Part shown: positions 1-64,000 of the stretch, piece by piece
Layout of the letters: each line of letters opens with the position of its first letter
How positions within the stretch are numbered: the first letter of the stretch is position 1
Assembly (NCBI GenBank): GCA_963921275.4
Contig: OZ001293.3
Coordinates: forward strand, 5,216,001 to 5,280,000
From: an uncultured Hormoscilla sp.
Lineage (GTDB): Bacteria > Cyanobacteriota > Cyanobacteriia > Cyanobacteriales > Desertifilaceae
DNA: 64,000 nt
Reading direction: 5' to 3'
Notes under the pieces: model-generated
Seen by the model: the letters and a program-made list of their open reading frames with translations, nothing else
Told to the model about the DNA's origin: nothing
The model's database searches: none
Program-made: the position numbers and the translations under genes

Positions 1-276
1 CTTCTGCGGCGGTAATTTCCAGTACCCGTTGTTCCAGATTGCCCCATTTCTTTTCCATATACTTGGCTATTTTGTCTGGGATTTCAATTGCAATTTTCAT
101 TGTCTAACCTCCTATGAAGCTTTGCGGTAGTCTAGCAAATATATTTGGGAAACGCTATCTAATCACGAACTTGTTACTTTTTTAGCAACAAATTTCTTCT
201 GACGATTGCCATCTTCACCTGCATCCTACAGAAACCAGGTTTTCGCAAACAACCTGGTTTCTTACTGGTTTCTTCA

Positions 277-1914
277 TTAAGGTGATGGGACTGTCCACCA
301 GGCTAAGGCATAGGGTTGTTCTGGTTCGTTAAGCTGTTGGCGATACTGGACGCGGATTTTATAACGGCCTGCGATCCGAATGCGGTGGAAAATATGTTCT
401 ACGCTGTCTACTGGGCTAACTGAGGACCAAATGCTTTTTCTGATGTCATTTTCTGCTGCTGGCATCAGGTATAGTTCCAGGTTGTTTAAGCCCCTATCCT
501 GAAATGTTTCCCCAACGTCATACTCGCTGTTATTGTTGGCATCTTCTAGTTCTACCCGTCGATTCCATGCTAAGATGATACTCACTATACTCCCAGACAC
601 CAAGGGTCGATCTAATACATAGTCCTTAAAGGTACTGTCATTCCCCTCTACTGTATTGTAATCCCAGCCTACTGGGGGCGCTGGCGCTTCTGGACCCCAC
701 TGACCGGGACTAAATTGCTGGTAGGCACGATAGGCATTTAGATGACCGGCTCCTACTTGAATATCCAGGGGAATTTTTTGATTGTAAAAGGCTTCGGAGG
801 CTAACCAGGAATGGTGATTTTGATCGAGAAGGGTGCGACTCATACCCAGGTTGAACCCGTCACCCCGGTCTTCTATTTTATTAGCAGAATTTAGCATTAC
901 TGCTTTCATGACTTCGTGACGGCGGGCATCCAGAGTCCATTGAACTGAGGTTTGGCCTGAATTGGCTATTTGCCTGTCTCCATATTCCTGTAGTAGGGCC
1001 AAGGTAGCAGTTGCGTGGGGGGCGGCAAAACTGGTGCCGCTGGCGCGGCTAATGCTACCGTCTAGGTTCACTAAGGGGATTTGATTGCCCGGTGCTACTA
1101 AACCGATCGATCGCCGATTGTCTATGTTAGTCTCCTGACCGATAATCCGCTTGGCAATCCCCACTTTCGGGTCGCCGATATTGGCAAAGTCGATTTTGCT
1201 GAATACTTCCTGTTCGCGCCTGCTAAAAGCCACATTGATGCCATTGTAGTTATCGGTAGGGATGGAAATGCCGCCTCGGCCCTGATTGCCCGCAATCACA
1301 TACAGGACATTGTGAACCCTAGCTGACCAGTCAATACATTGGGTCAGCAGGGCGTTGCCATCCAGAACGGCATTTGGCCGAGGGTCTTGACGCAAAGATT
1401 CGCCAAAACTAAAGTTGATCGCTCTGAGGTCGCCGCTATTTTGCATCGCTAGATGTTGAGTTGACAAGCATTCCTGTGGCTGTCCGCTGCGTCTGATCGG
1501 ACCCACTGCCGCTGAGTATAGCCTCGCTGCTGGGGCCACGCCGGGAAAGGCTTTATCTGAACTGATCATGATGCTGGCTACGTTTTGGGCGTGGCGATCG
1601 ACATGCTTATTAGTTTGGGCCTCATCATCCTGAAAGAACACCCGCGCTGGCCAAACCGCACGATTTTGGGCTACAGCTTTGTCGAGGCCAAACTTGCCTG
1701 GTCTGCCAATCTCTACTTGACCGATCGCTATCTTACGACCTCGCAAGTTATAGGGCGCTGCGTGCAGGCGCAGGGCATCGATCCCGGCGGATCCTACTGA
1801 TAAATCTTTTGATGCCAGCACTGGCCCAGGTACAGGGCACGCTGTACTCAGTCCCAAAATCAGGGATGCTAGTTTTTTCCATAGCTTCTGGCCGTTCAAG
1901 TCAGATCCTCCCAC
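277..1914 (-). CDS. S8 family serine peptidase (subtilase)
   Basis: 545-aa ORF with GTSFAAPH catalytic Ser motif, HAQNVA His motif, IAGN oxyanion motif and a hydrophobic N-terminal stretch; exact start uncertain. Confidence 0.88.
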   Translation of the reverse strand: MGGSDLNGQKLWKKLASLILGLSTACPVPGPVLASKDLSVGSAGIDALRLHAAPYNLRGRKIAIGQVEIGRPGKFGLDKAVAQNRAVWPARVFFQDDEAQTNKHVDRHAQNVASIMISSDKAFPGVAPAARLYSAAVGPIRRSGQPQECLSTQHLAMQNSGDLRAINFSFGESLRQDPRPNAVLDGNALLTQCIDWSARVHNVLYVIAGNQGRGGISIPTDNYNGINVAFSRREQEVFSKIDFANIGDPKVGIAKRIIGQETNIDNRRSIGLVAPGNQIPLVNLDGSISRASGTSFAAPHATATLALLQEYGDRQIANSGQTSVQWTLDARRHEVMKAVMLNSANKIEDRGDGFNLGMSRTLLDQNHHSWLASEAFYNQKIPLDIQVGAGHLNAYRAYQQFSPGQWGPEAPAPPVGWDYNTVEGNDSTFKDYVLDRPLVSGSIVSIILAWNRRVELEDANNNSEYDVGETFQDRGLNNLELYLMPAAENDIRKSIWSSVSPVDSVEHIFHRIRIAGRYKIRVQYRQQLNEPEQPYALAWWTVPSP

Positions 1915-2374
1915 ATGTTAAGTAAGTAGTATGACAAAATTAATTACACATAATTGATGGGCTCAAACCAGATCCTGCAAGAAAGTAATGTGTAAATATT
2001 TCTGTCCATGTACTTAGTTCGTAGTTCGAGATTGCTTCGTACCTCGCAACGCTACGCGGTTCGTAGTTTGAAGAAGAGAGCTTCAAATTGCCACAGAGCA
2101 GGGTTACAGCCTTGTTGAATTTACTTGACAATATGAAAACAATTATACCTTACTACTTATAGCGAACCTAAATCATTGTGTAAATTTTGGCCTGGCAGCG
2201 AACGCAGATAAAACCCTTATCTGGCAAGGCTTTCATTGAAATATCCCAGTTGCACAACTCATGAACGGCTTGCTATATAAGGTAGATGCATAGGGAGAAT
2301 TTACATTTTTTTTTCGGGTAATCCTAAAGATTTTGTTAAACTTACATCTGGAAAGCAGGAGAACATCTATTGCC

Positions 2375-3070
2375 ATGTCCAAGCCCATTGTTATTGCCCC
2401 ATCTATTTTATCAGCCGACTTTAGCCGTCTGGGAGCGGAAGTGCAAGCTGTCGATGCAGCTGGTGCTGACTGGATTCATGTGGATGTCATGGATGGTCGG
2501 TTTGTCCCTAATATAACCATAGGTCCCCTGATTGTGGATGCTCTGCGTCCTGTGACCAAGAAGCCTTTGGATGTCCACTTGATGATTGTGGAGCCGGAGA
2601 AATATGTGGCAGATTTTGCCAAAGCCGGTGCGGATATTATTTCTGTCCATGCCGAGCATAACGCTTCTCCGCACTTGCATCGCACTCTCGGTCAGATTAA
2701 GGAACTGGGTAAGCAGGCGGGTGTGGTCCTCAATCCCTCGACACCCCTAGAATTAATTGAGTATGTCCTGGAGATCTGCGATTTGGTGCTGATCATGAGT
2801 GTTAACCCCGGTTTTGGGGGCCAGAGTTTTATCCCGGCGGTGGTGGATAAAATCCGCAAGCTGCGCCGGATGTGCGACGATCGAGGACTGGATCCCTGGA
2901 TTGAAGTGGATGGCGGTCTGAAGGTAAATAATACTTGGCAGGTGTTGGAAGTTGGTGCCAATGCGATTGTTGCCGGTTCTGCGGTGTTCAAAGCCCCTGA
3001 TTATGCCGAGGCGATCGAGGGAATTCGCCATAGTCAGCGTCCCGTAGTACGAGAATTGGTCACGGCCTAG
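2375..3070 (+). CDS. rpe: ribulose-phosphate 3-epimerase
   Basis: [30 protein letters not shown] and EVDGG motifs; ATG at 2375. Confidence 0.98.
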
Positions 3071-3144
3071 ACGTTCGTACTAAGGACTAAAGTATTACCG
3101 CGAGTCGTTCGTAGTAAGGACTTTAGTCCTTGCCGTGGGTCGTG

Positions 3145-4964
3145 CTATGCACTTGTGCTGTTCGCCATGGGAGAGGGTAGAAATCCGGGGTAGCATTCCC
3201 CTCGGCGTTGATTGTGTCGTCCGATTACCTCTTCTATCTTTTCCAGACGATGTTGAAACATTTTCAGAACCCGAATTGCTCGCGGGTCTTGAAAACTGCG
3301 ATCGCCAAAATTTGTAAATGCATTTGGATCGAGCTTGACGCCGACTGCTGTCAGGAATTGGAGCTGAACAAGAGTTAATTCTGTATCAGGGAGAAACCCA
3401 CTGATATCTGCTTCACTAACTGTTCCTTTGACGTTAGGGAGCGGCTGATAGATGGATCCAGGCATGTTGGGGACAAAGGTCGAGTAATCGTCTTGCAGCC
3501 AGGCTATGGCTAAGTGTTGAGGACCAGCAGTAAAAATGATTTGTGCGAGCAGGTCAACTAACTGGTTGCGATTAGTCAGACGCTCTGGTAGAAAAACTAC
3601 TCCCAAACCGCCATCGCTAATGGGGGTTCGTAAAGCTTGGAGCCAATTTTGCAGCTCAACATCCTGATGGACATCTATCGAGGTTTTATAGTAAATCCTG
3701 ACATATTGAGTAACATAGTCCCGCAGAGCCTCCCAGATCGGCAACCAGTCGTCACGATAGGGGAAGTTAGGCAACTGTTCGCGATCGTTGACGCCGCGCA
3801 AGTGCAAATTGTTGGGGAAGGCAAAGTCGCTGAAGTTACTAAATAGTTCCGAAGTGCCTTGATTGACAAGGTTGAGGGAATTTTCTAAAATACCTGGTAA
3901 AGTTAAGTCGGCAAATTCCTCTGGATTGATGAGTACCCGATCGCCAAGGGCATTGATCGCCATTGTAAACTCAAAATGGGGCTGCAAAAGCACATACAAG
4001 GGATGGTTCTGGGCAAGTTCCCGTGCAGTTGCCAGTGCGATGGGTTCCAAAGCAAGATGAGTTTGACCCAGGTGGCGTATGAGTTCAAAGATGCTGAGTT
4101 CAGCCATCTGGGCGACGATCTTAGCTAGAGTCCAGTCTACCCCATCCAGAGGCGTGCAGAGCAAACTCCCCCCTGGCACCTGTCCCAACTGGATCGCAAT
4201 CGGAATCAAGGGCGATCGGGGGTTGCGGCGATCTGCAAAATAGAGGGAAATGGGGCTAGTAAGAAATCGGCCTGCTTGCGGGGTAAGATTATCAAGTGCC
4301 GCATAATCAGTAACAAACATAGATCCCGATCGAATAGCGCTGTTCAGGGTTTCTCCTACATCACCAACCACGGCCCGAAAAATTTCATTTGTTATGGCAA
4401 TTTTGTCGCGAATGCGGTAATTGGGTGCCAAAACATTGGTCAGTTCCATGGGATTGGTGCCAGAAAGCCGCTGCTGGGCAAATGTAGCATTCTGGCGTCC
4501 ACTGGTGGCAACATCTGGCAGGGGCAGGATGGGAAAGACAGCCCCGTAGTCCTCCAGACTGCGAAAAGGCACGGGATTTTCTAGAAATGCCTCTTGATTG
4601 GCTGCAAGTTGGGATCCCAAGATTTCCCTGTTAGCTTGATACTTTTCAGAAAAGGCTTCCTGAGGAGGTAAATTAGCGACGCGGACAACATTTGGCAGCC
4701 TCGTCACTAACTGATATTCTTGGCGTGCCTGTTGCAGCTGCTGTTGACGTCTTAGTCTGGCTATAGGTCGATCATCTTGGGGCAAGGATGGGATCTGCCG
4801 ATTTCTGGGTACAGTAAGTCTTGAGGTTTCATTGCTATAGGTCAGCAAAGCTTCCAGACCCGGGGGGCGCAGGCAAAACCCATCAGCGCTAGCATGGTGC
4901 GGCGCGATAGGACGTATTGATGCCTTAATTGTTCATGACGTTGGCGTCTAGTTGGAAATCCCAT
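3145..4964 (-). pseudogene. lipoxygenase with Tat signal peptide, frameshifted in a G6 run (or sequencing error)
   Basis: FAQQRLSGTNP, ELIRHLGQTH, GPQH, FVPNMP and C-terminal NSTSA motifs; upstream ATG 4964 encodes ...SRRTMLALMGFACAP out of frame with the body at run 4862-4867. Confidence 0.85.
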
Positions 4965-5068
4965 TATCCCATTCCCTGTTCTCTCTTAACAGTTAAATTT
5001 TGCTCATTCAAATTAGCTAAAAACGAGGAAAATGACTCATTCGGCGATTCCTTATTCCCCCTAGGGGT

Positions 5069-5383
5069 TTAATCTAGATAACCCATCATGTCATCCTCAT
5101 CAATGTTGTTAGAAGCGATCGGGCGGTTTCCTACGAGGGTCAATGTGTTGTCAACATCAATATTACTGTGAGCAACGGGGCGGTTACCCGAGACCATATA
5201 TGTCTGAGATACCTCCATTTTGCTGGAGACGATCGGGCGTTTCTCCCTCGGATCCAGAGTATTGCGCACCTCCAGACTGCTTGATTCAATGGGGCGGTTC
5301 CCTGGGAGAGGGGGTAAAGGTACTGACTTTTCGGTTTCCTTGGACATAGTATTGAGTTGAACTCCATTCTCTGTTGTCTTCAT
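5069..5383 (-). CDS. small hypothetical protein with four (G)NRP(I/V)xxS repeats
   Basis: GNRPIESSSLEV / EKRPIVSSKMEV / GNRPVAHSNIDV / GNRPIASN; ATG at 5383 or 5347. Confidence 0.7.
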   Translation of the reverse strand: MKTTENGVQLNTMSKETEKSVPLPPLPGNRPIESSSLEVRNTLDPREKRPIVSSKMEVSQTYMVSGNRPVAHSNIDVDNTLTLVGNRPIASNNIDEDDMMGYLD

Positions 5384-5676
5384 ATCACCTTTGGCATTAA
5401 TTTCAAGGTTATCTACTGTTGCTGTTTTTCTGACTTGTCCTGGAAGGATCGCTTGGTGGTAGTGGCTTTGCCCTGCATGTCCGTTTCCACCGATGGCTAA
5501 TCGTAACAAGTCTGTTTTAACTCATATCTTACACCAGTCGCAATAACCTGCATCCGGTTAAAACAGAGTCTAAGAGCCAAAGTCCACAAAGCGTGGGCTA
5601 AATCCGCATCCTCCGAATGCTGGAGAGTGGGTTAAAACCCACTTGAGCTATTAGCCGTGGGTTACAACCCACGGCG

Positions 5677-5738
5677 GGCCTGTGTCACTTGACATACCTG
5701 AGAAAATACTCTATCATGTCTGTCAAGTGGCACAGGCC
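5677..5738. repeat. ~60-bp hairpin element with TGTCACTTGACA-type arms
   Basis: ggcctgtgtcacttgaca ... tgtcaagtggcacaggcc; similar arms at 32513-32568 and 63665-63714. Confidence 0.7.
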
Positions 5739-6007
5739 AGGGGTTTGCACGGCGGCGTAACCCTAAAGGTGCATGCCTGTGAGTTTTAATTTGTAGCTTC
5801 CCCAAGCAGGCGATCGCCACTGGGAAGGTGGTACAAGATTTATCCTCTCTACAATACTTAAGAAAATCTAACTACACTATTAGTGTAAGTTACAATTTCT
5901 AATAAAAACCCAAATTTATGTAAACTTTTGTAAAGAAACCTAGTCATGAGCGGTGAATGGAGACTGGTGCCTGGGGACCGGTAAGGGCTCGCGGTTTAAT
6001 AATCTAC

Positions 6008-6277
6008 TCAGAACTCCTCGTACAAGTCTTTCTATTCCGAGTTAATACTGTTGACTAAATCAATCTTTTTCTTCTGTTTCTCTCTCACGATCGCCTCCGT
6101 GATATCTTCTTAAATCTCGTAGTATACCAATTTATTAATATTGTACCTCTTGGTAAATCCTGCTATCAACTTTGATTTGTGTTCGTAAACTCTTCTATGT
6201 AAATCGTTCCTTACCCCCGTGTAAAGCACGGTGTTATACTTGTTGGTCATTATGTACAAATAACATTGTTTACTCAT
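6008..6277 (-). pseudogene. GIY-YIG nuclease family protein with internal stops
   Basis: manual translation MSKQCYLYIMTNKYNTVLYTGVRNDLHRRVYEHK...FTKRYNINKLVYYEI*EDITEAIVREKQ...E*KDLYEEF. Confidence 0.85.
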
Positions 6278-6462
6278 GGCTGTTCAGTTTGTCATTTCTT
6301 CGCTAAACATATTTCTCACTTAACCCCCCCGCTAGTGTAGCGGCACGACGCAGGAGCGCTAGCAATCTCCTCAATTACCGGTCGGAGCTAAACATATTTC
6401 TCACTTATATCAAATCCAGTTAATTAACCTAAAAGCGCTCAGTAATCCATAGGATAAACCTC

Positions 6463-6775
6463 ATGCCGCGACGTATCAAGCTCGAACCCCACCTAAGTCC
6501 TGAAGAACTCGTTGCCCGCTATGGAAGTGCCAAAAACGGCGTCGAACGCAGTCACTATCAAATTATTTGGCTGTTAACAACAGATAAAACAACGCGGGAA
6601 GTCGCCGAAATCACTGGCTACAGTCGAGCCTGGTTGTATGATTTAGTCAAGAGCTACAACCTCCAAGGAGCCAAAGCCCTCGGAGATATCCGACAACACA
6701 ATCGCGGGACGCAAGCCCTTACTTGATGAAGTACAACTTGCACAACTGTGGCAGGCTCTGCAAGAGCAGCCTTCG
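6463..6775 (+). mobile_element. IS630-family transposase N-terminal fragment
   Basis: MPRRIKLEPHLS...ERSHYQIIWLL...HTH region, frameshifted and truncated. Confidence 0.75.
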
Positions 6776-7003
6776 TATACGCAGTTAGGGGGCTGGGGGG
6801 GATCGCCCGCTATCGACCAGAGGAAAAAATTGCTCTACTCTATCAACTACTTTTGACCGCACCCGATGTCACCTTATTGCTCGCAAGCTGTCACCTTTGA
6901 CAAACAGTGACATTGAAAAACCGGTTTCTGTGGAGTTACAGAAACCGGTTTTGCTTAGCGCCTAAGCACAATTAAGCGTTGTTGACTTTTGGTCCGTGGA
7001 CTG

Positions 7004-10000
7004 TCAAATTTCTCCAATGAAGATCCTGCTTTCGATTGTGTTTGTTGTATCGCTAGAGATGTTGACACTGAAATTGTCACCTGCAGTGAGGGTAAAAATA
7101 GGCTGACTAGGAATGGGTTGTGTAACCCTTACGTTGCCAAATCCGGAGGTAAGCTGGATGAAATCTTCTGTGGTATTAAAGTCCTGGATAGTATCAGAAG
7201 TTGCTCTTAAGCTATCAGACTCATCCTGGAAGTAGAAGATATCAGCGCCTGCACCTCCTTCCAATCGATCGCTTCCTAGACCGCCAATCAGAATATCAGC
7301 ATTACCCGAACCTGTCAACTCGTCAATACCGCTTGTATTGCTAGTGCCAACCAGGAGGAGTTGAGAGTCGGCGACGATAGGTTCTGCTGTCAAGTCTAAT
7401 GGGCGAGAATTAGTTGTGCTAGCCAACACATCGACAGTCACTGTTGCTGTTGCAGTATTAGCACCATTGCTGATGGTGTAGGTGAACTCATCATCAGCAG
7501 TTCCGGTGAATGTTATGTTATTTCCGCGGACGCCGACGGTATTGACAGGATCTACATCATCACCTAAAGTGATGGTCATAGAACTGTTATTGGTGTCATT
7601 GTCATTCAGCAATACTGGAATGGTCGTTGTTTCACCGGAGATGACGATCGCGAAATCATTATTGGCAGTAATTTGCTGGTTCCCGCCTAGCCTGACAGTA
7701 ACAGTAGCTGTATCCGTCTCGCCACCGCCATCCACGATCGTGTAGGTGAAGGTGTCCGTGCCCTCAAATGCTGTATTGATGCCAGCAGAAACTGTGTAGA
7801 TTAAGCCACTGCGATCGCTATTGACTGTTACAGTTCCAAGAGAGGAAGTATTGATCGTGGTGTTTGCGTTCTGAGAGATCCGAAGCCTCTCACCATTGGG
7901 ATCGGAGTCGTTATTCAGAACCGCCAGGGTTGCAGAACCCCTTGCTGGAATGATGAACCTATCATTAATCGCGGATGGCCGCTGGTTGCTGCCCACTGTT
8001 ATCGTTACTCGGGCCGTATCTGTCAAGGCTGTACCGTCACTTAGAGTTTCGTTGCCAGCTATAGTGTAGGTGAAGGTATCTGTGCCAATAAAACCATCCC
8101 TGGGATCGTAGACTAGCAAGTCATCAGTTCGGTCATTAGGGGTACCACCATTATTACGGGTAACAGTACCGTTAGATCCTTGACCGAAGCCCCTCAGTGA
8201 TGGATCCCCTGTTTGGTCCCTGTCATTGGCTAAGACATCGATCGTGGTGGCAGTGCCCTCGGAAGTGCTAGTTGTGTCCCGTAAAGCATTGGGAGGCACA
8301 ATATCCCCAAAAACCACGCGGATAGTTGCAGTTGAGGTTAACCCCCCTGCATCGCTGATGGTGTAGACAACCGTATCATTGCCCTCGAAAGTCTCTAAAC
8401 CACTGGCTGCAGTATAGGTGACCTGATTATCTGAAATAGCGACCCTGCCCAAAGAAGAAGAATTGTCCGCGCCAATAACTCTAAGAATGTCACCTATATC
8501 AGGGTCAGAATCATTTTCCAGCACATCAATAGTGTTAGTGATATTCGACGATCCTGAGATGGTTACCATGTCATTAACGGCTGTCGGCCCCGTGTTTTCA
8601 TCAATTGTCACCGTGACTGTCCCTGAGTCCGTACCTCCTTGGCCATCGGTGATGGTGTAGGTAAAGCTGTCCGTACCCACAAACTCTGTCTCTGTATTTT
8701 GAGGCGCGGTGTAGACTACCCCGTTATTGGAGATGGCAACGGTACCGCCATTTGCCGTTGAGGTTTGCACGCTGTCAACGGTGAGAGGATCGCGATCGGG
8801 GTCCGAGTCATTGGCTAGCAAATCGAGCGACTGAGCGCCACCCCCAGCAGTCACAGTTACCGTATCATTCACCGCCACTGGAGGCTGATTGCCCCCTACC
8901 TGGACTCTAATCGTCGCTGACTGCGTGCCTCCGCTGCCATCGCTGATACTGTAAGTGAAGCTTTCTGTACCAGAGAATGGCTGCCCATTCGGCATAGTCC
9001 GAGGGATATAGATTACCTGGTTATTCTCATCCAGGGTAGCGGTGCCATTATCTGGTGGGCTGATGCCCAGAATTTGCAACGAGTTTCCATCTGGATCGCT
9101 GTCGTTGTCCAGAACTGCGATCGTGGCCGTTGCTAGGGTTTGGATGGTACTACGGTCATCGATGGCTACTGGCGGTTGGTTTGTCAGCACTGTGACTGTT
9201 GCTGTATCTGTACGGCCATCGTTGTTGGTAATGGTGTAAGTGAAGGTATCCGTTCCCCCAGTAGCCCTGAAGCTACTATTGGGTTCGTAGATCACCACGT
9301 CATCGGCAGGGTTCTCTAGCGTGCCACTATCAAAGATGCGAGCGCTACCTCGTCCTGGAACACTCACTCCTGTGATAGTAAAGCTGCCATCTGGATCTGA
9401 GTCGTTAGCGCGTACATCGATCTCGATTGCTGCTTGGCCAGCAACTACTGTTGCCGTGTCATTATTTGCTACCAGTGACAGAGATCCTACTGCCACCGTC
9501 ACTGTGGCCGTATCTACCCCACCGTTGCCGTCACTGACTGTGTAGACGAAGCTGTCTATGCCACCGAAAGTTGCCGCTGGTGTGTATACTACCTCGTTGC
9601 CACTGAGGCTGAGGGTACCTCCATTTGGGGTGCCGCTGCCGATGCCCGATATGAAAAGGCTATCTTCATCTGCGTCAGTATCGTTAGCCAGCACATCGAT
9701 AGTTACAGCAGTCGCCAAGGCTGTGACTGCACTATCATCCACTGCTACTGGAGGTTGGGGACCGCCAATTGTGACTATCACTGTGGACGATGCTGTCCCC
9801 CCGCTCCCGTCACTGATGGTATAGAAGAATGCGTCTGTTACACGCACCAATGCGCTTGCTGCTGAATTCGTGGCTGGGGTGTATATCACCTGGTCTCCAC
9901 GAATCGCTGTGCTGCCATTGAGAGGGTCGCTGATGCCTACGATACTCAATTGCTGGCCATTCGGGTCGCTGTCGTTCTCTAGCACTGAGATGGAGGCCGT

Positions 10001-10897
10001 TCCTCCTGCTGGGATGGTGGTCCTGTCTCGGGCCGCGATCGGGTCTTGGTTTTCCACTACTGTCACATTCACCGTCGCCTGGTCCGTACCTCCGTTCCCG
10101 TCAGTTATGGTGTAGTTGAAGGTATCGGTACCGGTGAATGTCGTTTCGTTGGGGGTATATACTACCTGGGAGTCAACAATGCTCACCGTGCCGTTAGTAC
10201 CATTGCTGACGCTAGCGATCGACAGCACGTCTCTATCAAAATCGCTGTCATTTGCTAGCACATCTATCCTGTTGGCAATACCCGCGATCGCCTCTACCGT
10301 ATCCGCCACTGCATCGGGAGGCTGGTTGCCACCGACCGTCACCGTTACCGAGGCTGTTCCTGTCTCACCACGACTGTCAGTTATTGTGTAGATAAAGCTG
10401 TCTACCCCTGAGAATGTTGACTCTGCGGGGTTGTAGACCAACTGGTCGGAGCTAATGATCACAGCCCCGTTTGTTGGAGTTCCTACACCAGTTATCGAGA
10501 AGGAGTCTCCATCCGCGTCCGAGTCATTGGCCAGAACTGGTATTGTTGCTGTTCCACCCTCTGGGATCGTCGTCGAGTCTGGTGCTGCCGTCGGGGGACT
10601 GTTAAAGATAAAGTTTTCTGCACTCAGCTGTCCGAGAGTGATCCCGGCCAGAGTGAGAGTGAAGAATGGAGTATCAAACCTCACCCCGCCAATTATTGAG
10701 CTTGCTACTGCTAGCATGACCTCAGCGGTCAGTTCTGGAAATTCTCTAAGATTCAGAATGTCTCCAGTTTCAAACCCGATCGCCTGGTATATAGGTAATG
10801 CGTCGCCGCTTCGACCTACCACCACTACATCGTCTTCACCGATAGTCTCTAACAGATTTGCAGAGGTTGTCTCTGGTGTGAGATTAAAGGTTGCCAT
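7004..10897 (-). CDS. large Ig-like (Big_9/cadherin-like) repeat adhesin with C-terminal RTX motifs, ~11 repeats
   Basis: repeated PPxAxxD...VLxNDSDPDG...DTFTYTIxDG units; GSGNADILIGGLGSDRLEGGAGAD; no Sec signal evident. Confidence 0.9.
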   Translation of the reverse strand: MATFNLTPETTSANLLETIGEDDVVVVGRSGDALPIYQAIGFETGDILNLREFPELTAEVMLAVASSIIGGVRFDTPFFTLTLAGITLGQLSAENFIFNSPPTAAPDSTTIPEGGTATIPVLANDSDADGDSFSITGVGTPTNGAVIISSDQLVYNPAESTFSGVDSFIYTITDSRGETGTASVTVTVGGNQPPDAVADTVEAIAGIANRIDVLANDSDFDRDVLSIASVSNGTNGTVSIVDSQVVYTPNETTFTGTDTFNYTITDGNGGTDQATVNVTVVENQDPIAARDRTTIPAGGTASISVLENDSDPNGQQLSIVGISDPLNGSTAIRGDQVIYTPATNSAASALVRVTDAFFYTISDGSGGTASSTVIVTIGGPQPPVAVDDSAVTALATAVTIDVLANDTDADEDSLFISGIGSGTPNGGTLSLSGNEVVYTPAATFGGIDSFVYTVSDGNGGVDTATVTVAVGSLSLVANNDTATVVAGQAAIEIDVRANDSDPDGSFTITGVSVPGRGSARIFDSGTLENPADDVVIYEPNSSFRATGGTDTFTYTITNNDGRTDTATVTVLTNQPPVAIDDRSTIQTLATATIAVLDNDSDPDGNSLQILGISPPDNGTATLDENNQVIYIPRTMPNGQPFSGTESFTYSISDGSGGTQSATIRVQVGGNQPPVAVNDTVTVTAGGGAQSLDLLANDSDPDRDPLTVDSVQTSTANGGTVAISNNGVVYTAPQNTETEFVGTDSFTYTITDGQGGTDSGTVTVTIDENTGPTAVNDMVTISGSSNITNTIDVLENDSDPDIGDILRVIGADNSSSLGRVAISDNQVTYTAASGLETFEGNDTVVYTISDAGGLTSTATIRVVFGDIVPPNALRDTTSTSEGTATTIDVLANDRDQTGDPSLRGFGQGSNGTVTRNNGGTPNDRTDDLLVYDPRDGFIGTDTFTYTIAGNETLSDGTALTDTARVTITVGSNQRPSAINDRFIIPARGSATLAVLNNDSDPNGERLRISQNANTTINTSSLGTVTVNSDRSGLIYTVSAGINTAFEGTDTFTYTIVDGGGETDTATVTVRLGGNQQITANNDFAIVISGETTTIPVLLNDNDTNNSSMTITLGDDVDPVNTVGVRGNNITFTGTADDEFTYTISNGANTATATVTVDVLASTTNSRPLDLTAEPIVADSQLLLVGTSNTSGIDELTGSGNADILIGGLGSDRLEGGAGADIFYFQDESDSLRATSDTIQDFNTTEDFIQLTSGFGNVRVTQPIPSQPIFTLTAGDNFSVNISSDTTNTIESRIFIGEI

Positions 10898-11005
10898 GTT
10901 TTTTGTTGCCTCACTAAGTACAATAACTACTGAACCAATTTATTTTTATGCTTTTTTTACCTTCCTTTTTTGACTTGCTGCTGGACTGCCAATTCAACCA
11001 GCTTT

Positions 11006-12370
11006 CTAAGTTTCTAATTGGATACTACCTCTGATTTCTTCCTCACTTGTTGTGTTAGCCAAACCGCTCAAGCTAATAATAAATTGCTCGGGCAGGAAAT
11101 CTGGTTCTGTATTAGGAGTGTTTAGGCCAATTGTAGCAAATCCCAAATCAATATTTTGAGTATTAATCTCTACATCATCACTACTAACCTTGATTCCTGG
11201 AGCAACGTTAAAATCAAGCACAATTGTATCTACTGTCTGGTCAAAACCAACAATATTATCTCCCCCTTCTGTGGGTGCATCTGGGTTCGCACCGCTGTCA
11301 GCCAAGCTACGATATATGAATTGATCTGCACCTGCACCTCCGGACAGAATATCCGCACCAATGCCACCAATAATTATATCATCGCCATCCTCACCTTGAA
11401 TTCTTTCGCGAGTTCCAGTAATTGAATCTAACCGATCGTCACCAATTAGCACATCGGCGCCGCTTGTACCAGTCAATGTATCATCATCTAGATCCACCAC
11501 AATATTGACTGTTGCTACGTCTGTTGCACCCTCACTATCAGCGATGGTATAAGTGAAGCTGTCAACACCTGTGAAGTCAGCATTTGGCGTGTATGACACC
11601 TGGTTACCCACGACGCTAACCGTTCCATTGTTCGCGGTGCTAACCCCACTAACCGAGAGCGTGTCATCAGCGTTTAAGTCAGAATCATTGATCGAAACTG
11701 GAATTAAAGCCTCTTCATTGGCAATAACTCTGACGCTATCATCTACAGCTACTGGTGAAGAGTTGGTTTCTACTGTCAGCGTCACTGTTGCTATGTCAGT
11801 AAACTCGCCATCGGTAATGGTGTAGCTGAAGCTATCATTTTCCGTGAAGTCTGCTGCCAGTGAGTAACTCAGAAAGTCATCGCTGCCATCGTCTGAGGTG
11901 CCGTTATCATTGAGGGTGATAGTACCTCCTGAAACTGAGGTGGTCGAAAAACTGTCGATCGATATCGATAACAGGTCATCATCCGAGTCGTTTGCCAGAA
12001 CCTGAATGTCGAGCGCGCTTCCGGCGATCGCCCTTGCCGTATCATCCGCTGCGAGGGGGGGGCCGTTCTGGCCCACTTCAATAAAATTTGCTACCGTCAG
12101 CTGTCCCAGGGTGATACCTGGAAGCGTCAGCGTTCCGAAGGGAGTCTCGATCCTCACACCTCCGACGATCTCCCTTGCACTATTAACTAGCATCTGCGCT
12201 GTCAGGGCGGGGAAAGCCGAAATATCAATCAAGTCAAAGGTTTCAAAGCCATTGACTATGTCCGTCTCGTTTGCTGATTCTGCTGGACTCACTACTACAT
12301 CAACCACCCCGAGGTTTGGAAACAAGTTCAGAGTATCTGCCACCTCGGCTGTCAGAATATAAGTTGCCAT
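11006..12370 (-). CDS. Ig-like repeat/RTX protein (2 repeats)
   Basis: two NDSD...DSFxYTI repeats and GGIGADILSGGAGAD nonapeptides. Confidence 0.88.
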   Translation of the reverse strand: MATYILTAEVADTLNLFPNLGVVDVVVSPAESANETDIVNGFETFDLIDISAFPALTAQMLVNSAREIVGGVRIETPFGTLTLPGITLGQLTVANFIEVGQNGPPLAADDTARAIAGSALDIQVLANDSDDDLLSISIDSFSTTSVSGGTITLNDNGTSDDGSDDFLSYSLAADFTENDSFSYTITDGEFTDIATVTLTVETNSSPVAVDDSVRVIANEEALIPVSINDSDLNADDTLSVSGVSTANNGTVSVVGNQVSYTPNADFTGVDSFTYTIADSEGATDVATVNIVVDLDDDTLTGTSGADVLIGDDRLDSITGTRERIQGEDGDDIIIGGIGADILSGGAGADQFIYRSLADSGANPDAPTEGGDNIVGFDQTVDTIVLDFNVAPGIKVSSDDVEINTQNIDLGFATIGLNTPNTEPDFLPEQFIISLSGLANTTSEEEIRGSIQLET

Positions 12371-12568
12371 GATTTATTACCTCAGTGAATTATGGGGACT
12401 GTTTTGTGGGTAGCGTTATTTCCTTTTCTTTTTCCTTTGTTCATTAGCCGCCTGCCCACCCCTTCTAGCAATGAGCATTCGGTTGGGTAGTTCAGGCGCT
12501 CCGCGCTCACCCTACTTTTTACAGGCACTATCGCTCAACTACAAGAGCGATAGGTTCCGCTATCAAGC

Positions 12569-14502
12569 CTAGAAGATCAGGGCATTTTGAATTTGAGCCG
12601 CCGTTGTTGCCGCATCTAAACCGCTCAACCGAATCGCAAATTGCTCTGGGAGGAAATCTGGCTCTGTGTTAGGAGTGAAAAGGCCAATCAAAGCTGTACC
12701 ATCCTCAATGAAGTCAAGATTAATTTGTACATCATCAAGAGTAACTGGTGTTCCGGGAGCCACATCAAAATTCAGTCCGATAGTATCCTCGGCTGGGTTG
12801 AAGCCCAGAATATCATCAACCCCTTCATTAGTTGCCGCTGGATTGGCACCGCTGTCAGCTAAGTCCAGATATACGATGCCTTCGGTCGTGACAATTACAT
12901 CATCTACTGAGATCGGGGGTTCATTCTCTGCTTGGGCTGTCACCGTTACAGTTGCCGTGTCCGTCAAATCCCCATCTGAGATCGTGTCAGTCAATGACAC
13001 ATCACCATTCCTATCACCAATAGTGTATGTAAAGCTGTCAGTTCCCGTGAACTCTGCGGCTGCCGAATACACTAGTAGTGTGTCATCTGTCGGGTTAAAT
13101 CGCGTACCGCCATTGTCGATAGTGACCGTTCCGCCCTCTATTGTTGTCGCGGAGAAACCGACTATATAGATATCGTCGCCATCTGGGTCTGAGTCATTGT
13201 CCAGCACTGCGATCGTCTCTGGAGTTCCTTCTGTAGCTGTCACTGTGTCATCAAGCGCGAGCGGGGGCTGGTTTGCTGAGATCGGGGGTTCATTCTCTGC
13301 TTGGACTGTCACCGTTACAGTTGCCGTGTCCGTCAAATCCCCATCTGAGATCGTATAGGTGAAGCTGTCTGCGAGCGTTCCCCCTGTCTCTACTGCCGGT
13401 GGACTATAGATCAACCTTCGTCCGAAGATCAAAAGTTCCCCGCCTGCTGCCGTCGCCCGGGGGATTCCCGAGATCCTCAGCCGGTCGCCATCTGGGTCAA
13501 AGTCATTGTCCAAAACTGAGATTCGAGTGAAGTCAGTAACTGTCACCGCGTCATCGGTTGCCACCGGGGCTACATTTCCGCTTTCTACCTCACCGTTACA
13601 GTTGCCGTGTCAGTCAATGACACATCACCATTCCTATCACCAATAGTGTATGTAAAGCTGTCAGTTCCCGTGAACTCTGCGGCTGCCGAATACACTAGTA
13701 GTGTGTCATCTGTCGGGTTAAATCGCGTACCGCCATTGTCGATAGTGACCGTTCCGCCCTCTGTTGTTGTCGCGGAGAAACCGACTATATAGATATCGTC
13801 GCCATCTGGGTCTGAGTCATTGTCCAGCACTGCGATCGTCTCTGGAGTTCCTTCTGTAGCTGTCACTGTGTCATCAAGCGCGAGCGGGGGCTGGTTTGCT
13901 GAGATCGGGGGTTCATTCTCTGCTTGGACTGTCACCGTTACAGTTGCCGTGTCCGTCAAATCCCCATCTGAGATCGTATAGGTGAAGCTGTCTGCGAGCG
14001 TTCCCCCTGTCTCTACTGCCGGTGGACTATAGATCAACCTTCCTCGGAAGATCAAAAGTTCCCCGCCTGCTGCCGTCGCCCGGGGGATTCCCGAGATCCT
14101 CAGCCGGTCGCCATCTGGGTCAAAGTCATTGTCCAAAACTGAGATTAGAGTTTCTTCAGTAACTGTCGCCGCGTCATCGGTTACCACCGGGGCTACATTA
14201 CTGTTAAAGATAAAGTCTTCTGCCCAACTCAGCTGTCCGAGAGTGATCCCGGCCAGAGTGAGAGTCAAGAATGGAGTATCAAACCTCACCCCGCCAATTA
14301 TTGAGCTTGCTAATGCTAGCATGACCTCAGCGGTCAGTTCTGGAAATTCTCTAAGATTCAGAATGTCTCCAGTTTCAAACCCGATCGCCTGGTATATAGG
14401 TAATGCGTCGCCGCTTCGACCTACCACCACTACATCGTCTTCACCGATAGTCTCTAACAGATTTGCAGAGGTTGTCTCTGGTATGAGATTAAAGGTTGCC
14501 AT
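12569..14502 (-). pseudogene. mosaic Ig-like repeat protein with a 1-nt frameshift near 13588
   Basis: ORFs 13585-14502 and 12569-13564 join if CTACCTCACC is restored to CTACCCTCACC as in the paralogous site near 16713. Confidence 0.8.
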
Positions 14503-14760
14503 GTTTTTTGTTGCCTCACTAAGTACAATAACTACTGAACCAATTTATTTTTATGCTTTTTTTACCTTCCTTTTTTGACTTGCTGCTGGACTGCCAATTC
14601 AACCAGCTTTCTAAGTTTCTAATTGGATACTACCTCTGATTTCTTCCTCACTTGTTGTGTTAGCCAAACGCATCTAAAGTGCTTCAGGCGCTCCGCGCTC
14701 ACCCTACTTTTTACAGGCACTATCGCTCAACTACAAGAGCGATAGGTTCCGCTATCAAGC

Positions 14761-17700
14761 CTAGAAGATCAGGGCATTTTGAATTTGAGCCGCCGTTGTT
14801 GCCGCATCTAAACCGCTCAACCGAATCGCAAATTGCTCTGGGAGTAAATCTGGCTCTGTGTTAGGAGTGGAAAGGCCAATCAAAGCTGTACCATCCTCAA
14901 TGAAGTCAAGATTAATTTGTACATCATCAAGAGTAACTGGTGTTCCGGGAGCCACATCAAAATTCAGTCCGATGGTATCCTCGGCTGGGTTGAAGTCCAG
15001 AATATCATCAACCCCTTCATTAGTTGCCGCTGGATTGGCACCGCTGTCAGCTAAGTCCAGATATACAAATCGATCTGCGTCTTCGCCTCCCGACAAGATG
15101 TCTGCACCCAAGGCACCAGTGATCGTATCATTGCCAGCTGCACCATCTATACGTTCTCGTATTCCCCTTCCCCCAAGAGCTATGCTGAGCATATTGTTAC
15201 CAACAATCCAGTCATCACCGTCAGTACCGATTAATTGACCAGCGGGCTGCACGTTGATGCTGACTACTGCTGTCCCTGTCGCACCTGCTGGGTCGCTAAT
15301 GGTGTAGGTGAAGCTGTCGTCACCGGTGAATCCTGCATCCGGTGTGTAGGATACCAGGGCCCCATCTACGCTAGCGGTCCCATTAGCTGGATCTGTGACG
15401 CCATTTATTGTCAGCGCATCATCTGGATCTGAGTCATTATCTAGAACCGTGATGTTGATGGGAGTATCGGCAGCAATAATACGAGCATCAGCCACCGCGA
15501 TCGGGGCCTCGTTGGCCTCTACTATCACTGTCACTGTCGCCGAGGCCGTACCGCCTCGACCATCAGTAATGCTGTAGGTGACGTCGTGCGTGCCATTAAA
15601 CCCAGCATCTGGGGTGTATAGGATCCGATCGTCAGTGGGATCGTCTGGAGTGCCATTCTCATCAATGATGGTCGTACCGTTAGCTGGGTCTGTGACTGAG
15701 GTGATTTCTAAAGGATCGTTATCTGGGTCTGAATCATTATCCAGCACAGCGATTGTAACTGCAATTCCCTCGGTGGTTGTGGCCGCCTCATCTTGAGCGA
15801 TCGGGGGTTGATTATCCGGTTCTACTGTCACAGTTACTGTCGCCGTGTCCGTCAACTCACCGTCAGAGATCCTGTAGGTGAAGTTATCCGTTACTAGCGC
15901 ATCTACTGCGGGTGGCGTATATATCACTGTCTCTCCATCCAGGCTAACTGTTCCGCCTATTGCTGTGCCTGATAGTCCCTCGATCCTCAGCGGCGCGTTC
16001 TCCGGATCTGAGTCATTATCCAGAACAGAGATCGTTGCTGCGATGCCTTCGGTCGTGACAATTACATCATCTACTGAGATCGGGGGTTCATTCTCCGCTT
16101 GGACTGTCACAGTTACAGTCGCCGTGTCCGTCAAATCCCCATCTGAGATCGTATAGGTGAAGCTGTCTGCGAGCGTTCCCCCTGTCTCTACTGCCGGTGG
16201 CGTATAGATCAACGTTACTCCGAAGATGCTAACTGCCCCGCCTGCTGCCGTCGCCTGGGAGACTCCCTCGATCGTCAGCTGGTCGCCATCCATGTCAAAG
16301 TCATTGTCCAAAACTGCGATCGCCTCTGGAGTTCCTTCTGTAGTTGTCGCTGCGTCATCTGCTGCGATCGGGGCTTCGTTAGGTTCTGGTACTGGCTCAA
16401 CCGTGACAATCCCGACAATAACTGTAGCAGTGTCTGTCAACTCGCCATCACTGATGGTGTATGTGAAGCTGTCATTACCTGTGAAACCCGAAGCGGGAGT
16501 ATAGACCAGAGAGTCATCTGCTGTTAGCAAGAAGGTGCCGTTGCGATCGAGAGTTATAGTACCACCCTCTCTTGTCCTTGTCGGGAAGCCTGCCAGAGAT
16601 ATCTCGTCACCATTCGGATCAGAGTCATTGTCCAGCACTGCGATCGTCTCTGGAGTTCCTTCTGTAGCTGTCGCCGTGTCATCGGTTGCCACCGGGGCTA
16701 CATTTCCCCTTTCTACCCTCACCGTTACAGTTGCCGTGTCAGTCAATGACACATCACCATTCCTATCACTAATGGTGTATGTAAAGCTGTCAGTTCCCGT
16801 GAAATCTGCGGCTGCCGAATACACTAGTGTGTCATCTGTCGGGTTAAATGGCGTACCGCCATTGTCGATAGTGACCGTTCCGCCCTCTGTTGTTGTCGCG
16901 GAGAAACCGACTATAGAGATCTCGTCGCCATCTGGGTCTGAGTCATTGTCCAGCACAGCGATCGTCTCTGGAGTTCCTTCTGTAGCTGTCACCGTGTCAT
17001 CAAGCGCGAGCGGGGGCTGGTTTGCTGGCGGCACCACTGTCACGTTTACCGTGCCTGCAGCGGTTAACTCCCCGTCCGATATTGTATAGGTGAAGTTGTC
17101 TGTTCCCGTGAACCCAGATCGCGGTGTATAGACCAGGTAGTCGTCAGTGCTATCAGATTCAGTATCATTATCAGCAAGGCTTACCGTTCCTCCCGCTCCT
17201 GTTAAAGTATCAAAGCTTAACAGTGAAACACTTGTTCCGTTTGGATCGAAGTCATTATCCAGCACAAAGATGTTGACTTGACTATCTCTGCTTGTGCTCG
17301 CCACGTCGCTTCTGGCGATCGGGGGCTGGTTTTCCGGCTCTATTACCTCCACCGTCACCGTTGCCGTGTCAGTAAACTCGCCATCCGATATACTGTATCC
17401 GAAGCTGTCTGTGCCTAGAAACCCTGCTGCTGGAGTATAGATCAGGGTGTCATCCCCCCCGTCTTGGGGCGTGCCGTTATCATTGAGGGTGATAGTTCCG
17501 CCATTGTCAGTCTCCTGATCAAACGCAGTCAGGACGATATCATCTCCATTCAAGTCAAAGTCGTTCGACAGTACATCAATATCTACAGGAGGATCGCCTT
17601 GCCTTGTTGTCACGCTATCCTCTATTGCATCGGGTTCATTATTGGGATTCACTGCCACCGTTACTGTAGCGCTTTCTATCTCTTCGCCTACTGAAATGCT

Positions 17701-18249
17701 GTACTCGAAACTATCTGTGCCTGTAAAACCTGCTGCTGGCGTGTATAACAGCGAGTCATCTGTCCTGTCCTCTGGCGTTCCATTTTCATTGCGGGTTACG
17801 GTCCCCCCTTCATCCGTTAACTCTGCAAAGCTAATCAGTTCGATCGCCCTTCCCTCTGGATCCACGTCGTTTGCCAGGACATCGATGGTTACTTGTCCGC
17901 CTTCAGAAGTTGAAACGTTTGGATCGTTTGCTGTTGTCCTGTTTAAGACAATCAATCTGTCACTCAGTTCTCGCAGACGAGGCAGAGATACTCCCACGAG
18001 GGTCATACTACCAAACCGACCCGACAATCTAGTGAACGTTCCATCTGGATCTCCAAATGCATTTGCTAATACCTCCTCTCGAGTTATACCTGGGTAGTCT
18101 GAAAAGTCGATCCTGTCTGTTAAGACGTTAAAGGAGTTAATGATGTGGCTGTTTGCTTCATTACCCTCCGGGACGTATACGTAATCAATTTCGTTGTTTA
18201 CCTCCATGTTTACCAGTAACTGGTCTGGAGTTAAATTGTATGTTACCAT
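14761..18249 (-). CDS. large Ig-like repeat adhesin with C-terminal RTX motifs, ~9 repeats
   Basis: repeated PxAxDD...VLDNDSDP...FTYTISDG units; GAAGNDTITGALGADILSGGED. Confidence 0.9.
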   Translation of the reverse strand: MVTYNLTPDQLLVNMEVNNEIDYVYVPEGNEANSHIINSFNVLTDRIDFSDYPGITREEVLANAFGDPDGTFTRLSGRFGSMTLVGVSLPRLRELSDRLIVLNRTTANDPNVSTSEGGQVTIDVLANDVDPEGRAIELISFAELTDEGGTVTRNENGTPEDRTDDSLLYTPAAGFTGTDSFEYSISVGEEIESATVTVAVNPNNEPDAIEDSVTTRQGDPPVDIDVLSNDFDLNGDDIVLTAFDQETDNGGTITLNDNGTPQDGGDDTLIYTPAAGFLGTDSFGYSISDGEFTDTATVTVEVIEPENQPPIARSDVASTSRDSQVNIFVLDNDFDPNGTSVSLLSFDTLTGAGGTVSLADNDTESDSTDDYLVYTPRSGFTGTDNFTYTISDGELTAAGTVNVTVVPPANQPPLALDDTVTATEGTPETIAVLDNDSDPDGDEISIVGFSATTTEGGTVTIDNGGTPFNPTDDTLVYSAAADFTGTDSFTYTISDRNGDVSLTDTATVTVRVERGNVAPVATDDTATATEGTPETIAVLDNDSDPNGDEISLAGFPTRTREGGTITLDRNGTFLLTADDSLVYTPASGFTGNDSFTYTISDGELTDTATVIVGIVTVEPVPEPNEAPIAADDAATTTEGTPEAIAVLDNDFDMDGDQLTIEGVSQATAAGGAVSIFGVTLIYTPPAVETGGTLADSFTYTISDGDLTDTATVTVTVQAENEPPISVDDVIVTTEGIAATISVLDNDSDPENAPLRIEGLSGTAIGGTVSLDGETVIYTPPAVDALVTDNFTYRISDGELTDTATVTVTVEPDNQPPIAQDEAATTTEGIAVTIAVLDNDSDPDNDPLEITSVTDPANGTTIIDENGTPDDPTDDRILYTPDAGFNGTHDVTYSITDGRGGTASATVTVIVEANEAPIAVADARIIAADTPINITVLDNDSDPDDALTINGVTDPANGTASVDGALVSYTPDAGFTGDDSFTYTISDPAGATGTAVVSINVQPAGQLIGTDGDDWIVGNNMLSIALGGRGIRERIDGAAGNDTITGALGADILSGGEDADRFVYLDLADSGANPAATNEGVDDILDFNPAEDTIGLNFDVAPGTPVTLDDVQINLDFIEDGTALIGLSTPNTEPDLLPEQFAIRLSGLDAATTAAQIQNALIF

Positions 18250-18357
18250 GATTTCTCGTTTGCCTCGATTAAGTTTATTTTTCCTTTCTACTGCAGTTTT
18301 TTGACTGACTGCTACCTTTACTCTCCCGTTTCCCGCCCGCCCCCTTCAAGATTATAC

Positions 18358-20265
18358 TTATAGTTCAAAGAACACTGTTTCTCTGATTTGGGCTTCTGTT
18401 GTATTTGTCGGTAAGCCAGTCAGCGATATTTGAAATCCGGTTGCGTCTTCATTCGAGTCTACAACTGTCAGTATTGCCACACCGCCGCCTATGCCTACCA
18501 GGCCTACCCTTACTTCGTCTTTACTTACTTGTGCGCCATCAACTTCAAACAACAGCCCAATTCTATCTCCATCTGCCAGGCTGTAATCGATTATTATATC
18601 TGCTGGCTCGATTGTTGCATCTGGGTTCGCACCACTCTCTGCCAGATCGAAATACAGGAACGTATCTGCGCCAGCTTCACCTTCTAACCTGTCGGCCCCC
18701 AAGAGTCCATACAGGGTATCGTTTCCTGCGCCTCCTATGAGGTTATCTTGGGGGTTTGACGCTGACACCAATTGGTTTGTTCCGATAATCAGGTTGCTAT
18801 TTGCGTCACCTGTTATTTCTGCGGGCTGACTATCATCGGTGAGATTGACCTCTTGTACGGTGAGATTGACCTCTGCTGTGACTGTCTCTCCCGGTTCGTC
18901 TTGGATGGTGTAGGTGAAGCTGTCGGTACCGCTGAAGTCGTTATTCGGTTGGTATGATACCCGCTGACCGTCCTCTGTTATGCTGGTCGTTCCGTTGCTC
19001 GCTTCTTCGACGGTGGTAATTCGCAATGAGTCTCCTTCGTCTTCGTCTACGTCATTGATCAGAACTGGGATTGGGGTGGTTGTATTCGCTGGGATGATTA
19101 CGCTTGCTAGGTCGTTGGCCACTGGGGCTGTATTCGATCGTGGCAACACCTCTACCGTCACCGTGGCCACACTTGTCAATCCCTCACTATCGGCGATCGT
19201 GTAGGTGAATGTGTCCGTGCCGGAAAATGCGGCGTCTGGGGTATATACCAGCATGGCGCCGTTTAGGGCGATCGTCCCCCCGTTGCTTGTTTGCTGGTCA
19301 AAGCTGGCTATTGATATTTGCTCACCATCTGGGTCAGAGTCATTGGCCAGTACGGCTATGGTGACTGCTGTATTGAAGGCTGTTTCTGTGGTGTCGTTTA
19401 CTGCGTTCGGGGGTTGGTTTGTTGGCACTGTCGGCAATTCTGGGCGATCAGGCGTTTCTGGTAATACTGGTATCAGCGAAGGTGTTGGCGAAGGTGTTGG
19501 CAGCTGTCCCACTGGCAGAGTCGGCGCAATAACGAAATTCGCTGCATTGTCTAGTTCCTCCAGGGTTACTCCTTGCACCACCGCCAAAAACGCTCCCGTC
19601 TCTGAGTTCAAGATCGCTATTCCTGCTGTGACTTCCTCGAACTCCAGATCCGCAAAAGTTAAGCCGCCATCTAGACCGATGAAGTCCACGTCTAACATAA
19701 AATCCACGAATAAGTCTGCATCCGTGACATCATTCCCACCGCTGGTGCCATTACCTATAACCGCCACCACAAATATATCCGAGTCGTCCCCACCAGTTAC
19801 GGTATCTGCACCTATGTCGCCAAACAGGGTGTCATTGCCTCGGTCTCCAAATAGGCTGTCATTTCCCCTGCCTCCAAACAGCCAGTCATTCCCTTGGCCA
19901 CCGTAGAGGATGTCGCTGCCTACGTTGCCCGAGAGAACGTCATCGTTCTGGTTACCCATTAGGTTGTCATTGCCTTGACCACCAAACAGGCTGTCGTTGC
20001 CTTGACCACCAAAGAGGCTATCGTTACCCTGGTCTCCAAATAGGCTGTCCTCACCTTGGTTGCCAAACAGGCTGTCGTTGTCCATCCCGCCGGATAGGGT
20101 GTCGTTCCCTTCGTCTCCTGCCAGCTGGTCATTACCTTGGTTCCCTTGTATATCGTCATCACCCTCCATACCACCTAAGGTGTCATTCCCTTCCAAGCCA
20201 ATGATTATGTCTGGGCCTGGGGTGCCCAGGAGAAATTCCAAGCTAGCTGTATCTATTAATGCCAT
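18358..20265 (-). CDS. RTX (hemolysin-type Ca-binding) protein with two Ig-like repeats
   Basis: long N-terminal GGxGNDxLx array, Pro/Thr linker, two Ig-like repeats, C-terminal RTX module. Confidence 0.9.
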
Positions 20266-20671
20266 TCCTTCACTACCTCACTAAACCTCGTTCATTTTTC
20301 ACTACAGGCTACTCCAAAAAATAGCAATTTTGCTCACCACCTAATTTTTCTGCTTATTTGGCGGTTTTTGCCGCCACTAGCAGCTTCTAGTCATCATATT
20401 TGCATATTTGTTCTCGATCGTCAAGAACATGGGGCCTGAGTCTAGATTAAAACGCGAATTAATTTGTACATACAGTTTTGTTTTTCCCATTCCGCACGAG
20501 TTCAATTCAATTTTTTTTTCCTCCTCTAGATAATTTAGCTCTTGTTCTATATCAACATATAGTGATTATATGCTTGCAATATTGATGAAAAATGGGACTA
20601 CAGAGTCAGGCGGGTTTTATTCTGCATGATCTAGATGACTATATCTTCTAGTAATTATCAAGTTATTCAGG

Positions 20672-21249
20672 TTAAGTTAAAGAGCACCGGTGCAATAAGG
20701 CTTGTGTCAGCAAAAGATGATATTGTTGCTGGTTGACGGTGTAGGCGCCAAAGCGGGCCAGATGAGAGTTCATGATTTGGGCATCGAACATGAGAAACTG
20801 GCGAGCGCGCAGCCTTTGCACCAGTTTCACCATTGCTACTTTGGATCCTTCCGGGATGTGAAAGAACATGGATTCGCCGATGAAGGCCCCGCAGATGGCA
20901 ATGCCCAGGATGCCGCCAGCAAGGCGCGATCGCCTTGCCAAGTTTCAAAGCTATAGGCCCATCCAGCCTGATGGAGGGCTTTGTAGATTTCTTGGAGTTG
21001 GGGGGAGATCCAGGTGGATTCTCTGTCGGCACAACTGGCAACTACTGCATCAAAGTCTCGGTTAATGGCGACGCTGAAGCGTTCTTGGTTGAGCACTCGC
21101 TGGAGGGATTTGGGATAGCGAAAGCTTTCGTCTAGGGGAATGATAGTTCGAGAACGACTATGCCAATCTAAACTATCTCCATCCTCATTGGCCATGAGGA
21201 ACCAGCCTTCGGCATACCTTTGAATAATCAAGGGAATGTCAATTTGCAT
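20672..21249 (-). pseudogene. aat: leucyl/phenylalanyl-tRNA--protein transferase, +2 frameshift
   Basis: YAEGWFLMA...WISPQLQEIY...[11 protein letters not shown] continues in another frame as [20 protein letters not shown]...SKVAMVKL...[15 protein letters not shown]. Confidence 0.9.
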
Positions 21250-21417
21250 TGTATGGTAAGTTTGTAGTAAGCACGCTTCGTGCTTGCCTGGGCTAGCGCA
21301 ACGACATATCTGTTGGATATATGTAAAATACATTTGCTACAGATTGAGTGCCTGAAAGTGCTTCCTACAGATAGTTATTCCCATTATTTAATATAACATA
21401 TCCAATTAACATATCTT

Positions 21418-21747
21418 ATGTCTAAACCGATTCTGCCGATCGCCCTGCCTCCTACGACAGATGCCCAGCAGGAGGGGGAATGGTTACAACAGACCTTGCA
21501 CCAGTGGCTAGATGCCGAGTTCCTTCCAGAACCTATTAATCGGCAAATTGCTCGCCGGGCCGCAATGGTGTTTGTCCGCCAGCGTCTGGAAGGGGAAAAC
21601 GATCTTGGATCTCTGGTGATTGCTATTGTGACTGAAATGCAGGCTTTCGATTTTTCCCAGAGTTTCTATAGTGAGTTCGCGATCGCCAATGCTGTGAGCG
21701 ATCTACTATTACAGAGTCTGGGCATCAATACCTGCTGTAGTCAATAA
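21418..21747 (+). CDS. conserved hypothetical protein
   Basis: 109-aa intact ORF (WLDAEFLPE...FAIANAVSDLL) between aat and rpsN. Confidence 0.75.
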   Translation: MSKPILPIALPPTTDAQQEGEWLQQTLHQWLDAEFLPEPINRQIARRAAMVFVRQRLEGENDLGSLVIAIVTEMQAFDFSQSFYSEFAIANAVSDLLLQSLGINTCCSQ

Positions 21748-21832
21748 TGTTTTTTGATAGTCACATACGGTCACATTGATAGGGCTGGTTGGGTTTCGTG
21801 CCTCAACCCAACCTACGGTATGCTACATTTAG

Positions 21833-22135
21833 TTACCAGCTGGACTTGACTACTCCTGGTAGCAGCCCTTGGTGAGCCATTTCTCGAATCACGTGGCGGG
21901 ATAGCCCAAAGTCTCGGTAATACCCCCTAGGACGCCCTGTTACCCAACAGCGATTCCGCAACCGGCTGGGGGCACTGTTACGCGGCAGTCTTTGGATTTG
22001 CTGGCGAATATCCATTTTTTCTTGCTGGTGGGTAGTTTGCCGCAACTGTTCTTTTAATTCTTGTCGCTTGTTTGCGTACTTGTCTACCAGACGCTGACGC
22101 TTTTTCTCTCGCTCTATTATGCTTTTTTTGGCCAT
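21833..22135 (-). CDS. rpsN: 30S ribosomal protein S14
   Basis: [13 protein letters not shown]...[23 protein letters not shown]...LPGVVKSSW. Confidence 0.99.
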
Positions 22136-22514
22136 GTCTTGCCTGAATACCTCTGTTTTTTGACGCTATCCTCCATCTTATACTATTAATGAGGCGATCA
22201 CATGACTTGGAATAATGCCTGTTTGAATGCTGCGGCTGCCTGAAAGTGGATCTGAGGCTTGCCAATTGGGGCCAGATCGATCACCTGTGCTAGAGCATCG
22301 GTCCATTAATAATACTTGACAAATTTAAACATCTGTGCATTAAAATCAAATTGACATATTCTCGTCGAGTGCTCCCCCGATCGGGATGGTGAGGTCGAGC
22401 CCAGCTCAGAGCTGTTCTACTGGACCGACGCTCTAGTAGGGCATAATTGCTAAAACCAGGAAAGAGTGCTACCATTGATCTGTGAACTTCAACATGCTCT
22501 AAAAGGGTGGGTCA

Positions 22515-23300
22515 ATGGAACGACAACGATATATAGTGCGACTCAGCTCCCAGGAGCGGCAGGAACTGGAAAACATTGTTAAGAAAGGCAAGGGCGGTGC
22601 CTTCTTGATACGACATGCGCAAATATGGCTCCACAGCGACGCCAACCGAGAATGCAAGTCTGTAGAGACGATTGCTCAGATGCTGCATTGTCATAAGAAT
22701 ACAGTGTCTGAACTGCGCAAACGGTTGGTGTCTAAGGGCTTGGCAGCAGCGCGGCAAAGGAAGAAACTCCAGACACCACCCAGACCACGGCTTTTTGATG
22801 GCGTGATGAATCGCACTGGCCTGTAGCACACCGCCGGAAGGTCGCGTCCGTTGGACATTGCAATTATTAGCAGACCGCGTTGTCGAGATCGACATTGTAC
22901 CACACTGCACCGCCAATACAATTCATGAGGTGTTAAAAAAAACTTGCCTCTTGCCCCCATTTACGCGAATGCTGGGTTATCCCGCCGGAAGAGGACGCTG
23001 ATGAAAGTAGCGGCGATGGAAGATGTGCTCGATATTTATCAACGTCCTGATGATGCCAAGGTGCCTGTTGTCTGCATGGATGAACAGCCAGTGCAACTGA
23101 CCAAAGAAACCCGCATCCCACTGCCGCTGGAGCCAGGAAAACCCACAAGGTATGACTATGAATAGGAACGCAACGGCACCGCTAGCATCTTCATGTTCTG
23201 TGAACCTCTGTCGGGAAAACGTACTGTCGAAGCTCATGAACACCGTACTATGACTGATTGGGCGCCGCAAATCAAACATCTACTTGATGTAGACTTTGCT
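22515..23300 (+). mobile_element. IS630-family transposase pseudogene
   Basis: YIVRLSSQERQEL, VVCMDEQPVQL, RYDYE* and FCEPLSG fragments over several frames. Confidence 0.85.
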
Positions 23301-23373
23301 CCTTGCGGTTCTGAGGGAATAACTGCTTCCATACCTCGCGATTTCATCAATCAACTCATTACAGTCATAACCT

Positions 23374-23851
23374 CTATCTCCAATTACTCTTTCTCCTTGT
23401 TGCTCCTGTAATAATGGCAAAATTAACATCGTGAATTTCTCCTGATGTCAGAGTAAAATCTAAAGGGTTCCCTAACCCATCGCTAACAGCATGAATTTTA
23501 TTAGTAAATCCTCCTACAGATCTTCCCTTAGCTTGATTTGCTCCCCCCTTTGCTGGCACAAGGATGACTTCTAATTACAGTGCGCTCTATTAATAGATTT
23601 TCTAAATTTATATCCTCAATACAATTTTGATAGAGACTGTTCCAGATTCCTTTGGCACTCCAACGGTTAAATATGCATAAAAACACTATTCCCTTTGCCA
23701 TATTGTTCGGGTAATTCTCTGTGCGCCAGTTCTCATTATCCATAAGACTCCATTGATAAATTTTCTGATCTTCTGTTCCCAGGTATATTGAACTCTGTCC
23801 TCTCAAAAATACTAATATTTTTTCCCAAGTTTTTCCTTGTATTTCTTGCAT
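23374..23851 (-). mobile_element. IS5-family transposase pseudogene
   Basis: GRSVGGFTNKIHAVSDGLGNPLDFTLTSGEIHD and FNRWSAKGIW fragments. Confidence 0.8.
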
Positions 23852-23939
23852 ATTTAATTTGGCGATATTTTTTATCCATTAAACAGAATATATTATAACA
23901 GCAATCGCTCTTTTTGTCAAGCCAAATGTCTACAGAACC

Positions 23940-24290
23940 TATACCACCCCGTTCGACCAATAGCTTATCCCTTGATCCTCCCACTTCTGTCTCCCACTAG
24001 GAAGATTCTCGATGCTGATCTCGGCGTGTAATTGCTTGTTTATGTCGGCTGACGCTGCTTTTGGATAGACCGGTTGCCGATGATATTGCTCTGATAGTTT
24101 TGACACCCTCTTTCTGGAGACATTTGGCAACTTTTTGACACCGTTCACGCAAGCGTAAGACTCATCGTTCCCGAGAAGAAGATTTACAAGGGATACGATA
24201 CCAATCCCTGTGACCTGTCGCAGGGATTGGTTCAAAAGTGCTTTTTTATACACATCTTACCGAGATTTTTTGTCCCGCTTTATGTTGGTA
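23940..24290 (-). pseudogene. repeated degraded ORF (DUF6399-like, probably transposase-related); second copy near 54540-55260
   Basis: nucleotide similarity to 54915-55250; alternative frame reads SSVSRHKQAITRRDQHRESS*WETE. Confidence 0.55.
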
Positions 24291-24720
24291 GCCAATAGGA
24301 CATTGTATTTTTTCATTGAGCCAGGGAATTTTAAAATAGCTTACCTGATCAATTAGAGAGCAACTTTCAACAGTTGCGTTGGGAAAATTTAATAATTTAT
24401 CGAGATGAAAATCCATTTCGTAACTCCTCAAACTGTAATACTGTATACATTTTACACTAAAACCCCAGGAGAGCCATACTTTTCACAATTCGGGTCCGTC
24501 CAGCAGTTGTTCCTGTTTTGGTTTCAATAAAAAAATTCCCAATTTCGGGACTGACGCGCTCAATAACTTGTTGGCGCACCGTCTCCTCTATGTCTTCAAG
24601 ACTTTGGAGTTGCTCAGGGGGCGTCTCTTTATACAACAATGCTGCTATAGCGAGAGATATGAGGCTGCTATAGCGAGATATGAGCAAGGAGTTGTTCATC
24701 TACTGATTGGTTCATTGTTA
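24290..24720 (-). mobile_element. adjacent ISL3 (24290-24431) and ISKra4-like (24457-24720) transposase fragments
   Basis: MDFHLDKLLNFPNATVES; AIAALLYKETPPEQLQSLEDIEETVRQQV...GNFFIETKTGTTAGRTR. Confidence 0.7.
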
Positions 24721-25172
24721 TACCTGATAATGAACTTTTACTATACTATGTGGCTCTTCGTGAAATGGTATGCGTTCATTGCCATCGGAATAGCCTAAAA
24801 CACTTGCTTCGTCTAGGGTTGAGGTTGTCGCCGCGCGGGAGCGACTGATCTGCAAGGCACAGGCGTTGGAACCATTATTGGTAAAGGGTTTCAGGCGCAT
24901 TAGCTATGATTTTAGCATACTAGATTGGGAAGAGCCTACTATGTATTAGGGGTCGAGCTGGGAATCGCTTCGGAACCCTCCCATTCGGAACCGGACTTGC
25001 GACTTTCACCGCATCCGGCTACTGGGTAGTAGGTTCTTTGTCAATGGTAGGTAACTTTTGGATTACTCCCGTTGTCCCTTGTCCCATGCGATTTGGCTCC
25101 TTTCCTGGTTGGTGAGTGGCGCTGCCGGATAACCTTTAGTGTCACCATTGTCATGTCCGTTTTACCAGTAAT

Positions 25173-26693
25173 ATTAAACTAAGTAAGGGTGTCACCACTC
25201 CTACTCGTCTTCAGAACCGGACTTGAGACTTTCACCTCATCCGGCTCCTCAGTAACGTCATCCTTGTCATGGATACGGCTATTACTACCATCACTGGCAG
25301 TTTTAGTATCGTGGCAATGTTTGTGCAGCAACTGTAGATTGGGATACCAGTCCTTGCCCCCTTTGGATAGGGGTAGGATGTGGTCTACTTCCCATTTGTC
25401 GCCGTCCCTAAACGTTAGTCCGCATTGTTCACATTTGCCCTTTTGTCTTTTGAGCAGGTTCACGACCCTTGTGCTCAACTCTGGGCTCTTACCTAATCTT
25501 ATGCTCCAATATGGTAGGTTACCGTCGTATGGGCTAGCTGTCCCTTTTACCTTTATTTGTCTGATTATCTCAGTTTCGGCGTGTTTGGTTAGCGTCACCT
25601 CTGTGCTTTTGTCTGTCTTACCTCTGAAACACCATTTAACTTCCTGGTTTACAGACCAGTATTTACTAGCTATCCAGTGGCTTGACTTGTTGGGATGCCT
25701 TCTCTTTGCCCATTGCCATAGTATCTCCCATAAGTATTTATCCATGTTGGCGTAAGTTTCCTTACTTACCACCGTTCTGAAGTAGTTGGCCCATCCCCGT
25801 ATTACCGGGTTTAGCCTGCTAATCAGGGCTGCTTGTGGTGCCGTTTTATGGCTGGTTACGATTTGCGCTAATCGTTCTTTATGCTTCCCTATAGATTTCT
25901 TGCTGGGCTTGACTATGGTTTTGAAGCCTAGGGGGGATTTTACCAGTAACCTTTGGAGTCTGCGAACCATCCGCTCGTTGCCTTCCAGTGCCGCTCTGTA
26001 AATTCGTTTTTGCAACTTAAAGACTACCCGCTCCAGCCGAGGCCAAGGAATATCCTTCCATTCATTCATCGATTCTGAAACCGTGCTCATGACGTATGCA
26101 TTGCTACTTACAACTTCACAATTGACGTTACCGTGAGGGCGTCAGCGTATCCTATCCATTACAGACAGGCGTTTGCTTCTCCACGAAATCTCTCCCAAGT
26201 ATGACCTGCCTGATGAAAGCAGATGTTGCGCCTGTGGTGGCTACTCTACCTATCGACCAGTGGTAGAGAGTGCATACCTGGGTTACTTCGTTCCTCTAGA
26301 TGATTGGTTGTAGTTTTAGGTGGACTCTATATGCCGGGTTTATTGTCAGTGCTTATTGGTCGGTTAGGGAACCGCCAATGACCATTATCCTTTCCCTTTT
26401 GGGTCAGCGTGTAAGCCTTTCCGCTGGTTGATGTGACGACACTTATGAGTTTTCGCTTTCGCTCACCATGACCACTTGCTTGGCGATCACCGATTTAGGC
26501 TACCAGTCAGTGCGCCTTTTAACCCCGCTTTACGGATTGATGCCATCGCTACCGTAGGGGTTACGCTTTCACTCCTGCACCTGGAGGGGTGGGCTTTCAC
26601 CACCATCATCTAAAAGTTGTCAGGGCTAATGGAACCCTGAGTGGTCCAAATTTTTGACTTGTGTCAAGTTATTTTACACTAAACGAATCGCAC
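25173..26693 (-). mobile_element. group II intron encoding an RT-deleted intron-encoded protein (inner intron)
   Basis: 5' GTGCGATTCGTT at 26693; D5 GAGCCGGATGAGGTGAAAGTCTCAAGTCCGGTTC; 3' TTAGTTTAAT at 25173. Confidence 0.9.
25179..26090 (-). CDS. group II intron-encoded protein retaining the N-terminal extension, maturase X domain and HNH endonuclease, RT core absent
   Basis: W..I.W..LERVVFKLQKRIYRA fused to GFKTIVKPSK...LNPVIRGWANYF; CEQC...EVDHILPLSKGG...NLQLLHKHCH; no YADD or PQG motif. Confidence 0.88.
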   Translation of the reverse strand: MSTVSESMNEWKDIPWPRLERVVFKLQKRIYRAALEGNERMVRRLQRLLVKSPLGFKTIVKPSKKSIGKHKERLAQIVTSHKTAPQAALISRLNPVIRGWANYFRTVVSKETYANMDKYLWEILWQWAKRRHPNKSSHWIASKYWSVNQEVKWCFRGKTDKSTEVTLTKHAETEIIRQIKVKGTASPYDGNLPYWSIRLGKSPELSTRVVNLLKRQKGKCEQCGLTFRDGDKWEVDHILPLSKGGKDWYPNLQLLHKHCHDTKTASDGSNSRIHDKDDVTEEPDEVKVSSPVLKTSRSGDTLT

Positions 26694-27199
26694 CTATACC
26701 TCATCACGGACTAGCTTTTGCTATGGTGCCAGTGAAGGGTTCATAACATGTTTAGAGTTACAGTTTCAACCTGAGACTTCCTACTATCACCGACCCACGT
26801 CGGCGTATCCTGGGCATTACCCCAGGCATTTGCTTCTTGGGGGCAGGCTTGGGCTCCCACTCGTGGCTTGCGCTTCACATCTCACTGGTCCTGACGGACA
26901 GCTCACGAGGGGTTCCAGCGCATTAAGCCTTATTTCGCTGGTTGGGTTTAACGAGGTTTACATAGGTTCGCCTGTTCTAGCCATGGACATCATCGAGCGC
27001 GTCCTCACCGGTAAGGGCTACCAGTTATCCTACATTTGAGTTCTCGCTTAGCACCACGACGATGTTATTTCGCAGCACCTCCAACCGGTGTTACCCCCGT
27101 ACCTGGGGAGGGGGAATTAAACCCCCATGATTACCAGAGTTCCTAGTTTCCTAGGCCAGCGTTCCGTATATGACTACGTTAGGCTGGAACTCATCGCAC

Positions 27200-27283
27200 G
27201 GGAATTTAACCCCCATGAATACCAGAGTTCCTAATTTCCTAGGCTAGCGTTCCGTGTTTGACCAGGTTAGGCTAGAACGAATA
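27200..27283 (-). ncRNA. group II intron 5' fragment
   Basis: ATTCGTTCTAGCCTAAC...GGGGGTTAAATTCCC homologous to the first ~90 nt of sibling introns. Confidence 0.75.
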
Positions 27284-28117
<834 letters not shown>

Positions 28118-28273
28118 TGCACTAACCTAGTTCTGTCAAGAAGACGGACAACTATCCGAAAACCGTTCGAGAATTCGCAAATCTTCGCCCAGGTTCTAGC
28201 ATAAGCCAAAATACTCATTACAAAAATGGGATGCACCCATGTGCAACTCCTTCAGTTCCATTCACATATATTA

Positions 28274-29285
28274 ACTCAAGTTGCGACCTATAAAAATTGG
28301 ATACAAAAAGCTATGATAAAGAGAATTATTTTCAACTCTAATCCCTTAGATGTAACAGCATGAATTGACTTGGGAAACAAATTGGTGATTCGACTAAAAC
28401 AGGTTTCAACTTGTTTTCTTGTTACTTTTTGTATATATTCAAAACAAGAAGATTCTTTTCTTTTTGAGTTCTTTTTTCGCAAAGCTTTTAACATTATACT
28501 TGACGACTCTTTTAGTAAATCCTCTAATTGATAATCATTATAAGCTTTATCTCCATAAACTATTGAATTTGATGGTAAGTCAAAGCCAAAAGATTGCAAA
28601 ACTTTAACATCATTATAACTACCAGGATCTAGATAAAATTCTATTGGCTTTCCATTTTTGTTTACCAACATATGAACTCTTAATCCATAAAAATAACGTT
28701 TTTTACTGGCAATATACCCTCGATATTCTTCCTTGTTATAAATTTAGCATCTATCAATCCTAATATTATCACATACTGGCACCGGGAAACTATCAAGAAT
28801 ATATTCTTGACCCGGATTGAGCTCTTTAAATGTTTGAGCTATAACTTGGAAGAAAAACATCCAAATTGCTTCGTCAATATTGTGTAATCGACGATTGAAC
28901 CTACTTTTACTTAACAGATTTTTTATATACTTGTGTTCGACCATAAATTGACAAGAGCGATCGTGGTGTCCTCCGAAAAAATATGCAGCAACTAATCCGA
29001 CTGTCATCACTTCGGCATTGTTCATTTTTACTTGTGGATCTTCTTTTATATTTAACGCTTTTAGTAGCTCGTCACAAAGAACAAAAATTGTTGTAATCAT
29101 ATCTTCCATCATCTACATCCCCCAGCAATTAACTATTATTTTAGTACATTATAACCTATAAACAGCCAACCCGCCGTCTAGCACAAAAAAAATATAATTT
29201 TGTATCAAAAGCTACGAAATATCCCAAATATCTGTAAAGTCTAAGTGGGTAATTCATATTTTTTTTAATAGGTCGCAACTTAGGT
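28274..29285 (-). mobile_element. IS982-family element (1012 bp), transposase with a premature stop
   Basis: terminal IRs ACYYAAGTTGCGACCTA, 7-bp TSD TATATTA; near-identical to 42928-43939 but CAA>TAA after DRC. Confidence 0.92.
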
Positions 29286-29455
29286 TATATTATAACTTAG
29301 CCCTACCCCTCCCACCGTAACTTGCGTCACCGGTCCAACTCACGGTTTGTCCCAGAGGGCATTCCTGTCTGCCCTAGCCACAGAACGCAAAGAAATATTA
29401 AGATGGAAGTGAGCAGAACTGTTCGAAATTGGCCCCACTACTGAGTGAAAAATTC

Positions 29456-30019
29456 ATGACTACTGAAGTACTGGTAGAAAAGAAAAAGCTGGAAAAGCCC
29501 CCCTTACAGATCCATAACTTGGGCGATCGGGTGTTGCGCCAGCCAGCGAAGCGGGTATCACGGGTAGACAACGAGATCCGACAACTAGCCAAAGAAATGC
29601 TGCAAACCATGTATAGCGCTGATGGCATTGGTTTAGCAGCGCCCCAAGTAGGAGTGCTCAAGCAGCTGCTGGTGGTAGACTGTAAACCAGACGAAGCCGA
29701 TAATCAGCCAGTAATTTTGCTCAACCCCAGCATCAAGAAATTTAGCCGCGAACTGTGCCTCTTCCAGGAGGGGTGCCTCAGCATTCCCGGAGTCTTCCTA
29801 GATGTGAAACGTCCAGAAGCAATAGAAGTAGCCTACAAAGATGTGAACGGATGTCCGCAGGCCTTAACCACAACAGGACTGCTAGCTAGAGTAATTCAGC
29901 ATGAACTGGATCACCTCAACGGCATCATGTTCGTGGACAGGGTGGAGAATGTGCTGGCCTTGAACCAAGAACTGGCCAAAAACGGCTTTTCTGCCCAAGC
30001 AGTCAAGCCAGTAGCTTAA
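29456..30019 (+). CDS. def: peptide deformylase
   Basis: GIGLAAPQVG, EGCLS and HELDH motifs. Confidence 0.98.
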   Translation: MTTEVLVEKKKLEKPPLQIHNLGDRVLRQPAKRVSRVDNEIRQLAKEMLQTMYSADGIGLAAPQVGVLKQLLVVDCKPDEADNQPVILLNPSIKKFSRELCLFQEGCLSIPGVFLDVKRPEAIEVAYKDVNGCPQALTTTGLLARVIQHELDHLNGIMFVDRVENVLALNQELAKNGFSAQAVKPVA

Positions 30020-30150
30020 TTTTCACTTCTCTTGGGAAGCATCTCAAGCATGAATTAAGAAACCCGGTTTTTACTGAAAACGGGTTAGAGGGCTACCACT
30101 TCTGTGTAAGTGTACGTACCAATACAGTTCGTTGAATAATAATGATGTTT

Positions 30151-30197
30151 GTGCGATTCGTTCCGGTATAAACCATAAGGTGAAATCCGGGCTGTGT
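30151..30197 (+). ncRNA. group II intron 5' remnant
   Basis: GTGCGATTCGTTCCGGTATAAACCATAAGGTGAAATCCGGG resembles the start of the 31956 and 52738 introns. Confidence 0.6.
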
Positions 30198-30267
30198 CAT
30201 TGACAATACTCCGGACAAAATTAGGAGGCTATGGCCCCGTAGGCAAGCAGGTTCTGGTAGTTCCTTC

Positions 30268-30360
30268 GATGTCTCCTGGTGCTGCCGAAACGTAGGAGCG
30301 CGGTTGAGCACTACCCACGTTTCGGCAGCGCGCTAAAAGCACAGCTGGTGGGGAGACATC
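30268..30360 (-). repeat. two nested mini-hairpin elements (44-bp family)
   Basis: outer arms CGATGTCTCC/GGAGACATC, inner arms GCTGCCGAAACGT/ACGTTTCGGCAGC; both loops carry the reverse complement of GTGC..(TA)GCGC. Confidence 0.65.
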
Positions 30361-30401
30361 TTTGTGAGATTTAATCTTTCCTTGGCTCATACAAAGAAAT
30401 A

Positions 30402-31580
30402 AGTAGTCAGACAAAATTAATTACATAGTTTTCCCCAAATTCTTTGAGAATTTTTTCAACAGATGTAACTAAGGTTTTCCAGCAAGAATAAGCATCGATT
30501 TCAAGCCACGAGTATTTAATAAACTGCCATAAGATTTCAATTAAATTCAAATGAGGGGAATAAGTGGGTAGTCTAAAGAGTGTAATATTGCGTTCCTTCC
30601 ATTCTTCAATCTTATCTTGAATAGCATCACTGGTATGGAAAGAGGCTTGGTCTGCTACAATTACTGTTGGCTTTTCCATTTTGGCGGGGAAAAACGCATC
30701 AATACAAGCGATAACTACATCTGAATTAATACTTTGAGTAGATACATAAGCTTCTAAATGATTGTGTCTATTCATAATTCCTAATACATTTAATCGGCGA
30801 CTACGACGACTAGTAACTTCTATATATTCTCCAATGTTTTGCCATCCATAAGGCACACAAGGAATTAAAGAAAACCCACTTTCATCTAAATAATACAAGT
30901 TGATTTCCCCCAAATCGTCTAACCGTTTCAGTTCAACAAGAGTTGCTTTTTTTTCCTCATACTCTTGAGCTGGCGGGCTGACAGCTACCCCTTTACGCAT
31001 CCGATGCCAACTCATATTCATTGTTTTCAAGATTCTCTGAACAGTTTTAACACTTGTTTCAATTCCCCATTCTTCTTTGATTTTAGCCACCACTTTTTTT
31101 AATTGCCTCGGTTCTTCTTCAGTCCAGGCTTTAATTTTTTCTTTTTGTTCGATACTAAAGGTTTGCTTACGACCTCTTCCCGACTTATTATCTAGTCCTA
31201 CCATTCCCTCTGAATCCCAATTTTCAATCCAATTGTAGATAGTTCTGTAACTAACATCAAAGATTTTCATAAGTTCTTTAACTTTTTTATGTTCTTGATT
31301 GAGCAAAAGTAAACAATGTGCTCTTTGACGAACTTGATGATGGCGACTTTGACGATAAATTCGTAAGAGCAATTTTGCAGAAAGCTCATTTATTTCGCGC
31401 ATTAAAATCATTCTTAATTCCGACTAAATCCCAGTTAGATTATGTCAAATATTACCAGCAGGGGATGAGCGTGAAAACCGACTCCCCGTTAGTTTGACAA
31501 AAATATGCTACATGTACGAGTACCTATATCTAGTATAACAAGTTTTGCCGACTTGGTGCAATTAATTTTGTCCAACTACT
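30402..31580 (-). mobile_element. IS630-family element with intact 334-aa transposase (30407-31411)
   Basis: HTH plus YLDESGF, DQASFH and LPTYSPHLNLIE motifs; IRs AGTAGT..GACAAAATTAATT flanked by TA. Confidence 0.92.
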
Positions 31581-31697
31581 TAAATAAGTTCATGCATCAT
31601 GCAGGGTACATCTCAGTTAGGCGACGAGTAATTATACTTAGTGCAAGTATCCCTCAAAACGGTACATAATTTAGGCACTGTTGACCACCCTTGACCC

Positions 31698-31955
31698 ATG
31701 AACTCCCAAAAGCAGGCTGAACTCCAGCAACATCTTGACGCGATTGCCGCGATTCTCTACCAGGAAGCCGACCCCACTGAACTCACCACCCTTGAAGGCA
31801 TTGAGAAAAACGTTCGTGCGCTTGCCCAAGAACACGTCTGGCCTCAACTAGGAATTTTTTTATCAACCGTACAAGATCTCGCGATGCTGACTGGGGTGAG
31901 CATCTCCCACAGTACGCTCCAACGCTTTGTTCAACGAGAGGACTGGTCTGAGGTA
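31698..31955 (+). mobile_element. ISKra4-like transposase fragment interrupted by an intron
   Basis: QQHLDAIAAILYQEADPTELTTLEGIEK...GIFLS; TGVSISHSTLQR. Confidence 0.7.
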
Positions 31956-32495
31956 GTGCGATTCGTTCCGGCATAAGCCAGTAGGTGAAAGTCGGGTCTG
32001 GCTCTATCAGCCAGATAACTCTGGTTATCATGGGGTTTAAATTCCCCTTCCCCAGGTACGGGGGTCGAGGGTACTACCGGTCGGAGGTGCTGCGGAGTCA
32101 CATCACCGTGGTGTGGAGCGAGGACTTAAATGTAGGATAACTGGCAGCCTAAGCCGGTGACGCCGCTAGGAAAGATGTTAATGGTTAGAACAAGCGAACC
32201 TATGTAAACCTCGTTAACCAGAACCAGCGGAAGAAGGCTTATGCGCTTGCCCAAAAAGGGAAATGGTAGTTAGTATTAGCTCTTGCCTCTGGCTAATAAC
32301 GTACTCAAAGAACTCTCGGGGTATAGTAGGAACCTAAAAGCATCGCGAAATGATACCAGGGAACGGAGTAACCTCTCGTGAGCTGTCCCCATTTGGACAA
32401 GTTAGATGTAAAGCGCAAGCCACGAAGAGGAAGGATGTCCTAAGAAGCTAACGCCCGGGGTAATGCTTGTGGATATGCAGACGTAGGACGGATAT
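31956..32495 (+). ncRNA. 3'-truncated ORF-less group II intron
   Basis: near-identical to 52738-53277; lacks D4-D6. Confidence 0.85.
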
Positions 32496-32512
32496 AAAAC
32501 TCAACTCCGTGG

Positions 32513-32568
32513 CTGTGTCCCTTAACATGCATGAGACGATAGTATCTCATGCATGTTAAGGGACACAG
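32513..32568. repeat. 56-bp near-perfect hairpin element
   Basis: ctgtgtcccttaacatgcatgaga ... tctcatgcatgttaagggacacag. Confidence 0.8.
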
Positions 32569-32724
32569 GTTGCTTGCCCTTGACTGTTGTCTTGCTGTTT
32601 TGGCTTTCCGGACCGGCCGTGAAAGAGATATCTGCTCCTTGCTCTTGTCCCAGGGTCCATGGCTGCGCCAGCCATGGCTCGCCACCCATGGCTGCGATAC
32701 GCGCTAAAGCGATTGTCAATTCTC

Positions 32725-32912
32725 ATGAGCAAAAGCCGAAAGACAAATAGAGACCATGGTAAAAAGACCCAACGCCCAATGGTTGAAGATGAGGTGGTGG
32801 CAGAGCAGCTCGAAGCCTTACTAACTCCCGCCATCATCTCTCAAGAAGCCTATTATCGCCAAATGGGTTTGAGAGATAGAATACTCAACTTACCATTAAT
32901 GGTTGCAGCTGT
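32725..32912 (+). mobile_element. IS4-family transposase N-terminal fragment
   Basis: KTNRDHGKK...QLEALLTPAI...YYRQMGLRDRILNLPLMVAAVL, truncated. Confidence 0.75.
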
Positions 32913-32924
32913 ACTTGCTAGGGA

Positions 32925-33780
<856 letters not shown>

Positions 33781-34179
33781 AGTTAACTTCACAATGCATA
33801 GAGAAAGTGAAAACACTTGGGTCATGCTGGAAAATAAAAGCAGTACTGTCCTCGATGCACGTCTAAGTCTACAATTAAAATTTGGCGAACAAGCCCTATT
33901 TTTTACATAACCTGGGGGGCGATCGCCAGATGTTTAAAAATGCAGAAACCAGAATCATAGCTAGGAAAAGCATGATGAGTACCGCTAGCAGTATTGCAGG
34001 CCAAACTGTGATGCAAGGCTAATTGAGCTGTGAGAATCGTCCCTGGGCCTTGACATCGACTGTACTTTCATAGTAAGGTTGCACAATTACGGGATGATTT
34101 AACCAGATACAGGTATGAAATCATAACGTAAATAGTATAAAAGTAACTTAATTGAAAGCTTTAACATTTATTCGGATTT

Positions 34180-34780
34180 TGAGTAACACAATGTTTTTCT
34201 TTTTAAGCGAGCGAGATAATGTCTTAATCGACAGTTTTCACCTTCAACACGAGTCATGTATGTTTTACTCACTATCTGGTCAATATCTTCAATAAACTTT
34301 GGATATACTGACCAACCATCCGTCACCTAAAAAAATGATGCCTTTTATGATTTCTCACAATGGCTGTTTCTGCCGAACAGTCTCCTAAAGTCCATGCTAT
34401 AATTCCAGGTTGAAAATAATTCACAACTGTCCATAACCACTTTTTATTCTTTTTTTACCCACATAAGTATGTAACTCGTCAATCTCTGAAACCAAGGCGT
34501 ATATCATAGTTTTCGGGGAGAAAAGGCAAAGGTTTAGCTACTTGTTTTATCCAATTTATAACAGTATTATGCTTGACATCTGTGATTCTTTCAATTCCTC
34601 GCCGTTCCCATTAAGGTACATTTTTCGACAATTTTCTTTCACCTCTTTCGGATAACCTCGTGGAGAATAATATTCAATAAACTGGCGACCACAATTTTTA
34701 CAAAGGAAATTTTGTTTACCGCGCCGATGACCATTTTTATTGATTTGTTCAGAACCACATTGTGGACATTTCATATTCAA
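34180..34780 (-). mobile_element. IS1-family transposase pseudogene
   Basis: CPQCGS..INKNG..RGKQNFLCKNCGRQF zinc finger; downstream EIDELHTYVGKK and SKTYMTRVEGEN fragments. Confidence 0.85.
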
Positions 34781-35398
34781 CTCCTTGAAATCATATATCA
34801 GCCTTAATATCCATTATACCACTGATTGGTACTACTGGGTAAAATTAGCTTATACTGATTATAAATTTATGATAAGCTATTGCAGATTATCATAATCTGC
34901 AATAGCTTATCATCCCGTGATTGTGCAACGCCAGCTCGTACATATGCTGGGGCATGGACTAGTAGTCCACACCGCAAATATATCTGATAATATAGCTAGC
35001 CGAGGCAATAACTTGCGTCAGGATTGGCTGAAACCCTTGCCGGGCCATAATTTCAGTGGTGCTCCCTACCGCAATAAGAGCACAAATGTTGGCTAGTGTG
35101 TTATAATCACAGCTAAGTTACAAAAACACAAAACGAAAGAACATGGCCCGACCGACGAAACCGCTCAACCTCATGCCAGAACACTCCCGAACTGCTCTCA
35201 GGGATTGCCCGCAGTCGTGAAACGCCGCACAGGTGGTGCGGACACAGATTGTCCTGAAAGCGGCCGCCGGCGATAATAACAAAACGATTAGCCAAGACGA
35301 CATGTGGGAAGATCCTGTCGGTCTTTGGCGGAAGAGGTGGATAGAGGGTGCCCATGAGGACCGAAAAATTCGCGGGTAAGTCTAAAGAATTGCGGGTA

Positions 35399-35483
35399 GA
35401 TGTTTCCCCTTTTGTGCGACTACGATGTTTCCCCTTTTGTGCGATTAGCGCTCCCGGGAAACATCGAGCTCTCGGGAAACATC
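35399..35483 (+). repeat. two nested 44-bp mini-hairpin elements inside an IS630 gene
   Basis: absent from the homologous IS copy near 60130-60150; inner copy 35423-35466. Confidence 0.85.
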
Positions 35484-36348
35484 GTAGCGGATTGGCAAGC
35501 TAAAGGCAGACAAACCGCGCCCTGGAAGCCCTGGCATATTCAGGGCCGAGCAAGTGTGCCAAATCATTGCTACCGCTTGTGAAAAGCCGCCGGAATACCT
35601 GAGTCATTGGACGCGAAAAGAGTTGGTACACTCAACAGGATTGGCGAGGTATAGCAGAGGAGATAACACCTTCCACCGTCGGTCGTTTTTTAACATCAGG
35701 CAGACCTTAAGCCGCACCGTAGCAAATATTGGCAAAATCTAGAAGTCGAAAACGAAGCAGCTTTTCGGCCAAGAGGTAAGACTTGTGTGCAAGCTCTATC
35801 ACCAAGCCTCCTCGTTACACGCTCAAGGTGTACATGTGGTCAGTACAGATGAAAAGACCGGGATTCAAGCTAGAGAGCGTATTTATCCAACTCGGACAAT
35901 GAAGCCGGGCAAACCTGAAGCCGTAGAATTTGAATATCAATGGCACGGCACTCAAGCATTGATAGCTAATGGAAGAAGAGGCAACGGGCACTCGTTATCA
36001 GTTCCTCAGTAGGACTTACCCGCACCGAAGAAGACTTTGCAGCGCATATCCACTGTGGAAACTGACCCCCAGGGTCAACGGATATTTATTTGCGACCAAT
36101 TGAATACCCACAAAAAAGAAAGTCTGGTTAATCTTGTGCCTGAGTTGAGCGGCATTGAAGAGGCATTAGGTTTGAAGAGGAAGTCGGGTATTCTCCAAAG
36201 CATGGCTTCCCGTGCAGATTTTTGGCAAAATCGCTAGCCTAGCATCCGCGCAAGTGTATACTCCTAAACATTGCTCATAGCTCAATCAGGTGGAAAGAAG
36301 GTTTGGGATTTTGACTCATCGCTTGCGAGAGACGCAGCAACCTCACGC

Positions 36349-36392
36349 CGATGTCTCCCCCTTTGTGCGAGTAGCGCTCCCAGGAGACATCG
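36349..36392 (+). repeat. 44-bp mini-hairpin element inside an IS630 gene
   Basis: CGATGTCTCC...GTGCGAGTAGCGCT...GGAGACATCG; absent from the homologous position near 56610. Confidence 0.88.
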
Positions 36393-36501
36393 AAGGTTGA
36401 AGAACTCATGCATTCGTATTCTCGCATTCATTGATTTCTTTAATGATACCTTAGCTAAACTGTTTCGCTGGACTTATATCGGTAAGCCGTTGCTCATCTA
36501 A

Positions 36502-37091
36502 GTTATCGGGGCGTTGCACTTCTTCATCAGTAGCTGGCGTAGTTTTAACAGTTGGAGTGCCATCCATTTCTGTAATTAGAAGCTCTACTCCATCTATGAT
36601 TTCTTCTACTGTTTTTTGAGATATTTTAACCCTAGGTTTTTGGGTAATTGCTTGTGCTGAACTAACTGCAACAGTTATACCATAATGTTCTTGTAGCTTT
36701 TCTGCTTCCAAATGATACATCTGTAATTGCTCGTTGTAATGCTAAAGAATAACCCCGACAGCCGATGATGAAAAAGGTCGAATCACCTTTCCCGTTTTTA
36801 CGTAAAAATTTGCTCTATCACTTGTTCCAAACACTCTAGGCCAATATAGTTGTTTTTCTCTATGCATCGACTGAGATTGTTCACAGGTCTTAGCTTTTTT
36901 TTCTCTTGAGTCTTGCCCCAATCTTCAAGAGCCTCTTTTCCCATCTTTGGGAACTAGATGATAAGTTTTGACCGCCACAAGTATCATCGATTATTTCAAC
37001 AATATCCAACATGAAAAACCCTAAATGGGGATGTTCTTGTAATCGCTCTAACCCTGCTGCTAATCAATTGTTTCTTTTCTTCAGGGTTCAT
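36502..37091 (-). mobile_element. degraded transposase (ISKra4/UPF0236-like)
   Basis: KLQEHYGITVAVSSAQAITQK...LLITEMDG fragments with many stops. Confidence 0.55.
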
Positions 37092-37694
37092 CAATTCCGT
37101 CATTATCTGCTCAAGGGCTAAAGGAAAAACAACTGTGCAATGAGGCTAGTCTAAGTAAAAGTACTTTTTGGTACCGCGACAGACTGAGTTGCTGAAAGCC
37201 TGATTCTTGCCTTGAATCTAAGTCTGGTCAAAGTAGCAACTCTGACTTTTCAAACAACCTCTAAATCCTAAGTGGTTACATAGGCCAGAGATGAAACCCT
37301 TACCCAGTCAGGGTTTTATCAAGGGTTGCACAAGTACGCTCCGGCTTGCGAGGGGAAATTATATAACATAATGGTAAACTAACGAGAGGACATTTTTTTA
37401 GTGACACCCATTTGAATGTGGATTTCTCCCTCACCAGATGGTCCCCATCACAGACGGTTGAATTCCGGTTTCACCCAATGACATGAAAACTGTCCGGACT
37501 ATTGTGGAAAAAAAATCCAGTTTTTATTATCCATTTGATTTGTCCCATTCACCAGGAGGTCATCACGGGATGAATTTATCTGTCACCGGTCTTTCCGTGG
37601 CGTCCTGCTGGTCCGAGACTGACTTGACTCCCTGATATTTCCCTCACTCTGTCAGGCACCGGTTGATAAGGCCAAACTGTCACTGACCATTACA

Positions 37695-37927
37695 CCCCCT
37701 CCGGCGTGTCCCAGACAGTGCGATTACGATGTCTCCCCTTTTGTGCGACTAGCGCGAGGCGTCTCCTCTTTTGTGCGAATACGATGTCTCCGGAGTAGTG
37801 CTTCTAGCGCTCTCCGAAGACATCGAGATCCCGGGAGACGCCTCGCCCCGGGAGACATCGAGCGTCCGAGACACGCCGCGGGCAAGAGCGCAACATAATC
37901 AGGGTGGTAAACTAGGCGCAAGTTCAT
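37695..37927 (-). pseudogene. N-terminal stub of a histone deacetylase-family gene, interrupted
   Basis: MNLRLVYHPDYVALLP..PEG resembles the start of cyanobacterial HDAC-family proteins; split by the nested hairpins, remainder absent. Confidence 0.6.
37702..37878 (+). repeat. four-level nest of mini-hairpin elements
   Basis: arms CGGCGTGTC/GACACGCCG > CGATGTCTCCC/GGGAGACATCG > GCGAGGCGTCTCC/GGAGACGCCTCGC > CGATGTCT/AGACATCG, each left arm followed by GTGC. Confidence 0.88.
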
Positions 37928-37966
37928 CAGGTATAATTGTCAGCAGAATCAGCAGAATTTCTGAAA

Positions 37967-38281
37967 ATGTTTGACTTTCTCAATCCCATCTTAGGTTGTC
38001 ATCCCGATCACATCAAAGCCAACGTAGAAATATACACTTGGGCTAGCTGTCCCTTCTGCATCCGAGCCAAATTATTGCTCTGGTGGAAGGGAGTCAAGTA
38101 CCTTGAATATAAGATAGATGGCGATGCCGAAGCCAGAGACCGGATGGCAGACCGTGCCAACGGTGGCCGGACGGTGCCGCAGATTTTCATTAATAATCAG
38201 CATGTTGGCGGGTGTAATGAACTCTATCAGTTAGACGGAAAAGGTCAACTAGATCCCCTGCTAGCTAAGCTAGCCAGCTAA
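37967..38281 (+). CDS. grxC: glutaredoxin 3
   Basis: CPFC active site; TVPQIFIN..HVGGC. Confidence 0.93.
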   Translation: MFDFLNPILGCHPDHIKANVEIYTWASCPFCIRAKLLLWWKGVKYLEYKIDGDAEARDRMADRANGGRTVPQIFINNQHVGGCNELYQLDGKGQLDPLLAKLAS

Positions 38282-38292
38282 AATTAGTAGGT

Positions 38293-38841
38293 ATGTTAAT
38301 TGCAGATCCAACCTATCAGGGACATCGGCGATGGATGAATCGGGCCCTAGAACTGGCCCAGTCAGCAGGTGAAGCAGGAGAAGTGCCAGTAGGTGCGGTG
38401 ATTGTGGACAGCGAAGGGCAGGCGATCGCCTCAGCATCGAACCGCAAAGAGAGGGACTTCGATCCCACGGCCCACGCGGAAATCATCGCCATTCGGGCCG
38501 CAGGGCAAGCTTTACAAAACTGGCACCTGAACCACTGCACCCTATATGTCACCTTAGAACCCTGTCCCATGTGTGCCGGGGCCATAGTGCAAGCCCGCCT
38601 TGGTCTTCTAGTTTATGGAGTTGATGACCCCAAGACAGGTGCCATTCGTACCGTTGTCAATATTCCCGATAGCGCTTGTTCTAATCATAGATTGCAGGTA
38701 ATAGCGGGAGTAATGTCCTCCCAATGTCGCCAGCAACTGCAAACTTGGTTTGCCCAACGACGGGGCAGGAAAAAGTCGGTACTGGTACAAGATGCCGATC
38801 GTGACAGTACAAGAACTGTCATTCAGATAGAAGAAAAATAG
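38293..38841 (+). CDS. tadA: tRNA adenosine(34) deaminase
   Basis: GEVPVGAV, DPTAHAE and TLEPCPMCAGA motifs. Confidence 0.96.
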   Translation: MLIADPTYQGHRRWMNRALELAQSAGEAGEVPVGAVIVDSEGQAIASASNRKERDFDPTAHAEIIAIRAAGQALQNWHLNHCTLYVTLEPCPMCAGAIVQARLGLLVYGVDDPKTGAIRTVVNIPDSACSNHRLQVIAGVMSSQCRQQLQTWFAQRRGRKKSVLVQDADRDSTRTVIQIEEK

Positions 38842-38916
38842 CAGTAGCAAATTTAGGCTAAACGGGTAGTAGTTGGGAACCCCGATCTGCTTGGGCTCGA
38901 CTTTTCTCAACCAGCC

Positions 38917-39594
38917 ATGAAAACATCTAAACCTGCGGTTACTTCTGATATTTCCCCTTGGTTAACAGTTTTAGTCTATCCTCTGGGGCGTCATGTTGTC
39001 TTGCCATTCTACTTTGGTTCCATTGAGGTGGTGGGACGAGAGCATCTACCTACCGAGGACTGTCCGATCGTCCTCGCCCCCACCCATCGTTCTCGCTGGG
39101 ATTCCCTGATCGTACCCTATGCCGCCGGATTTGATATCACTGGACGCCACTTGCGGTTTATGGTCTCCGCAAATGAAATGGAAGGGCTGCAAGGTTGGTT
39201 CATAAAACGCCTGGGGGGGTTCCCTGTCGATCCTGAACAGCCTGGCATTTCCAGCCTCCGTCATGGAGTAGACCTGCTCAAGGCTGGAGAAACTTTGGTG
39301 ATTTTTCCCCAGGGTAATATCTTTCGCGACAACCAGGTGCGATCGCTCAAACCAGGTTTAGCCCGCCTTGCCCTGCAAGCCGCATCCAGTCACACTAATC
39401 AGGACATTAAAATTGTTCCAATTAACATAGCTTACGCCCAGCCTATTCCTTACCGGGACTGCGAGGTCAAAATTAACATTGGTTCTCCCCTGTCCGTGGC
39501 TGCTTACCGCGCAGGAACAAGCAAACAACAAGCCAAAAAATTGACTGCAGATCTCGAAGCTGCCCTCCAAAGTCTTGCTGTTGTTAGTTGTTAG
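38917..39594 (+). CDS. lysophospholipid acyltransferase (PlsC-like)
   Basis: HRSRWD (HX4D) and IFPQG motifs. Confidence 0.9.
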   Translation: MKTSKPAVTSDISPWLTVLVYPLGRHVVLPFYFGSIEVVGREHLPTEDCPIVLAPTHRSRWDSLIVPYAAGFDITGRHLRFMVSANEMEGLQGWFIKRLGGFPVDPEQPGISSLRHGVDLLKAGETLVIFPQGNIFRDNQVRSLKPGLARLALQAASSHTNQDIKIVPINIAYAQPIPYRDCEVKINIGSPLSVAAYRAGTSKQQAKKLTADLEAALQSLAVVSC

Positions 39595-39629
39595 TTGTTA
39601 GTTGTCAGTTGTTAGTTGTCAGTTGTTAG
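39581..39629 (+). repeat. heptamer tandem repeat (TTGTYAG)7, STRR-type
   Basis: ttgttag/ttgtcag x7 overlapping the stop codon. Confidence 0.9.
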
Positions 39630-40647
39630 TGGGTGTGGTCATGCATTAGTTAATAGGGTAGAGAATCAATGCTTCTGGACAGATGTTATAGTCATAATTT
39701 GACAAGACCAAACTGGTGCAAGACCGGACCCAACGCTAAGACCAATAAACCGGGTTTCTCTACAAAATTTGGCGCAACCCCCGCGATATCGGATTTGCGA
39801 AACCCGGTTTCTGGCCCCGACGCGAGGGCCCCCCGAATTACCAACTGATTTTGACCACACCCGTTGTTATAGTGAGCCTAAATTATTTGTGTAAAGATTC
39901 TGGGTAATCAGCGCCCAAACCCTTGCGGGGTAATAATTTCAGCAAACACCTATTGCACAACTCATTACTCCTTCGAGAAATTGATGGTATCGCCGAGGAG
40001 TGGGGAGTGGGGAGATAAGATCGGGGGAGGGTGCGATTCGTTCCCTTACCTTGGACTGGGCGAGCGGGTAGGGCCGGGCTAGTTTCCATTGCCTTAAGAG
40101 TTGCCTTGATAACTGTAGGAGACTGGCATTCTGCTTGCAGGAGACTTGTAATCGGATTAGAGAACAAGTAGATAACAAGTCTCCTACAAGTCGAGAACAA
40201 GTTATATTTAAAAATTAACGAGTTTTCAGAGGTTTTCGATATTTTTCTCTATACTGTAATATATTTTTCTCTATCTTGCGATCTGCTTTTTAAGTTAGGG
40301 GGTAACTCCGATAATTGTCAGCACCACATTTTATAATACAATGAATTACACATAACACAAAAATTAGGAATTATGCATATTACAATGTAATCTGATCTAG
40401 AGGCGATCTATGCTGGGCGCATCTCAGTTTTGCATTTAAGAAACCAGGTTTTTTGGAAAAATCTGGTTTCTGGGCTACCGATAAAGATCCCCGCCGCAAA
40501 GGTGAGATGTACCCGCCAGGATCCCCTGGCCTTCGCAGCGGCTGGGAAGGTCGAGGGGTCAACTCATATACAGCACAAGTTAATCCCTCCGACCCCCCTT
40601 CGCAATGATAAATAGGGTTTTTGGGCTTAAGTCAGTGCCATTCCACT

Positions 40648-42651
40648 CTACGATCGCTGTCCGAGTAACTTCTCTCGCAGCTGCTTGAGGCGATCGCGAT
40701 ATTTGGCCGCTTTCTCAAACTCCAGATTCTTTGCAGCTTCCTTCATCTGTGCTTCCAACTGGGTAATCACTTCGGGAATTTGTTCTAAGGACAGATCGGA
40801 CACCGGTTCGGAAACTGCTTCTAACTCCCGCACATTCAAGCGCCGGGAAACATCCAGAAATGCTAATATCGCATTACTGGATTTCTTCACAATCGGTTGG
40901 GGAGTAATTCCTTGCATCTTATTATATGCCATCTGAATCCCTCGCCGCCGATCGGTCTCTTCTATGGCCCGCTTCATGCTATCGGTGAGAATATCTCCAT
41001 AGAGGATCGCTTGTCCTCTGACATGACGGGCCGCGCGACCGATTGTTTGGATCAGAGAACGTTCGGCGCGCAAAAATCCTTCTTTATCTGCATCCAAAAT
41101 TGCGACCAGGGAAACTTCTGGTAAATCTAACCCTTCCCGTAACAAGTTGACGCCAATTAGCACGTCAAAATTACCTGACCGCAAATCCTGCAAGATTTCA
41201 ATCCGTTCAATTGATTGAATCTCGGAATGCAGATAGCGCACCCGAATTCCTCTCTCTTCCAGATAGTCCGTTAAATCTTCCGCCATCCGCTTGGTGAGAG
41301 TTGTCACTAACACCCGTTCCGACTTTTCCACCCGGTCTTTAATCTCCCCTAGCAAGTCGTCAACTTGACCTGCTGTGGGACGTACAAATATTTCCGGGTC
41401 AGTCACCCCTGTGGGTCTAATTACTTGTTCGACCACGCCATCTTGGGAAATTTCCAGTTCCCAATCTCCTGGGGTCGCTGAGACAAATATACATTGATTC
41501 ACCTTTTCCCAGAATTCCTCTGCTTTCAGAGGACGGTTGTCAGCGGCGCTGGGAAGACGAAACCCATATTCTATCAATACCTGCTTCCGAGACCGATCGC
41601 CATTGTACATCCCCCGAATTTGCGGTACAGTAACGTGAGATTCATCCACGACTAATAACCAATCTTTGGGTAAATAATCAACCAAACATTCTGGGGGTTC
41701 CCCTGGGTTCCGTCCTGCTAAATGGCGGGAATAGTTCTCCACGCCGTTGCAAGTCCCCACCTCAGACAGCATGTCGATATCGTATTTTGTCCGCTGTTCT
41801 AGACGCTGGGCTTCTAATAATTTACCAGCATGTTCTAATTCTGTCAACCGCCGTTGTAATTCGGCTTTTATCGCCTCACAAGCAGCTTCCAGTCGGTCGG
41901 CGGGAGTGACGAAGTGACGCGCCGGGTAAATATTTACAGCCTCCAGATTCTGGATATTTTCACCGGTTACGGGGTCAACATAGAGAATAGCGTCTATTTC
42001 ATCCCCAAAGAATTCTACTCGAATGATGCGGTCTTCGTAAGCGGGTCCTATTTCCAGGACATCCCCTTTGACCCGGAATTTTCCCCGACCTATGTCTATA
42101 TCATTGCGGCTATATTGGATCGTAGCTAAATCTCGTAGCAGTTGACGTTGGTCTATTTCCGATCCTATCATGAGGGGAATGGAAGCTTTCAGATATTCTG
42201 CGGGAATTCCCAATCCGTAAATGCAACTGATGGAGGCGACGACTATGACATCCCGCCTTTCAAACAGCGATCGGGTGGCGGAATGGCGCAGCATGTCAAT
42301 CTCATCGTTAATGGACGCGGTTTTTTCGATGTAAGTATCGCTGACGGGAATGTAAGCTTCCGGTTGGTAATAGTCGTAGTAGCTGATGAAATATTCAACA
42401 GCATTATGGGGAAAAAATTCGCGCAACTCGTTACATAGCTGGGCGGCGAGGGTTTTGTTGTGGGCCAGAATTAATGTCGGTTTGCCGATTTTTTCAATAA
42501 CGCAGGCCACCGTGTAGGTTTTCCCCGTTCCCGTCGCCCCCAACAGGGTTTGGTAGCGGTTTCCCCCTTGGATGCTGGTGGCTAGTTGCGCGATCGCCTC
42601 TGGTTGGTCTCCCGTGGGTGCAAATGGTGCTTGGATCTGAAATGGTGTCAT
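40648..42651 (-). CDS. uvrB: excinuclease ABC subunit B
   Basis: [33 protein letters not shown] and C-terminal UVR domain; likely ATG 42651 ([10 protein letters not shown]). Confidence 0.99.
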
Positions 42652-42756
42652 AACTGGTAGTTTAATGTGCGATTCGTTCCGGCGTAACTGGACACCAGGT
42701 TCAGGATAGCTGGGTGGGGCAACCCACAACTCAGACGTTATGAGGGTTAGATTCCC

Positions 42757-44670
42757 GTGCGATTCGTTCCGACGTAACTGAGTAATCAGGATAGTCGGGT
42801 GGGGTTTAAACCCACAACTCAGACGTTATGGGGGTCAAATTCCCCCCTCATGTACAGGGGTGACACCGGTCGGAGGTGCTGTGGAGCAACATCACCATTG
42901 GTGCTAAACGAGGACAAATGTAGGATAACCTAAGTTGCGACCTATTAAAAAAAATATGAATTACCCACTTAGACTTTACAGATATTTGGGATATTTCGTA
43001 GCTTTTGATACAAAATTATATTTTTTTTGTGCTAGACGGCGGGTTGGCTGTTTATAGGTTATAATGTACTAAAATAATAGTTAATTGCTGGGGGATGTAG
43101 ATGATGGAAGATATGATTACAACAATTTTTGTTCTTTGTGACGAGCTACTAAAAGCGTTAAATATAAAAGAAGATCCACAAGTAAAAATGAACAATGCCG
43201 AAGTGATGACAGTCGGATTAGTTGCTGCATATTTTTTCGGAGGACACCACGATCGCTCTTGTCAATTTATGGTCCAACACAAGTATATAAAAAATCTGTT
43301 AAGTAAAAGTAGGTTCAATCGTCGATTACACAATATTGAGGAACCAATTTGGATGTTTTTCTTCCAAGTTATAGCTCAAACATTTAAAGAGCTCAATCCG
43401 GGTCAAGAATATATTCTTGATAGTTTCCCGGTGCCAGTATGTGATAATATTAGGATTGATAGATGCCAAATTTATAACAAGGAAGAATATCGAGGGTATA
43501 TTGCCAGTAAAAAACGTTATTTTTATGGATTAAGAGTTCATATGTTGGTAAACAAAAATGGAAAGCCAATAGAATTTTATCTAGATCCTGGTAGTTATAA
43601 TGATGTTAAAGTTTTGCAATCTTTTGGCTTTGACTTACCATCAAATTCAATAGTTTATGGAGATAAAGCTTATAATGATTATCAATTAGAGGATTTACTA
43701 AAAGAGTCGTCAAGTATAATGTTAAAACCTTTGCGAAAAAAGAACTCAAAAAGAAAAGAATATTCTTGTTTTGAATATATACAAAAAGTAACAAGAAAAC
43801 AAGTTGAAACCTGTTTTAGTCGAATCACAAATTTGTTTCCCAAGTCAATTCATGCTGTTACATCTAAGGGATTAGAGTTGAAAATAATTCTCTTTATCAT
43901 AGCTTTTTGTATCCAATTTTTATAGGTCGCAACTTGAGTTAGGATAGCTTCCAGCCCTGAGGAGGTAACGCCGCTAGGAAAGATGTCCAGGGTTAGAACA
44001 CGCAAATCCTTGTAAGGGTCGTTAAACCAACCGGTGAAATAAGGCTGATACACCGGGCACAAAAGTGCAAAGCAGTTAGAGCTAATGCTGAGAATTCATT
44101 AGTTTTGTACACAAATAACTACTGGCCTAAAGAGGAGACCTAAAGACATCGTGAAATGACGTTTGGGAACGAAGTAACCTCCGTGGTTCTGTCTCTAGGG
44201 ACCAGTCAGATGTGAAGCGCATGACCGCGTGAGGAGAGATGGCCCGAGAAGCCAATGCCTAGGGTAATGCCTATGGATATGCAGACGCGGGTCGGTGATA
44301 GTAGGAAATCTCAGGAGAAAGTAGCTCTCTAAATGTACTAAGCCAGTGGCAACACTAGGAAGTAATGATGGACTAAAATCCTAACCAGGTAAAAACTTGA
44401 TGCCCCCAAGATATGGGCCCTGTTAGTAAAGAGCGGTTTAAGTGGTTTTTTTTCCAGTTCTCCCCCGCAAACCTTCCGGAGTTAGGTAATCAATTGGTTC
44501 ATCGACCAACCAAAAGGAGTAAAATTTCATGAGATAAGGGACAACGGGAGTAATCTCTAGTAATCCTACCCGTGACAAGGCCCTACTACCCAGTAGCCGG
44601 ATGCGGTGAAAGTCGCTCTTTAGGTTCCGAATGGGAGGGTTGGGGAGCGATTCCTAGCTTGACCCCTAAT
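42757..44670 (+). ncRNA. ORF-less group II intron (inner), interrupted by IS982
   Basis: GTGCGATTCGTTCC at 42757; 3' CTTGACCCCTAAT at 44670. Confidence 0.9.
42928..43939 (+). mobile_element. IS982-family element with intact 274-aa transposase (43101-43925)
   Basis: IRs ACCTAAGTTGCGACCTA/TAGGTCGCAACTTGAGT, 7-bp TSD TAGGATA; DSFPVPVC, YFYGLRVH and YGDKAY motifs. Confidence 0.95.
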
Positions 44671-45516
44671 TTCCCTCATGTACAGGGGTGACACCGGCCC
44701 ACCGTTCCGGAAAAATCGGTGCTGTGGAGCAACATCACCATGGTGCTGAGCGAGGGCAAATGTAGGATAGCTTCCAGCCCTGAGGAGGTAACGCCGCTAG
44801 GAAAGATGTCCATGGTTAGAACAGGCAAATCCTTGTAAGGGTCGTTACCCAGAACCGGTGAAATAAGGCTGATACACCGGGCTCAAAAGTGTAAGCAGTT
44901 AGGACTAATGCTGTTGAATCATTAGTTTTGTACACAAACAACTGCCGGACTATAAAGGAGACCTAAAGACATCGTGAAATGACGTTTGGGAACGAAGTAA
45001 CCCCCGTGGCTCTGTCCTTATGGACCAGCGAGATGTGAAGCGCATGACCACGCTCTTAAGGATGGCCTAAGAAGCAAATGCCTGGGGTAATGCCTAGGAT
45101 ATGCAGACGTAGGTCGGTGATAGTAGGAAATCTCAGGAGAAAGTAGTTCTTATATGTGTTAAGCCAGTTCGCAAGAACCAGGAAGCAATGTGGATTAAAA
45201 TCCTAACCGGGTAAAAACATGGAAGCCCCTCAGATATGGGCAATGTTAGTAAAGAGTGGACCCAGGGTTTATCCTGTTATCCTCCATGAAGCTTCCGGAG
45301 TTAGGTACTCAATTAGTCTAGTTGACTGACCAACAAGGAACAAAATTTCATGAGACAAGGGACAACGGGAGTAATCCCTAGTAATCCTACCCATGACAAG
45401 GGCCTATTACCCAGTAGCCGTGTGCGATGAAAGTCGCTCTTCAGGTTCCGAATGGGAGGATTGGGAAGCGATTCCCAGCTCGACCCCTAACATGGATGCA
45501 TCCCAATCTAGCGGCT

Positions 45517-45559
45517 CGGAGTCTCCGGGAGCGCTACTCGCACTTCTCGGGGGACTCCG
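45517..45559 (-). repeat. 43-bp mini-hairpin element
   Basis: reverse complement CGGAGTCCCC..GTGCGAGTAGCGCT..GAGACTCCG. Confidence 0.8.
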
Positions 45560-45667
45560 GCGAAGCATTCGGATATTAAATTTGTCGATTTATCCCATAA
45601 GCGATCCGCCCGAATGCTTCGCCCCTACAGGTTAATTTGTATAAATGGGATGCTCCCGTTTATTATT

Positions 45668-45880
45668 TTAGGCAGCAGGTCGATCGTATAACACTATTAG
45701 CTGTTCAGCCCGGAGTGCCAAACTGGCGTAGGTGCAGCCATCATTGTCGCTGAATTCCACTTCAAAAACATTTGGCGCTAAAATTTCGACCACTGTACCA
45801 ACTTGCCCTCGGCGCAAATCCCTATCGGGCAAATTATCAGTTAGCACTACGACATCAAGCATCTGGATGTTACTATTCAT
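45668..45880 (-). CDS. DUF4926 family protein
   Basis: LDVVVLT...LRRGQVGTVVEIL...FEVEFSDNDG. Confidence 0.85.
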   Translation of the reverse strand: MNSNIQMLDVVVLTDNLPDRDLRRGQVGTVVEILAPNVFEVEFSDNDGCTYASLALRAEQLIVLYDRPAA

Positions 45881-45892
45881 TTAATCTCCTCC

Positions 45893-46228
45893 TTATTTCA
45901 GAACATAACAACTGGTTAGTCGCAGGAAGTCTTCTCCTGGGCGAATGATCCAACTGCTACGAAATCTTGCCTATCCAGCTTGTCTGCTCATTTCCAAGTC
46001 TAACCTGTAGCGTTGACCATATTCATCCCGTTCAGTAGGAGTGGCATCGCCAGTACGGGCAGCTGCTAACAACTCCTCTCGCAATTCTTTAGCATTTTCA
46101 GCAGTCAGTCCTAGTATAACAGCAAAGACACGGGCTTTGTGCTGACCGCGTCCGTGATTGGGGTTCAAACAGTAGTCGCGAAGTTTCTCAATATCTACAA
46201 CTGCACGTTTAAAGTTTGGTAGTTTCAT
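45893..46228 (-). pseudogene. DUF6883 family protein with an in-frame TAG
   Basis: KLRDYCLNPNHGRGQHKARVF...; reading continues past TAG (45971-45973) as ARFRSSWIIRPGEDFLRLTSCYVLK. Confidence 0.75.
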
Positions 46229-46320
46229 CCGTCACTCCCAGCATTGCTTCTCAAGCTTGACCTATCTGTACTATGATTATAAAGTATTTTTCCTGTTTTT
46301 GCGTTTTGCTAAAAAAAACC

Positions 46321-46803
46321 GTGAAAACTATATCGCAACTTGACGCGCCGAGCGTTCCCGATCGCAGCTTAGGCGGCTTTGACTTGAGAACTCCTATTCG
46401 CGACCTCAGTGATTTATTATTCGGCTTAGGTTCGTGGACAGAAGGGTTCTGTGAATTAGCTTCACCATTTGAAGCCCGGTATCGCCTGGGAAAAGGTGAA
46501 ATTGAACTTGCTGTTGACGTGAGAAATGGCAAGGTGTTTAAGATCGCAGCTTACTCGGGATACAAAGGAAAGCTATTCGACAAAATTGTTTTGGGGATGA
46601 GAGTGAAAGTAGCAATGGAGTATGAACCCAGGTTATTTTACAGTGAAGCAGAAGCAGCAATTCTCTGTCAGGATTTCACGGGTCTGACTCTGGACGTTCC
46701 TGAAATCCGCCACTGGAATCAATCCCAGATATGACGATTTCGGCAATTTCCGTACATATCGCAGAACTTTACACGCCGCAAGGCATGTCTGGCGAGTGGT
46801 AAC
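46321..46803 (+). pseudogene. hypothetical protein, probably frameshifted near 46708
   Basis: protein-like ORF to 46734 with a plausible continuation PPLESIPDMTISAISVH...GEW in another frame. Confidence 0.4.
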
Positions 46804-46856
46804 CATAGTCTGTCACCATCTTGACCCACAAAAAGGGCTGACATTTCCCCATTGAC

Positions 46857-48064
46857 TCACTCCTCTGTCGATAGCCAGTCTTCTAACTTGAGTCCCGGAA
46901 CCCGCAGCATGTCGGAATCGTGAGAAACTAGAGTCAAGTCACGGGCGATCGCCGTTGCCGCGATTAAAATATCTGTATCCTCTAGCAGAGTTCCCTTACC
47001 TCTTAAATCTGCATGAATTAATGCCGCGCTTTCGATTATCTCGATTTCATCTAACAATGCCACGGTAACCGCTTCGCAAAAGCTATTAAAATCAGACAGT
47101 TTCCTGGTAGCATTGGCATACAACAAGCCTCTCTTGGTCTCATAATAGCTGATAATGTGCGATGAGTTCTAGCCTAACGTAGTCAAACGCGGAACGCTAG
47201 CCTAGGAAACTAGTAACTCTGGTATTCATGGGGGTTAAATTCCCTCTCCCCAAGTACGGGGGTAACACCGGTCCTCGGTACTGCGGGGTAACATCACCGT
47301 GGTGCTAAGCGAGAACTTAAATGTAGGATAGCTGGTAGCCTAAACCGGTAACTCCGCGCTCTCAGATGTCCAAGGTTAGAACAAGCAAACCTATGAGAGC
47401 CTCGTAACTATTAATCGGCGAAATAAGGCTTTATGCGCCGGAGACAAAAGTCACTGTAGTTAGTGTTAGTTGTATTATCTGGCTAACAACGTACTCAAAT
47501 AACTACCGGGGTGTAGTAGGAACCTAAAGGCATCGCGCTCCGGAGACCAGGGAACGAAGTAACCCCTCGTGGGCTGTCCAACTGGACCAGTCAGATGTGA
47601 AGCGTATGCCACGAGAGGGAGCCCAAGCCTGCCCTCAAGAAGCTAATGCCTGGGCGGTGTCTGGAGCCTGCCGAGTCCTTCAGGACAAGAGCATGCGGAA
47701 GACGCCGAGTAATGCCCGGGATACGCCGACGTGCGGTGAGGGTGGGTGATAGTAGGAAGTCTCAGGTAGAAAGTAAATCTGAAAATGTTATGAACCCTTC
47801 ACTATAGGTGATGAGGTATAGATGTAAAGGAGCAAAATCGCATGGGATTTGTCGCGAGTGCCGATATGCCTAAGGACAAGCCCCAGCGGTGAAAGTCGCT
47901 CTTTAGGTTCCGAACGGGAGGGTCGGAGGGTGACTTCCGGCTCGACCCCTAATACTTATATACAGCTTTTCTCCCCAAAACTTCGCCTCCTCTATTTTCT
48001 CTCTAATTTTTTCATCATTCTTCAAATGAGCCGCGATAATCTTCGTATCTAGCAGATAACTCAT
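46857..48064 (-). pseudogene. vapC: PIN-domain (VapC-like) toxin split by an antisense group II intron
   Basis: 47954-48064 (MSYLLDT...KLYIS) joins in frame to 46857-47156 (IISYYETKRG...DILIAATAIARDLTLVSHD) giving 136 aa. Confidence 0.9.
47157..47953 (+). ncRNA. ORF-less group II intron (797 nt), D5 damaged
   Basis: GTGCGATGAGTTC ... CTCGACCCCTAAT; EBS1 ATTATC matches upstream GATAAT. Confidence 0.9.
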
Positions 48065-48072
48065 TGCCAATT

Positions 48073-48375
48073 TTACCTTCCTTCTACTGCTGCGTCGAAC
48101 CTTTCGATTTGCTCTGGAGTTAGGTCTAAAAGCATCCCTGCCGTCGCCTCGATCGCCATTACACCCTTGATCCTTTCTGCCAGTCCCTCTTCATCCAGAG
48201 AAATAATATTTTCTGGAGAAACCTTATCTAACAGTTTAGAAAATATTTGCATCAGATCGTCTAGTTTAAGTTTCTCTTGATAGAGAGCATTGCTTTGCAT
48301 AAACTTATCGACCAAATTCGCTATCCGAATCATTGCTGTATCTTTTGCCGCTCCAACTTGAGTTACTTGAGTCAT
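48073..48375 (-). CDS. putative antitoxin upstream of vapC
   Basis: 100-aa ORF ending 8 nt before the vapC ATG; C-terminus LLDLTPEQIERFDAAVEGR. Confidence 0.65.
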   Translation of the reverse strand: MTQVTQVGAAKDTAMIRIANLVDKFMQSNALYQEKLKLDDLMQIFSKLLDKVSPENIISLDEEGLAERIKGVMAIEATAGMLLDLTPEQIERFDAAVEGR

Positions 48376-48409
48376 ATGTCCTCCTTGTCGTCTAGTTGAC
48401 ACTAAAAAT

Positions 48410-49441
48410 AGACATCTCCAAAATATAAATTTCTGCTATAATAAGATTTGAAAATTTAATTTTGTGACGAGTATTACCTGGACATATTTGCAAGCCAAGC
48501 CTAAAGAAGCAAAACGGCTCATCGGTATCAGCTATGAAAACTTAATACAACTTATTGCAATTGCTGTTGGATAAAAATCATAAAGAAAAGGTGGAAGAAC
48601 ACAAAACTAGATTGATACGTCGAGGGGCGAAACCTAAATTATTAGTAGAAGAGCAAATAATTTTAAATTTGATGTGTCAAGGATTAACATTCCAAGTATT
48701 AGGTATACTTTTTGGGTAAAAGCTAATGATATTTTTAATTATTGGCAAGATCTTTTCCGCTTTGCCGTTTACTTGAACAAAAAAAATGGAGAAGATGAAG
48801 AATATTTATCCAAACACAGAATATGAGTTGATAGTCGATGAGCAAGCCATACCAAGACCTAAAGACTATGAAGAGCAGAAAAAGTTTTACTCAGGTAAGA
48901 AGAAATACTTTGAAAAATTAATTAATTGTTTTACCTGGTAGCGTGCAGATCTTGTCGATGTTGTATCTGGAGAAAGAGGCCCAGCAAGCGATATAAATCT
49001 TGCGAGCGTCGTTTTCGATCCAGATCAAATTTTTGCAGGGGATAAAGCCTATATTGGAGAACCTCAAATAAAAACAACCGAAAAAACAGGAATTAACAGC
49101 TAAACAAAAAGAATAAAATAGAGATTTTTCTTCCCGTTTTCGTTGAACACGCCATAAGATTGGTTTTTCCGGGTTGCCAGCGAGCGATTTCGGTTAAATA
49201 TTGATAAATATGAATCAGTAATTTCGACAAAAGTTGGGTTGGTTAGATTGCGCGAATTTTAGAAGTATTAGAATCTGTTGATAGCTCTGAAAAACTTGAG
49301 ATTAACCAGTACCACCTTTGGATCTCTTTATTAACAGGAAATCTATCAAACCCCGATTCTGCCGTTTGAGTAACATATGTGATCATGGGAGGTAGAGCTT
49401 AAAACCCAGAGCTGACAAGGGTTTTATTTTTGGAGATGTCT
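48410..49441 (+). mobile_element. IS5-family (ISL2-like) element, heavily degraded
   Basis: IRs AGACATCTCCAAAA/TTTTGGAGATGTCT; EQKKFYSGKKK and FAGDKAYIG fragments. Confidence 0.8.
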
Positions 49442-49600
49442 AATTATCTAGTCCCGTTTTTAATTATCGCCTGTAATAGGGGGGCGATCTCTTTACCCTT
49501 CCACTTGTTCTGGGCCACTTTCTTTCGGGTGTGGTCAAAACCCGTTGATCAAGCATGGGATCTCCCGATCGCCGGATTCTCCCAAACCCTCGGATCCCCC

Positions 49601-49993
49601 CTAACCCCCCTTAAAAAGGATCGTCTCTGTGGGGATGTCGATGCTAACCTGGAATATGGCTTTCCCCACCTTGATGATATCGCCAGCTTTTAAGTCATGT
49701 TCGGGAAAAGTTATCCCTGCAGCTTCTTCTGGAGTTTGATCCTTTTGGCGCTGTCCAATTTTTTCCCCATTCAGGTAAGTGCCGTTTTTGCTGCCAAAGT
49801 CCCGCACTCGGATGTTGGGAGGGTTGATGTCTAGCAAACAGTGATAGCGGGAGATGCTGCGATGCTGTTCGTCATCGGGTATTTTAATCTGGCAGTCTTG
49901 GGCCCGACCGATGATGCAGGTGGTGCGTTCTGCAAAGATATATTCGAGTCCTTGCAGGTCTCCTTCCGTGATGGTGAGAGTGATTTTTGACAT
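49601..49993 (-). pseudogene. FHA-domain N-terminus, probably of a truncated signalling protein
   Basis: IIGRAQDC...SISRYHC...DFGSKNGTYLNG; ORF stops shortly after the FHA domain, close to an IS. Confidence 0.75.
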
Positions 49994-50504
49994 ATTTATC
50001 CCTTCGCAATTCACAATTCGCCATAGGGCTACACTGGGTAAACCCCATTCGTCAATTATAACTGTAAGGATCCTGTTTATACGGCAGGAAGGGAGCTGAA
50101 AAGGGAGCATCCCAGTTTTACACTAAGTAATTGTACTTAGTGTACGCCATTAAGATAAGCACAGCGTAAGCGAAGCATTTGGTTAACTGTCCAACTGTAT
50201 TAAGTAAATGCTTCTGACTACCATTTTCTCTGCTTTCAAAGTCTTGAAGATGCTCTTGTGTCTGCATAGAGGAGTTTTGATAATTCTTTGAGATGGTATT
50301 TAAGTTTTTGATTTTCTTCTGGGGTCATGTAGCCTGCTCTACCGTGGATATTTTTTCCATATTACCAGAATAACTTTTTTCTCGCTTAGCTTGCCGCTGC
50401 GGGAGTTGTGCAACTGGTCGATGAGAGCAAAGCCTTACCCTGCAAGGACTCAGCGCCGCCATCTCCCAACGGAAGGAAATTTGCACAAATGTATAGGACA
50501 CAAA

Positions 50505-50900
50505 TCACGAGTATTTATACTCATTGCCAAAGTGGGATGCTCTCGCTGAAAATCTTGAATACTTGACTTCACCACTGGATGGGGGCAGTTCTGTTATGGC
50601 GATCGTGCCCGTATTTACATCCTCGAAATAGATCTCGTTACCCATGCGTCCCTGGACGTGGAATGGGCCATGAAAAAACTTATATTCGGGAATGTCGATC
50701 AGGAGTAGGTCACGGATAATCACTTCTGAAGCGAATATTTGCTTACAAATCTCGGGGATGATGGCCTCTAGTAATGGACTCTGGCTCCGATCGCCGTATT
50801 CTATAAACTCGGGGTGATCGGCGAAGTGGTCCATGAAAAATTTCCAGATGTTGGATAAGTCTTTTTCCTTGACAAGTATTTGCTTTAGTTCGTCGTTCAA
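50505..50900 (-). CDS. hypothetical protein
   Basis: 131-aa ORF (IWKFFMDHFADHPEF...FFHGPF). Confidence 0.65.
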   Translation of the reverse strand: MNDELKQILVKEKDLSNIWKFFMDHFADHPEFIEYGDRSQSPLLEAIIPEICKQIFASEVIIRDLLLIDIPEYKFFHGPFHVQGRMGNEIYFEDVNTGTIAITELPPSSGEVKYSRFSARASHFGNEYKYS

Positions 50901-51112
50901 TCTTCATCTTCATAGGGTTTCCGAGGGAGAGAATCTTACTGCACTACTATACTCGATATCTGCGATCGACTGACGGTCCTGGATGATGACATCCCTTATT
51001 TTGGGCGCGATCGGGCCCCACGCAGTCTGCTGGTGCGATCGCGCCCAGATGACCTACTGCTATTATACCTGACTGGAGGAAGAGCCTCACGAGCCCATTC
51101 CCTGTCAGAGAC

Positions 51113-52716
51113 CTTGTCATTATCCACATTTTTTCAAGTAATCTTTGTGGCAAGCTCTACACCTATGCACAAGTCTTGGAACCTCCGCCAGCCCCGCCGT
51201 CTGCCAGCCAGGGTTACCATCTCCAGAACGACCAATGAAACCACCTTTCGCGAGCGATACTTTTCCAAAATTCTGCGGTTGTCAAATTATCATCGGGTAA
51301 ATTGAGATGCGCTACTAACACTTTTAAGCACTTGATGGGAATCAACTTAGAAGCTGGAAGTTCTGGAGTAGTACGGCGCTCGATTACGTAATTGTAACAA
51401 CCGATCCTGATACAATTGCTAAAAATCCCAGTAATGCTAATAACCCTGATGCTGTCTCTAGCTGCCGTTTCTCTATGGCACAACCAGTCTTCATGCATTT
51501 GTGATATTCGCACAATTTTCCAACTATACCAGTCTAATTGTTGTAAAGCATCCTCCGCATCTTGCACCTTCACAGTTGTAAATAAAATCCATTCTAATCC
51601 ATCATCAACTCCCGCTTCCCAACAACGAATGCACCATCCTGAGATGGTTTCTTCTTTTGAATAAGGACTGTTTAATGGTGGGTGAATGGTCAGCCCAAGC
51701 CACTTCCAACTTGACTGTACGTTGGGGTTCTCCATTACGACCACGTAACACCATCGTTTTATAAGTCATGCTCTCCAGAGTGCGAGCATAGGTTTTAAGG
51801 TTACTTTTAGTCCCCGAGGCCGTTGTCATCACTCGATGAAGACAAATTCTCACCAAGCCATGCCACCCTAAAGCTTGTGAAGGTTTAATGTCATCGAATA
51901 CATCACTCTCTATATCTCCAACACTCACCCATAACGACCCTGTTGTTAATAATGGAGTCCTACCTATTGACTCCACCATTTCCGCCCATTTGTCTCCTTC
52001 TGTACGAACATTTCCTTTTTTCGTTGGCGATAGGTTTTTTTCTCTTTTTTTGGCTCTAGACACATCCAAGTCTCCTGACCTGCTAGACCTAATATTTCTG
52101 GGTTGTCTGGTTTTGGGATAACTGCTAGACTACTATATACCATTATTCCTCTACCTTTACCATTTCCAATATATCCTATACCTTTTATGTCTTGACGCTG
52201 ACTATAATCTAATTCCGTAGTATCTTGCAGAAACAACACTACTGATGAATCACTTTCTCTAGCCCTCTCAATGGTCTTTTCCCAATGAGGTTTACTTAAC
52301 ATGAGTTACAAATGAGGTTTACTTAACATGAGTCACATCAGAAGAATTTAACAATCGATAAGCTGCTATAGCTTGACTCCATTGAGTCATTTGTTCAGGC
52401 CTACTGGCTGTTGGATTAGCTGCCATTGCCGCTCCCACTTTAATAGCTCTTTGTGTGCGACGGCTATCTCCCAAATCACAGGTTGACCATTGGGAAGTGG
52501 CCTATTTATTAATGTCTATTAACTCCTGCTGATTCATCATGTGTGATTTTTACTACAATTATTGCCTTGGGTGTGAGGAGACCGGTATACTACCGCAGTA
52601 TAACGGGGAAGTGAATCACCTATCACTGGCAGTATCAAGTTCCAGGCGATGTCCCACGTATGTGGGTGAAAACTACCCTATTTCCAGCTTAACACAAAAT
52701 GTGGGTAATGACAATG
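51113..52716 (-). mobile_element. IS4-family (IS50-like) transposase pseudogene
   Basis: IR-like ends TTGTCATTATCCACATTT/AAATGTGGGTAATGACAA; LGDSRRTQR, LQDTTELDY and LEWILFTT fragments. Confidence 0.85.
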
Positions 52717-52737
52717 CCAGAGACTGGGAACGAGGGA

Positions 52738-53663
52738 GTGCGATTCGTTCCGGCATAAGCCAGTAGGTGAAAGTCGGGTCTGGCTCTATCAGCCAGATAA
52801 CTCTGGTTATCATGGGGGTTAAATTCCCTTTCCCCAGGTACGGGGGTCGAGGGTACTACCGGTCGGAGGTGCTACGGAGCCACATCGCCGTGGTGCCTCC
52901 CGAGGACTTAAATGTAGGATAACTGGCAGCCTAAGCCGGTGACGCCGCTAGGAAAGATGCTAATGGTTAAACAAGCGAACCTATGTAAACCTCGTTAACC
53001 AGAACCAGCGGAAGAAGGCTTATGCGCTTGCCCAAAAAGGGAAATGGTAGTTAGTATTAGCTCTTGCCTCTGGCTAATAACGTACTCAAAGAACTCCCGG
53101 GGTATAGTAGGAACCTAAAAGCATCGTGAAATGATACTAAGGGAACGAAGTAACCTCTCGTGAGCTGTCCCCATTTGGACAAGTTAGATGTAAAGCGCAA
53201 GCCACGAAGAAGAAGGATGTCCTAAGAAGCTAACGCCCAGGGTAATGCCTGTGGATATGCAGACGTAGGACGGATATGGTAAGACACCCTTGGGAAAAGT
53301 AACCTTAATGTCACAGAACTAGGGAGAAATTCCGAAAGTACGAATTTTGGATTCAAATCTTAGCCAGGTAAAGTTCAGAGCCCTTACGAAAAGCGGAAAG
53401 CAGAATGGGGAAGATGTTAGTAAAGAGCGGCGAGTATGGTTTGCTGAACTATCCTCCGCGAACCTTCCGCAGCTCAGTACTTAAACGGTCCAATAGGATT
53501 GACCATAAGGGGTAAAATTTCAAAGGGTAAGGGACAACGGGGGTAACCCCCAGTAATCCTACTGATGACAACAGCTTACCAACCAGTAGCCGTGTGCGGT
53601 TCCAGTCGCTCTTCAGGTTTCGCTCTTGGAGGGTTGGGGAGTGATTCCCAGCTCGACCCCGAC
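52738..53663 (+). ncRNA. ORF-less group II intron (926 nt), D5 damaged
   Basis: GTGCGATTCGTTCC ... CTCGACCCCGAC. Confidence 0.9.
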
Positions 53664-53699
53664 CAAATCATGCTCCCTTGATAGGGAACATGATTTTTG

Positions 53700-53960
53700 A
53701 TAATCACGACTGCACTTTGCTAATTTTTGCCGATATTCTAGCCATTACTTCCTTATGAGGGATTAATTCTCCCCGGTCCGCTGCTTCAATTCCTTTCTTG
53801 ATTTCTGCGATTTGCCATGCTTCCTCTTCTAAAAACTGTCCGATCGCTTGATTGACCAGACAATCGATCTACAGATTCATTTGCTTGGCCAAGCCAAATT
53901 ATCTAGCTTTTTTTGTTTTTTCAAGTATATTCTGATCGTAAATTATGCTGAATTGCCCAT
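53700..53960 (-). pseudogene. RHH/CopG-type antitoxin remnant
   Basis: LVNQAIGQFLEEEAWQIAEIKKGIEAADRGELIPHKEV; N-terminus disrupted. Confidence 0.6.
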
Positions 53961-54177
53961 GAAATTTATCCCCTGTGCCTATTGAAAATTATCCTATCTC
54001 TCGTTGCCTGACTCTGGCAGACAACGCAATGCCAGAGGCTCTGCCTCTAGTTTTTTCCTGACTGAATATGTTATTATCAGAAAATATTCCATTCTTGTCA
54101 AAGCCCAAATCATTGGTACATTAATCTTTATCCTAGACTAGAGGCAGAACTCTCAACTCTCGGGTGCAACGATAATG

Positions 54178-54321
54178 GGGTGCATCTCACTTTTGACATT
54201 CGTAGGTTGAGTTGACGCCCTTGAAACCCAACAAGTCCAACGCCAACAACATATCTTTGTTGGGTTTCGTGCCTCAACCCAACCTACGACATTAAGATTT
54301 TTGCTTCTATGAGATGCACCC
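54178..54321. mobile_element. 144-bp MITE
   Basis: IRs GGGTGCATCTCA/TGAGATGCACCC with 8-bp TSD CGATAATG. Confidence 0.85.
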
Positions 54322-54390
54322 CGATAATGCATTTAATCTAGCCTGCGCAGGCGGGCTTTGTTTGTGTAGCCGGGCCCTTTAGGGTTCGGG

Positions 54391-54434
54391 CTGTGTCCCT
54401 CGGGTAGTGCGACTAGCGCTCCCGGGGGACACAG
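54391..54434 (+). repeat. 44-bp mini-hairpin element
   Basis: CTGTGTCCCTCGGGTAGTGCGACTAGCGCTCCCGGGGGACACAG. Confidence 0.85.
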
Positions 54435-54539
54435 AAGGCTAAGCAAATATGAGATGCGCCCTAACTCTCTGGCATAATTTCAATGCACCCAAACGGCCAA
54501 AGGATGAGGCGGGTTTTCAACTTGCGCCTACTCAACCGC

Positions 54540-55260
54540 CCCACCCAGTTGATTTTCGGACGGAGTTTTCCCCATCGCTGGAACAGGTCTGGGTGGTGAT
54601 AAACATGTAGTGATGCACCATCTATCCCGACAAACATTCATTGTAATGATGAACAAAGTACCAAATAGCTTTTTTTTCTTTTGTTGCTCAGATAAATTGA
54701 CGACCGGAAACCATTTTTCTATGAGTTTCAGGTAGGACACCAAATAATCCTATTCATATCCGAGGGGTTGGTTGGCCTGTTCTTCATTCATAAGTAATCC
54801 TTATCATTCGTGCTCGCTAACCACCTATATAGCCTAACCTGTCAAAAAAACCTGAGTAAAAATACTCAGGTGCTCGACTTTTGCAAGAGGTCTAATAGAC
54901 AACTCCTAACACAAATAGCTTTAACCAGTCTCCTCCCGCTTCTGTCTCCCACCAGGAGGATTCTGGATGCTGATCTCGACGCGCAATCGCTTGTTGATGG
55001 CGTCCGACGCTACTTTTTGGTAGATCGGTTGCTTCGGCAATCGCAAGAGATGCTTTTGATACCCTCTTTCTGAAGACATTTGGCGACGGCGGAACACCGT
55101 TGTCGTATAGTAAGACTCATCGTTCCCGATTCGCAGATTTACAAGGGATACAATACCAATCCCTGTGACCTATCGCAGGGATTTTTTTGAGAGTGTTTTT
55201 TTATACACGTCATCGCCGAATTTTTTGTCCCGCTTTACGCTGATAGCCCTTTTTTCTACC
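54540..55260 (-). pseudogene. DUF6399-like degraded ORF (second copy)
   Basis: SSVGRHQQAIARRDQHPESSWWETEAGGDWLKLFVLGV. Confidence 0.55.
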
Positions 55261-55634
55261 CATGACTTTCAGTTTTTTTGTCCCGCTTTACGCTGATACC
55301 TCGCCGTTTCATCAACCATTATAAAAAAGGACAGCGTGCCATATAGCTTGCCCTATCTACGTTCTAACCCGCGTTGTCCCCCTATCAGATTTCCTCTACG
55401 AGATCTAGAATGCCCATAATTGATTTCTACTGGTTGAGTCTCCATAACTCTACCAGTATATAACATTCCTGTGGCCAAGCCTGCGGGAGTGTTTTTTTGT
55501 CCCACCTCTGTTCCCTTGTTCGTATTTCTAATGGCATACATCGAAAGAACTTCCCACTGGACAGTATTTATGTATCTTTATTATATACCATGTGAGCTTT
55601 TTTACACCCTTTTCTACTTTTAAAACAGCCTCTA

Positions 55635-56400
55635 AGGTTTAAATGCATATGTTCCTTATGCATGGCAAGAACAGGTCGAAGTTGTCGAGATGAAAAGTAA
55701 AAAAAGTAGACGATTAAATGTCTGAGTATTTTTGAACCGCAAGAATGAAATAGAGCCTTACTTATTTGAGTGCCGGCTCAATAGTGAGGTGGTCATATCA
55801 TGTATAGATGATTTTTGCTCGAAATTAGAGAAAAAAACAGTGTTGGTGATGGATAATGCTTCTACCCATACGAGTAATGCAGTAAAGAATAAACAAGAAG
55901 AATGGGAAAAAAAACTTTGACAATATTTTCCTTGCCCACCTATTCTACGGAATTAAATATCATTTAAATTTTGTGGCTATTTCTTAAATATGAGTGGTTA
56001 AATATTGATGCCTATGAGATTTGGAAAAGTTTAGTTAAAGCGGTGGAAGATGTGCTTTGAGGCGTTGAAAAAAATCTAAAATTAATTTTGCCTAACTACT
56101 TAAGTCTGAGACGTTGGTCCGTCTGGTGGCAAAACGAGAGAATTTGGATTTGGCTTTAGGCGAGAAGGAAAACTCTGGCATTCTCAAATCGATGGCCATC
56201 CGCATGGAGTTTCTCAGGGATCCGCAACGACGGATCCGCTTTATCTATCTCCCCAAACATACCTCTTGGCTCAATCAGATAGAATGCTGGTTCTCGATTC
56301 TGGTCAGACGGCTGCTGAAACGGGGCAATTTCACCTCGACTATGATCTCCAACAGCAAATAGAGGCATTCTGAGAATATTTCAATCGACGCTGGGCCAAA
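55635..56400 (+). mobile_element. two adjacent IS630-family 3' fragments
   Basis: VLVMDNASTH with right end like 30402-31580; [16 protein letters not shown]. Confidence 0.75.
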
Positions 56401-56470
56401 CCATTCAACTGGAAGTTCCAGGGCTTTAAAGAAGCTTGTAATACTGGGTAGTTATTTCTGCCCGGAGGCA

Positions 56471-58073
56471 CTAGTAGACCACGCCGCAAATAACTCCGAT
56501 AACTTAGATGAGCAACGGCTTACCGATATAAGTCCAACGAAACGGTTTGGCCAAGGTATCATTAAAGAACTCAATGAATGCGAGAATACGAATGCGTGAG
56601 TTCTTCTACCGACGTGAAGTTGCCGCGTTTGAGCAAACGACGGGTTCTTATGCCAAACCAAATTTCCACCTGGTTGAGCCATGAGCAATGTTTGGGGGTA
56701 TACACAAAGTGGATGCGGTGGCTTGGATTTTGTAAAAAATCTGCACGAGAAGCCATGCTTTGGAGAATGCTGGACTTCCCTTTCAAACCTAATTTATCTT
56801 CAAGACCGCACAACTGGGCAACAAGCTTAACCAGGCTTTCGGATTTGTGGGTATTCAATTGGTTGCAAATAAATACCCATTGGCCCGAGGGGTCGGTTTC
56901 CACAGTAGCCTGGATGTGCGCTGCAAAATCTTCTTCGGTGCCTGTAGGTCCGATAGACGGACAGATAACCTTGCCAGTCGCTATCTCAAAATTGGCTATC
57001 AACCCTTGCGTGCCGTGCCGTTTGTATTCAAATTCGACTGCCTCAGGTTTGCCCGGTCTCATCGGACTGGTCGGATAAAGGTGCTCCAAGACCTGAATCC
57101 CCATCTTTTCATCCGTGCTGACCACATGCACACCTCTATTGTGCAACAACTCCGCTTGATGATAGAGCTTGCAGACCTGTCTAACTTCTTGCCGAAAAGC
57201 TGCTTCGTCTTCGACTTCATGATTCAACCAATATTTGCTGCGGTGTGGCTTGAGAGCGGCCTGATTTTAAAAAACGACCGACCGTTGTCGGTGAAATCTC
57301 CTCTACTATACCCCGTTTGACAGCTTCATTGACTAACCCCTTGCGCGTCCAATGACTCAGATAAGACGGTGGTGTTTCACAAGCTAAAGCAATGACTTGG
57401 CACACATGTTCTGCGCTGAATAGACCAGGGCTTTCGGGGCGCGGTTTGTCCGCCAAGAGCTTACCAATCCCTATTCGCAATTCGGCGTTGCACAACGACG
57501 GGATGATAAGGGTTGAAAATTGTTAATTGTCAATGGTCAATTGAAATAGTTATAGATGTTCATCAATAGACAAATAAACAATTTTTCAATTTTCAACTAT
57601 TGACTGCTATCATCCCAAAAATGTGCAACGCCCGCAATTCTTTAGACTTGCCCACTAATTTTTCCAATTCATGGGCACCCTCTATCCACCTCTTCCGCCA
57701 AAGACCTACGGTATCTTCGCATAAACCCAAGTCTTGGCTAATCGTTTTGTTATTATAGCCGGCGGCGGCTTTCAGGATAATCTGCGTCCTTAGCACCAAG
57801 CTGTGGGGCGTTTCGCGACTACGGGCAATCCGAAGCAGCAGTTCCTTTTGTTCAGGCATGAGGTTGAGAGGTTTCGTCGGTCGGGCCATGTTCTTGAGCG
57901 CTCAGTTTTTTGTAACATAGCTGCGATTATAACAAACTAGCCATCATTTGTGCTAGAATGGCACTCAGCTGCACCGCTGAAATCATTGTCCTGCAAGGGT
58001 TTCCGCCAAGCCGAATTTTCGAGGTGCCTCTGTCAACTATATTATCCGATATATTTGCAGCGTGGTGTACTAG
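56471..58073 (-). mobile_element. IS630-family element (MARPTKPLNLM type) interrupted by a MITE
   Basis: IRs CTAGTA.ACCACGC.GCAAATA; STDEK and YTPKHCSWLNQVEIWF motifs. Confidence 0.9.
57484..57632. mobile_element. 149-bp MITE
   Basis: IRs GGCGTTGCAC/GTGCAACGCC with 8-bp TSD CGCAATTC. Confidence 0.9.
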
Positions 58074-58155
58074 AAATAAGGGTTTGAGTAACTGTCGAAC
58101 TCAAGTCAATACTGCCTAAGTATTTTTACCTACTGCACAACGGGGATGCTCCCGA

Positions 58156-59376
58156 TCAATCTCCTCCATCCAACAGTTCCAAAACTGCCTTCGGTGACAA
58201 CTTATCCTTAAACCAAACAATCCTAGCGGGCGTCTTCCTAATATTAACACCCGCTTTTTCCAGATTCAAGCGTTCGGAAACTGCTAGAATCAAATTATCG
58301 CATTCCGCCTTGCGCACCTGAGCAAACTTCTTCTGCAAATATTCCGGACGCCAATAACCGACAATTTCCAGCAAAAACACCCGTCCATCGGGATGTACCA
58401 AACGAAAGTCCGGAACCATAACGCTGCCCGGAATAGGAATTAAATCAACTTCCCTCTCTAAAACCCACTCCGTTTTCAGTTTTTCCCAGCGGTTAGCAAA
58501 AGAAGCCTCTAACATACTATCATAAGGCTTACCCGGAGGATAGTGACTGACTAAACCACAATCAGAATCGAGACTGAAACGACCCGTTTTCGGTTCACCA
58601 GTGTAAAAATCTCGCGTTTGCAGGGTAGCATGCATGCTCCATCTAGTAACATGAAGTAAAGCAGGGAGAAGTTTAGCTAGGGCCAACCCATATCTAGTGC
58701 TAACCTTCAATAAACTCGTCGGACCATCAACAGTAATCGTAAACCCGTGGTCAGCATCGCCTTCAATATAGGCCATCAACTGAAATAGCTTCAGATAGCG
58801 AAATAAAAGTTTATATTCTCCAGGAACATTGCGGTGAGCATTCAGAATAATCTGAGTAGCGCGGTAGAAAATCCCTTGCACTTGGGCAAGATTATAGCGA
58901 TGCAGCAAAGCTTCCGGTTCCGGCGCGTCGAACTGAGTCAAAATCCGATTCTCTGGCAAGTCCGCATACAACCCCTCCCGGATATGGACGGATAGCACTT
59001 CCCGGTTTAACTCGCCAGAGAGAGTATCTGCTAGCATTGCTAAAGTTTTTTCCGTTGCTTGGGGACTGGGAACAACGGTGGCAGCTTGCGCAAACACCCG
59101 CTGTCGCAACATTGGCGGTTCTAGGGGACTAACGATCTCAAAGGTGGAGAAAGCACTTTTGAGGATATGGGCAAGTCCCCGCCTTACTCTAAAATCAGGA
59201 CTGTCCCCTTCCAATTCCTGTAGGCGCCTGTCCAGTTCCCCCATGCAGTTGCCAGTCAGGGATTGAAAGCAGTTAATCAATTCAGTCGCCAGGCCCAAAT
59301 TGCTATTAATGGCCAGTCCCTTGGGGATGATCGTCTCCCCATTGTGCCGGTGACTCAGGAGATCGCTGGGTAACAT
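58156..59376 (-). CDS. DUF790 family protein (putative nuclease)
   Basis: MLPSDLL, LYADL, RYNLAQVQG, YDSMLEASFA and PDFRLVHPDG..LLEIVGYWRPEYL motifs. Confidence 0.9.
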   Translation of the reverse strand: MLPSDLLSHRHNGETIIPKGLAINSNLGLATELINCFQSLTGNCMGELDRRLQELEGDSPDFRVRRGLAHILKSAFSTFEIVSPLEPPMLRQRVFAQAATVVPSPQATEKTLAMLADTLSGELNREVLSVHIREGLYADLPENRILTQFDAPEPEALLHRYNLAQVQGIFYRATQIILNAHRNVPGEYKLLFRYLKLFQLMAYIEGDADHGFTITVDGPTSLLKVSTRYGLALAKLLPALLHVTRWSMHATLQTRDFYTGEPKTGRFSLDSDCGLVSHYPPGKPYDSMLEASFANRWEKLKTEWVLEREVDLIPIPGSVMVPDFRLVHPDGRVFLLEIVGYWRPEYLQKKFAQVRKAECDNLILAVSERLNLEKAGVNIRKTPARIVWFKDKLSPKAVLELLDGGD

Positions 59377-59698
59377 AAGTAGTTCTCTGTTTGGTGAAAA
59401 CCTCGTTCCCTGCCGGAGTCAGGGAACGGGCCTCTTAAGGCAGAGCCTAGTACACCACACCGTAAATAGATTGGATAATCTAGCTAGCCGTGGTCTCTCT
59501 CACGTCAGGATTGGTCTAAACCCTTGCAGGGCAATAATTTCAGCGGTGCTGTCTACAGCAAATTTAGCACAAATGTTGGCTAAGCTGTCGCGCATCTAAA
59601 CTGCATATTTGGGCTGTCGATCAAATCGTGGCAACCGGAGACCCCTAAGCATTTCAGCCACTCAGCCTGCCCCATTTTCGACTATGCAATTTAAATGC

Positions 59699-59812
59699 GG
59701 CGTTGCACTTCGGACGGGATGATGGGTCTCTTTGCATAAGTCTTAAACATAGACTATAAGCCACTTTCAGTTATGTGCAAACAATGGCATCATCCCCAAA
59801 ATGTGCAACGCC
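59699..59812. mobile_element. 114-bp MITE
   Basis: IRs GGCGTTGCAC/GTGCAACGCC; TSD TTAAATGC/TTAAATGT. Confidence 0.85.
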
Positions 59813-60277
59813 TTAAATGTATCACAGCTTAGTGTGTTATAATTACAGCTAAGTTACAAAAACACCGCTCGCTCAAGAACATGGCTCGACCAACGAAACC
59901 ACTCAACCTCATGAGAGAACAAAAGAAACTGCTCGAAGGGATTGCCCGCAGTCGCCAAACACCGCACAGCTTGGTGCTACGGACACAGATTGTCCTCAAA
60001 GCCGCCGCCGGCGATAATAACAAAACGATTAGCCAAGACTTAGGCTTGTGCGAAGATACTGTCGGTCTTTGGCGGAAGAGGTGGATAGAGGGTGCCCATG
60101 AGTTAGAACAGTTCGCGGGTAAGCCCAAAGAATTGCGGATTCTAATTGGCAAGCTAAAGGCAGACAAACCGCGCCCTGGAAGTCCCGACATATTCAGCGC
60201 CGAGCAAGTGTGCCAAATCATTGCTTTGGCTTGTGAAACGCCGCCAGAATACCTAAGTCATTGGACGCGAAAAGAGT

Positions 60278-60740
60278 AGACATGTCCAAAATATAATTTT
60301 TTGCTATAATTGGAGGTCAAAATTTTATTTATGAGTCGATAAATATGAGTTATATTTGCCGTTAAAATTGCCAATAATCTAAATAAATGCTTATTATCAG
60401 CTCGTAATAACGCTCAATTGAGTAAATAAGCTGAATAAATGGTAATCACCGCAAATGTTTCAGCTTTTTTATGGCGCATTTATTCTCGAATTACTACATC
60501 TATTGGAGTCAGTTATTGCTCTAAGTTGTTGGCTAGGACTAATTGTGTATGGTGCCTGGGTTTCAGATATATTATAATTTGGCGATTGCTCTTAAAAAAT
60601 TGAGTTTAATCAATACTATTTTTGCTTTGTTGACAGTAAATACATCAAACCCTGATTTATTCGTGTAAGTAACATATGTGATAAAATGAGGTGGAGATTA
60701 AAACCCAGACCTGGCAAAGGTTTTATTCTTGGACAGGTCT
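60278..60740. mobile_element. non-autonomous element with ends like the IS5-family element at 48410
   Basis: AGACATGTCCAAAATATAA ... TTGGACAGGTCT; interrupts the IS630 ORF at WTRKE|LV. Confidence 0.8.
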
Positions 60741-62235
60741 AGTTGGTACACGAAACTATCAAGCGAGGTATAGCAGAGGAGATAACACCTTCCACCGTCG
60801 GTCGTTTTTTAACATCAGGCAGACCTTAAGCCGCACCGTAGCAAATATTGGCAAAATCTAGAAGTCGAAAACGAAGCAGCTTTTCGACAAGAGGTCAGAC
60901 AAGTGTGCAAACTCTATCATCAAGCCGAGTCGTTGCACACCCAAGGTGTACATGTGGTCAGCACAGATGAAAAGACTGGGATTCAAGCAACCGAGCGTAT
61001 TTACCCGACTCGTCCGATGAAATCGGGCAAACCAGAGGCAGTAGAATTTGAATATGAACGGCACGGCACTCAAGCATTGATAGCTACTTCTGAAGTGGCA
61101 ACGGGCAAAGTTATCTGTTCGTCAGTGGGACCTACCCGCACGGAAGAAGATTTTGCAGCGCATATCCGCGCCACTGTGGAAATAGACCCCCAGGGTCAAT
61201 GGATATTTATTTGCGATCAATTGAATACTCACAAATCCGAAAGTCTGGTTAACGGGACTTTGAGAAAAAATAGGCGTAAAATGGCATCAAACCCTTTCAC
61301 AGAGCCACAGTGGGGTCGAGCTGGTCTCGCTCAACCCAGGCGAGCGGGTTTGCTGCCTATGAATTTCCTTCGACGTAAAACCCACACCCCGTAAGCTAAG
61401 AAGCCGTTTTTTGCCTGAGAAAATCTCAAAGTCCCGTATAACAAACTAGCCATCATTTGTGCTAGAATGGCACTCAGCTGCACCGCTGAAATCATTGTCC
61501 TGCAAGGGTTTCCGCCAAGCCGAATTTTCGAGGTGCCTCTGTCAACTATATTATCCGATATATTTGCGGCCTGGTGTACTAGTATACACCCTCTGGAGCG
61601 AAAATACTTCACCAACCCTAGGAGACCTCCTGCGTTGTGCAATAGCTTTGAGAGCTGAAATTATTATCCTGCAAGGGTTTGAGCTGTGTCCCACCCCGAA
61701 GAAAAACACAAGTGCCAGCTTGAAAGCTATCTATTTTCAATAAGCTGTCTCTATTGCAGTGAGCAGTTACCACTTCGATGTCTCCTGGGTAGTAGTCTAT
61801 CAAGATTGAGTTGACAGATGAAGAACGGTATAGCAGTCTGGAATTAAGTAATCCGGCTCTTCGGTACAAAGCAATGGTATTTTATCAAAAAAATAAGGTT
61901 GTAAGCCTTGCGCAGCAAGGCGAGGGAGCCCCTTAGCATACATTCGGAAAATGGGTTAATCAATTCGCCCCTAGCCTTACACTGCAAGGCTTTCGGCGGT
62001 TTTTAACTATCAATTTAGCGCTCCCAAGTATCGAAGACCCAGTAATCCTTGTATCGGTTGCAGGGTAAGGGTCAGAATCAATAATGGGGAGAGATTCGAA
62101 TCGGATCTCGAGAAGACGATTATTAAGAATATCCTCCACTATTGACAATCCCTGCTGATTATATTATTACCCATGATACTGCCCATGGCTTTTTATTCAC
62201 AAAAAAATGCCTAAATATTAGTACATTGTCGCCCT

Positions 62236-63364
62236 TATACCATTTTGGAAAAACAATGCTACAATTAGTTAAAGACCTAAATAGGAGGAAGTATGGCCGG
62301 CGTAGTTAAGATAGAAATTATCGAATCTAAATAATACCTTCAAAAATTGCTATCCCGAACCACCGGTGATAAGAAAGAGCGAGTACAAGCTTTATACTGG
62401 CTAAAAATTGGGGTCGTAGAAACAACTGAACATATTGCTGTTCTTTTAGCTTGTCATCGGACAACCGTATCTCGTTGGTTGACAATTTATCGAGAAGATG
62501 GTTTGGAAAAATTATTAGAACAAAAAAAAAGCCCCGGACGGCCCCGTTTAATACCCGAAGAAGCCCTAGAATCTCTCAAAAAGGAATTGTCGGAACCAGA
62601 AGTGTTTAATAGCTATGGAGAACTTCAGTTATGGTTGAAAATATTTGGGGAGCTAGATTTATCTTATTGGACAGTATATGAATGGGTTCATTATCGACTT
62701 AAAGCAAAGTTAAAAACTCCGAGGCCAAGACATATTAAACAAATTCCAGGTAGAATATAAACAGTTAAAAATGAGTTGCCAAATGTGCTAAAATCAGCGG
62801 TTTAAAGGATTAGAGCTTGGTCTAATCCTCAGAAATAAGTCAGGTTTTGGTGTCAAGATGAAACTCGACTGGGTTTAATGACACGGTCGCCACTCGGAAA
62901 GGAGTAAAACCTATACAAACTGAACAATTGGAATTTAAGTATTTTTGGCTTTATGGTTTAATTGAACCACGATCAAGGGAGCATTTTTTATAGGAATTTT
63001 CCCATTTAGATACAATTTGTTTTGAAAAATACTTAGAGTTATTTTCCCAAGATTATCCTAATGAACTACATATTATCCAGGCGGACAATAGCGGAGCACA
63101 TCAAGGCTCAACCCTTTCAATACCGTCAAATATTATTTTAATTTTTCAACCATCATACTCTCCAGAAGTTAATCCAATAGAAAGATTGTGGTTGGAAATC
63201 AAAAAGCAATTAAAAAGATGAGAATGGTTCAAAGACTTGGACGAATTGCGTCAAATTTTGAGTAGGATATTAGGATAATTAAGCAATCACGCTGTTGCAT
63301 CTTTAAGTAAATGGGGATTTATTGTCGATGCTTTATGTGTAGCAAACATATAGCAAAATGGTAT
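62236..63364 (+). mobile_element. IS630-family transposase pseudogene
   Basis: IRs ATACCATTTTG/CAAAATGGTAT; KERVQALYWLK, CQDETRLG and QPSYSPEVNPIERLW motifs with stops. Confidence 0.85.
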
Positions 63365-64000
63365 TACTCCAGAAGAACGGGAGCATCTAGAGCAAGTAAA
63401 AAAAGGTAAAACTGCTGCCTATAAGATTAACCACGCACGGATTCTGCTTAAAGCAGATATCAATCAAGAAGGTTTAGCAAGACCAAAATATTAGTAACGC
63501 ACTAGACATAAGTGTTTCGACAATTGAACGAGTCCGCAAACCCTTTGTCGAAATTGGAATAGAATCAGCTCTTGAGCGTAAACCTCAACAAAATCACAAA
63601 GAATCTTGTCTGGAGAAAAAGAAGCTTATTTAATTGCCCTTACTTGTAGGGAACCACCTCCCGATGTCACTTGACAAGGGTGATTTAATAAGATATCACC
63701 CTTGTCAAGTGACACCGCCAGGACAAGCTCCCTGGACCTTACCTCTCCTGCCAGACAAGATGGTGGAAGTTGAATATGTCGAGAGCATCTCTCATGAAAC
63801 TATCAGACAAACGCTAAAAAAAATGATTTAAAGGCTAAATGAATCTTGGGTAATTCCCCCTGACTTTGTTTGCCAAATGGAGGAGGTAATAGAAGTATAC
63901 CTCAGACCTTACGACTCTCAAAATACTGTCGTATGTTTTGAGGAAAGTAATAAGCAGTTAGTTAAAGAGACTCCCACTCCTTTACCAATGAAACCCCCTG
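63365..64000 (+). mobile_element. IS630-family transposase pseudogene (runs off the window), carrying a 50-bp hairpin insert
   Basis: TPEEREHL, HARILLKAD, SISHETIRQTLKK and MEEVIEVYLRPYD fragments. Confidence 0.8.
63665..63714. repeat. 50-bp hairpin with perfect 20-bp arms
   Basis: TGTCACTTGACAAGGGTGAT ... ATCACCCTTGTCAAGTGACA. Confidence 0.85.

What the first reader, a model, noticed from the sequence alone, without database searches (positions are those of the whole stretch)
12491..14669. Third adhesin gene is a recent mosaic assembled from pieces of two neighbours
Seen as near-identical DNA blocks: 14200-14669 = 10598-11064 (N-terminus, upstream region and tail of the preceding gene); 12491-12873 = 14684-15065 (C-terminus and downstream region); 12874-12985 = 16041-16151; ~12984-13277 and ~13600-13900 = ~16736-17025. 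There is also an internal ~620-bp duplication (~12985-13570 vs ~13608-14197). Junctions keep the frame except for one 1-nt loss near 13588, and the RTX nonapeptide block is skipped. Inference: ongoing cassette shuffling that generates new adhesin variants.
Basis: partly seen in the sequence, partly recalled or inferred. Interest (0 to 1): 0.7.

Follow-up and report, generated by a model that had tools for sequence, protein, structure and literature searches.

The report
Patchwork adhesin gene with fast-evolving patch
A sponge-associated cyanobacterium carries a real, recently built patchwork copy of its neighbouring surface-protein genes, likely made by ordinary duplication and deletion; one small part changed its amino acids far faster than the rest, likely under selection, and a one-base loss now splits the gene.

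Summary
Observation confirmed, and it is not a misassembly. Contigs of three public runs (one study) break exactly where the assembly predicts; the repeats show 1.6-1.8x depth in two runs; the A/D junction and the 1-nt loss sit on contigs at single-copy depth. The mosaic is a 2,192-bp insert between 384-bp direct repeats in a five-gene Big_9/tandem-95 array of a Hormoscilla-like cyanobacterium; three congeners have two genes here. 'Ongoing cassette shuffling' is not supported: the junctions share no site (0-3 nt microhomology), no alternative joint was seen, no recombinase lies nearby, and the genome has 60 comparable local duplication clusters. Best reading: stepwise duplication, amplification and deletion while the chimera was translated, then a frameshift. 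Excess over neutrality is only borderline (P 0.05-0.13). The scan found nothing like this sequence on other DNA; earlier notes on this genome's LRR arrays describe a similar pattern.

The parts
12491..14682 (-). 2,192-bp insert; removing it restores gene D - spacer - gene B
14683..15066 (-). 3' end of gene D plus 78 nt of downstream spacer; direct repeat of 12491-12874 (4 differences in 384 nt)
   Evidence: about 1.7x depth in X1 and X2
14670..14682 (-). 13-nt filler at the join where 1,426 nt (rest of spacer and most of a gene-B copy) are missing; occurs once in the genome; a 9-mer of it matches the D 3' end
   Evidence: X4 contig 14369-14712
14503..14669 (-). copy of the last 59 nt of gene B and the 108-nt B-A spacer with A's GAGG ribosome-binding motif; identical to the donor
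14200..14502 (-). copy of gene A codons 1-100 (4 of 4 substitutions non-synonymous, plus one inserted Trp codon); donor module folds like the RTX beta-roll cap region of Serratia LipA (Z 10.4, rmsd 2.3, 92 aligned)
13900..14199 (-). hybrid Big_9 domain copy 1 (9 codons of D domain 5, then D domain 6); junction to A with 0-nt microhomology
   Evidence: 140-bp junction contig in X1-X3
14020..14172 (-). fast-evolving patch, copy 1: 27 of 150 nt differ from D domain 6; 18 amino-acid vs 2 synonymous codon changes; 6-nt deletion; 5 Arg gained
13589..13899 (-). copy of D domain 4; joined by a backward jump with 3-nt microhomology (CAG)
13585..13588 (-). one base lost from a G3 run; TAG stop ends ORF C1 (14502-13585, 305 aa)
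13277..13576 (-). hybrid Big_9 domain copy 2; 9 of the 10 differences across the 594-nt duplication lie in its first 177 nt; all 8 changed codons alter the residue
12983..13276 (-). second copy of D domain 4, truncated; joined onward with 3-nt microhomology (ACG)
   Evidence: junction contig seen as a loose end in X1 and X3
12874..12985 (-). end of a third hybrid copy plus start of D domain 7; joined to the C-terminus with 1-nt microhomology, skipping D domains 7-9 and the RTX repeats
12569..12874 (-). copy of D's last ~100 codons (likely type I secretion signal region); end of ORF C2 (13564-12569, 331 aa)
   Evidence: signal position from PMC3034196
14761..18249 (-). donor gene D, 1162 aa, 9 Big_9 domains plus RTX repeats, intact
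11006..12370 (-). gene B, 454 aa, 2 Big_9 domains plus RTX repeats, intact
7004..10897 (-). donor gene A, 1297 aa, 11 Big_9 domains plus RTX repeats, intact
18358..20265 (-). gene E, 635 aa, N-terminal RTX roll plus 2 Big_9 domains, first gene of the array

Best explanation
The 2.2-kb insert is a real, near-fixed chimeric copy of neighbouring Big_9/RTX surface-protein genes that likely arose by ordinary tandem duplication followed by several short-homology deletions, was likely translated and under selection on one domain for a time, and is now split by a one-base loss that likely inactivates it. Shown: block order, junctions, frameshift, near fixation, patch divergence. Inferred steps: (1) a duplication from inside D to codon 100 of A put A's upstream region and N-terminal module in front of D repeats; (2) D domains 5 and 6 recombined into one hybrid domain; (3) the unit 'domain 4 + hybrid' was amplified to about three copies; (4) deletions with 0-3 nt microhomology or a 13-nt filler removed the extra B copy, most of the third unit, domains 7-9 and the RTX repeats; (5) amino-acid changes piled up in the first five strands of the hybrid domain, before and after step 3, likely through selection on what it binds; (6) the frameshift came last. 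The order within steps 2-4 is not fixed by the data.
For: Block map and junctions. Read support and about 1x depth of mosaic-only contigs, 0.95-1.18 in X1 and X2. All four coding junctions are in frame; joint chance about 0.02 given their microhomology classes; three indels are multiples of 3. Both hybrid copies share most patch changes, and the third partial copy shares three derived synonymous changes, so amplification followed divergence. Patch 27/150 nt vs 20/1397 elsewhere, p 9e-17. dN/dS 2.3-3.0 vs 0-0.84 in the same window of 23 control domain pairs. 1 of 12 framework columns changed vs 20 of 42 others, p 0.013. Polarity 18 mosaic-derived, 2 D-derived, 6 unclear. Tree branch 0.27 vs 0.042. 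Model folds at pLDDT 94.7. Three congeners have two genes here; 60 local duplication clusters genome-wide; RecA and MutS intact.
Against: dN>dS against neutrality is borderline: simulated P 0.05-0.13 for codons 10-61, a window chosen after seeing the data, and P 0.17-0.39 for codons 10-102; the hand-tallied whole-gene count (43 non-synonymous, 10 synonymous) fits dN/dS=1, P 0.15. The non-coding copies are identical (0 of 245 nt), which makes about 18 replacements in so short a time demanding; gene conversion could hide the true age. Ligand, secretion and expression are untested. The runs come from one study and may include the source sample.
Confidence: 0.68

Rival explanations
1. Dead-on-arrival duplicate: the copy was never useful; the patch is an older relic that escaped gene conversion while conversion kept the rest similar to A and D.
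For: Whole-gene tally does not reject neutrality (P 0.15); a frameshift is present; one 15-nt tract (M30P) looks converted from D domain 4; some synonymous changes match paralogue states.
Against: Framework columns are spared (p 0.013-0.017); four junctions and three indels are in frame; no stop codon in the patch; after the 623-bp duplication 9 of 10 new differences fall in the same first 177 nt again (p 1.4e-4) and all 8 changed codons alter the residue; hybrid residues 31-45 have 15 of 15 third positions identical but 6 of 15 residues changed.
Confidence: 0.14
2. Programmed or ongoing cassette shuffling: a dedicated system keeps recombining domain cassettes among the array genes.
For: Junctions fall at or near domain borders and are in frame; D and B also combine modules found in other combinations in relatives; the 384- and 470-bp repeats are substrates for RecA.
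Against: No shared junction motif, microhomology 0/3/3/1 nt; no alternative joints in four runs (weak, contigs drop rare forms); no PF00589 match in the genome (control 14 of 14 positive) and no PF00239 match in the window; donors A, B and D are intact expressed-type genes, not silent cassettes; the product is frameshifted.
Confidence: 0.07
3. The gene is still functional as two polypeptides (C1 305 aa, C2 331 aa), with C2 restarted at GTG 13564 and secreted through D's C-terminal signal.
For: Both ORFs are open and each holds two Big_9 domains; copy 2 of the patch, which lies in C2, has its own amino-acid changes and no synonymous ones; the insert is near fixed although 384-bp repeats could excise it.
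Against: The GAGG motif, which lies 9-13 nt before the starts of the five array genes, is 23 nt from the GTG and 12 nt from an ATG-TAG dead end; C1 lacks the C-terminal signal; copy 1 has A6V at a column 95% conserved.
Confidence: 0.08
4. One multi-template-switch replication event, with error-prone synthesis next to the junction, made the whole mosaic and the mutation cluster at once.
For: The patch begins next to the A/D junction; several junctions have 0-3 nt microhomology and one has a partly templated filler.
Against: The two hybrid copies share most changes and then each gained more in the same patch; multi-hit codons are not in excess (5 vs 4.2 expected); framework is spared.
Confidence: 0.02
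5. Repeat-induced misassembly or strain mixing.
For: Highly repetitive region; no single record spans it.
Against: Contig break points and depth match the assembly; mosaic-specific and D-specific contigs coexist at single-copy depth in 3 runs.
Confidence: 0.01

Closest known systems
Bartonella henselae badA island (PMC8859334; abstract and passages read)
   Same: Repetitive adhesin array with pseudogenes; genes formed by fusing the N-terminal part of one copy to the C-terminal part of a neighbour; domain duplication and deletion; frameshift inactivation.
   Different: BadA is a trimeric autotransporter, the reported fusion overlap is 39 bp, and variation was shown across eight isolates. Here the domains are Big_9/RTX, junctions have 0-3 nt microhomology, only one arrangement is seen, and one domain shows focal amino-acid divergence.
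RTX adhesins, LapA/MpAFP type, with 'mix-and-match' architecture (bioRxiv 10.1101/2025.09.30.679566; passages read)
   Same: Tandem Ig-like extenders, C-terminal RTX/type I signal region in the donor genes, variable extender number; HlyB and HlyD homologues are present.
   Different: No retention module detected; the N-terminal module instead folds like an RTX beta-roll cap; no LapG match; proteins are 454-1297 aa, below that paper's 1,500-aa filter; the mosaic has lost the nonapeptides.
BapP of Pseudoalteromonas tunicata (PMC12153261; passages read)
   Same: Big_9 (PF17963) repeats with DxD motifs, no LapA-type retention module; supports an adhesin-like reading.
   Different: BapP was tested by knockout, has Calx-beta repeats, and was not described as a chimera in the passages read.
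Gene duplication-amplification followed by remodelling deletions (general bacterial mechanism; recalled, only one passage of PMC13732712 seen)
   Same: Tandem duplication with junctions, amplification, and trimming by deletions.
   Different: Here the end state is a chimeric gene with about seven reconstructable events and a fast-evolving patch.
Diversity-generating retroelements (defining adenine-specific mutagenesis recalled)
   Same: A short variable region beside near-identical repeats.
   Different: Changes are not adenine-specific (donor bases G 9, A 8, C 7, T 3).

Membership tests
Tandem-95 / Big_9 (PF17963, NF012211) repeat protein | Big_9 domains above the curated cut-off | tested here: met
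   C1 120 bits, C2 97 bits vs cut-off 23.6. NF012211 is over its cut-off of 90 for A, D and E but not for B, C1 or C2 (73-79 bits).
RTX adhesin (LapA type) | Tandem Ig-like extenders | tested here: met
RTX adhesin (LapA type) | C-terminal nonapeptide beta-roll | tested here: not met
   PF00353 hits A, B, D and E but neither mosaic ORF.
RTX adhesin (LapA type) | N-terminal retention module | tested here: not met
   No Pfam or NCBIfam retention hit; the module's best fold matches are RTX C-terminal regions, LipA 522-613 Z 10.4; no PF06035 LapG in the genome.
RTX adhesin (LapA type) | Secretion by a type I system via the C-terminal ~60 residues | not testable with these tools
   HlyB and HlyD over cut-off and adjacent at C1:775616-779301; TolC not searched; secretion untested.
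RTX adhesin (LapA type) | Demonstrated adhesion or ligand | not testable with these tools
   Inferred from domain families only.
Site-specific cassette-shuffling system (shufflon type) | Shared recombination sites at cassette borders | tested here: not met
   Junction sequences are unrelated; microhomology 0, 3, 3, 1 nt and one 13-nt filler.
Site-specific cassette-shuffling system (shufflon type) | Linked recombinase | tested here: not met
   0 PF00589 matches in a 96.7% complete genome; 10 PF00239 matches, none in the window.
Site-specific cassette-shuffling system (shufflon type) | Several arrangements coexist in a population | tested here: inconclusive
   No alternative joints in contigs of four runs, but contigs drop rare variants.
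Diversity-generating retroelement | Adenine-specific substitutions from template to variable repeat | tested here: not met
   8 of 27 differences are at A, with A 41 of 156 bases in the donor segment.
Diversity-generating retroelement | Linked DGR reverse transcriptase | not tested
   Only a group II intron maturase fragment (25179-26090) was found among the 22 ORFs scanned in 1-30 kb; no genome-wide DGR search.
Chimeric gene from tandem duplication | 5' part from the downstream gene, 3' part from the upstream gene, with duplicated intergenic DNA in direct orientation | tested here: met
   A 5' end plus spacer joined to D 3' end plus spacer; excision of 2,192 bp restores D-B.

The most novel reading that the evidence does not exclude
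The hybrid Ig-like domain is a snapshot of a binding surface being remodelled extremely fast: about 18 replacements and five new arginines while flanking non-coding DNA changed by 0 of 245 nt, with both later copies hit again at the same codons and a parallel arginine gain in a homologous domain of another lineage. In its boldest form this symbiont has a local, non-DGR way of focusing mutation on adhesin binding faces, shared with its hypervariable LRR arrays.
Probability: 0.08. Interest if true: 0.78.

Novelty: new member of a known kind. Interest (0 to 1): 0.36.

Why it matters
As a mechanism it is ordinary: adhesin arrays are known to fuse, duplicate and lose domains. Its value is as an unusually readable case, in which about seven rearrangements, a burst of amino-acid change and a final frameshift can be partly ordered from one genome of an uncultured sponge-associated cyanobacterium. 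The fast patch points to specific residues of a domain type usually treated as an inert extender as a candidate binding face, which gives a direct test: compare binding of D domain 6 with the two hybrid domains. If mutation were locally targeted, that would be a new diversification mechanism, but nothing here requires it.

Tried and rejected
Frameshift as a homopolymer sequencing error: rejected. Donor of the patch elsewhere in the genome: none; best match is D domain 6 at 84%. Lost ancestral donor like domain 2 of the congeners' gene: rejected, 54-58% vs 81% for D domain 6. Patchwork of micro-conversions from local paralogues: only one 15-nt tract; other matches are at chance level. DGR-type mutagenesis: no adenine bias. 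Excess of multi-base codon changes: none. 13-nt filler as a dispersed mobile snippet: it occurs once in the genome. Ku-dependent end joining: no PF02735 match (genome 96.7% complete). Promoter scan: 4 sites vs 4.6 expected, uninformative. DNA hairpin energy of the patch: same as the donor. A metagenome scan with the D-like protein P0010 returned 68 loci, best segments at most 46% identical, so no closer strain; the first attempt got no answer from the machine. The two 'skips' table 5 have 29-nt sides and 'between: not known' and are treated as repeat artefacts. Foldseek on the hybrid domain gave only weak cadherin/Ig-like hits, best E 5e-4. Paper searches listed no description of this locus; term searches in two Hormoscilla papers found no such passage. 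Supplements were not opened; Table S6 of PMC7313196 lists adhesive-domain genes and may bear on the family context.

Full report
Setting. The window is part of a 6.88-Mb contig in a 7.03-Mb, 96.7% complete genome. The 8-mer GCGATCGC occurs 4,738 times (that this is the cyanobacterial HIP1 motif is recalled). The closest named relatives of gene A are Hormoscilla genomes at 76-77% identity, a genus described as filamentous sponge symbionts (PMC6520454, passages). On the minus strand lie E (20265-18358), D (18249-14761), the mosaic C (14502-12569), B (12370-11006) and A (10897-7004). All carry Big_9/cadherin-like domains; A, B, D and E also carry RTX nonapeptides.

Observation. In gene direction: D's 3' end and 78 nt of spacer; a 13-nt filler; the last 59 nt of B, the B-A spacer and A codons 1-100; a hybrid domain (9 codons of D domain 5, then domain 6 and six codons of domain 7); D domain 4; the native 4-to-5 linker with one base lost; a second hybrid; a truncated domain 4; the end of a third hybrid and the start of domain 7; D's last ~100 codons and spacer; then B. 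The whole is a 2,192-bp insert between 384-bp direct repeats, and its removal restores D-spacer-B.

Is it real? I computed the k=31 unitigs the assembly should give and compared them with public contigs (28 of 86 pieces shown). The listed long contigs of X1 and X2 end at the predicted boundaries. Repeat contigs have 1.62-1.84x (X1) and 1.73-1.82x (X2) the median single-copy depth, against 1.69-1.77x predicted; X3 is noisy. In one search, X1-X3 each hold a 124-bp contig across the frameshift with no difference, a separate D-type contig that keeps the base, and a 140-bp contig across the A/D junction. Mosaic-only contigs are at 0.95-1.18x in X1 and X2 and 0.83-1.38x in X3, so the arrangement is near fixed. 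Limits: one study, possibly including the source sample; run type not on record; no record spans the region; contigs drop rare variants; an excised allele would create no new junction and shows only in depth.

Relatives. G002, G003 and G004 (same genus) carry two genes here: one with an E-type N-terminus, D-like repeats and its own C-terminal type, then the A orthologue (in G002 the A orthologue is split into two ORFs). None has the mosaic. An unnamed protein, P0010, joins a D-type N-terminus (63%) to the congeners' C-terminal type (78%), so modules have been reassorted repeatedly in this lineage over long times. The A-type N-terminal module was found in 5 longer proteins among 657 candidates: two from this window and three named Hormoscilla.

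Mechanism of assembly. The four coding junctions have 0, 3, 3 and 1 nt of microhomology and no common motif. All are in frame; using the in-frame fraction of equally microhomologous position pairs in D, the joint chance is about 0.02. Three indels are multiples of three; one is not. The two hybrids share most derived changes and the third fragment shares three synonymous ones, so the 623-bp unit was amplified after it had begun to diverge, and a single event cannot explain the structure. RecA and MutS are intact, Ku was not found, no tyrosine recombinase was found, and none of 10 serine-resolvase matches lies in the window. The chromosome has 60 clusters of local direct repeats of at least 200 bp and 95% identity that are not dispersed elements, so local duplication is common here. 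I infer stepwise duplication, amplification and deletion, filtered for frame while the gene was translated.

Codons 10-61 of D domain 6 differ from hybrid copy 1 at 27 of 150 nt, against 20 of 1,397 elsewhere in the duplicated DNA (p 9e-17) and 0 of 245 in the non-coding copies. There are 18-19 amino-acid and 2 synonymous codon changes. dN/dS is 2.8-3.0 or 2.3-2.4 (different gap placement), against 0-0.84 in the same window of 23 orthologous or paralogous domain pairs. Against six outgroup domains, 18 differences are derived in the mosaic, 2 in D and 6 unclear, after dropping six overhang columns; one of the two D-derived calls, M30, is shared by P0010 and so is probably ancestral. The tree gives 0.27 on the mosaic stem and 0.042 on D. 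Changes avoid the framework: 1 of 12 columns at least 70% conserved vs 20 of 42 others (Fisher p 0.013, permutation p 0.017, 65 background domains). The AlphaFold model is a seven-strand sandwich at pLDDT 94.7. Changes fall in the first five strands and their loops, none in the last two, often at alternating positions; that these face outward is inferred, as no coordinates were available. The middle segment gains five arginines, the highest basic count among 78 domains; the next, with four, is the domain of P0010 that starts with the same DFDMDG motif. Between the two tandem copies 9 of 10 differences fall in the first 177 of 594 nt (p 1.4e-4), all 8 changed codons alter the residue, and three codons differ from D in both copies with different residues.

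Against a strong selection claim. Simulated neutral placement gives P 0.05-0.13 for so few synonymous codons in a window chosen after the fact, and 0.17-0.39 over codons 10-102. A hand tally over the whole gene (43 non-synonymous, 10 synonymous) rejects the control dN/dS of about 0.37 (P 7e-6) but not 1.0 (P 0.15). Multi-hit codons are not in excess and there is no adenine bias. No other donor was found. Selection is the best reading, but relaxed constraint with conversion elsewhere is not excluded.

Function now. C1 keeps A's upstream region and GAGG motif but ends at the frameshift without a C-terminal signal. C2 would start at a GTG 23 nt from the nearest GAGG, whereas the array's genes have 9-13 nt. 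RTX proteins use an approximately 60-residue C-terminal signal (PMC3034196, passages), and HlyB/HlyD homologues exist, so the intact chimera would likely have been a secretion substrate with about four extenders, no nonapeptides, and an N-terminal module that folds like an RTX beta-roll cap (LipA 522-613, Z 10.4, rmsd 2.3, 92 aligned). Adhesion is inferred from families such as BapP (PMC12153261, passages). Nothing here tests expression, secretion or ligand.

Comparison and verdict. The closest precedent is the Bartonella badA island, with neighbour fusions, repeat shuffling and frameshifts (PMC8859334, abstract and passages); mix-and-match RTX adhesins are also described (10.1101/2025.09.30.679566, passages). 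The mosaic fails the tests for a LapA-type adhesin, a shufflon and a DGR, and meets that of a tandem-duplication chimera. Seven paper searches listed nothing on this locus. Unchecked earlier notes on this genome report LRR arrays with hypervariable binding faces; they are a lead, not support. Verdict: real, new member of a known kind, interest 0.36; the fast patch is the part worth following.

Noticed in passing
G000 whole genome: No tyrosine recombinase (PF00589) match at all, while all 14 control genomes have one; XerC/D-type resolution may be missing. Genome 96.7% complete; only 2 candidates scored.
   Followed up: no
window 10598-10897, 12071-12370, 17947-18249: Genes A, B and D begin with a ~100-aa module predicted (for A) to fold like the C-terminal RTX beta-roll cap region (Z 10.4 to LipA) but placed at the N-terminus without nonapeptides; sequence relatives in longer proteins were found only in this window and in Hormoscilla.
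   Followed up: partly
protein P0010, domain 4: Independent arginine gains in the same segment of a homologous Big_9 domain in another lineage.
   Followed up: partly
window 3145-4848 (-) and 277-1914 (-): A lipoxygenase (PF00305) and a subtilase (PF00082) lie downstream of gene A, whereas the three congeners have unrelated genes there.
   Followed up: no
window 23900-62000: Dense field of 70-99% identical repeats, with a group II intron maturase fragment (25179-26090) and a DDE transposase remnant (28288-28671; 28272-29288 has a 99% inverted copy at 42925-43941).
   Followed up: no
G000:C1:1373238-1373945 and C1:2037600-2041200: Paralogous Big_9/RTX genes elsewhere in the genome appear broken into pieces, suggesting wider decay of this family.
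   Followed up: partly
G000:C1, e.g. 3898699-3906149, 1441034-1443581, 6754336-6776437: Among the 60 local duplication clusters are kilobase-scale, over 99% identical repeats.
   Followed up: no
G000:C3: A 31-kb contig with 17.6% G+C and no GCGATCGC sites, unlikely to belong to this organism.
   Followed up: no
window 13529-13548: The changes private to hybrid copy 2 at codons 11, 15 and 16 together form a quasi-palindrome, so template switching could have made them (read; not tested).
   Followed up: no

Follow-up and report, generated by a model that had tools for sequence, protein, structure and literature searches.

Intron copies of the window

The window analyzed here is a stretch of 64,000 nt from an uncultured Hormoscilla sp. 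(assembly GCA_963921275.4, contig OZ001293.3, positions 5,216,001–5,280,000), and it holds a cluster of repeats that were confirmed as genuine group II introns, a self-splicing class, with no enzyme gene of their own (ORF-less). Seven full-length ORF-less copies had been proposed for this region: seven 5′ ends do pair with 3′ ends, but just four copies are uninterrupted (27283–28117, 32925–33780, 47157–47953, and 52738–53664), the rest being split by an IS, forming the outer part of a twintron, or hosting an RT-type intron. On the minus strand, the 835-nt F1 intron (27283..28117; 72 near-identical family copies; ending in ...CCCCGACT) carries its guides EBS2a at 27865, EBS2 at 27859–27863, EBS1 at 27791–27796, and EBS3 at 27756, with gamma at 27649, and the 856-nt F6 intron (32925..33780; 7 family copies) has EBS1 GGTTAG at 33447–33452 and an intact domain V. 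Two further uninterrupted copies lie on the plus strand, namely a single-copy intron of 797 nt (47157..47953; EBS1 ATTATC at 47474–47479) with a domain V that is mispaired on both strands, and a 927-nt F2 intron (52738..53664; 16 family copies; EBS1 TGCCTC at 53065–53070; ending in ...CCCCGACC), the end of which was first placed at 53663 and is corrected here to 53664.

The twintron (plus strand) consists of an outer ORF-less intron (42667..45491; EBS1 GTTGAA at 44913–44918), located antisense to uvrB and 15 nt upstream of its start codon, and of an inner one (42757..44670; EBS1 GAGAAT at 44090–44095) that sits 3′ of AGATTCCC within domain I of the outer intron and is itself interrupted by a 1017-bp IS (42925..43941, plus strand; DDE transposase ORF 43101–43925) with 99.3% identity to the copy at 28272–29288. 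On the minus strand, an ORF-less intron present as its 5′ 88 nt (27200..28122; pieces 28118–28122 and 27200–27282) was entered by the F1 intron as well as by the intron starting at 27199, giving rise to a fourfold nest. The latter intron (24945..27199, minus strand) lost its EBS1 hairpin to an internal deletion while retaining EBS2 AACCC, and contains an RT-type (B) group II intron (25173..26693, minus strand); the 3′ part at 24945–25172 may belong to the 27199 copy or to the copy beginning at 28122. The ORF of the RT-type intron (25179–26090, 303 aa) comprises an RVT_N half, GIIM and HNH, with the RT core gone in frame, and is the sole fused ORF of that sort in 208 tblastn hits. The copy at 31956 turned out to be a 540-nt 5′ fragment of an F2 intron (31956..32495, plus strand; EBS1 TGCCTC at 32284–32289) with the same flank as F2 copies within ISKra4 transposase genes, and a 5′ stub of an ORF-less intron, about 41–45 nt long, was found at 30151..30195 (plus strand).

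Catalogue, boundaries, and domain V of the introns

Genome-wide, 488 5′ ends (402 of the ORF-less type and 86 of the RT type) and 501 3′ ends (domain V/VI; split 398/81/22, with 398 of the ORF-less type) were catalogued, for a chromosome total of approximately 400 ORF-less introns and 80 of the RT-encoding type. Paired introns occupy 6.9% of C1, and 59 of the 402 ORF-less-type 5′ ends stayed unparsed. The start GTGCGA or GTGTGA is found in 487/488 ends (the search itself was seeded on this motif), and the IIB2 (CL2) 5′ consensus GUGCGAUUC is present in most copies. As to the additional stem-loops that subgroup IIB2 has at the foot of domain I, hairpins at positions 20–60 appear in the single F1 fold and are absent from the consensus fold.

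Removal of introns at their exact boundaries restored the reading frame in 84/327 cases, vs. 10 and 12 for one-base shifts, while three-base shifts, which retain the frame, were ruled out by covariation instead. An empty allele that skips exactly 835 nt, with no target duplication, was recovered in two runs from two studies. The search for RNA runs turned up none from this organism itself. As the two RNA runs (X1 and X2) represent relatives at 92–94% identity whose host gene is without the intron, this joint reflects an empty allele in relatives and not splicing; it backs the F1 boundary at another F1 copy rather than at that of the window, and no empty-site joint for the window copies was among the joints listed for four runs. 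The 3′ end AY is the group IIB consensus without being strictly defining. Among the ORF-less-type 3′ ends, CY was found in 341/398 and AY in 47/398, and an AY boundary was rejected for F0, where the frame was restored in 43/139 copies at the CY end vs. 7 and 5 after shifts of −1 and −2. RmInt1 of Sinorhizobium meliloti, described as ending in CC (PMC4238363), provides a precedent for such non-AY ends. Domain VI displays an unpaired A as the ninth base from the end in the consensus fold of 51 lineages, which is the predicted branch point; splicing would proceed as a lariat with exon ligation.

The lower stem of domain V is paired at 8/8 positions in 305/362 parsed ends. At gathering score, the Rfam model RF00029 recognized four window ends, so the proposed Rfam check succeeded for the four minus-strand 3′ ends only; the four plus-strand copies, which have a mispaired domain V, were missed even at E ≤ 1. 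A mispaired domain V, in one of two variants and with AGC kept, occurs in 73/501 ends (the four plus-strand window copies included) and characterizes entire families (16/16 in F2, 8/8 in F4, and 12/14 in F3), and these families have still spread. The state of domain V showed no clear split with orientation (sense in 11/56 mispaired vs. 40/271 normal copies, ‘both’ counted), and the GC skew of the genome gave no clear replication origin. An origin of the mispaired domain V from a genome-wide repeat motif was considered and found unsupported, its 10-mers occurring 8–11 times outside introns. Identical domain V variants are found in lineages that are just 73–88% alike in domain I, which shows recombination between introns.

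Guide loops and target pairing

Pairing between EBS1 and IBS1 directs reverse splicing. All seven loop-flank pairings put forward in the original prediction were reproduced, with the loops at 44913, 44090, and 47474 exactly in place: pairing is 6/6 for 28117, 33780 (two G-U), 31956 (one G-U), 42667 (two G-U), and 47157 (ATTATC at 47474 vs. GATAAT, read by eye and not by script), and 5/6 for 42757 and 52738. When each of the 53 EBS1 types was represented by a single copy, the mean complementarity was 4.76/6 vs. 2.63 ± 0.16 with shuffled flanks (maximum 3.15/6 in 2000 shuffles), a test that overstates independence since the lineages are related. The loop was identified as EBS1 in the consensus fold of 51 lineages, where it caps a stem of 8 bp in which both strands show changes; the hairpin does not form in the free-energy fold of F1 alone. 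Each copy had been thought to be retargeted by its own loop, which holds between lineages (53 EBS1 types) but not per copy, as guides are fixed within families. Two large families (140 and 72 copies) each have a single guide of their own, and the EBS1 shared by 31956 and 52738 likewise argues for retargeting per lineage.

In an unbiased covariation scan of about 51 lineages, EBS1, EBS2, EBS2a, EBS3, and gamma-gamma′ came out where textbooks put them, and no delta-delta′ partner was found. Watson-Crick pairs were observed in 31–41 of 46–51 lineages for EBS1 (13–17 expected), 35–47 of 51 for EBS2 (14–17 expected), 44/51 for EBS2a (17 expected; pair at exon −14, a feature of mobile IIB1/IIB2 introns), 45/51 for EBS3 (20 expected), and 47/51 for gamma-gamma′ (24 expected), with EBS2a pairing at 0.80 vs. 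0.33 when shuffled. Identity between lineages is 25–36% in the EBS columns vs. 77% in the other columns of domains I–III. At the level of copies, EBS2a is paired in only 198/343 (about half of the F0 and F1 copies) and EBS3 in 253/314, and 19/343 copies have ≤ 3 EBS1 positions paired. The EBS2a-IBS2a interaction has been described as RT-dependent and required for DNA integration (PMC8643678), hence its covariation points to RT-driven mobility.

Spread of the introns and the source of the RT

The non-autonomy of the ORF-less copies was borne out: 346 simple ORF-less-type introns yielded a single case of RT homology, a chimera whose 3′ end is of the RT type. Intact RTs were indeed located elsewhere in the genome (fourteen stop-free RT ORFs, 591–609 aa). 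The resident RT introns are no close relatives of the ORF-less ones: ORF-less and RT-type RNAs are 59–67% identical in domains I–III vs. 55–57% when shuffled. This is far from the 85–100% of Thermosynechococcus elongatus, and together with the lack of significant ORF remnants in the ORF-less introns it sets them apart from the T. elongatus-type derivatives of a resident RT intron. A domain IV profile gave nothing significant in 30 RT-type introns, and weak, non-significant matches to the RT C-terminus (E 0.3–8) are concentrated toward the 3′ side of domain IV. Inspection covered 30 of the genus's 261 RT matches, of which 25 had RT-type ends, none the ORF-less type, and five no readable end or ORF. 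Divergent RT loci, tried as cognates, were broken or came from introns of other types; YADG is the reading of one intact ORF. We infer a protein acting in trans, and as no cognate RT was found among these loci, a non-cognate RT likely drives the ORF-less RNAs.

This driver was active very recently, given that 61/122 same-length F0 copies and 20/62 F1 copies are still identical to the commonest sequence of their family. Single-copy eno, zwf, and nrdJ (C1 positions 1800238, 6447684, and 848632) are each split by an ORF-less intron in sense. Across 400 other genomes of the phylum, domain I could not be matched at full length, and in five of them just a 50-nt piece of it was found. It is highly likely that the ORF-less group IIB introns are one genus-restricted lineage, spread with an RT borrowed from distantly related resident RT introns.

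The alternative of a cognate RT, i.e., an enlarged T. elongatus case in which the enzyme is absent from the assembly, has only just been lost, or resides in an unseen ORF-less-type intron, appears unlikely. In its favor, the assembly is 96.7% complete, the RT loci inspected are a small part of those in the genus, related genera have RT-encoding introns with the same 3′ end type, and there are the faint C-terminus matches in domain IV; set against this are the uniformly RT-type ends at readable loci, the absence of RT sequence from simple ORF-less-type introns apart from the chimera, the lack of a full-length domain I match in the 400 other genomes, and the identity among F0 and F1 copies, which calls for a very recent driver. 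Spread at the DNA level, by which introns would travel as IS passengers or through recombination or gene conversion and inherit their EBS match from a few ancestral sites, is very improbable. The genome is IS-rich, one ISKra4 site is common to the 31956 fragment and four full-length copies of F2, and the domain V variants speak for recombination between introns, but twelve copies of F2 occupy EBS-matched sites that are unrelated, exact removal restores frames, and the empty allele is free of a target duplication; for F0 and F1, whose flanks are diverse and alike at IBS positions only, this explanation is largely refuted. Least credible of all is an assembly artefact: many copies are identical and the best-matching sequencing runs may be the source sample, yet the flanks differ from copy to copy, three of four congeners carry 76–142 ends of the same kind each, and the summed contig depth over F1 (4207 and 7253 in two runs, not to be read as copy number) far exceeds that of unique DNA (about 44 and 20).

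Under the borrowed-RT reading, an ORF-less copy would be transcribed from a host promoter, and its RNA would bind RT made in trans, be spliced out as a lariat, and reverse-splice into DNA by pairing EBS1 (−1 to −6), EBS2 (−9 to −13), EBS2a (−14), and EBS3 (+1), after which the RT would copy the inserted RNA (retrohoming). Short and tolerant pairing could offer many sites per guide, a guide change could open a new wave of sites and so lead to the 53 EBS1 types, and copies that land within other introns or within IS elements could produce the nests of the window. The introns are probably a bacterial counterpart of SINEs that goes a step beyond them: their own RT has been absent since before the genus diversified, and a non-cognate RT serves them as an all-purpose factor for splicing and mobility. 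The fuller version, in which SINE-like introns of the mispaired families (F2, F4, and F3) additionally retrohome using domain V from other introns in trans, is decidedly doubtful, it being more likely that domain V tolerates the mispairing or that recombination came later; if true, a bacterium with core genes in need of splicing would be in a proto-spliceosomal state by nature. With about 480 introns, five sixths of them without RT, ~7% of the chromosome occupied, and core genes split, this genome closely models, in nature, the invasion by introns that has been proposed for early eukaryotes, and it makes testable how one RT may come to serve unrelated RNAs generally as their splicing factor, what keeps copy number in check (F0 and F1 being cases of relaxed target rules), and how much drift domain V and the 3′ end tolerate. 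For targetron design, it supplies 53 natural guide sets on one 0.8–0.9 kb scaffold with ≤ 140 target sites each.

Group II introns lacking an ORF are described in reviews as rare in bacteria (PMC4424553). The highest printed count that our literature search found is 101 per genome, in Arthrospira platensis (the maximum given by Miura et al. 2022, PMC8919778), likewise a cyanobacterium in which CL-type introns have expanded; that count is about one fifth of the Hormoscilla count, which lies well above it, although counting methods differ. The search returned no paper combining ‘Hormoscilla’ and ‘group II intron’, and an earlier account of similar cyanobacterial ORF-less lineages may exist. Trichodesmium erythraeum, with ORF-less introns in dnaN and RIR as general maturase (PMC4649490, PMC12584367), resembles Hormoscilla in having ORF-less introns in essential genes that need a trans-encoded RT, and in the IIB2 5′ consensus GUGCGAUUC. 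It has about 17–24 introns, its helper and clients are described as structurally related, and families of 70–140 near-identical copies, as in Hormoscilla, are not among the descriptions in these two papers. T. elongatus is reported to have 28 introns of subgroup IIB1 in six families, all 85–100% identical, including TeI3 (ORF-less) and TeI4 (RT) (PMC2882425). As in Hormoscilla, ORF-less copies outnumber RT copies, families are defined by their EBS, and twintrons and insertions into IS elements occur (PMC2882425). Mobilization in trans by driver RTs was demonstrated there (PMC2882425), whereas for Hormoscilla we infer it, and clear ORF remnants exist in T. elongatus but no significant ones in Hormoscilla, which differs further in its ~480 introns with 53 EBS1 types, ORF-less RNAs distant from the RT introns, mostly CY ends, an IIB2-type 5′ end, and many in-gene insertions.

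Introns of the window and the genome

In this genome (7.03 Mb, 96.7% complete), of which the window spans G000:C1:5216001-5280000, four domain V/VI ends were found with Rfam on the minus strand of the window, and self-comparison and profile searches revealed four further ones on the plus strand; ten 5′ and eight 3′ intron ends were counted in the window. Seven full-length ORF-less copies had been proposed there; ORF-less copies are indeed present, but only four are uninterrupted. The remainder include a twintron (42667/42757) with an IS in its inner intron, a fourfold nest (24945-28122) comprising an RT-type intron with no RT core left in its ORF, and a 540-nt 5′ fragment (31956), immediately 3′ of which lies a perfect long palindrome (32504-32560). 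The intron protein at 25179-26090 (-) lost ~290 aa of the RT core in frame and keeps the maturase X and HNH domains, being the sole ORF of this kind in the genome. The twintron with its IS (42652-45491, 2.8 kb) stands antisense to uvrB, 15 nt before the start codon of that gene; splicing from the uvrB transcript is therefore excluded, and the insertion may part the gene from its promoter.

Iterated profile searches yielded 488 5′ ends (402 of ORF-less, or A-type, and 86 of RT-encoding, or B-type, introns) and 501 3′ ends (398 A, 81 B, 22 other), the latter all on contig G000:C1, 6.9% of which consists of introns with paired ends (433 pairs). Of the 5′ ends, 41 fall within other introns. Clustering of 339 simple short introns at 95% identity gave 63 clusters, the largest being F0 (140 copies), F1 (72, including window copy 28117), F2 (16, including 52738), and one of 14. 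Among same-length copies, 61/122 in F0 and 20/62 in F1 are identical to the commonest family sequence, and the flanks within these two families have the IBS positions alone in common. A lineage with EBS1 GGGAAT targets ATTCCC ~88 nt into other ORF-less introns (window positions 27200 and 42757, and about ten more sites), and some other lineages aim at conserved sites of RT-type introns. An F1 copy that differs at 1 of 703 nt lies inside an RT-type intron on a 1180-nt contig from sequencing run X7 of another study.

Guide pairing with insertion sites

Every exon position was scanned for covariation with every intron column across ~51 ORF-less lineages, with no prior assignment. In F1 numbering, exon positions -1 to -6 led to columns 322-327 (EBS1), -9 to -13 to columns 255-259 (EBS2), -14 to column 253, +1 to column 362 (EBS3), and the last intron base to column 469 (gamma); in the same scan, positions -7, -8, -15, -16, +2, and +3 had no comparable partner column. 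The -14 pair, formed in 44/51 lineages against an expectation of 17, is EBS2a-IBS2a, an interaction that is reported to depend on the RT, to be needed for DNA integration, and to be retained by ORF-less introns only during mobilisation in trans (PMC8643678).

All seven loop-flank pairings of the original prediction were reproduced with identical G-U counts, and the complementarity extends genome-wide: the 343 of 402 A-type copies that could be parsed fall into 53 EBS1 types, and with one copy per type the mean pairing was 4.76/6 for EBS1 vs. 2.63 in shuffled pairs (maximum 3.15 in 2000), 4.14/5 vs. 2.22 for EBS2, and 0.80 vs. 0.33 for EBS2a. Against this stand the relatedness by descent of the lineages, and 19/343 copies with three or fewer EBS1 bases paired. 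The consensus fold places EBS1, as predicted, in the loop closing an 8-bp stem, of which 7 or 8 pairs are formed in 46/51 lineages; the hairpin is absent from the fold of F1 alone. Guides are constant inside families (F0 137/138, F1 71/71; family F3 has two guide sets) and near random between lineages (25-36% identity vs. 77% outside guides), and at 90-93% likeness EBS1 and EBS2 can both differ between lineages. The proposal that each intron is retargeted by its own loop is thus true per lineage, but not per copy.

Intron ends, domain V, and host genes

A-type introns end in CC or CT in 341/398 cases and in AY in 47, and RmInt1, with its CC end, is a precedent (PMC4238363). This 3′ boundary is fixed by the gamma and EBS3 covariation, by known target sequences within other introns, by the reading frame, which is restored in 84/327 removals vs. 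10 and 12 at one-base shifts, and by the empty allele seen in relatives (two runs), where exactly 835 nt (GT..CT) are skipped.

Domain V is mispaired in 73/501 ends, each having one of two variants that both break 3/8 lower-stem pairs and keep the AGC. They are found in 16/16 F2, 8/8 F4, and 12/14 F3 family members, and the F2 copies occupy 13 distinct EBS-matched sites. The main variant is scarce in congeners (0, 0, 1, and 1 vs. 51 here) and is shared by lineages merely 73-88% alike, a distribution that points to recombination between introns. RNAs with such a domain V may be active as they are, may have acquired the variant by conversion once inserted, or may receive help in trans.

The 327 A-type insertions restore a sense frame in 46 cases, an antisense frame in 33, and both in 5, altogether 26% vs. 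37% for random positions. Insertions in sense orientation interrupt eno, zwf, and nrdJ, all single-copy by tblastn, as well as gltB, ectB, and ectD; domain V is intact in the copies within eno, gltB, zwf, and nrdJ, the zwf copy being one of two F3 copies in which this is so. If the cell needs these genes, their introns would have to splice.

Origin of the ORF-less lineage and known systems

RT homology was detected in 48/48 simple B-type introns and in 1/346 simple A-type introns, a chimera with a B end, in agreement with the predicted lack of ORFs. As for an intact RT elsewhere, fourteen stop-free B-type RT ORFs (591-609 aa) exist, one of which was scanned and has RVT_N, RVT_1, GIIM, and HNH domains. 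A- and B-type RNAs are colinear and distant, with 59-67% identity over domains I-III vs. 55-57% for shuffled sequences under the same scoring; similarity in domain IV was not significant, and traces of an RT C-terminus at the expected place in A-type introns were non-significant only. Among 30 RT loci of the genus inspected (of 261 matches), the 25 with a readable end were all B type, and RT introns with A-like ends belong to other genera and lie apart from the clade of this genus in a quick tree. Across 400 further genomes from the phylum, no full-length match to the A-type domain I was present, and A-type ends, by a single pattern, number 2, 76, 86, and 142 in congeners vs. 343 here. These results suggest that the A type is an old lineage, restricted to the genus and without an RT of its own, which a non-cognate RT drives. 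The named best relatives of the window intron RT come from Hormoscilla species, which are sponge symbionts, and the genome is accordingly probably that of a cyanobacterium of this genus. An intact divergent intron RT of 600 aa (G000:C1:1775400-1777700, minus strand) has YADG in place of YADD; for TeI4h of T. elongatus, a change to YAGD has been noted (PMC2882425).

EBS divergence is indeed known from T. elongatus, where ORF-less passengers, driver RTs, and twintrons were demonstrated as well (PMC2882425), and the mechanism here would be of this already known kind. The ORF-less and RT introns of T. elongatus are, however, 85-100% identical with clear ORF remnants (PMC2882425), unlike the similarity and non-significant traces found here, and the present system stands apart in its scale, in that no cognate RT was found, in having a CY end family-wide, and in families that spread with a mispaired domain V. 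The highest published intron count that we found is 101 (PMC8919778), obtained by counting methods different from ours. No paper was found pairing the genus name Hormoscilla with "group II intron". Any claim of a record needs caution: RF00029 matches number at least 106 in another genome of the same order (G028, 3.8 Mb, one contig), which may harbour an independent second swarm, either of ORF-less introns or of domain V/VI repeats; RT homology lay within 1.5 kb in 0/3 of its loci L068, L072, and L075.

Elsewhere in the window, six large acidic repeat proteins, clustered and partly duplicated (7004-20265, minus strand), resemble surface proteins of a cadherin-like or RTX type, judging by their sequences, and the minus-strand ORFs at 3145-4848 and 277-1914 are, from their motifs, presumably lipoxygenase-like and subtilase-like, respectively. 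The 31-kb contig G000:C3 has 17.6% GC, unlike the other contigs, and may be foreign or organellar DNA.

Follow-up and report, generated by a model that had tools for sequence, protein, structure and literature searches.

The source genome (G000) harbours a family of 44-nt hairpins, for which a genome-wide search recovered approximately 600 complete or partial copies at 476 loci, and the same family is present in all four genomes of the same genus that were searched (G001–G004). The 44-mer belongs to a set of non-coding hairpins of 41–56 nt that is restricted to the genus. The presence or absence of hairpins varies among related strains and among repeated gene copies, a target signal lies at a fixed distance from them, and copies are nested within other copies, which together suggest that the hairpins are likely tiny mobile elements put in place by a site-reading enzyme. 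Their abundance exceeds chance: an nhmmer search returned 615 matches at E ≤ 0.1 in the source genome and none in the reversed genome, and contig C1 contains 309 matches to the loop motif, 194 of which have at least 8 of the 10 terminal pairs. About a quarter of the copies (66/258) lie inside long ORFs, and approximately 9 of 15 copies in G001 were found by eye inside RAYT-linked REPs. Searches of other cyanobacteria did not find the hairpin as a family. A metagenome scan yielded one short contig, and the stem was absent on inspection by eye from a viral match and from four matches in genomes outside the genus. Rfam models at the gathering score matched only group II intron D5/D6, and not the hairpin, in the window (the whole 64-kb stretch of DNA analysed here). 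The stem motifs were also absent from the supplements of two REP catalogues (PMC6006769, 2 files; PMC3733652, 4 files), a comparison that covered the files rather than the consensus figures, and the literature searched gave no account of this family.

Within the window, the five simple copies listed by the first-pass annotation were all recovered at their positions (Table 1), each with GTGC at element positions 17–20 and TAGCGCT at 24–30, and the loop motif had no further matches. The two insertions that it had deduced from empty IS630 paralogues, the further nests and the isolated half copy were likewise confirmed. A nest identical to that at 35398 occurs in another IS630 copy of the genome, and the site of the 36349 copy is filled by nests of 136 and 90 nt in two other IS630 copies. 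The levels of the four-level nest were entered at loop positions 25, 30, and 25. The copy at 54391 has a folding energy of −19.3 kcal/mol (z −6.6). Four contig-only sequencing runs were compared over 35000–38300, and their joints may be paralogues.

Table 1. Hairpin copies, nests and related features in the window (positions counted from its first letter).
Feature	Positions	Strand	Remarks
Degenerate nest in 5' part of group II intron	30267..30362	-	Other intron copies here are empty, singly filled or nested
Sister-family 56-nt perfect hairpin	32513..32568	.	Outer stem and target rule as in the 44-mer, interior different
Two-level nest, 87 nt	35398..35484	+	Outer copy opened after loop position 25; in decayed IS630; paralogue at window 60140 empty
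Inner simple 44-nt copy of the 35398 nest	35423..35466	+	CTTTT variant at positions 12-16
Target signal (-10 to -8) of the 36349 copy	36339..36341	+	AAC, common variant of R-A-T
Simple 44-nt copy with AA tail (36393-36394)	36349..36394	+	Net gain 45 nt without target duplication; empty paralogue at window 56612 (minus)
Four-level nest	37702..37878	+	Levels 37702-37878 (degenerate, outermost arms by eye), 37727-37860, 37757-37843, 37782-37825 (simple)
43-nt copy, right arm short of one base	45517..45559	-	No empty homologue found
Simple CTGTG-type copy with AA tail	54391..54436	+	In REP of RAYT-linked family; two empty paralogues, net gain 45
Left half only	61776..61795	+	Right arm not found up to window end

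The element had been described as a 44-bp hairpin with a loop motif in a fixed register. The hairpin holds, but the loop is not open: an outer stem of 14 bp is followed by an unpaired T (T15), an inner stem of 5 bp containing an invariant T.G pair, and a loop of 5 nt. Similarly, 44 bp is correct for the element itself, whereas the moving unit is usually 47 nt, with one additional base on the left and two (mostly AA) on the right. The plus strand folds better than the minus strand. GTAG occupies positions 14–17 in 196 of 258 copies and is dispensable, as the AT part of the target signal is retained in 23 of the 62 copies without it. In a hand-picked set of 25 sequences, changes on both sides were observed in 11 of 19 pairs, a level reached by 0/500 shuffles. 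This covariation is not proof of selection, because both arms were seen to change together in place at one site and G.T mismatches in the outer stem are no commoner than A.C (35 vs 37). Moreover, stereotyped replacements of 3–6-nt patches were found inside resident copies at 4 of 12 shared sites, pointing to polymerase template switching, and one loop inversion was seen.

The target signal is one-sided and consists of purine-A-T at −10 to −8, at a fixed distance before the hairpin on one strand. Among the strictly non-nested copies of the source genome, 104/224 have AT at 9/8 bases upstream, compared with 16/224 on the mirror side and a background of 0.07, and the corresponding base frequencies are 0.70 for A at −9, 0.65 for T at −8, and 0.77 for a purine at −10. 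The register is sharp, since a larger set of 294 has AT at −9 in 126 copies, at −10 in 13, and at −8 in 3. The signal pre-exists in empty sites (T at −8 in 25/34, AT in 13/34), and the share of AT does not differ between copies located outside long ORFs and those within them (84/192, 22/52, 7/14), implying that it is not a codon effect. A modest excess of hairpin-shaped targets was also observed (folding below −6 kcal/mol in 39% against 28%, with no control for GC). Loop-guided targeting was rejected: loop bases 21–25 have no clear identity or complementarity to target positions −11 to −5, and a p of 0.001 arose in one table among many tests.

Such a signal might also arise from host replication or repair without a dedicated transposase, if, for example, A −9 were a primase start and template switching onto a neighbouring hairpin then prolonged the 9–10-nt primer end, or else a nick left by a topoisomerase or by repair. 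The one-sided preference at −9 for a purine (A 0.70, G 0.13) with a non-A base next to it, approximately 10 nt from the junction, would resemble primase initiation, and the common C at −3 in the AA-tailed class (0.61) is as found at type IA topoisomerase sites. Template switching is evidently frequent, given the patches and the arm corrections made in place, and a dedicated gene was not found. We consider this explanation quite unlikely, however, as the register is too sharp for primer-length variation and a family confined to one genus contrasts with a universal machinery. In addition, the rule is restricted to hairpins with this stem; REP2 flanks carry no AT signal, and the target rule was not seen in this register in the 18–27-nt SDR-like repeats of the source genome. 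No replication or transcription strand bias was found outside genes, and orientation showed no bias relative to local GC skew (50.4% positive, p 0.82), a weak test in this genome.

The loop motif had been regarded as the key signal, which was not borne out. Three sister families (41, 54, and 56 nt) have the outer stem of the 44-mer and follow its target rule, with AT at the same distance in 12/23 (41-mer), 17/26 (54b), and 7/12 (56-mer) per side, yet their loops are unrelated; the loop motif is thus cargo. The interior of the hairpin is free (41 to more than 300 nt in nests). Although the family makes up 0.3% of the DNA, 103 of 592 left halves lie inside another copy, and 94 of these 103 entries fall at position 25 (66) or position 30 (28). 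Among loop positions, these two score best under the target profile, which holds only approximately 2 bits and was built from the set of 294 with some nested copies still included. Position 11 scores highest (2.86) yet was found used once; thus, the rule alone does not account for nesting. Self-nesting would reflect the rule-fitting sites in the element's loop, aided by a degree of preference for DNA in hairpin form.

At the commonest junction, two target bases give way to a unit of 47 nt (one base, the hairpin, and AA), without duplication. Among 38 filled/empty pairs, the gain equals element length +1 in 21, and no target duplication of at least 2 nt was seen by eye, one pair being readable as 1 nt; these pairs are partly non-independent (a number of them come from paralogues of a single repeat), and flank similarity is no more than 80–85% in some. 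In the 14 AA-tailed pairs of those 21, a C stands at the junction of the empty site in 11, and the preceding base differs in 7, to T in six (by eye), and the second target base replaced in the modal junction matches the element's first C. A second junction class, with seven clean blunt cases identified by eye, has 44 nt after a target G and no loss. Empty sites are mostly C|G or C|A, and among 121 AA-class copies the tail is followed by G at a frequency of 0.68. The tail is tied to the end type of the element, and hence looks inherited rather than newly added.

Two bases per junction (NC from the target at the left end, AA from the element at the right end, with mixed outcomes) resemble the core of a 2-nt-core recombinase (IS110/IS1111 or an IS607-type serine enzyme), for which the folded hairpin base would serve as the donor site and mismatched cores would be repaired. 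The inverted repeats are set back from the ends by 1 nt and 2 nt, reminiscent of the subterminal repeats of IS1111 elements, and the source genome has five IS607 copies with open reading frames. Recombination of IS110 elements at a dinucleotide and movement of non-coding units in trans, both described in PMC12288879, provide a precedent. We nevertheless regard this route as very unlikely. ISPpu9 is described in the same source as having an identical dinucleotide at both ends, whereas the hairpin has a different one at each end. Neither the IS110 copies of the genus (whose main family lies in a RAYT REP, and which are broken in the source genome) nor the IS607 copies have related ends, and a double-stranded 45-bp circle is implausible on general grounds. 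An integron-like route by tyrosine recombinase is disfavoured as well: in genomes that are 93–97% complete, PF00589 was absent from G000, G001, G002, and G004, and two matches were found on one G003 contig.

None of the three mobilisers proposed in the first-pass annotation (HUH/RAYT-like, recombinase, RT) could be tied to the hairpin. The Y1 genes of the source genome (C1:241795, C1:1348544, and C1:2007236-2007682) each have their own repeat family and none is flanked by the hairpin, and 17 Y1 loci of G001–G004 gave two single matches and no stem hairpins; this gene list is possibly incomplete, as one gene of the source genome was missed by the Pfam search. A lead from Y1 subclass 2.1, whose copies in the genus have a downstream hairpin ending like the element, was abandoned: in 27 loci of other genera only the right-arm motif recurs, with the partner arm absent, and the source genome has only a remnant. 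Among 80 ORFs between close copy pairs, inspected by eye, most were housekeeping genes and no candidate recurred. IS110, IS607, retron-like, and YMDD RT loci showed no association with the hairpin. No autonomous IS with the ends of the hairpin was found; unpaired arms of the commonest kinds lie within introns or IS, and the stem does not stand at the start of the 60 commonest repeat boundaries.

Retroposition in trans was also evaluated, in which the 3' end of nicked or nascent DNA would prime a group II intron RT, which would jump onto processed hairpin RNA or DNA via 1–2 nt of microhomology, followed by copying, AA addition, and rejoining. Such RTs are reported in bioRxiv 10.1101/2022.03.14.484287 to use one-base microhomology and to have snap-back and terminal transferase activities, which fits this scheme. 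The invariant T.G pair and the better plus-strand fold would suit RNA, and the patch replacements and loop inversion would suit a template-jumping polymerase. RT matches number 93 in G000, 45 in G002, and 34 in G004, compared with 0–4 in eight sister-genus genomes, and G001 has one strong RT match and only two AA-tailed CGAT-type copies (48–144 in the other four), although the five genomes are kin in which all mobile DNA has expanded, and the G001 and G003 assemblies are fragmented. On balance, this explanation appears unlikely. The fixed register of the signal would still require a nuclease, the tail looks inherited, and the equal numbers of G.T and A.C mismatches do not favour an RNA stage. 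Hairpin flanks are random-like on the IBS1 profile of two large intron families, with A at −15/−14 absent (correlations 0.01 and 0.25), and the target profiles of six smaller families do not match either; one family that seemed at first to share the −10 to −8 signal failed on testing. The suggested link between the GTGCGA loop and the 5' end of introns was not upheld, as 0/442 intron 5' ends and 0/447 3' ends lie in element halves and target profiles differ. The retron-like RT is truncated and the YMDD RT broken, with no element near either. If an intron RT does perform the copying, the hairpin would represent a bacterial SINE-like element.

Thus, the earlier picture of a very small, non-autonomous, self-nesting element with strand-specific insertion and no target duplication is retained, whereas its folded single-stranded intermediate is something we infer. 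The reading we favour, with a probability of roughly 0.4 and as a candidate class only, is that the folded single-strand hairpin is inserted by a trans-acting HUH (Y1-type) nuclease-ligase, by analogy with IS200/IS605 and RAYT chemistry. A protein would hold the hairpin base and the target signal in one fixed geometry, the target strand would be opened 6–8 nt past the signal, and the first one or two bases of the element would pair with the target over 1–2 nt, which would explain the frequent replacement of the base before the shared C by the element's T. Replication would then fix the insertion in one daughter, and copying of one arm from the other after insertion, together with selection for mobility, likely maintains the near-perfect arms. 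HUH systems are described as strand-specific, single-stranded, hairpin-bound, and free of target duplication (PMC3333891, PMC8266576). Moreover, a subclass-2.7 cyanobacterial REP consensus in the supplement of PMC6006769 begins with the same ten bases as the central part of the hairpin, and the internal GTAG-T-GCG stretch is likewise identical to the start of a subclass-2.7 REP. The GTAG carried by most copies and the G001 copies lying inside RAYT-linked REPs also favour this reading. Against an HUH enzyme stand the lack of a Y1 gene flanked by the element, the mostly C|G junction, and the internal position of GTAG. The fixed 8–10-nt signal, the loss of 2 nt and the replaced base also count against it, because the target tetranucleotide of IS200/IS605 enzymes abuts the cut and their joints are exact. 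The patch replacements inside resident copies count against it as well.

It is also conceivable, if rather doubtful, that an undescribed chemistry of single-strand insertion has the hairpins as its cargo. An enzyme not yet linked to transposition would then recognise the base of the hairpin together with a three-base signal at a distance of one helical turn, and would write 45 bases or a whole nest into DNA without duplication. If so, the free interior would make this a minimal natural 'paste' system. Whichever enzyme acts, the hundreds of insertion events identified here bear on the movement of bacterial repeats below 100 nt (SDRs, CGTC-type REPs, and RPEs). They define a donor (outer stem, 1-nt left base, AA tail, and free interior) and a target (R-A-T at −10 to −8, C or G at the joint, one strand), which make the question of mobility directly assayable with defined oligonucleotides. 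Furthermore, such repeats can acquire covariation in place, and steps of 15 codons enter genes via hairpin insertion.

Several known systems share individual features with the hairpins. Integron attC sites differ in that the tyrosine recombinase was not found in four of the five genomes, units targeted by group II introns in that no IBS1/IBS2 match and no introns inserted at the GTGCGA site were found, and retron msDNA repeats in that the sole retron-like RT lies away from the element. Non-autonomous units of IS110/IS1111, such as ISPpu9 ssr9 in PMC12288879, have no target duplication, 2-nt junctions, REP targets, and trans movement, whereas the hairpins are much smaller, have different end dinucleotides, and occur in a genus without related transposase ends. 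Similar to MITEs and Rickettsia palindromic elements as described in PMC10969869 and PMC3733652, the hairpins are non-autonomous palindromes with inverted ends, some of them in frame in genes. Terminal inverted repeats are present (the 11–14-bp outer stem), target duplication is absent, and no IS with matching ends was found; unlike MITEs, given as 70–300 bp in PMC3733652, the hairpins are shorter and their orientation is fixed relative to the target. With IS200/IS605 elements (IS608, ISDra2) they share strand specificity, a one-sided target, and the absence of target duplication, and the unpaired T of the hairpin is a likely recognition feature. They differ in the signal 8–10 nt off, the usual loss of 2 nt, the replaced flanking base, and the fact that the hairpin is the entire element.

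The hairpin family resembles Nostoc SDRs and REPINs, as a likeness only. Shared with REPs and REPINs (as described in PMC3116915, PMC3333891, PMC8266576, and PMC6006769) are high copy number at the species level, compensatory changes, a short single-strand tail on asymmetric ends, and insertion into existing copies. For known RAYTs, a GTAG at the foot of the hairpin is reported to direct cleavage at C|T or C|A (PMC8266576). In the hairpins, by contrast, GT(A/G)G at the 5' foot is absent from the flank logos, GTAG is internal and absent from the sister families, the junction is mostly C|G rather than C|T, there is neither a doublet nor a flanking RAYT, the target signal is distal, and about a quarter of copies lie in long ORFs. 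The source genome also has separate SDR-like repeats of 18–27 nt. SDR-like repeats were not found outside Nostocaceae according to PMC5861425, whereas the host here lies outside that family. The hairpins have a modal length of 44 nt, with sisters of 41–56 nt, and do not lie in HIP1. The SDR1–8 of Nostocaceae, which Elhai and colleagues reportedly described in 2008, are said to be only 21–27 nt long, with conserved structure, compensatory changes, self-nesting, and in-frame insertion, and are not known to have a mobiliser. The distal one-sided signal and the 47-for-2 junction would set the hairpins apart from SDRs, as far as that description goes. Like SDRs so described, the hairpin is a tiny mobile repeat of cyanobacteria that undergoes compensatory changes and nests in its own copies.

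A first-pass annotation had placed five simple copies, nests and one half copy of the 44-nt hairpin in the window (positions 5216001-5280000 of contig OZ001293.3, here C1), and the sequence bore out these placements. In the source genome (G000), the core GTGC-NNN-TAGCGCT was matched 309 times in C1 and 0 times in six small contigs, and 194 of these 309 matches (168 distinct) had 8 or more of the 10 terminal pairs. A profile built from them returned 615 matches at E<=0.1 (476 loci), with 0 in the reversed genome. In the fold, an outer stem of 14 bp is followed by an unpaired T15 and then by an inner stem of 5 bp, in which a T.G pair is invariant, closed by a loop of 5 nt. As DNA, the copy at window position 54391 folds at -19.3 kcal/mol (z -6.6) on the plus strand and -14.7 on the minus strand; for the copy at 36349, the minus strand folds slightly better. 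Rfam searches of the window gave group II intron domains only and no match to the hairpin family. Contig C3 of the same assembly (31 kb, 17.6% GC) is unlike the other contigs and may not belong to the organism.

A 17-nt pattern of the hairpin was matched 230 times in G000 and 28-107 times in four further genomes of the genus (G001-G004), as against two single matches in 36 others. Among the genome-collection matches listed, 71 of 75 loci were titled as genus Hormoscilla, and the stem was absent by eye from the other 4 and from one viral match. A pattern of stem and AA tail that leaves out the loop occurred 144 times in G000, 70 in G004, 51 in G003, 48 in G002 and twice in G001, and at most twice, in 15 of 296 other genomes, a level like that of the control. 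None of 300 other genomes of the phylum matched a sister-family pattern; genomes outside the genus were samples, and absence of the hairpin family holds for those searched. The family is real, genus-restricted and polymorphic, and its type is a very small non-autonomous hairpin element.

The insertion that had been proposed from a few copies was upheld by further empty-site alleles. By comparing flanks with G000 paralogues and 1.6 Mb from relatives, an empty homologue was identified for 38 distinct elements among 407 outermost ones. These do not amount to 38 independent events: one repeat contributes several paralogous pairs, and some flanks reach only 80-85% similarity. The net gain was the element length +1 in 21 pairs, +0 in 6, +2/+3 in 4 and another value in 7, and no target duplication of at least 2 nt was seen by eye in the 38 pairs. 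In the modal junction class, an empty N-C faces a filled N-hairpin-AA, with C at the joint in 11 of 14 AA-tailed cases and a change of the preceding base in 7 of 14 (towards T in six), while a target G precedes the hairpin in 7 clean blunt cases. The tail varies with the end type, being T..AA with CGA ends and G..CA with CTG ends. Copies within long ORFs of C1 are antisense in 52 cases and sense in 14, a bias stronger than would follow from the two in-frame TAG stops by themselves (p 0.0015 for an expectation of 40% sense).

Outermost de-duplicated copies show an upstream signal on one side only. In a strict set of 224 G000 copies (34 of 258 were removed for family motifs in the flanks), a purine at -10, A at -9 and T at -8 had frequencies of 0.77, 0.70 and 0.65, and AT at -9/-8 was found in 104 copies, compared with 16 that have it on the mirror side and with an expectation of about 16. 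The register is sharp (AT beginning at -9 in 126 of a larger set of 294, at -10 in 13 and at -8 in 3), constant over all end types and equally strong inside and outside long ORFs, and the total information of the profile is weak (~2 bits). The signal pre-exists in empty sites, of which 25 of 34 have T at -8 and 13 of 34 have AT, and copies internal to REPs often lack it. These donor and target rules are precise enough for testing.

Sister hairpins of 41, 54 and 56 nt have the same outer-stem consensus and unrelated interiors. Because AT lies at the same distance in them (12/23, 17/26 and 7/12 per side, respectively), the stem base rather than the loop is likely the donor signal; the 54a set is weaker and divided over two offsets (7 and 6 of 34). 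Asymmetric families keep one orientation relative to the signal, suggesting that insertion includes a single-stranded step. The AT signal was not seen in this register for 18-27-nt SDR-like repeats or for REP2, a separate G000 repeat. The former, with an A-rich bulge (e.g., at window position 44702), number 182, 97 and 66 copies in C1, and a GC-rich SDR-like repeat of 22-24 nt has 180; these small repeats insert into hairpins and genes and do not follow the purine-A-T rule.

Self-nesting is frequent, with 103 of 592 left halves at most 44 nt from another same-strand left half in a family occupying 0.3% of the DNA. Entry occurred 66 times after position 25 and 28 times after position 30, which rank highest among loop positions on the target profile (scores 1.35 and 1.71). 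Position 11 scores higher yet was found used once; something more must therefore contribute, either exposure of the loop or hairpin or copying from nest to nest.

Nested hairpin features in the window
Feature	Window positions	Strand	Remarks
54-nt sister hairpin, right end, with nested small repeats	32624-32700	minus	adjoins 56-nt hairpin, intron-rich stretch
Multi-level nest	37702-37878		entries at 25, 30, 25

The compensatory stem changes noted at first pass are abundant: relative to the commonest pair, 394 outer-stem cells are changed on both sides and still Watson-Crick, versus 90 changed on one side (mismatches: G.T 35, A.C 37). Their weight is reduced, as arms also change together in place. 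Twelve sites carry the hairpin in G000 as well as in a relative, with flanks 97.5% similar; of these pairs, three are identical, a whole 5-6-nt patch at positions 12-16 differs in three, the loop triplet in one and both arms simultaneously in one. Other G000/relative comparisons gave further in-place differences and one inverted loop, and at one REP site of G001 the copies differ in the last three base pairs, perfectly complementary. These observations make it likely that one arm is copied onto the other once the hairpin has inserted, as in the known process of quasi-palindrome correction, and the covariation needs careful reading. Resident copies exchange fixed 3-6-nt patches (GGGTA, CTTTT, ATGAAT, ATGCAT; loop GAG or TTT), beside which neighbouring rare variants stay unchanged (e.g., G000:C1:5201013, 356205, 3140045, 1952698 and 2525784). 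The patch source may be another small repeat with the same GTGC core.

The first-pass annotation envisaged a folded single-strand intermediate dependent on a Y1/HUH enzyme, a recombinase or a reverse transcriptase (RT). Such genes are present (Y1, IS607, RT), and none could be tied to the hairpin. The three Y1 genes of G000 (two by Pfam, a third by tblastn) each have their own repeats, and a remnant is present besides. The third, RAYT-like and missed by Pfam (G000:C1:2007236-2007682), is flanked by REP2, which also inserts at hairpin positions 12-16. No element flanking the Y1 gene was found at 17 Y1 loci in relatives, and the link to a subclass-2.1-like gene with a look-alike hairpin downstream failed in other genera. 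That gene, seen in relatives across the order (L185-L214), occurs in 55 of 251 genomes. On its 3' side there is often a conserved 100-150-nt non-coding stretch, beyond which, judged by eye, a convergent GUN4-domain gene with a GC hairpin seems to end; this may represent the end of an IS, a small RNA or a fixed target. In the 44-nt hairpin, the central GTAG-T-GCG is identical to the first bases of a REP consensus (subclass 2.7) of another cyanobacterium and may be a relic of origin; no free REP family of that type was found in G000.

A recombinase with a 2-nt core appears quite improbable: the five IS607 copies have ends unrelated to the hairpin, and the IS110 copies are broken in G000, with different ends. 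Neither tyrosine recombinase PF00589 (0 matches; 14/14 controls positive) nor a XerC/D-like gene was found in the whole genomes of G000, G001, G002 and G004. Within the genus, the main IS110 family occupies one position in a RAYT-linked REP (L215, L216, L219, L222; G000:C1:1850158). RT template jumping, for which G000 offers 93 RT matches, is somewhat unlikely; 43 of 50 translated matches form one intron cluster, the retron-like and YMDD RTs are broken, group II introns differ in target profile, and none was found inside element halves. The intron load of C1 is very large, including two ~800-nt, apparently ORF-less families (153 and 81 5' ends), both with A at -15/-14 and -9 in the 5' exon; four intron ends lie at window positions 24945-33003. 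Elsewhere, at 7004-20265, Big_9/cadherin-like and RTX calcium-binding repeats are found in six successive ORFs, which are probably the broken pieces of at least one giant adhesin gene.

One register over end types and families argues for a single protein complex gripping donor and target, which would hold both in fixed geometry; insertion by host machinery is unlikely. By analogy, an HUH-type enzyme is tentatively favoured (probability roughly 0.4), because such enzymes are the best-known agents of insertion that is one-sided, depends on a hairpin and leaves no duplication. Comparisons with enzymes and known kinds draw on PMC3116915, PMC6006769, PMC8266576, PMC3733652, PMC3333891, PMC10969869, PMC2884548, PMC12288879 and bioRxiv 10.1101/2022.03.14.484287. 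The family failed the tests run for a MITE, an IS110 derivative and an integron attC. It works like REPINs, yet fails the REP tests, and it also works like the SDRs of Nostoc, a class of repeats discussed in PMC5861425.

Follow-up and report, generated by a model that had tools for sequence, protein, structure and literature searches.

A 45-nt hairpin element of Hormoscilla that inserts at fixed points near its own tip

The chromosome of an uncultured Hormoscilla sp. is populated by a 45-nt hairpin element that, as we can state with high confidence, inserts into its own copies at two fixed points near the hairpin tip. The element came to notice in a window of 64,000 nt, the whole stretch of DNA analysed here, in which a preliminary description had flagged four copies nested one inside another; what makes the family interesting is its insertion rule and its mobilising enzyme rather than that nest. 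The unit is best seen in the innermost copy of the nest, a 44-nt hairpin with a 14-bp stem, a T bulge, a 5-bp upper stem and an NNNTA loop, where the upper stem holds an invariant T.G pair (71/71 distinct copies). The element as a whole couples a variable but covarying 14-bp stem to a conserved 16-nt tip. Across the 71 distinct copies, made up of 70 of the 109 available from relatives' loci and the window's own copy, the stem covariation score is 0.432 against 0.137 when shuffled, a figure inflated because the copies were chosen for pairing; tip pairs hardly vary. Arm-to-arm template switching could produce such stem covariation without selection.

A chromosome scan returned 272 such hairpins, against 1 in a reversed-sequence control. 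Strict geometry gives at least 263 intact copies, and left halves number about 600 once nested and damaged copies are included. No replication-strand bias of the copies is evident, GC skew being uninformative. The tip pattern occurs 277 times in the genome that holds the window (G000), 87 times in its genus mate G003 and at most 5 times in any of the other 199 genomes of the order that were searched, and a longer pattern recurs 26-80 times in each of the four genus mates (G001-G004). All 58 exact matches among 185,579 species genomes fall in records titled Hormoscilla. The viral contigs searched for the pattern gave no match, Rfam returned 0 matches at E <= 1 for window positions 35000-38400, and a literature search found no description of this Hormoscilla hairpin family. 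Judged from these genome searches, the family is genus-specific. Long ORFs, some of which may be spurious, contain 47 copies, 39 antisense and 8 sense, a skew of in-frame copies beyond the 3:2 expected from stop codons alone; they include ORFs that we take, from their sequences, to be topA-, glyS- and rimM-like, and the element adds 15-residue peptides to such presumed housekeeping proteins. Orthologous copies (for example at loci L072, L075 and L082 against G000) differ at the same site by swaps of tip-region blocks, GGGTA for CTTTT and, in the loop, GAG for TTT, suggesting gene conversion between copies.

At ordinary genomic sites, occupied by the 188 of 263 copies that are not nested, insertion follows a separate sequence rule. 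This was read from filled and empty sites compared between G000 and 2.07 Mb of G001-G004 (part of those genomes), together with paralogous sites. In a loose set, 93 filled sites have an empty counterpart, the difference being exactly +45 nt in 34 and +43-46 in 68. Dropping 52 rows that were nested, poorly aligned or redundant leaves a strict set of 41 unique non-nested sites, with +45 nt in 21 and +44 in 7; the element unit is 44-47 nt long. Junction overlap at these 41 sites ranges from -7 to +4, mostly -2 to +1, with no consistent target duplication. In a 12-kb region rich in the element, mapping of four sequencing runs revealed no clean empty site.

The rule itself is a spaced motif: (R)AT lies 8-10 nt upstream, and insertion is usually just 3' of a target C. 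Among 204 dereplicated solo copies, AT stands at -9/-8 in 97 (6.7% background) and RATBW at -10..-6 in 51 (1.4% background), with no target signal beyond -11, where intron-binding sites would lie. The AT motif is one-sided (68 upstream versus 8 downstream among 159 solo copies), and the upstream (R)AT is identical across all arm subfamilies, so it is probably read by a protein; it also sets the orientation of the element at ordinary insertions. In 28 register-clean 45-nt pairs, the target base that aligns with the first base of the hairpin is C in 22, while the second base after the hairpin (+2) is A in 23 (p ~1e-9); the base following the target C shows no T bias (A8 C4 G11 T4, n=27). The target dinucleotide is kept at the left junction in 9 pairs, at the right in 6, at neither in 13 and at both in none. 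In 14 pairs the base preceding the hairpin departs from the target, and in 11 of these it is complementary to the base that follows the hairpin. The right foot reads G-N-A in 104 of 159 solo copies, against 46 by the same test on the other strand, and the 45-mer folded as a circle is predicted to be a dumbbell with a 3-nt loop, for which the commonest closing pair of the GNA loop is C-G (96/204). GNA triloops are very stable in DNA, with a stability that depends on the closing pair, according to PMC3201870.

Two other accounts of target choice were rejected. Pairing of the target with the element's own arm or tip left no signal, guide-like covariation between tip and target being absent (best z 3.9 in 216 tests). 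Nor does the target appear to be a hairpin: the flanks have no complementarity past -1/+1, and empty sites hardly exceed random ones in folding.

Nesting is far more frequent than chance would have it. Another copy encloses fully 75 of the 263 innermost copies, whereas 19 of 5000 random positions (0.4% expected) fall within a copy, which bears out the earlier suggestion that the element's own loop is a preferred target. The expectation of a consensus insertion point held in that a genome-wide parse finds fixed rather than random positions; it was mistaken in the singular, as there are two: 44 nested copies start at host position 26, directly behind the TA of the loop, and another 18 at position 31. 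Recursive parsing resolves 208 simple, 45 two-deep, 7 three-deep and 3 four-deep structures, joined through 51 loop-type and 17 after-loop junctions; one of the 3 nests of depth at least four is in fact five-deep (C1:4157359). This five-deep nest, C1:4157359-4157578 (L234), itself sits inside a different REP-like palindrome. The net gain in length depends on the fixed point, being 43 nt at the loop site and 45 or 47 at the after-loop site.

The two points relate differently to the ordinary rule. The after-loop site fits it when the loop reads GAT. At the main loop site the upstream motif is not in register, and the host gains 43 nt only, 2 nt being lost. Element DNA, counted in simple copies, holds about 146 of 31,446 motif sites, and with the misfit of the loop site this means that the motif alone cannot explain the roughly 70-fold nesting excess; an upstream (R)AT inside the element was accordingly rejected as the explanation of all nests. 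The tip is a general hot spot, since other small repeat families and group II introns enter it too. Among the visitors, a 24-nt repeat and a REP-like 21-nt repeat enter the same tip, for example at C1 5697211, 852755 and 2713627. Whole composites are hardly ever common to unrelated sites (similar in 4 pairs, of which 2 are plain duplications of flanks), so nests were mostly built in place, and movement of nests as whole units was discarded.

Our preferred reading, which we hold tentatively, is that the window's nest records four successive insertions of a non-autonomous element whose single-stranded DNA is copied and pasted in trans, likely by an HUH (Y1/RAYT-like) enzyme. Assignment of the enzyme class, an HUH (Y1/RAYT-like) strand-transferase, is a shade more tentative. 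On this scheme the element would be copied as a folded single DNA strand, and an enzyme supplied in trans would paste the copied strand. Closure of the 45-mer would give a hypothetical dumbbell circle, joined through a stable C-GNA-G triloop, and the enzyme would bind the conserved tip with its T bulge, G.T wobble and NNNTA loop. The tip of a resident copy would likewise recruit the enzyme, and a cut beside that tip would open the 43-nt loop route. A single-stranded HUH-type route is favoured by the strand-asymmetric tip, the lack of duplication, the junction after C and the GNA end; TnpA-REP and IS200/IS605 TnpA read strand-specific bulges and loops, in the sections of PMC8266576 that treat them. 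Several observations tell against it. GTAG lies within the stem instead of at its foot, the base next to the target C has no T bias, guide-like covariation of tip and target is absent, and the main loop site has no upstream motif in register and loses 2 nt. No examined Y1/RAYT gene is flanked by the element, and the 13 of 28 pairs in which neither junction keeps the target dinucleotide, together with the 6 in which the right one does, mean that a clean single-strand paste needs later repair. A more specific proposal, in which the minimal element exists transiently as a 45-nt covalently closed single-stranded DNA dumbbell, with the GNA triloop at one end and a protein-binding tip at the other, and its enzyme reads (R)AT one helical turn upstream of the C and attacks resident tips, is speculative and, taken whole, unlikely.

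Candidate enzymes are present, though at a distance from the element. G000 encodes an intact RAYT (NF047646, 104.7 bits) at C1:2007194-2007724 and one frameshifted RAYT; a third gene codes for a Y1 protein whose HUH motif is damaged, and each of the four genus mates also has Y1 genes. None of the 22 Y1/RAYT loci in G000-G004 has the element beside the gene: the nearest copies to the three G000 genes are more than 3.4 kb away, the intact RAYT has other repeats alongside and its nearest copy 6.2 kb off, and at L161 one copy lies about 1.2 kb from a broken Y1 gene. The Y1/RAYT loci whose flanks were read carry other repeats. No autonomous parent emerged from a half-element scan, the genes between neighbouring copies, IS ends or the Y1 loci. 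A cyanobacterial RAYT (L014/L160) is frameshifted in G000 and intact in G001; its REP, with a 5-bp stem and a TTTA loop, resembles the element's tip.

The mixed junctions might instead reflect a recombinase that makes 2-nt staggered cuts (serine type, IS607-like, or IS110 type) and inserts an extruded cruciform, the heteroduplex then being resolved to target or element bases, such that a 47-nt unit appears to replace NC. Left-kept, right-kept and neither-kept junctions would all be expected outcomes, the -1 and +1 bases are associated with the arm subfamily (MI z 7 and 10), and resolvase-family genes are found in all five genomes. The missing outcome is the pair of junctions that both keep the target (0/28). 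A 45-bp double-stranded circle is, moreover, physically implausible on general knowledge, no repeated IS with element-like ends is present among the self-BLAST matches listed, and IS110 was not found in G001 and carries stops in G000. We consider this route unlikely.

Movement as RNA by way of group II intron reverse transcriptases, with template switching onto a nicked target and a non-templated A, strikes us as improbable. The machinery is certainly abundant: matches to group II intron RTs number 93, 79 and 46 in G000, G002 and G004 respectively, and G000 has about 450 group II intron-like 5' ends, including those of an 873-nt intron that lacks an ORF and is present in high copy number. The element's tip begins GTGCGANT, as do group II intron 5' ends, its conserved wobble is G.U-compatible and fits RNA too, and the terminal A at +2 could be non-templated. 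However, only 2 of 263 copies lie directly behind intron-3'-end-like text, the target signal is absent at the intron-binding-site distances past -11, and the family is present in G001 and G003 with only 3 and 8 RT matches (in fragmented assemblies).

A further possibility concerns nests rather than solo copies. Were solo copies to insert by any route, most nests could still arise by gene conversion, in which an established nest passes its inner copy on to a simple copy by way of the common conserved tip, and the fixed points would then reflect few founder events. Junction haplotypes do recur over unrelated outer arms, and CGAT-ended inner arms occur in 47 of 64 loop nests against 1 of 27 after-loop nests (p 2e-10), a tie between inner arm and junction type that leaves room for conversion from founder nests; the tip-region swaps between orthologous copies and the loss of always the same 2 nt by the loop route fit as well. 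The rarity of composites common to unrelated sites is awkward for such an origin. L031 and G000 offer an orthologous pair in which a simple copy became a nest of the canonical 45-nt geometry, and the entry of unrelated element families into the same tip speaks for real targeting. Gene conversion as the source of most nests is, on balance, quite doubtful, and successive insertion remains the reading we prefer.

The nest in the window, at 37702..37878 on the plus strand, illustrates both fixed points. It consists of four concentric copies of the 44-nt hairpin, one within another, and all four arm pairs that had been proposed were recovered. Copy 1, the outermost, pairs 37702-37715 with 37865-37878 (12/14 Watson-Crick pairs); its left half, comprising the 14-nt arm and the tip up to the loop's TA, spans 37702..37726 and its right half 37861..37878, both on the plus strand as are all the parts that follow. 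Copy 2 (arms 37727-37740/37847-37860, 11/14) has a left part of arm, complete tip and one junction base at 37727..37756 and a right part with two junction bases at 37844..37860. Copy 3, of the AGG-ended subfamily, was inserted at host position 31 (arms 37757-37770/37830-37843, 10/14), with halves at 37757..37781 and 37826..37843. Copy 4, the innermost, is an intact 44-nt hairpin at 37782..37825 (arms 37782-37795/37812-37825, 13/14) with a fold z of -6.1; for the 201-nt nest region as a whole the fold z is -6.5, and 0 of 200 shuffles are equally stable. Copies 2 and 4 start immediately past the host's GTGCGA(T/A)TA (GTGCGANTA) with AG following each, and copy 3 starts 5 nt further on, after TAGCGCG, just as the preliminary description had placed them. 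From outside to in, the junctions are loop, after-loop and loop, and the net gain over the empty site in G001 is 178 nt (45+43+47+43). The double nest nearby (35398..35484, plus strand), a two-deep, loop-type structure upstream of IS630-like ORF fragments, has the same junction as the loop-type copies here, again as proposed, and is duplicated along with its flanks at C1:5466209. A single copy of the 45-nt element lies between them, at 36349..36392 on the plus strand.

Misassembly of a repetitive hairpin is a very unlikely source of the nest: although no single unitig spans the whole of it, overlapping unitigs from X1 and X2 (runs of one study, possibly on the source sample) tile it with 0 mismatches at single-copy depth, a run from a separate study (X5) supplies one contig with its left junction (37697-37746) and another that carries all four right arms through unique flank into grxC (37810-38150, 10 differences), and nests are common to different genomes at orthologous sites. 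Within its family this particular nest is unremarkable, a fossil record in a dead gene with no evident function.

The dead gene is worth describing. The interrupted ORF, earlier called HDAC-like, proves to be the 5' end of a histone-deacetylase-family gene, a stub of about codons 1-19 at 37698..37927 on the minus strand with the nest after codon 16; its G001 orthologue is intact (306 aa, PF00850 E 1e-57). The neighbour was correctly named, being a grxC-type glutaredoxin (37937..38281, plus strand, PF00462) divergent from the stub, an arrangement that G001 shares. Comparison with relatives was informative here: the intact G001 gene holds an empty insertion site with a perfect upstream motif before it, and distant genera (L008, L011) have the site without an insert, which makes the empty state ancestral. 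G002-G004 retain a stub that ends by residue 63, with the insertion site itself deleted; the gene is thus dead in 4 of 5 genus genomes. The outermost copy alone would add 45 nt and keep the frame, whereas the full nest adds 178 nt and breaks it. The nest does interrupt the ORF, as the preliminary description held, but it may not be what killed the gene, which in G002-G004 is truncated without it. The genus is losing the HDAC gene, and the DNA in which the nest built up was most likely dispensable.

Other debris surrounds the stub. A decayed middle fragment of the same gene, about residues 49-186 with stops, lies at 33782..34129 on the minus strand, displaced by IS debris, and the end of an IS-like element (37071..37697, strand unassigned) cuts the stub 4 nt beyond the nest. 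In full this element is 1.25 kb, non-coding, with imperfect inverted ends of about 170 bp; its other copy, C1:3685025-3686274, has a 9-bp duplication and sits inside an IS66-like gene. An identification of the element left of the stub as an IS66 end was rejected, the 1.25-kb element being separate from the IS66-like gene that houses its other copy. A third end occurs at C1:5413958. The X5 contig matches only from 37697, precisely the boundary of the IS-like element, which suggests that the latter arrived later than the nest.

How, then, does the family compare with known small repeats? It works like the SDR/REP/RPE class of very small palindromic mobile repeats. Elhai et al. (2008) are said to have described SDR1-8 of Nostocaceae as 21-27 nt long and nested in their own copies, and we know of no enzyme for SDR elements. 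The Hormoscilla element shares with them that it is dispersed, mobile, structure-conserved and self-nesting; in contrast, it is 45 nt, about twice that reported SDR length, and it forms one long stem with a conserved tip and is confined to a non-heterocystous genus. SDR are set apart here by description rather than by sequence. As presented in the relevant sections of PMC5861425, PMC3116915 and PMC2884548, they are very small, mobile, dispersed cyanobacterial repeats of codon-multiple length, whose conserved structure shows compensatory changes. HIP1 is the target of SDR5 in the section of PMC5861425 that covers it, unlike the spaced (R)AT...C targeted in Hormoscilla.

REP and REPIN likewise come as hundreds of short imperfect hairpins, strand-asymmetric and with a conserved bulge and loop (from the portions of PMC8266576, PMC3116915, PMC6006769 and PMC3733652 that concern them); as those portions also describe, REP hairpins are targeted by other elements and RAYT genes are present in the genome. 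Yet the element lacks both the GTAG foot and the cognate REPtron that define REPs. GT(A/G)G does not stand 5' of the hairpin foot: no GTAG occurs in the flank at -4..-1, the element's own lying within the stem at positions 14-17. No REPtron is flanked by the element among the 22 Y1 loci of G000-G004. TnpA-REP cleaves at CT/CA, as the same portions have it, whereas the element's junction follows C in 22 of 28 pairs with the next target base unbiased. Nor does the element occur in inverted doublets, and frequent in-frame insertion into genes and ordered self-nesting distinguish it further.

RPE of Rickettsia are genus-specific palindromes in frame in housekeeping genes of a host-associated bacterium (in the parts of PMC10969869 and PMC3733652 devoted to them); the Hormoscilla element resembles them in its genus restriction and its in-frame copies in ORFs (the 47 noted above, with the same caveat), and differs in its 45 nt against about 150 nt in those parts, its defined upstream target motif and its deep self-nesting. 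DDE-type MITEs are also non-coding, bounded by inverted repeats and non-autonomous, as set out in the pertinent parts of PMC3733652 and PMC10969869, which give a range of 70-300 bp that the element falls below. It has neither the duplication nor the fixed ends that define MITEs: the 41 strict sites have no target-site duplication of fixed length, and the terminal bases covary with pairing kept instead of being conserved. No repeated IS with matching ends appears among the 20,000 self-BLAST HSPs listed.

These observations place sharp constraints on how elements of less than 50 nt without a transposase move, be they SDR, RPE or untagged REPs. The target motif lies at a fixed distance, the 45-nt unit is predicted to close as a circle through a GNA junction, junctions come out in three ways, and self-insertion has two fixed points. 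Should the single-stranded dumbbell proposal prove true, the same activity may drive many tiny codon-sized cyanobacterial hairpin families, and it would answer how SDR- and RPE-type elements move.

Lastly, G000 contigs C2-C7, none of which carries the element, look like contamination when their translations are examined by eye. On that inspection C3 resembles a duplicated animal mitochondrial genome, C2, C4, C5 and C7 consist of tandem repeats (with a Polinton-like element on C5), and C6 is the genome of a phage.
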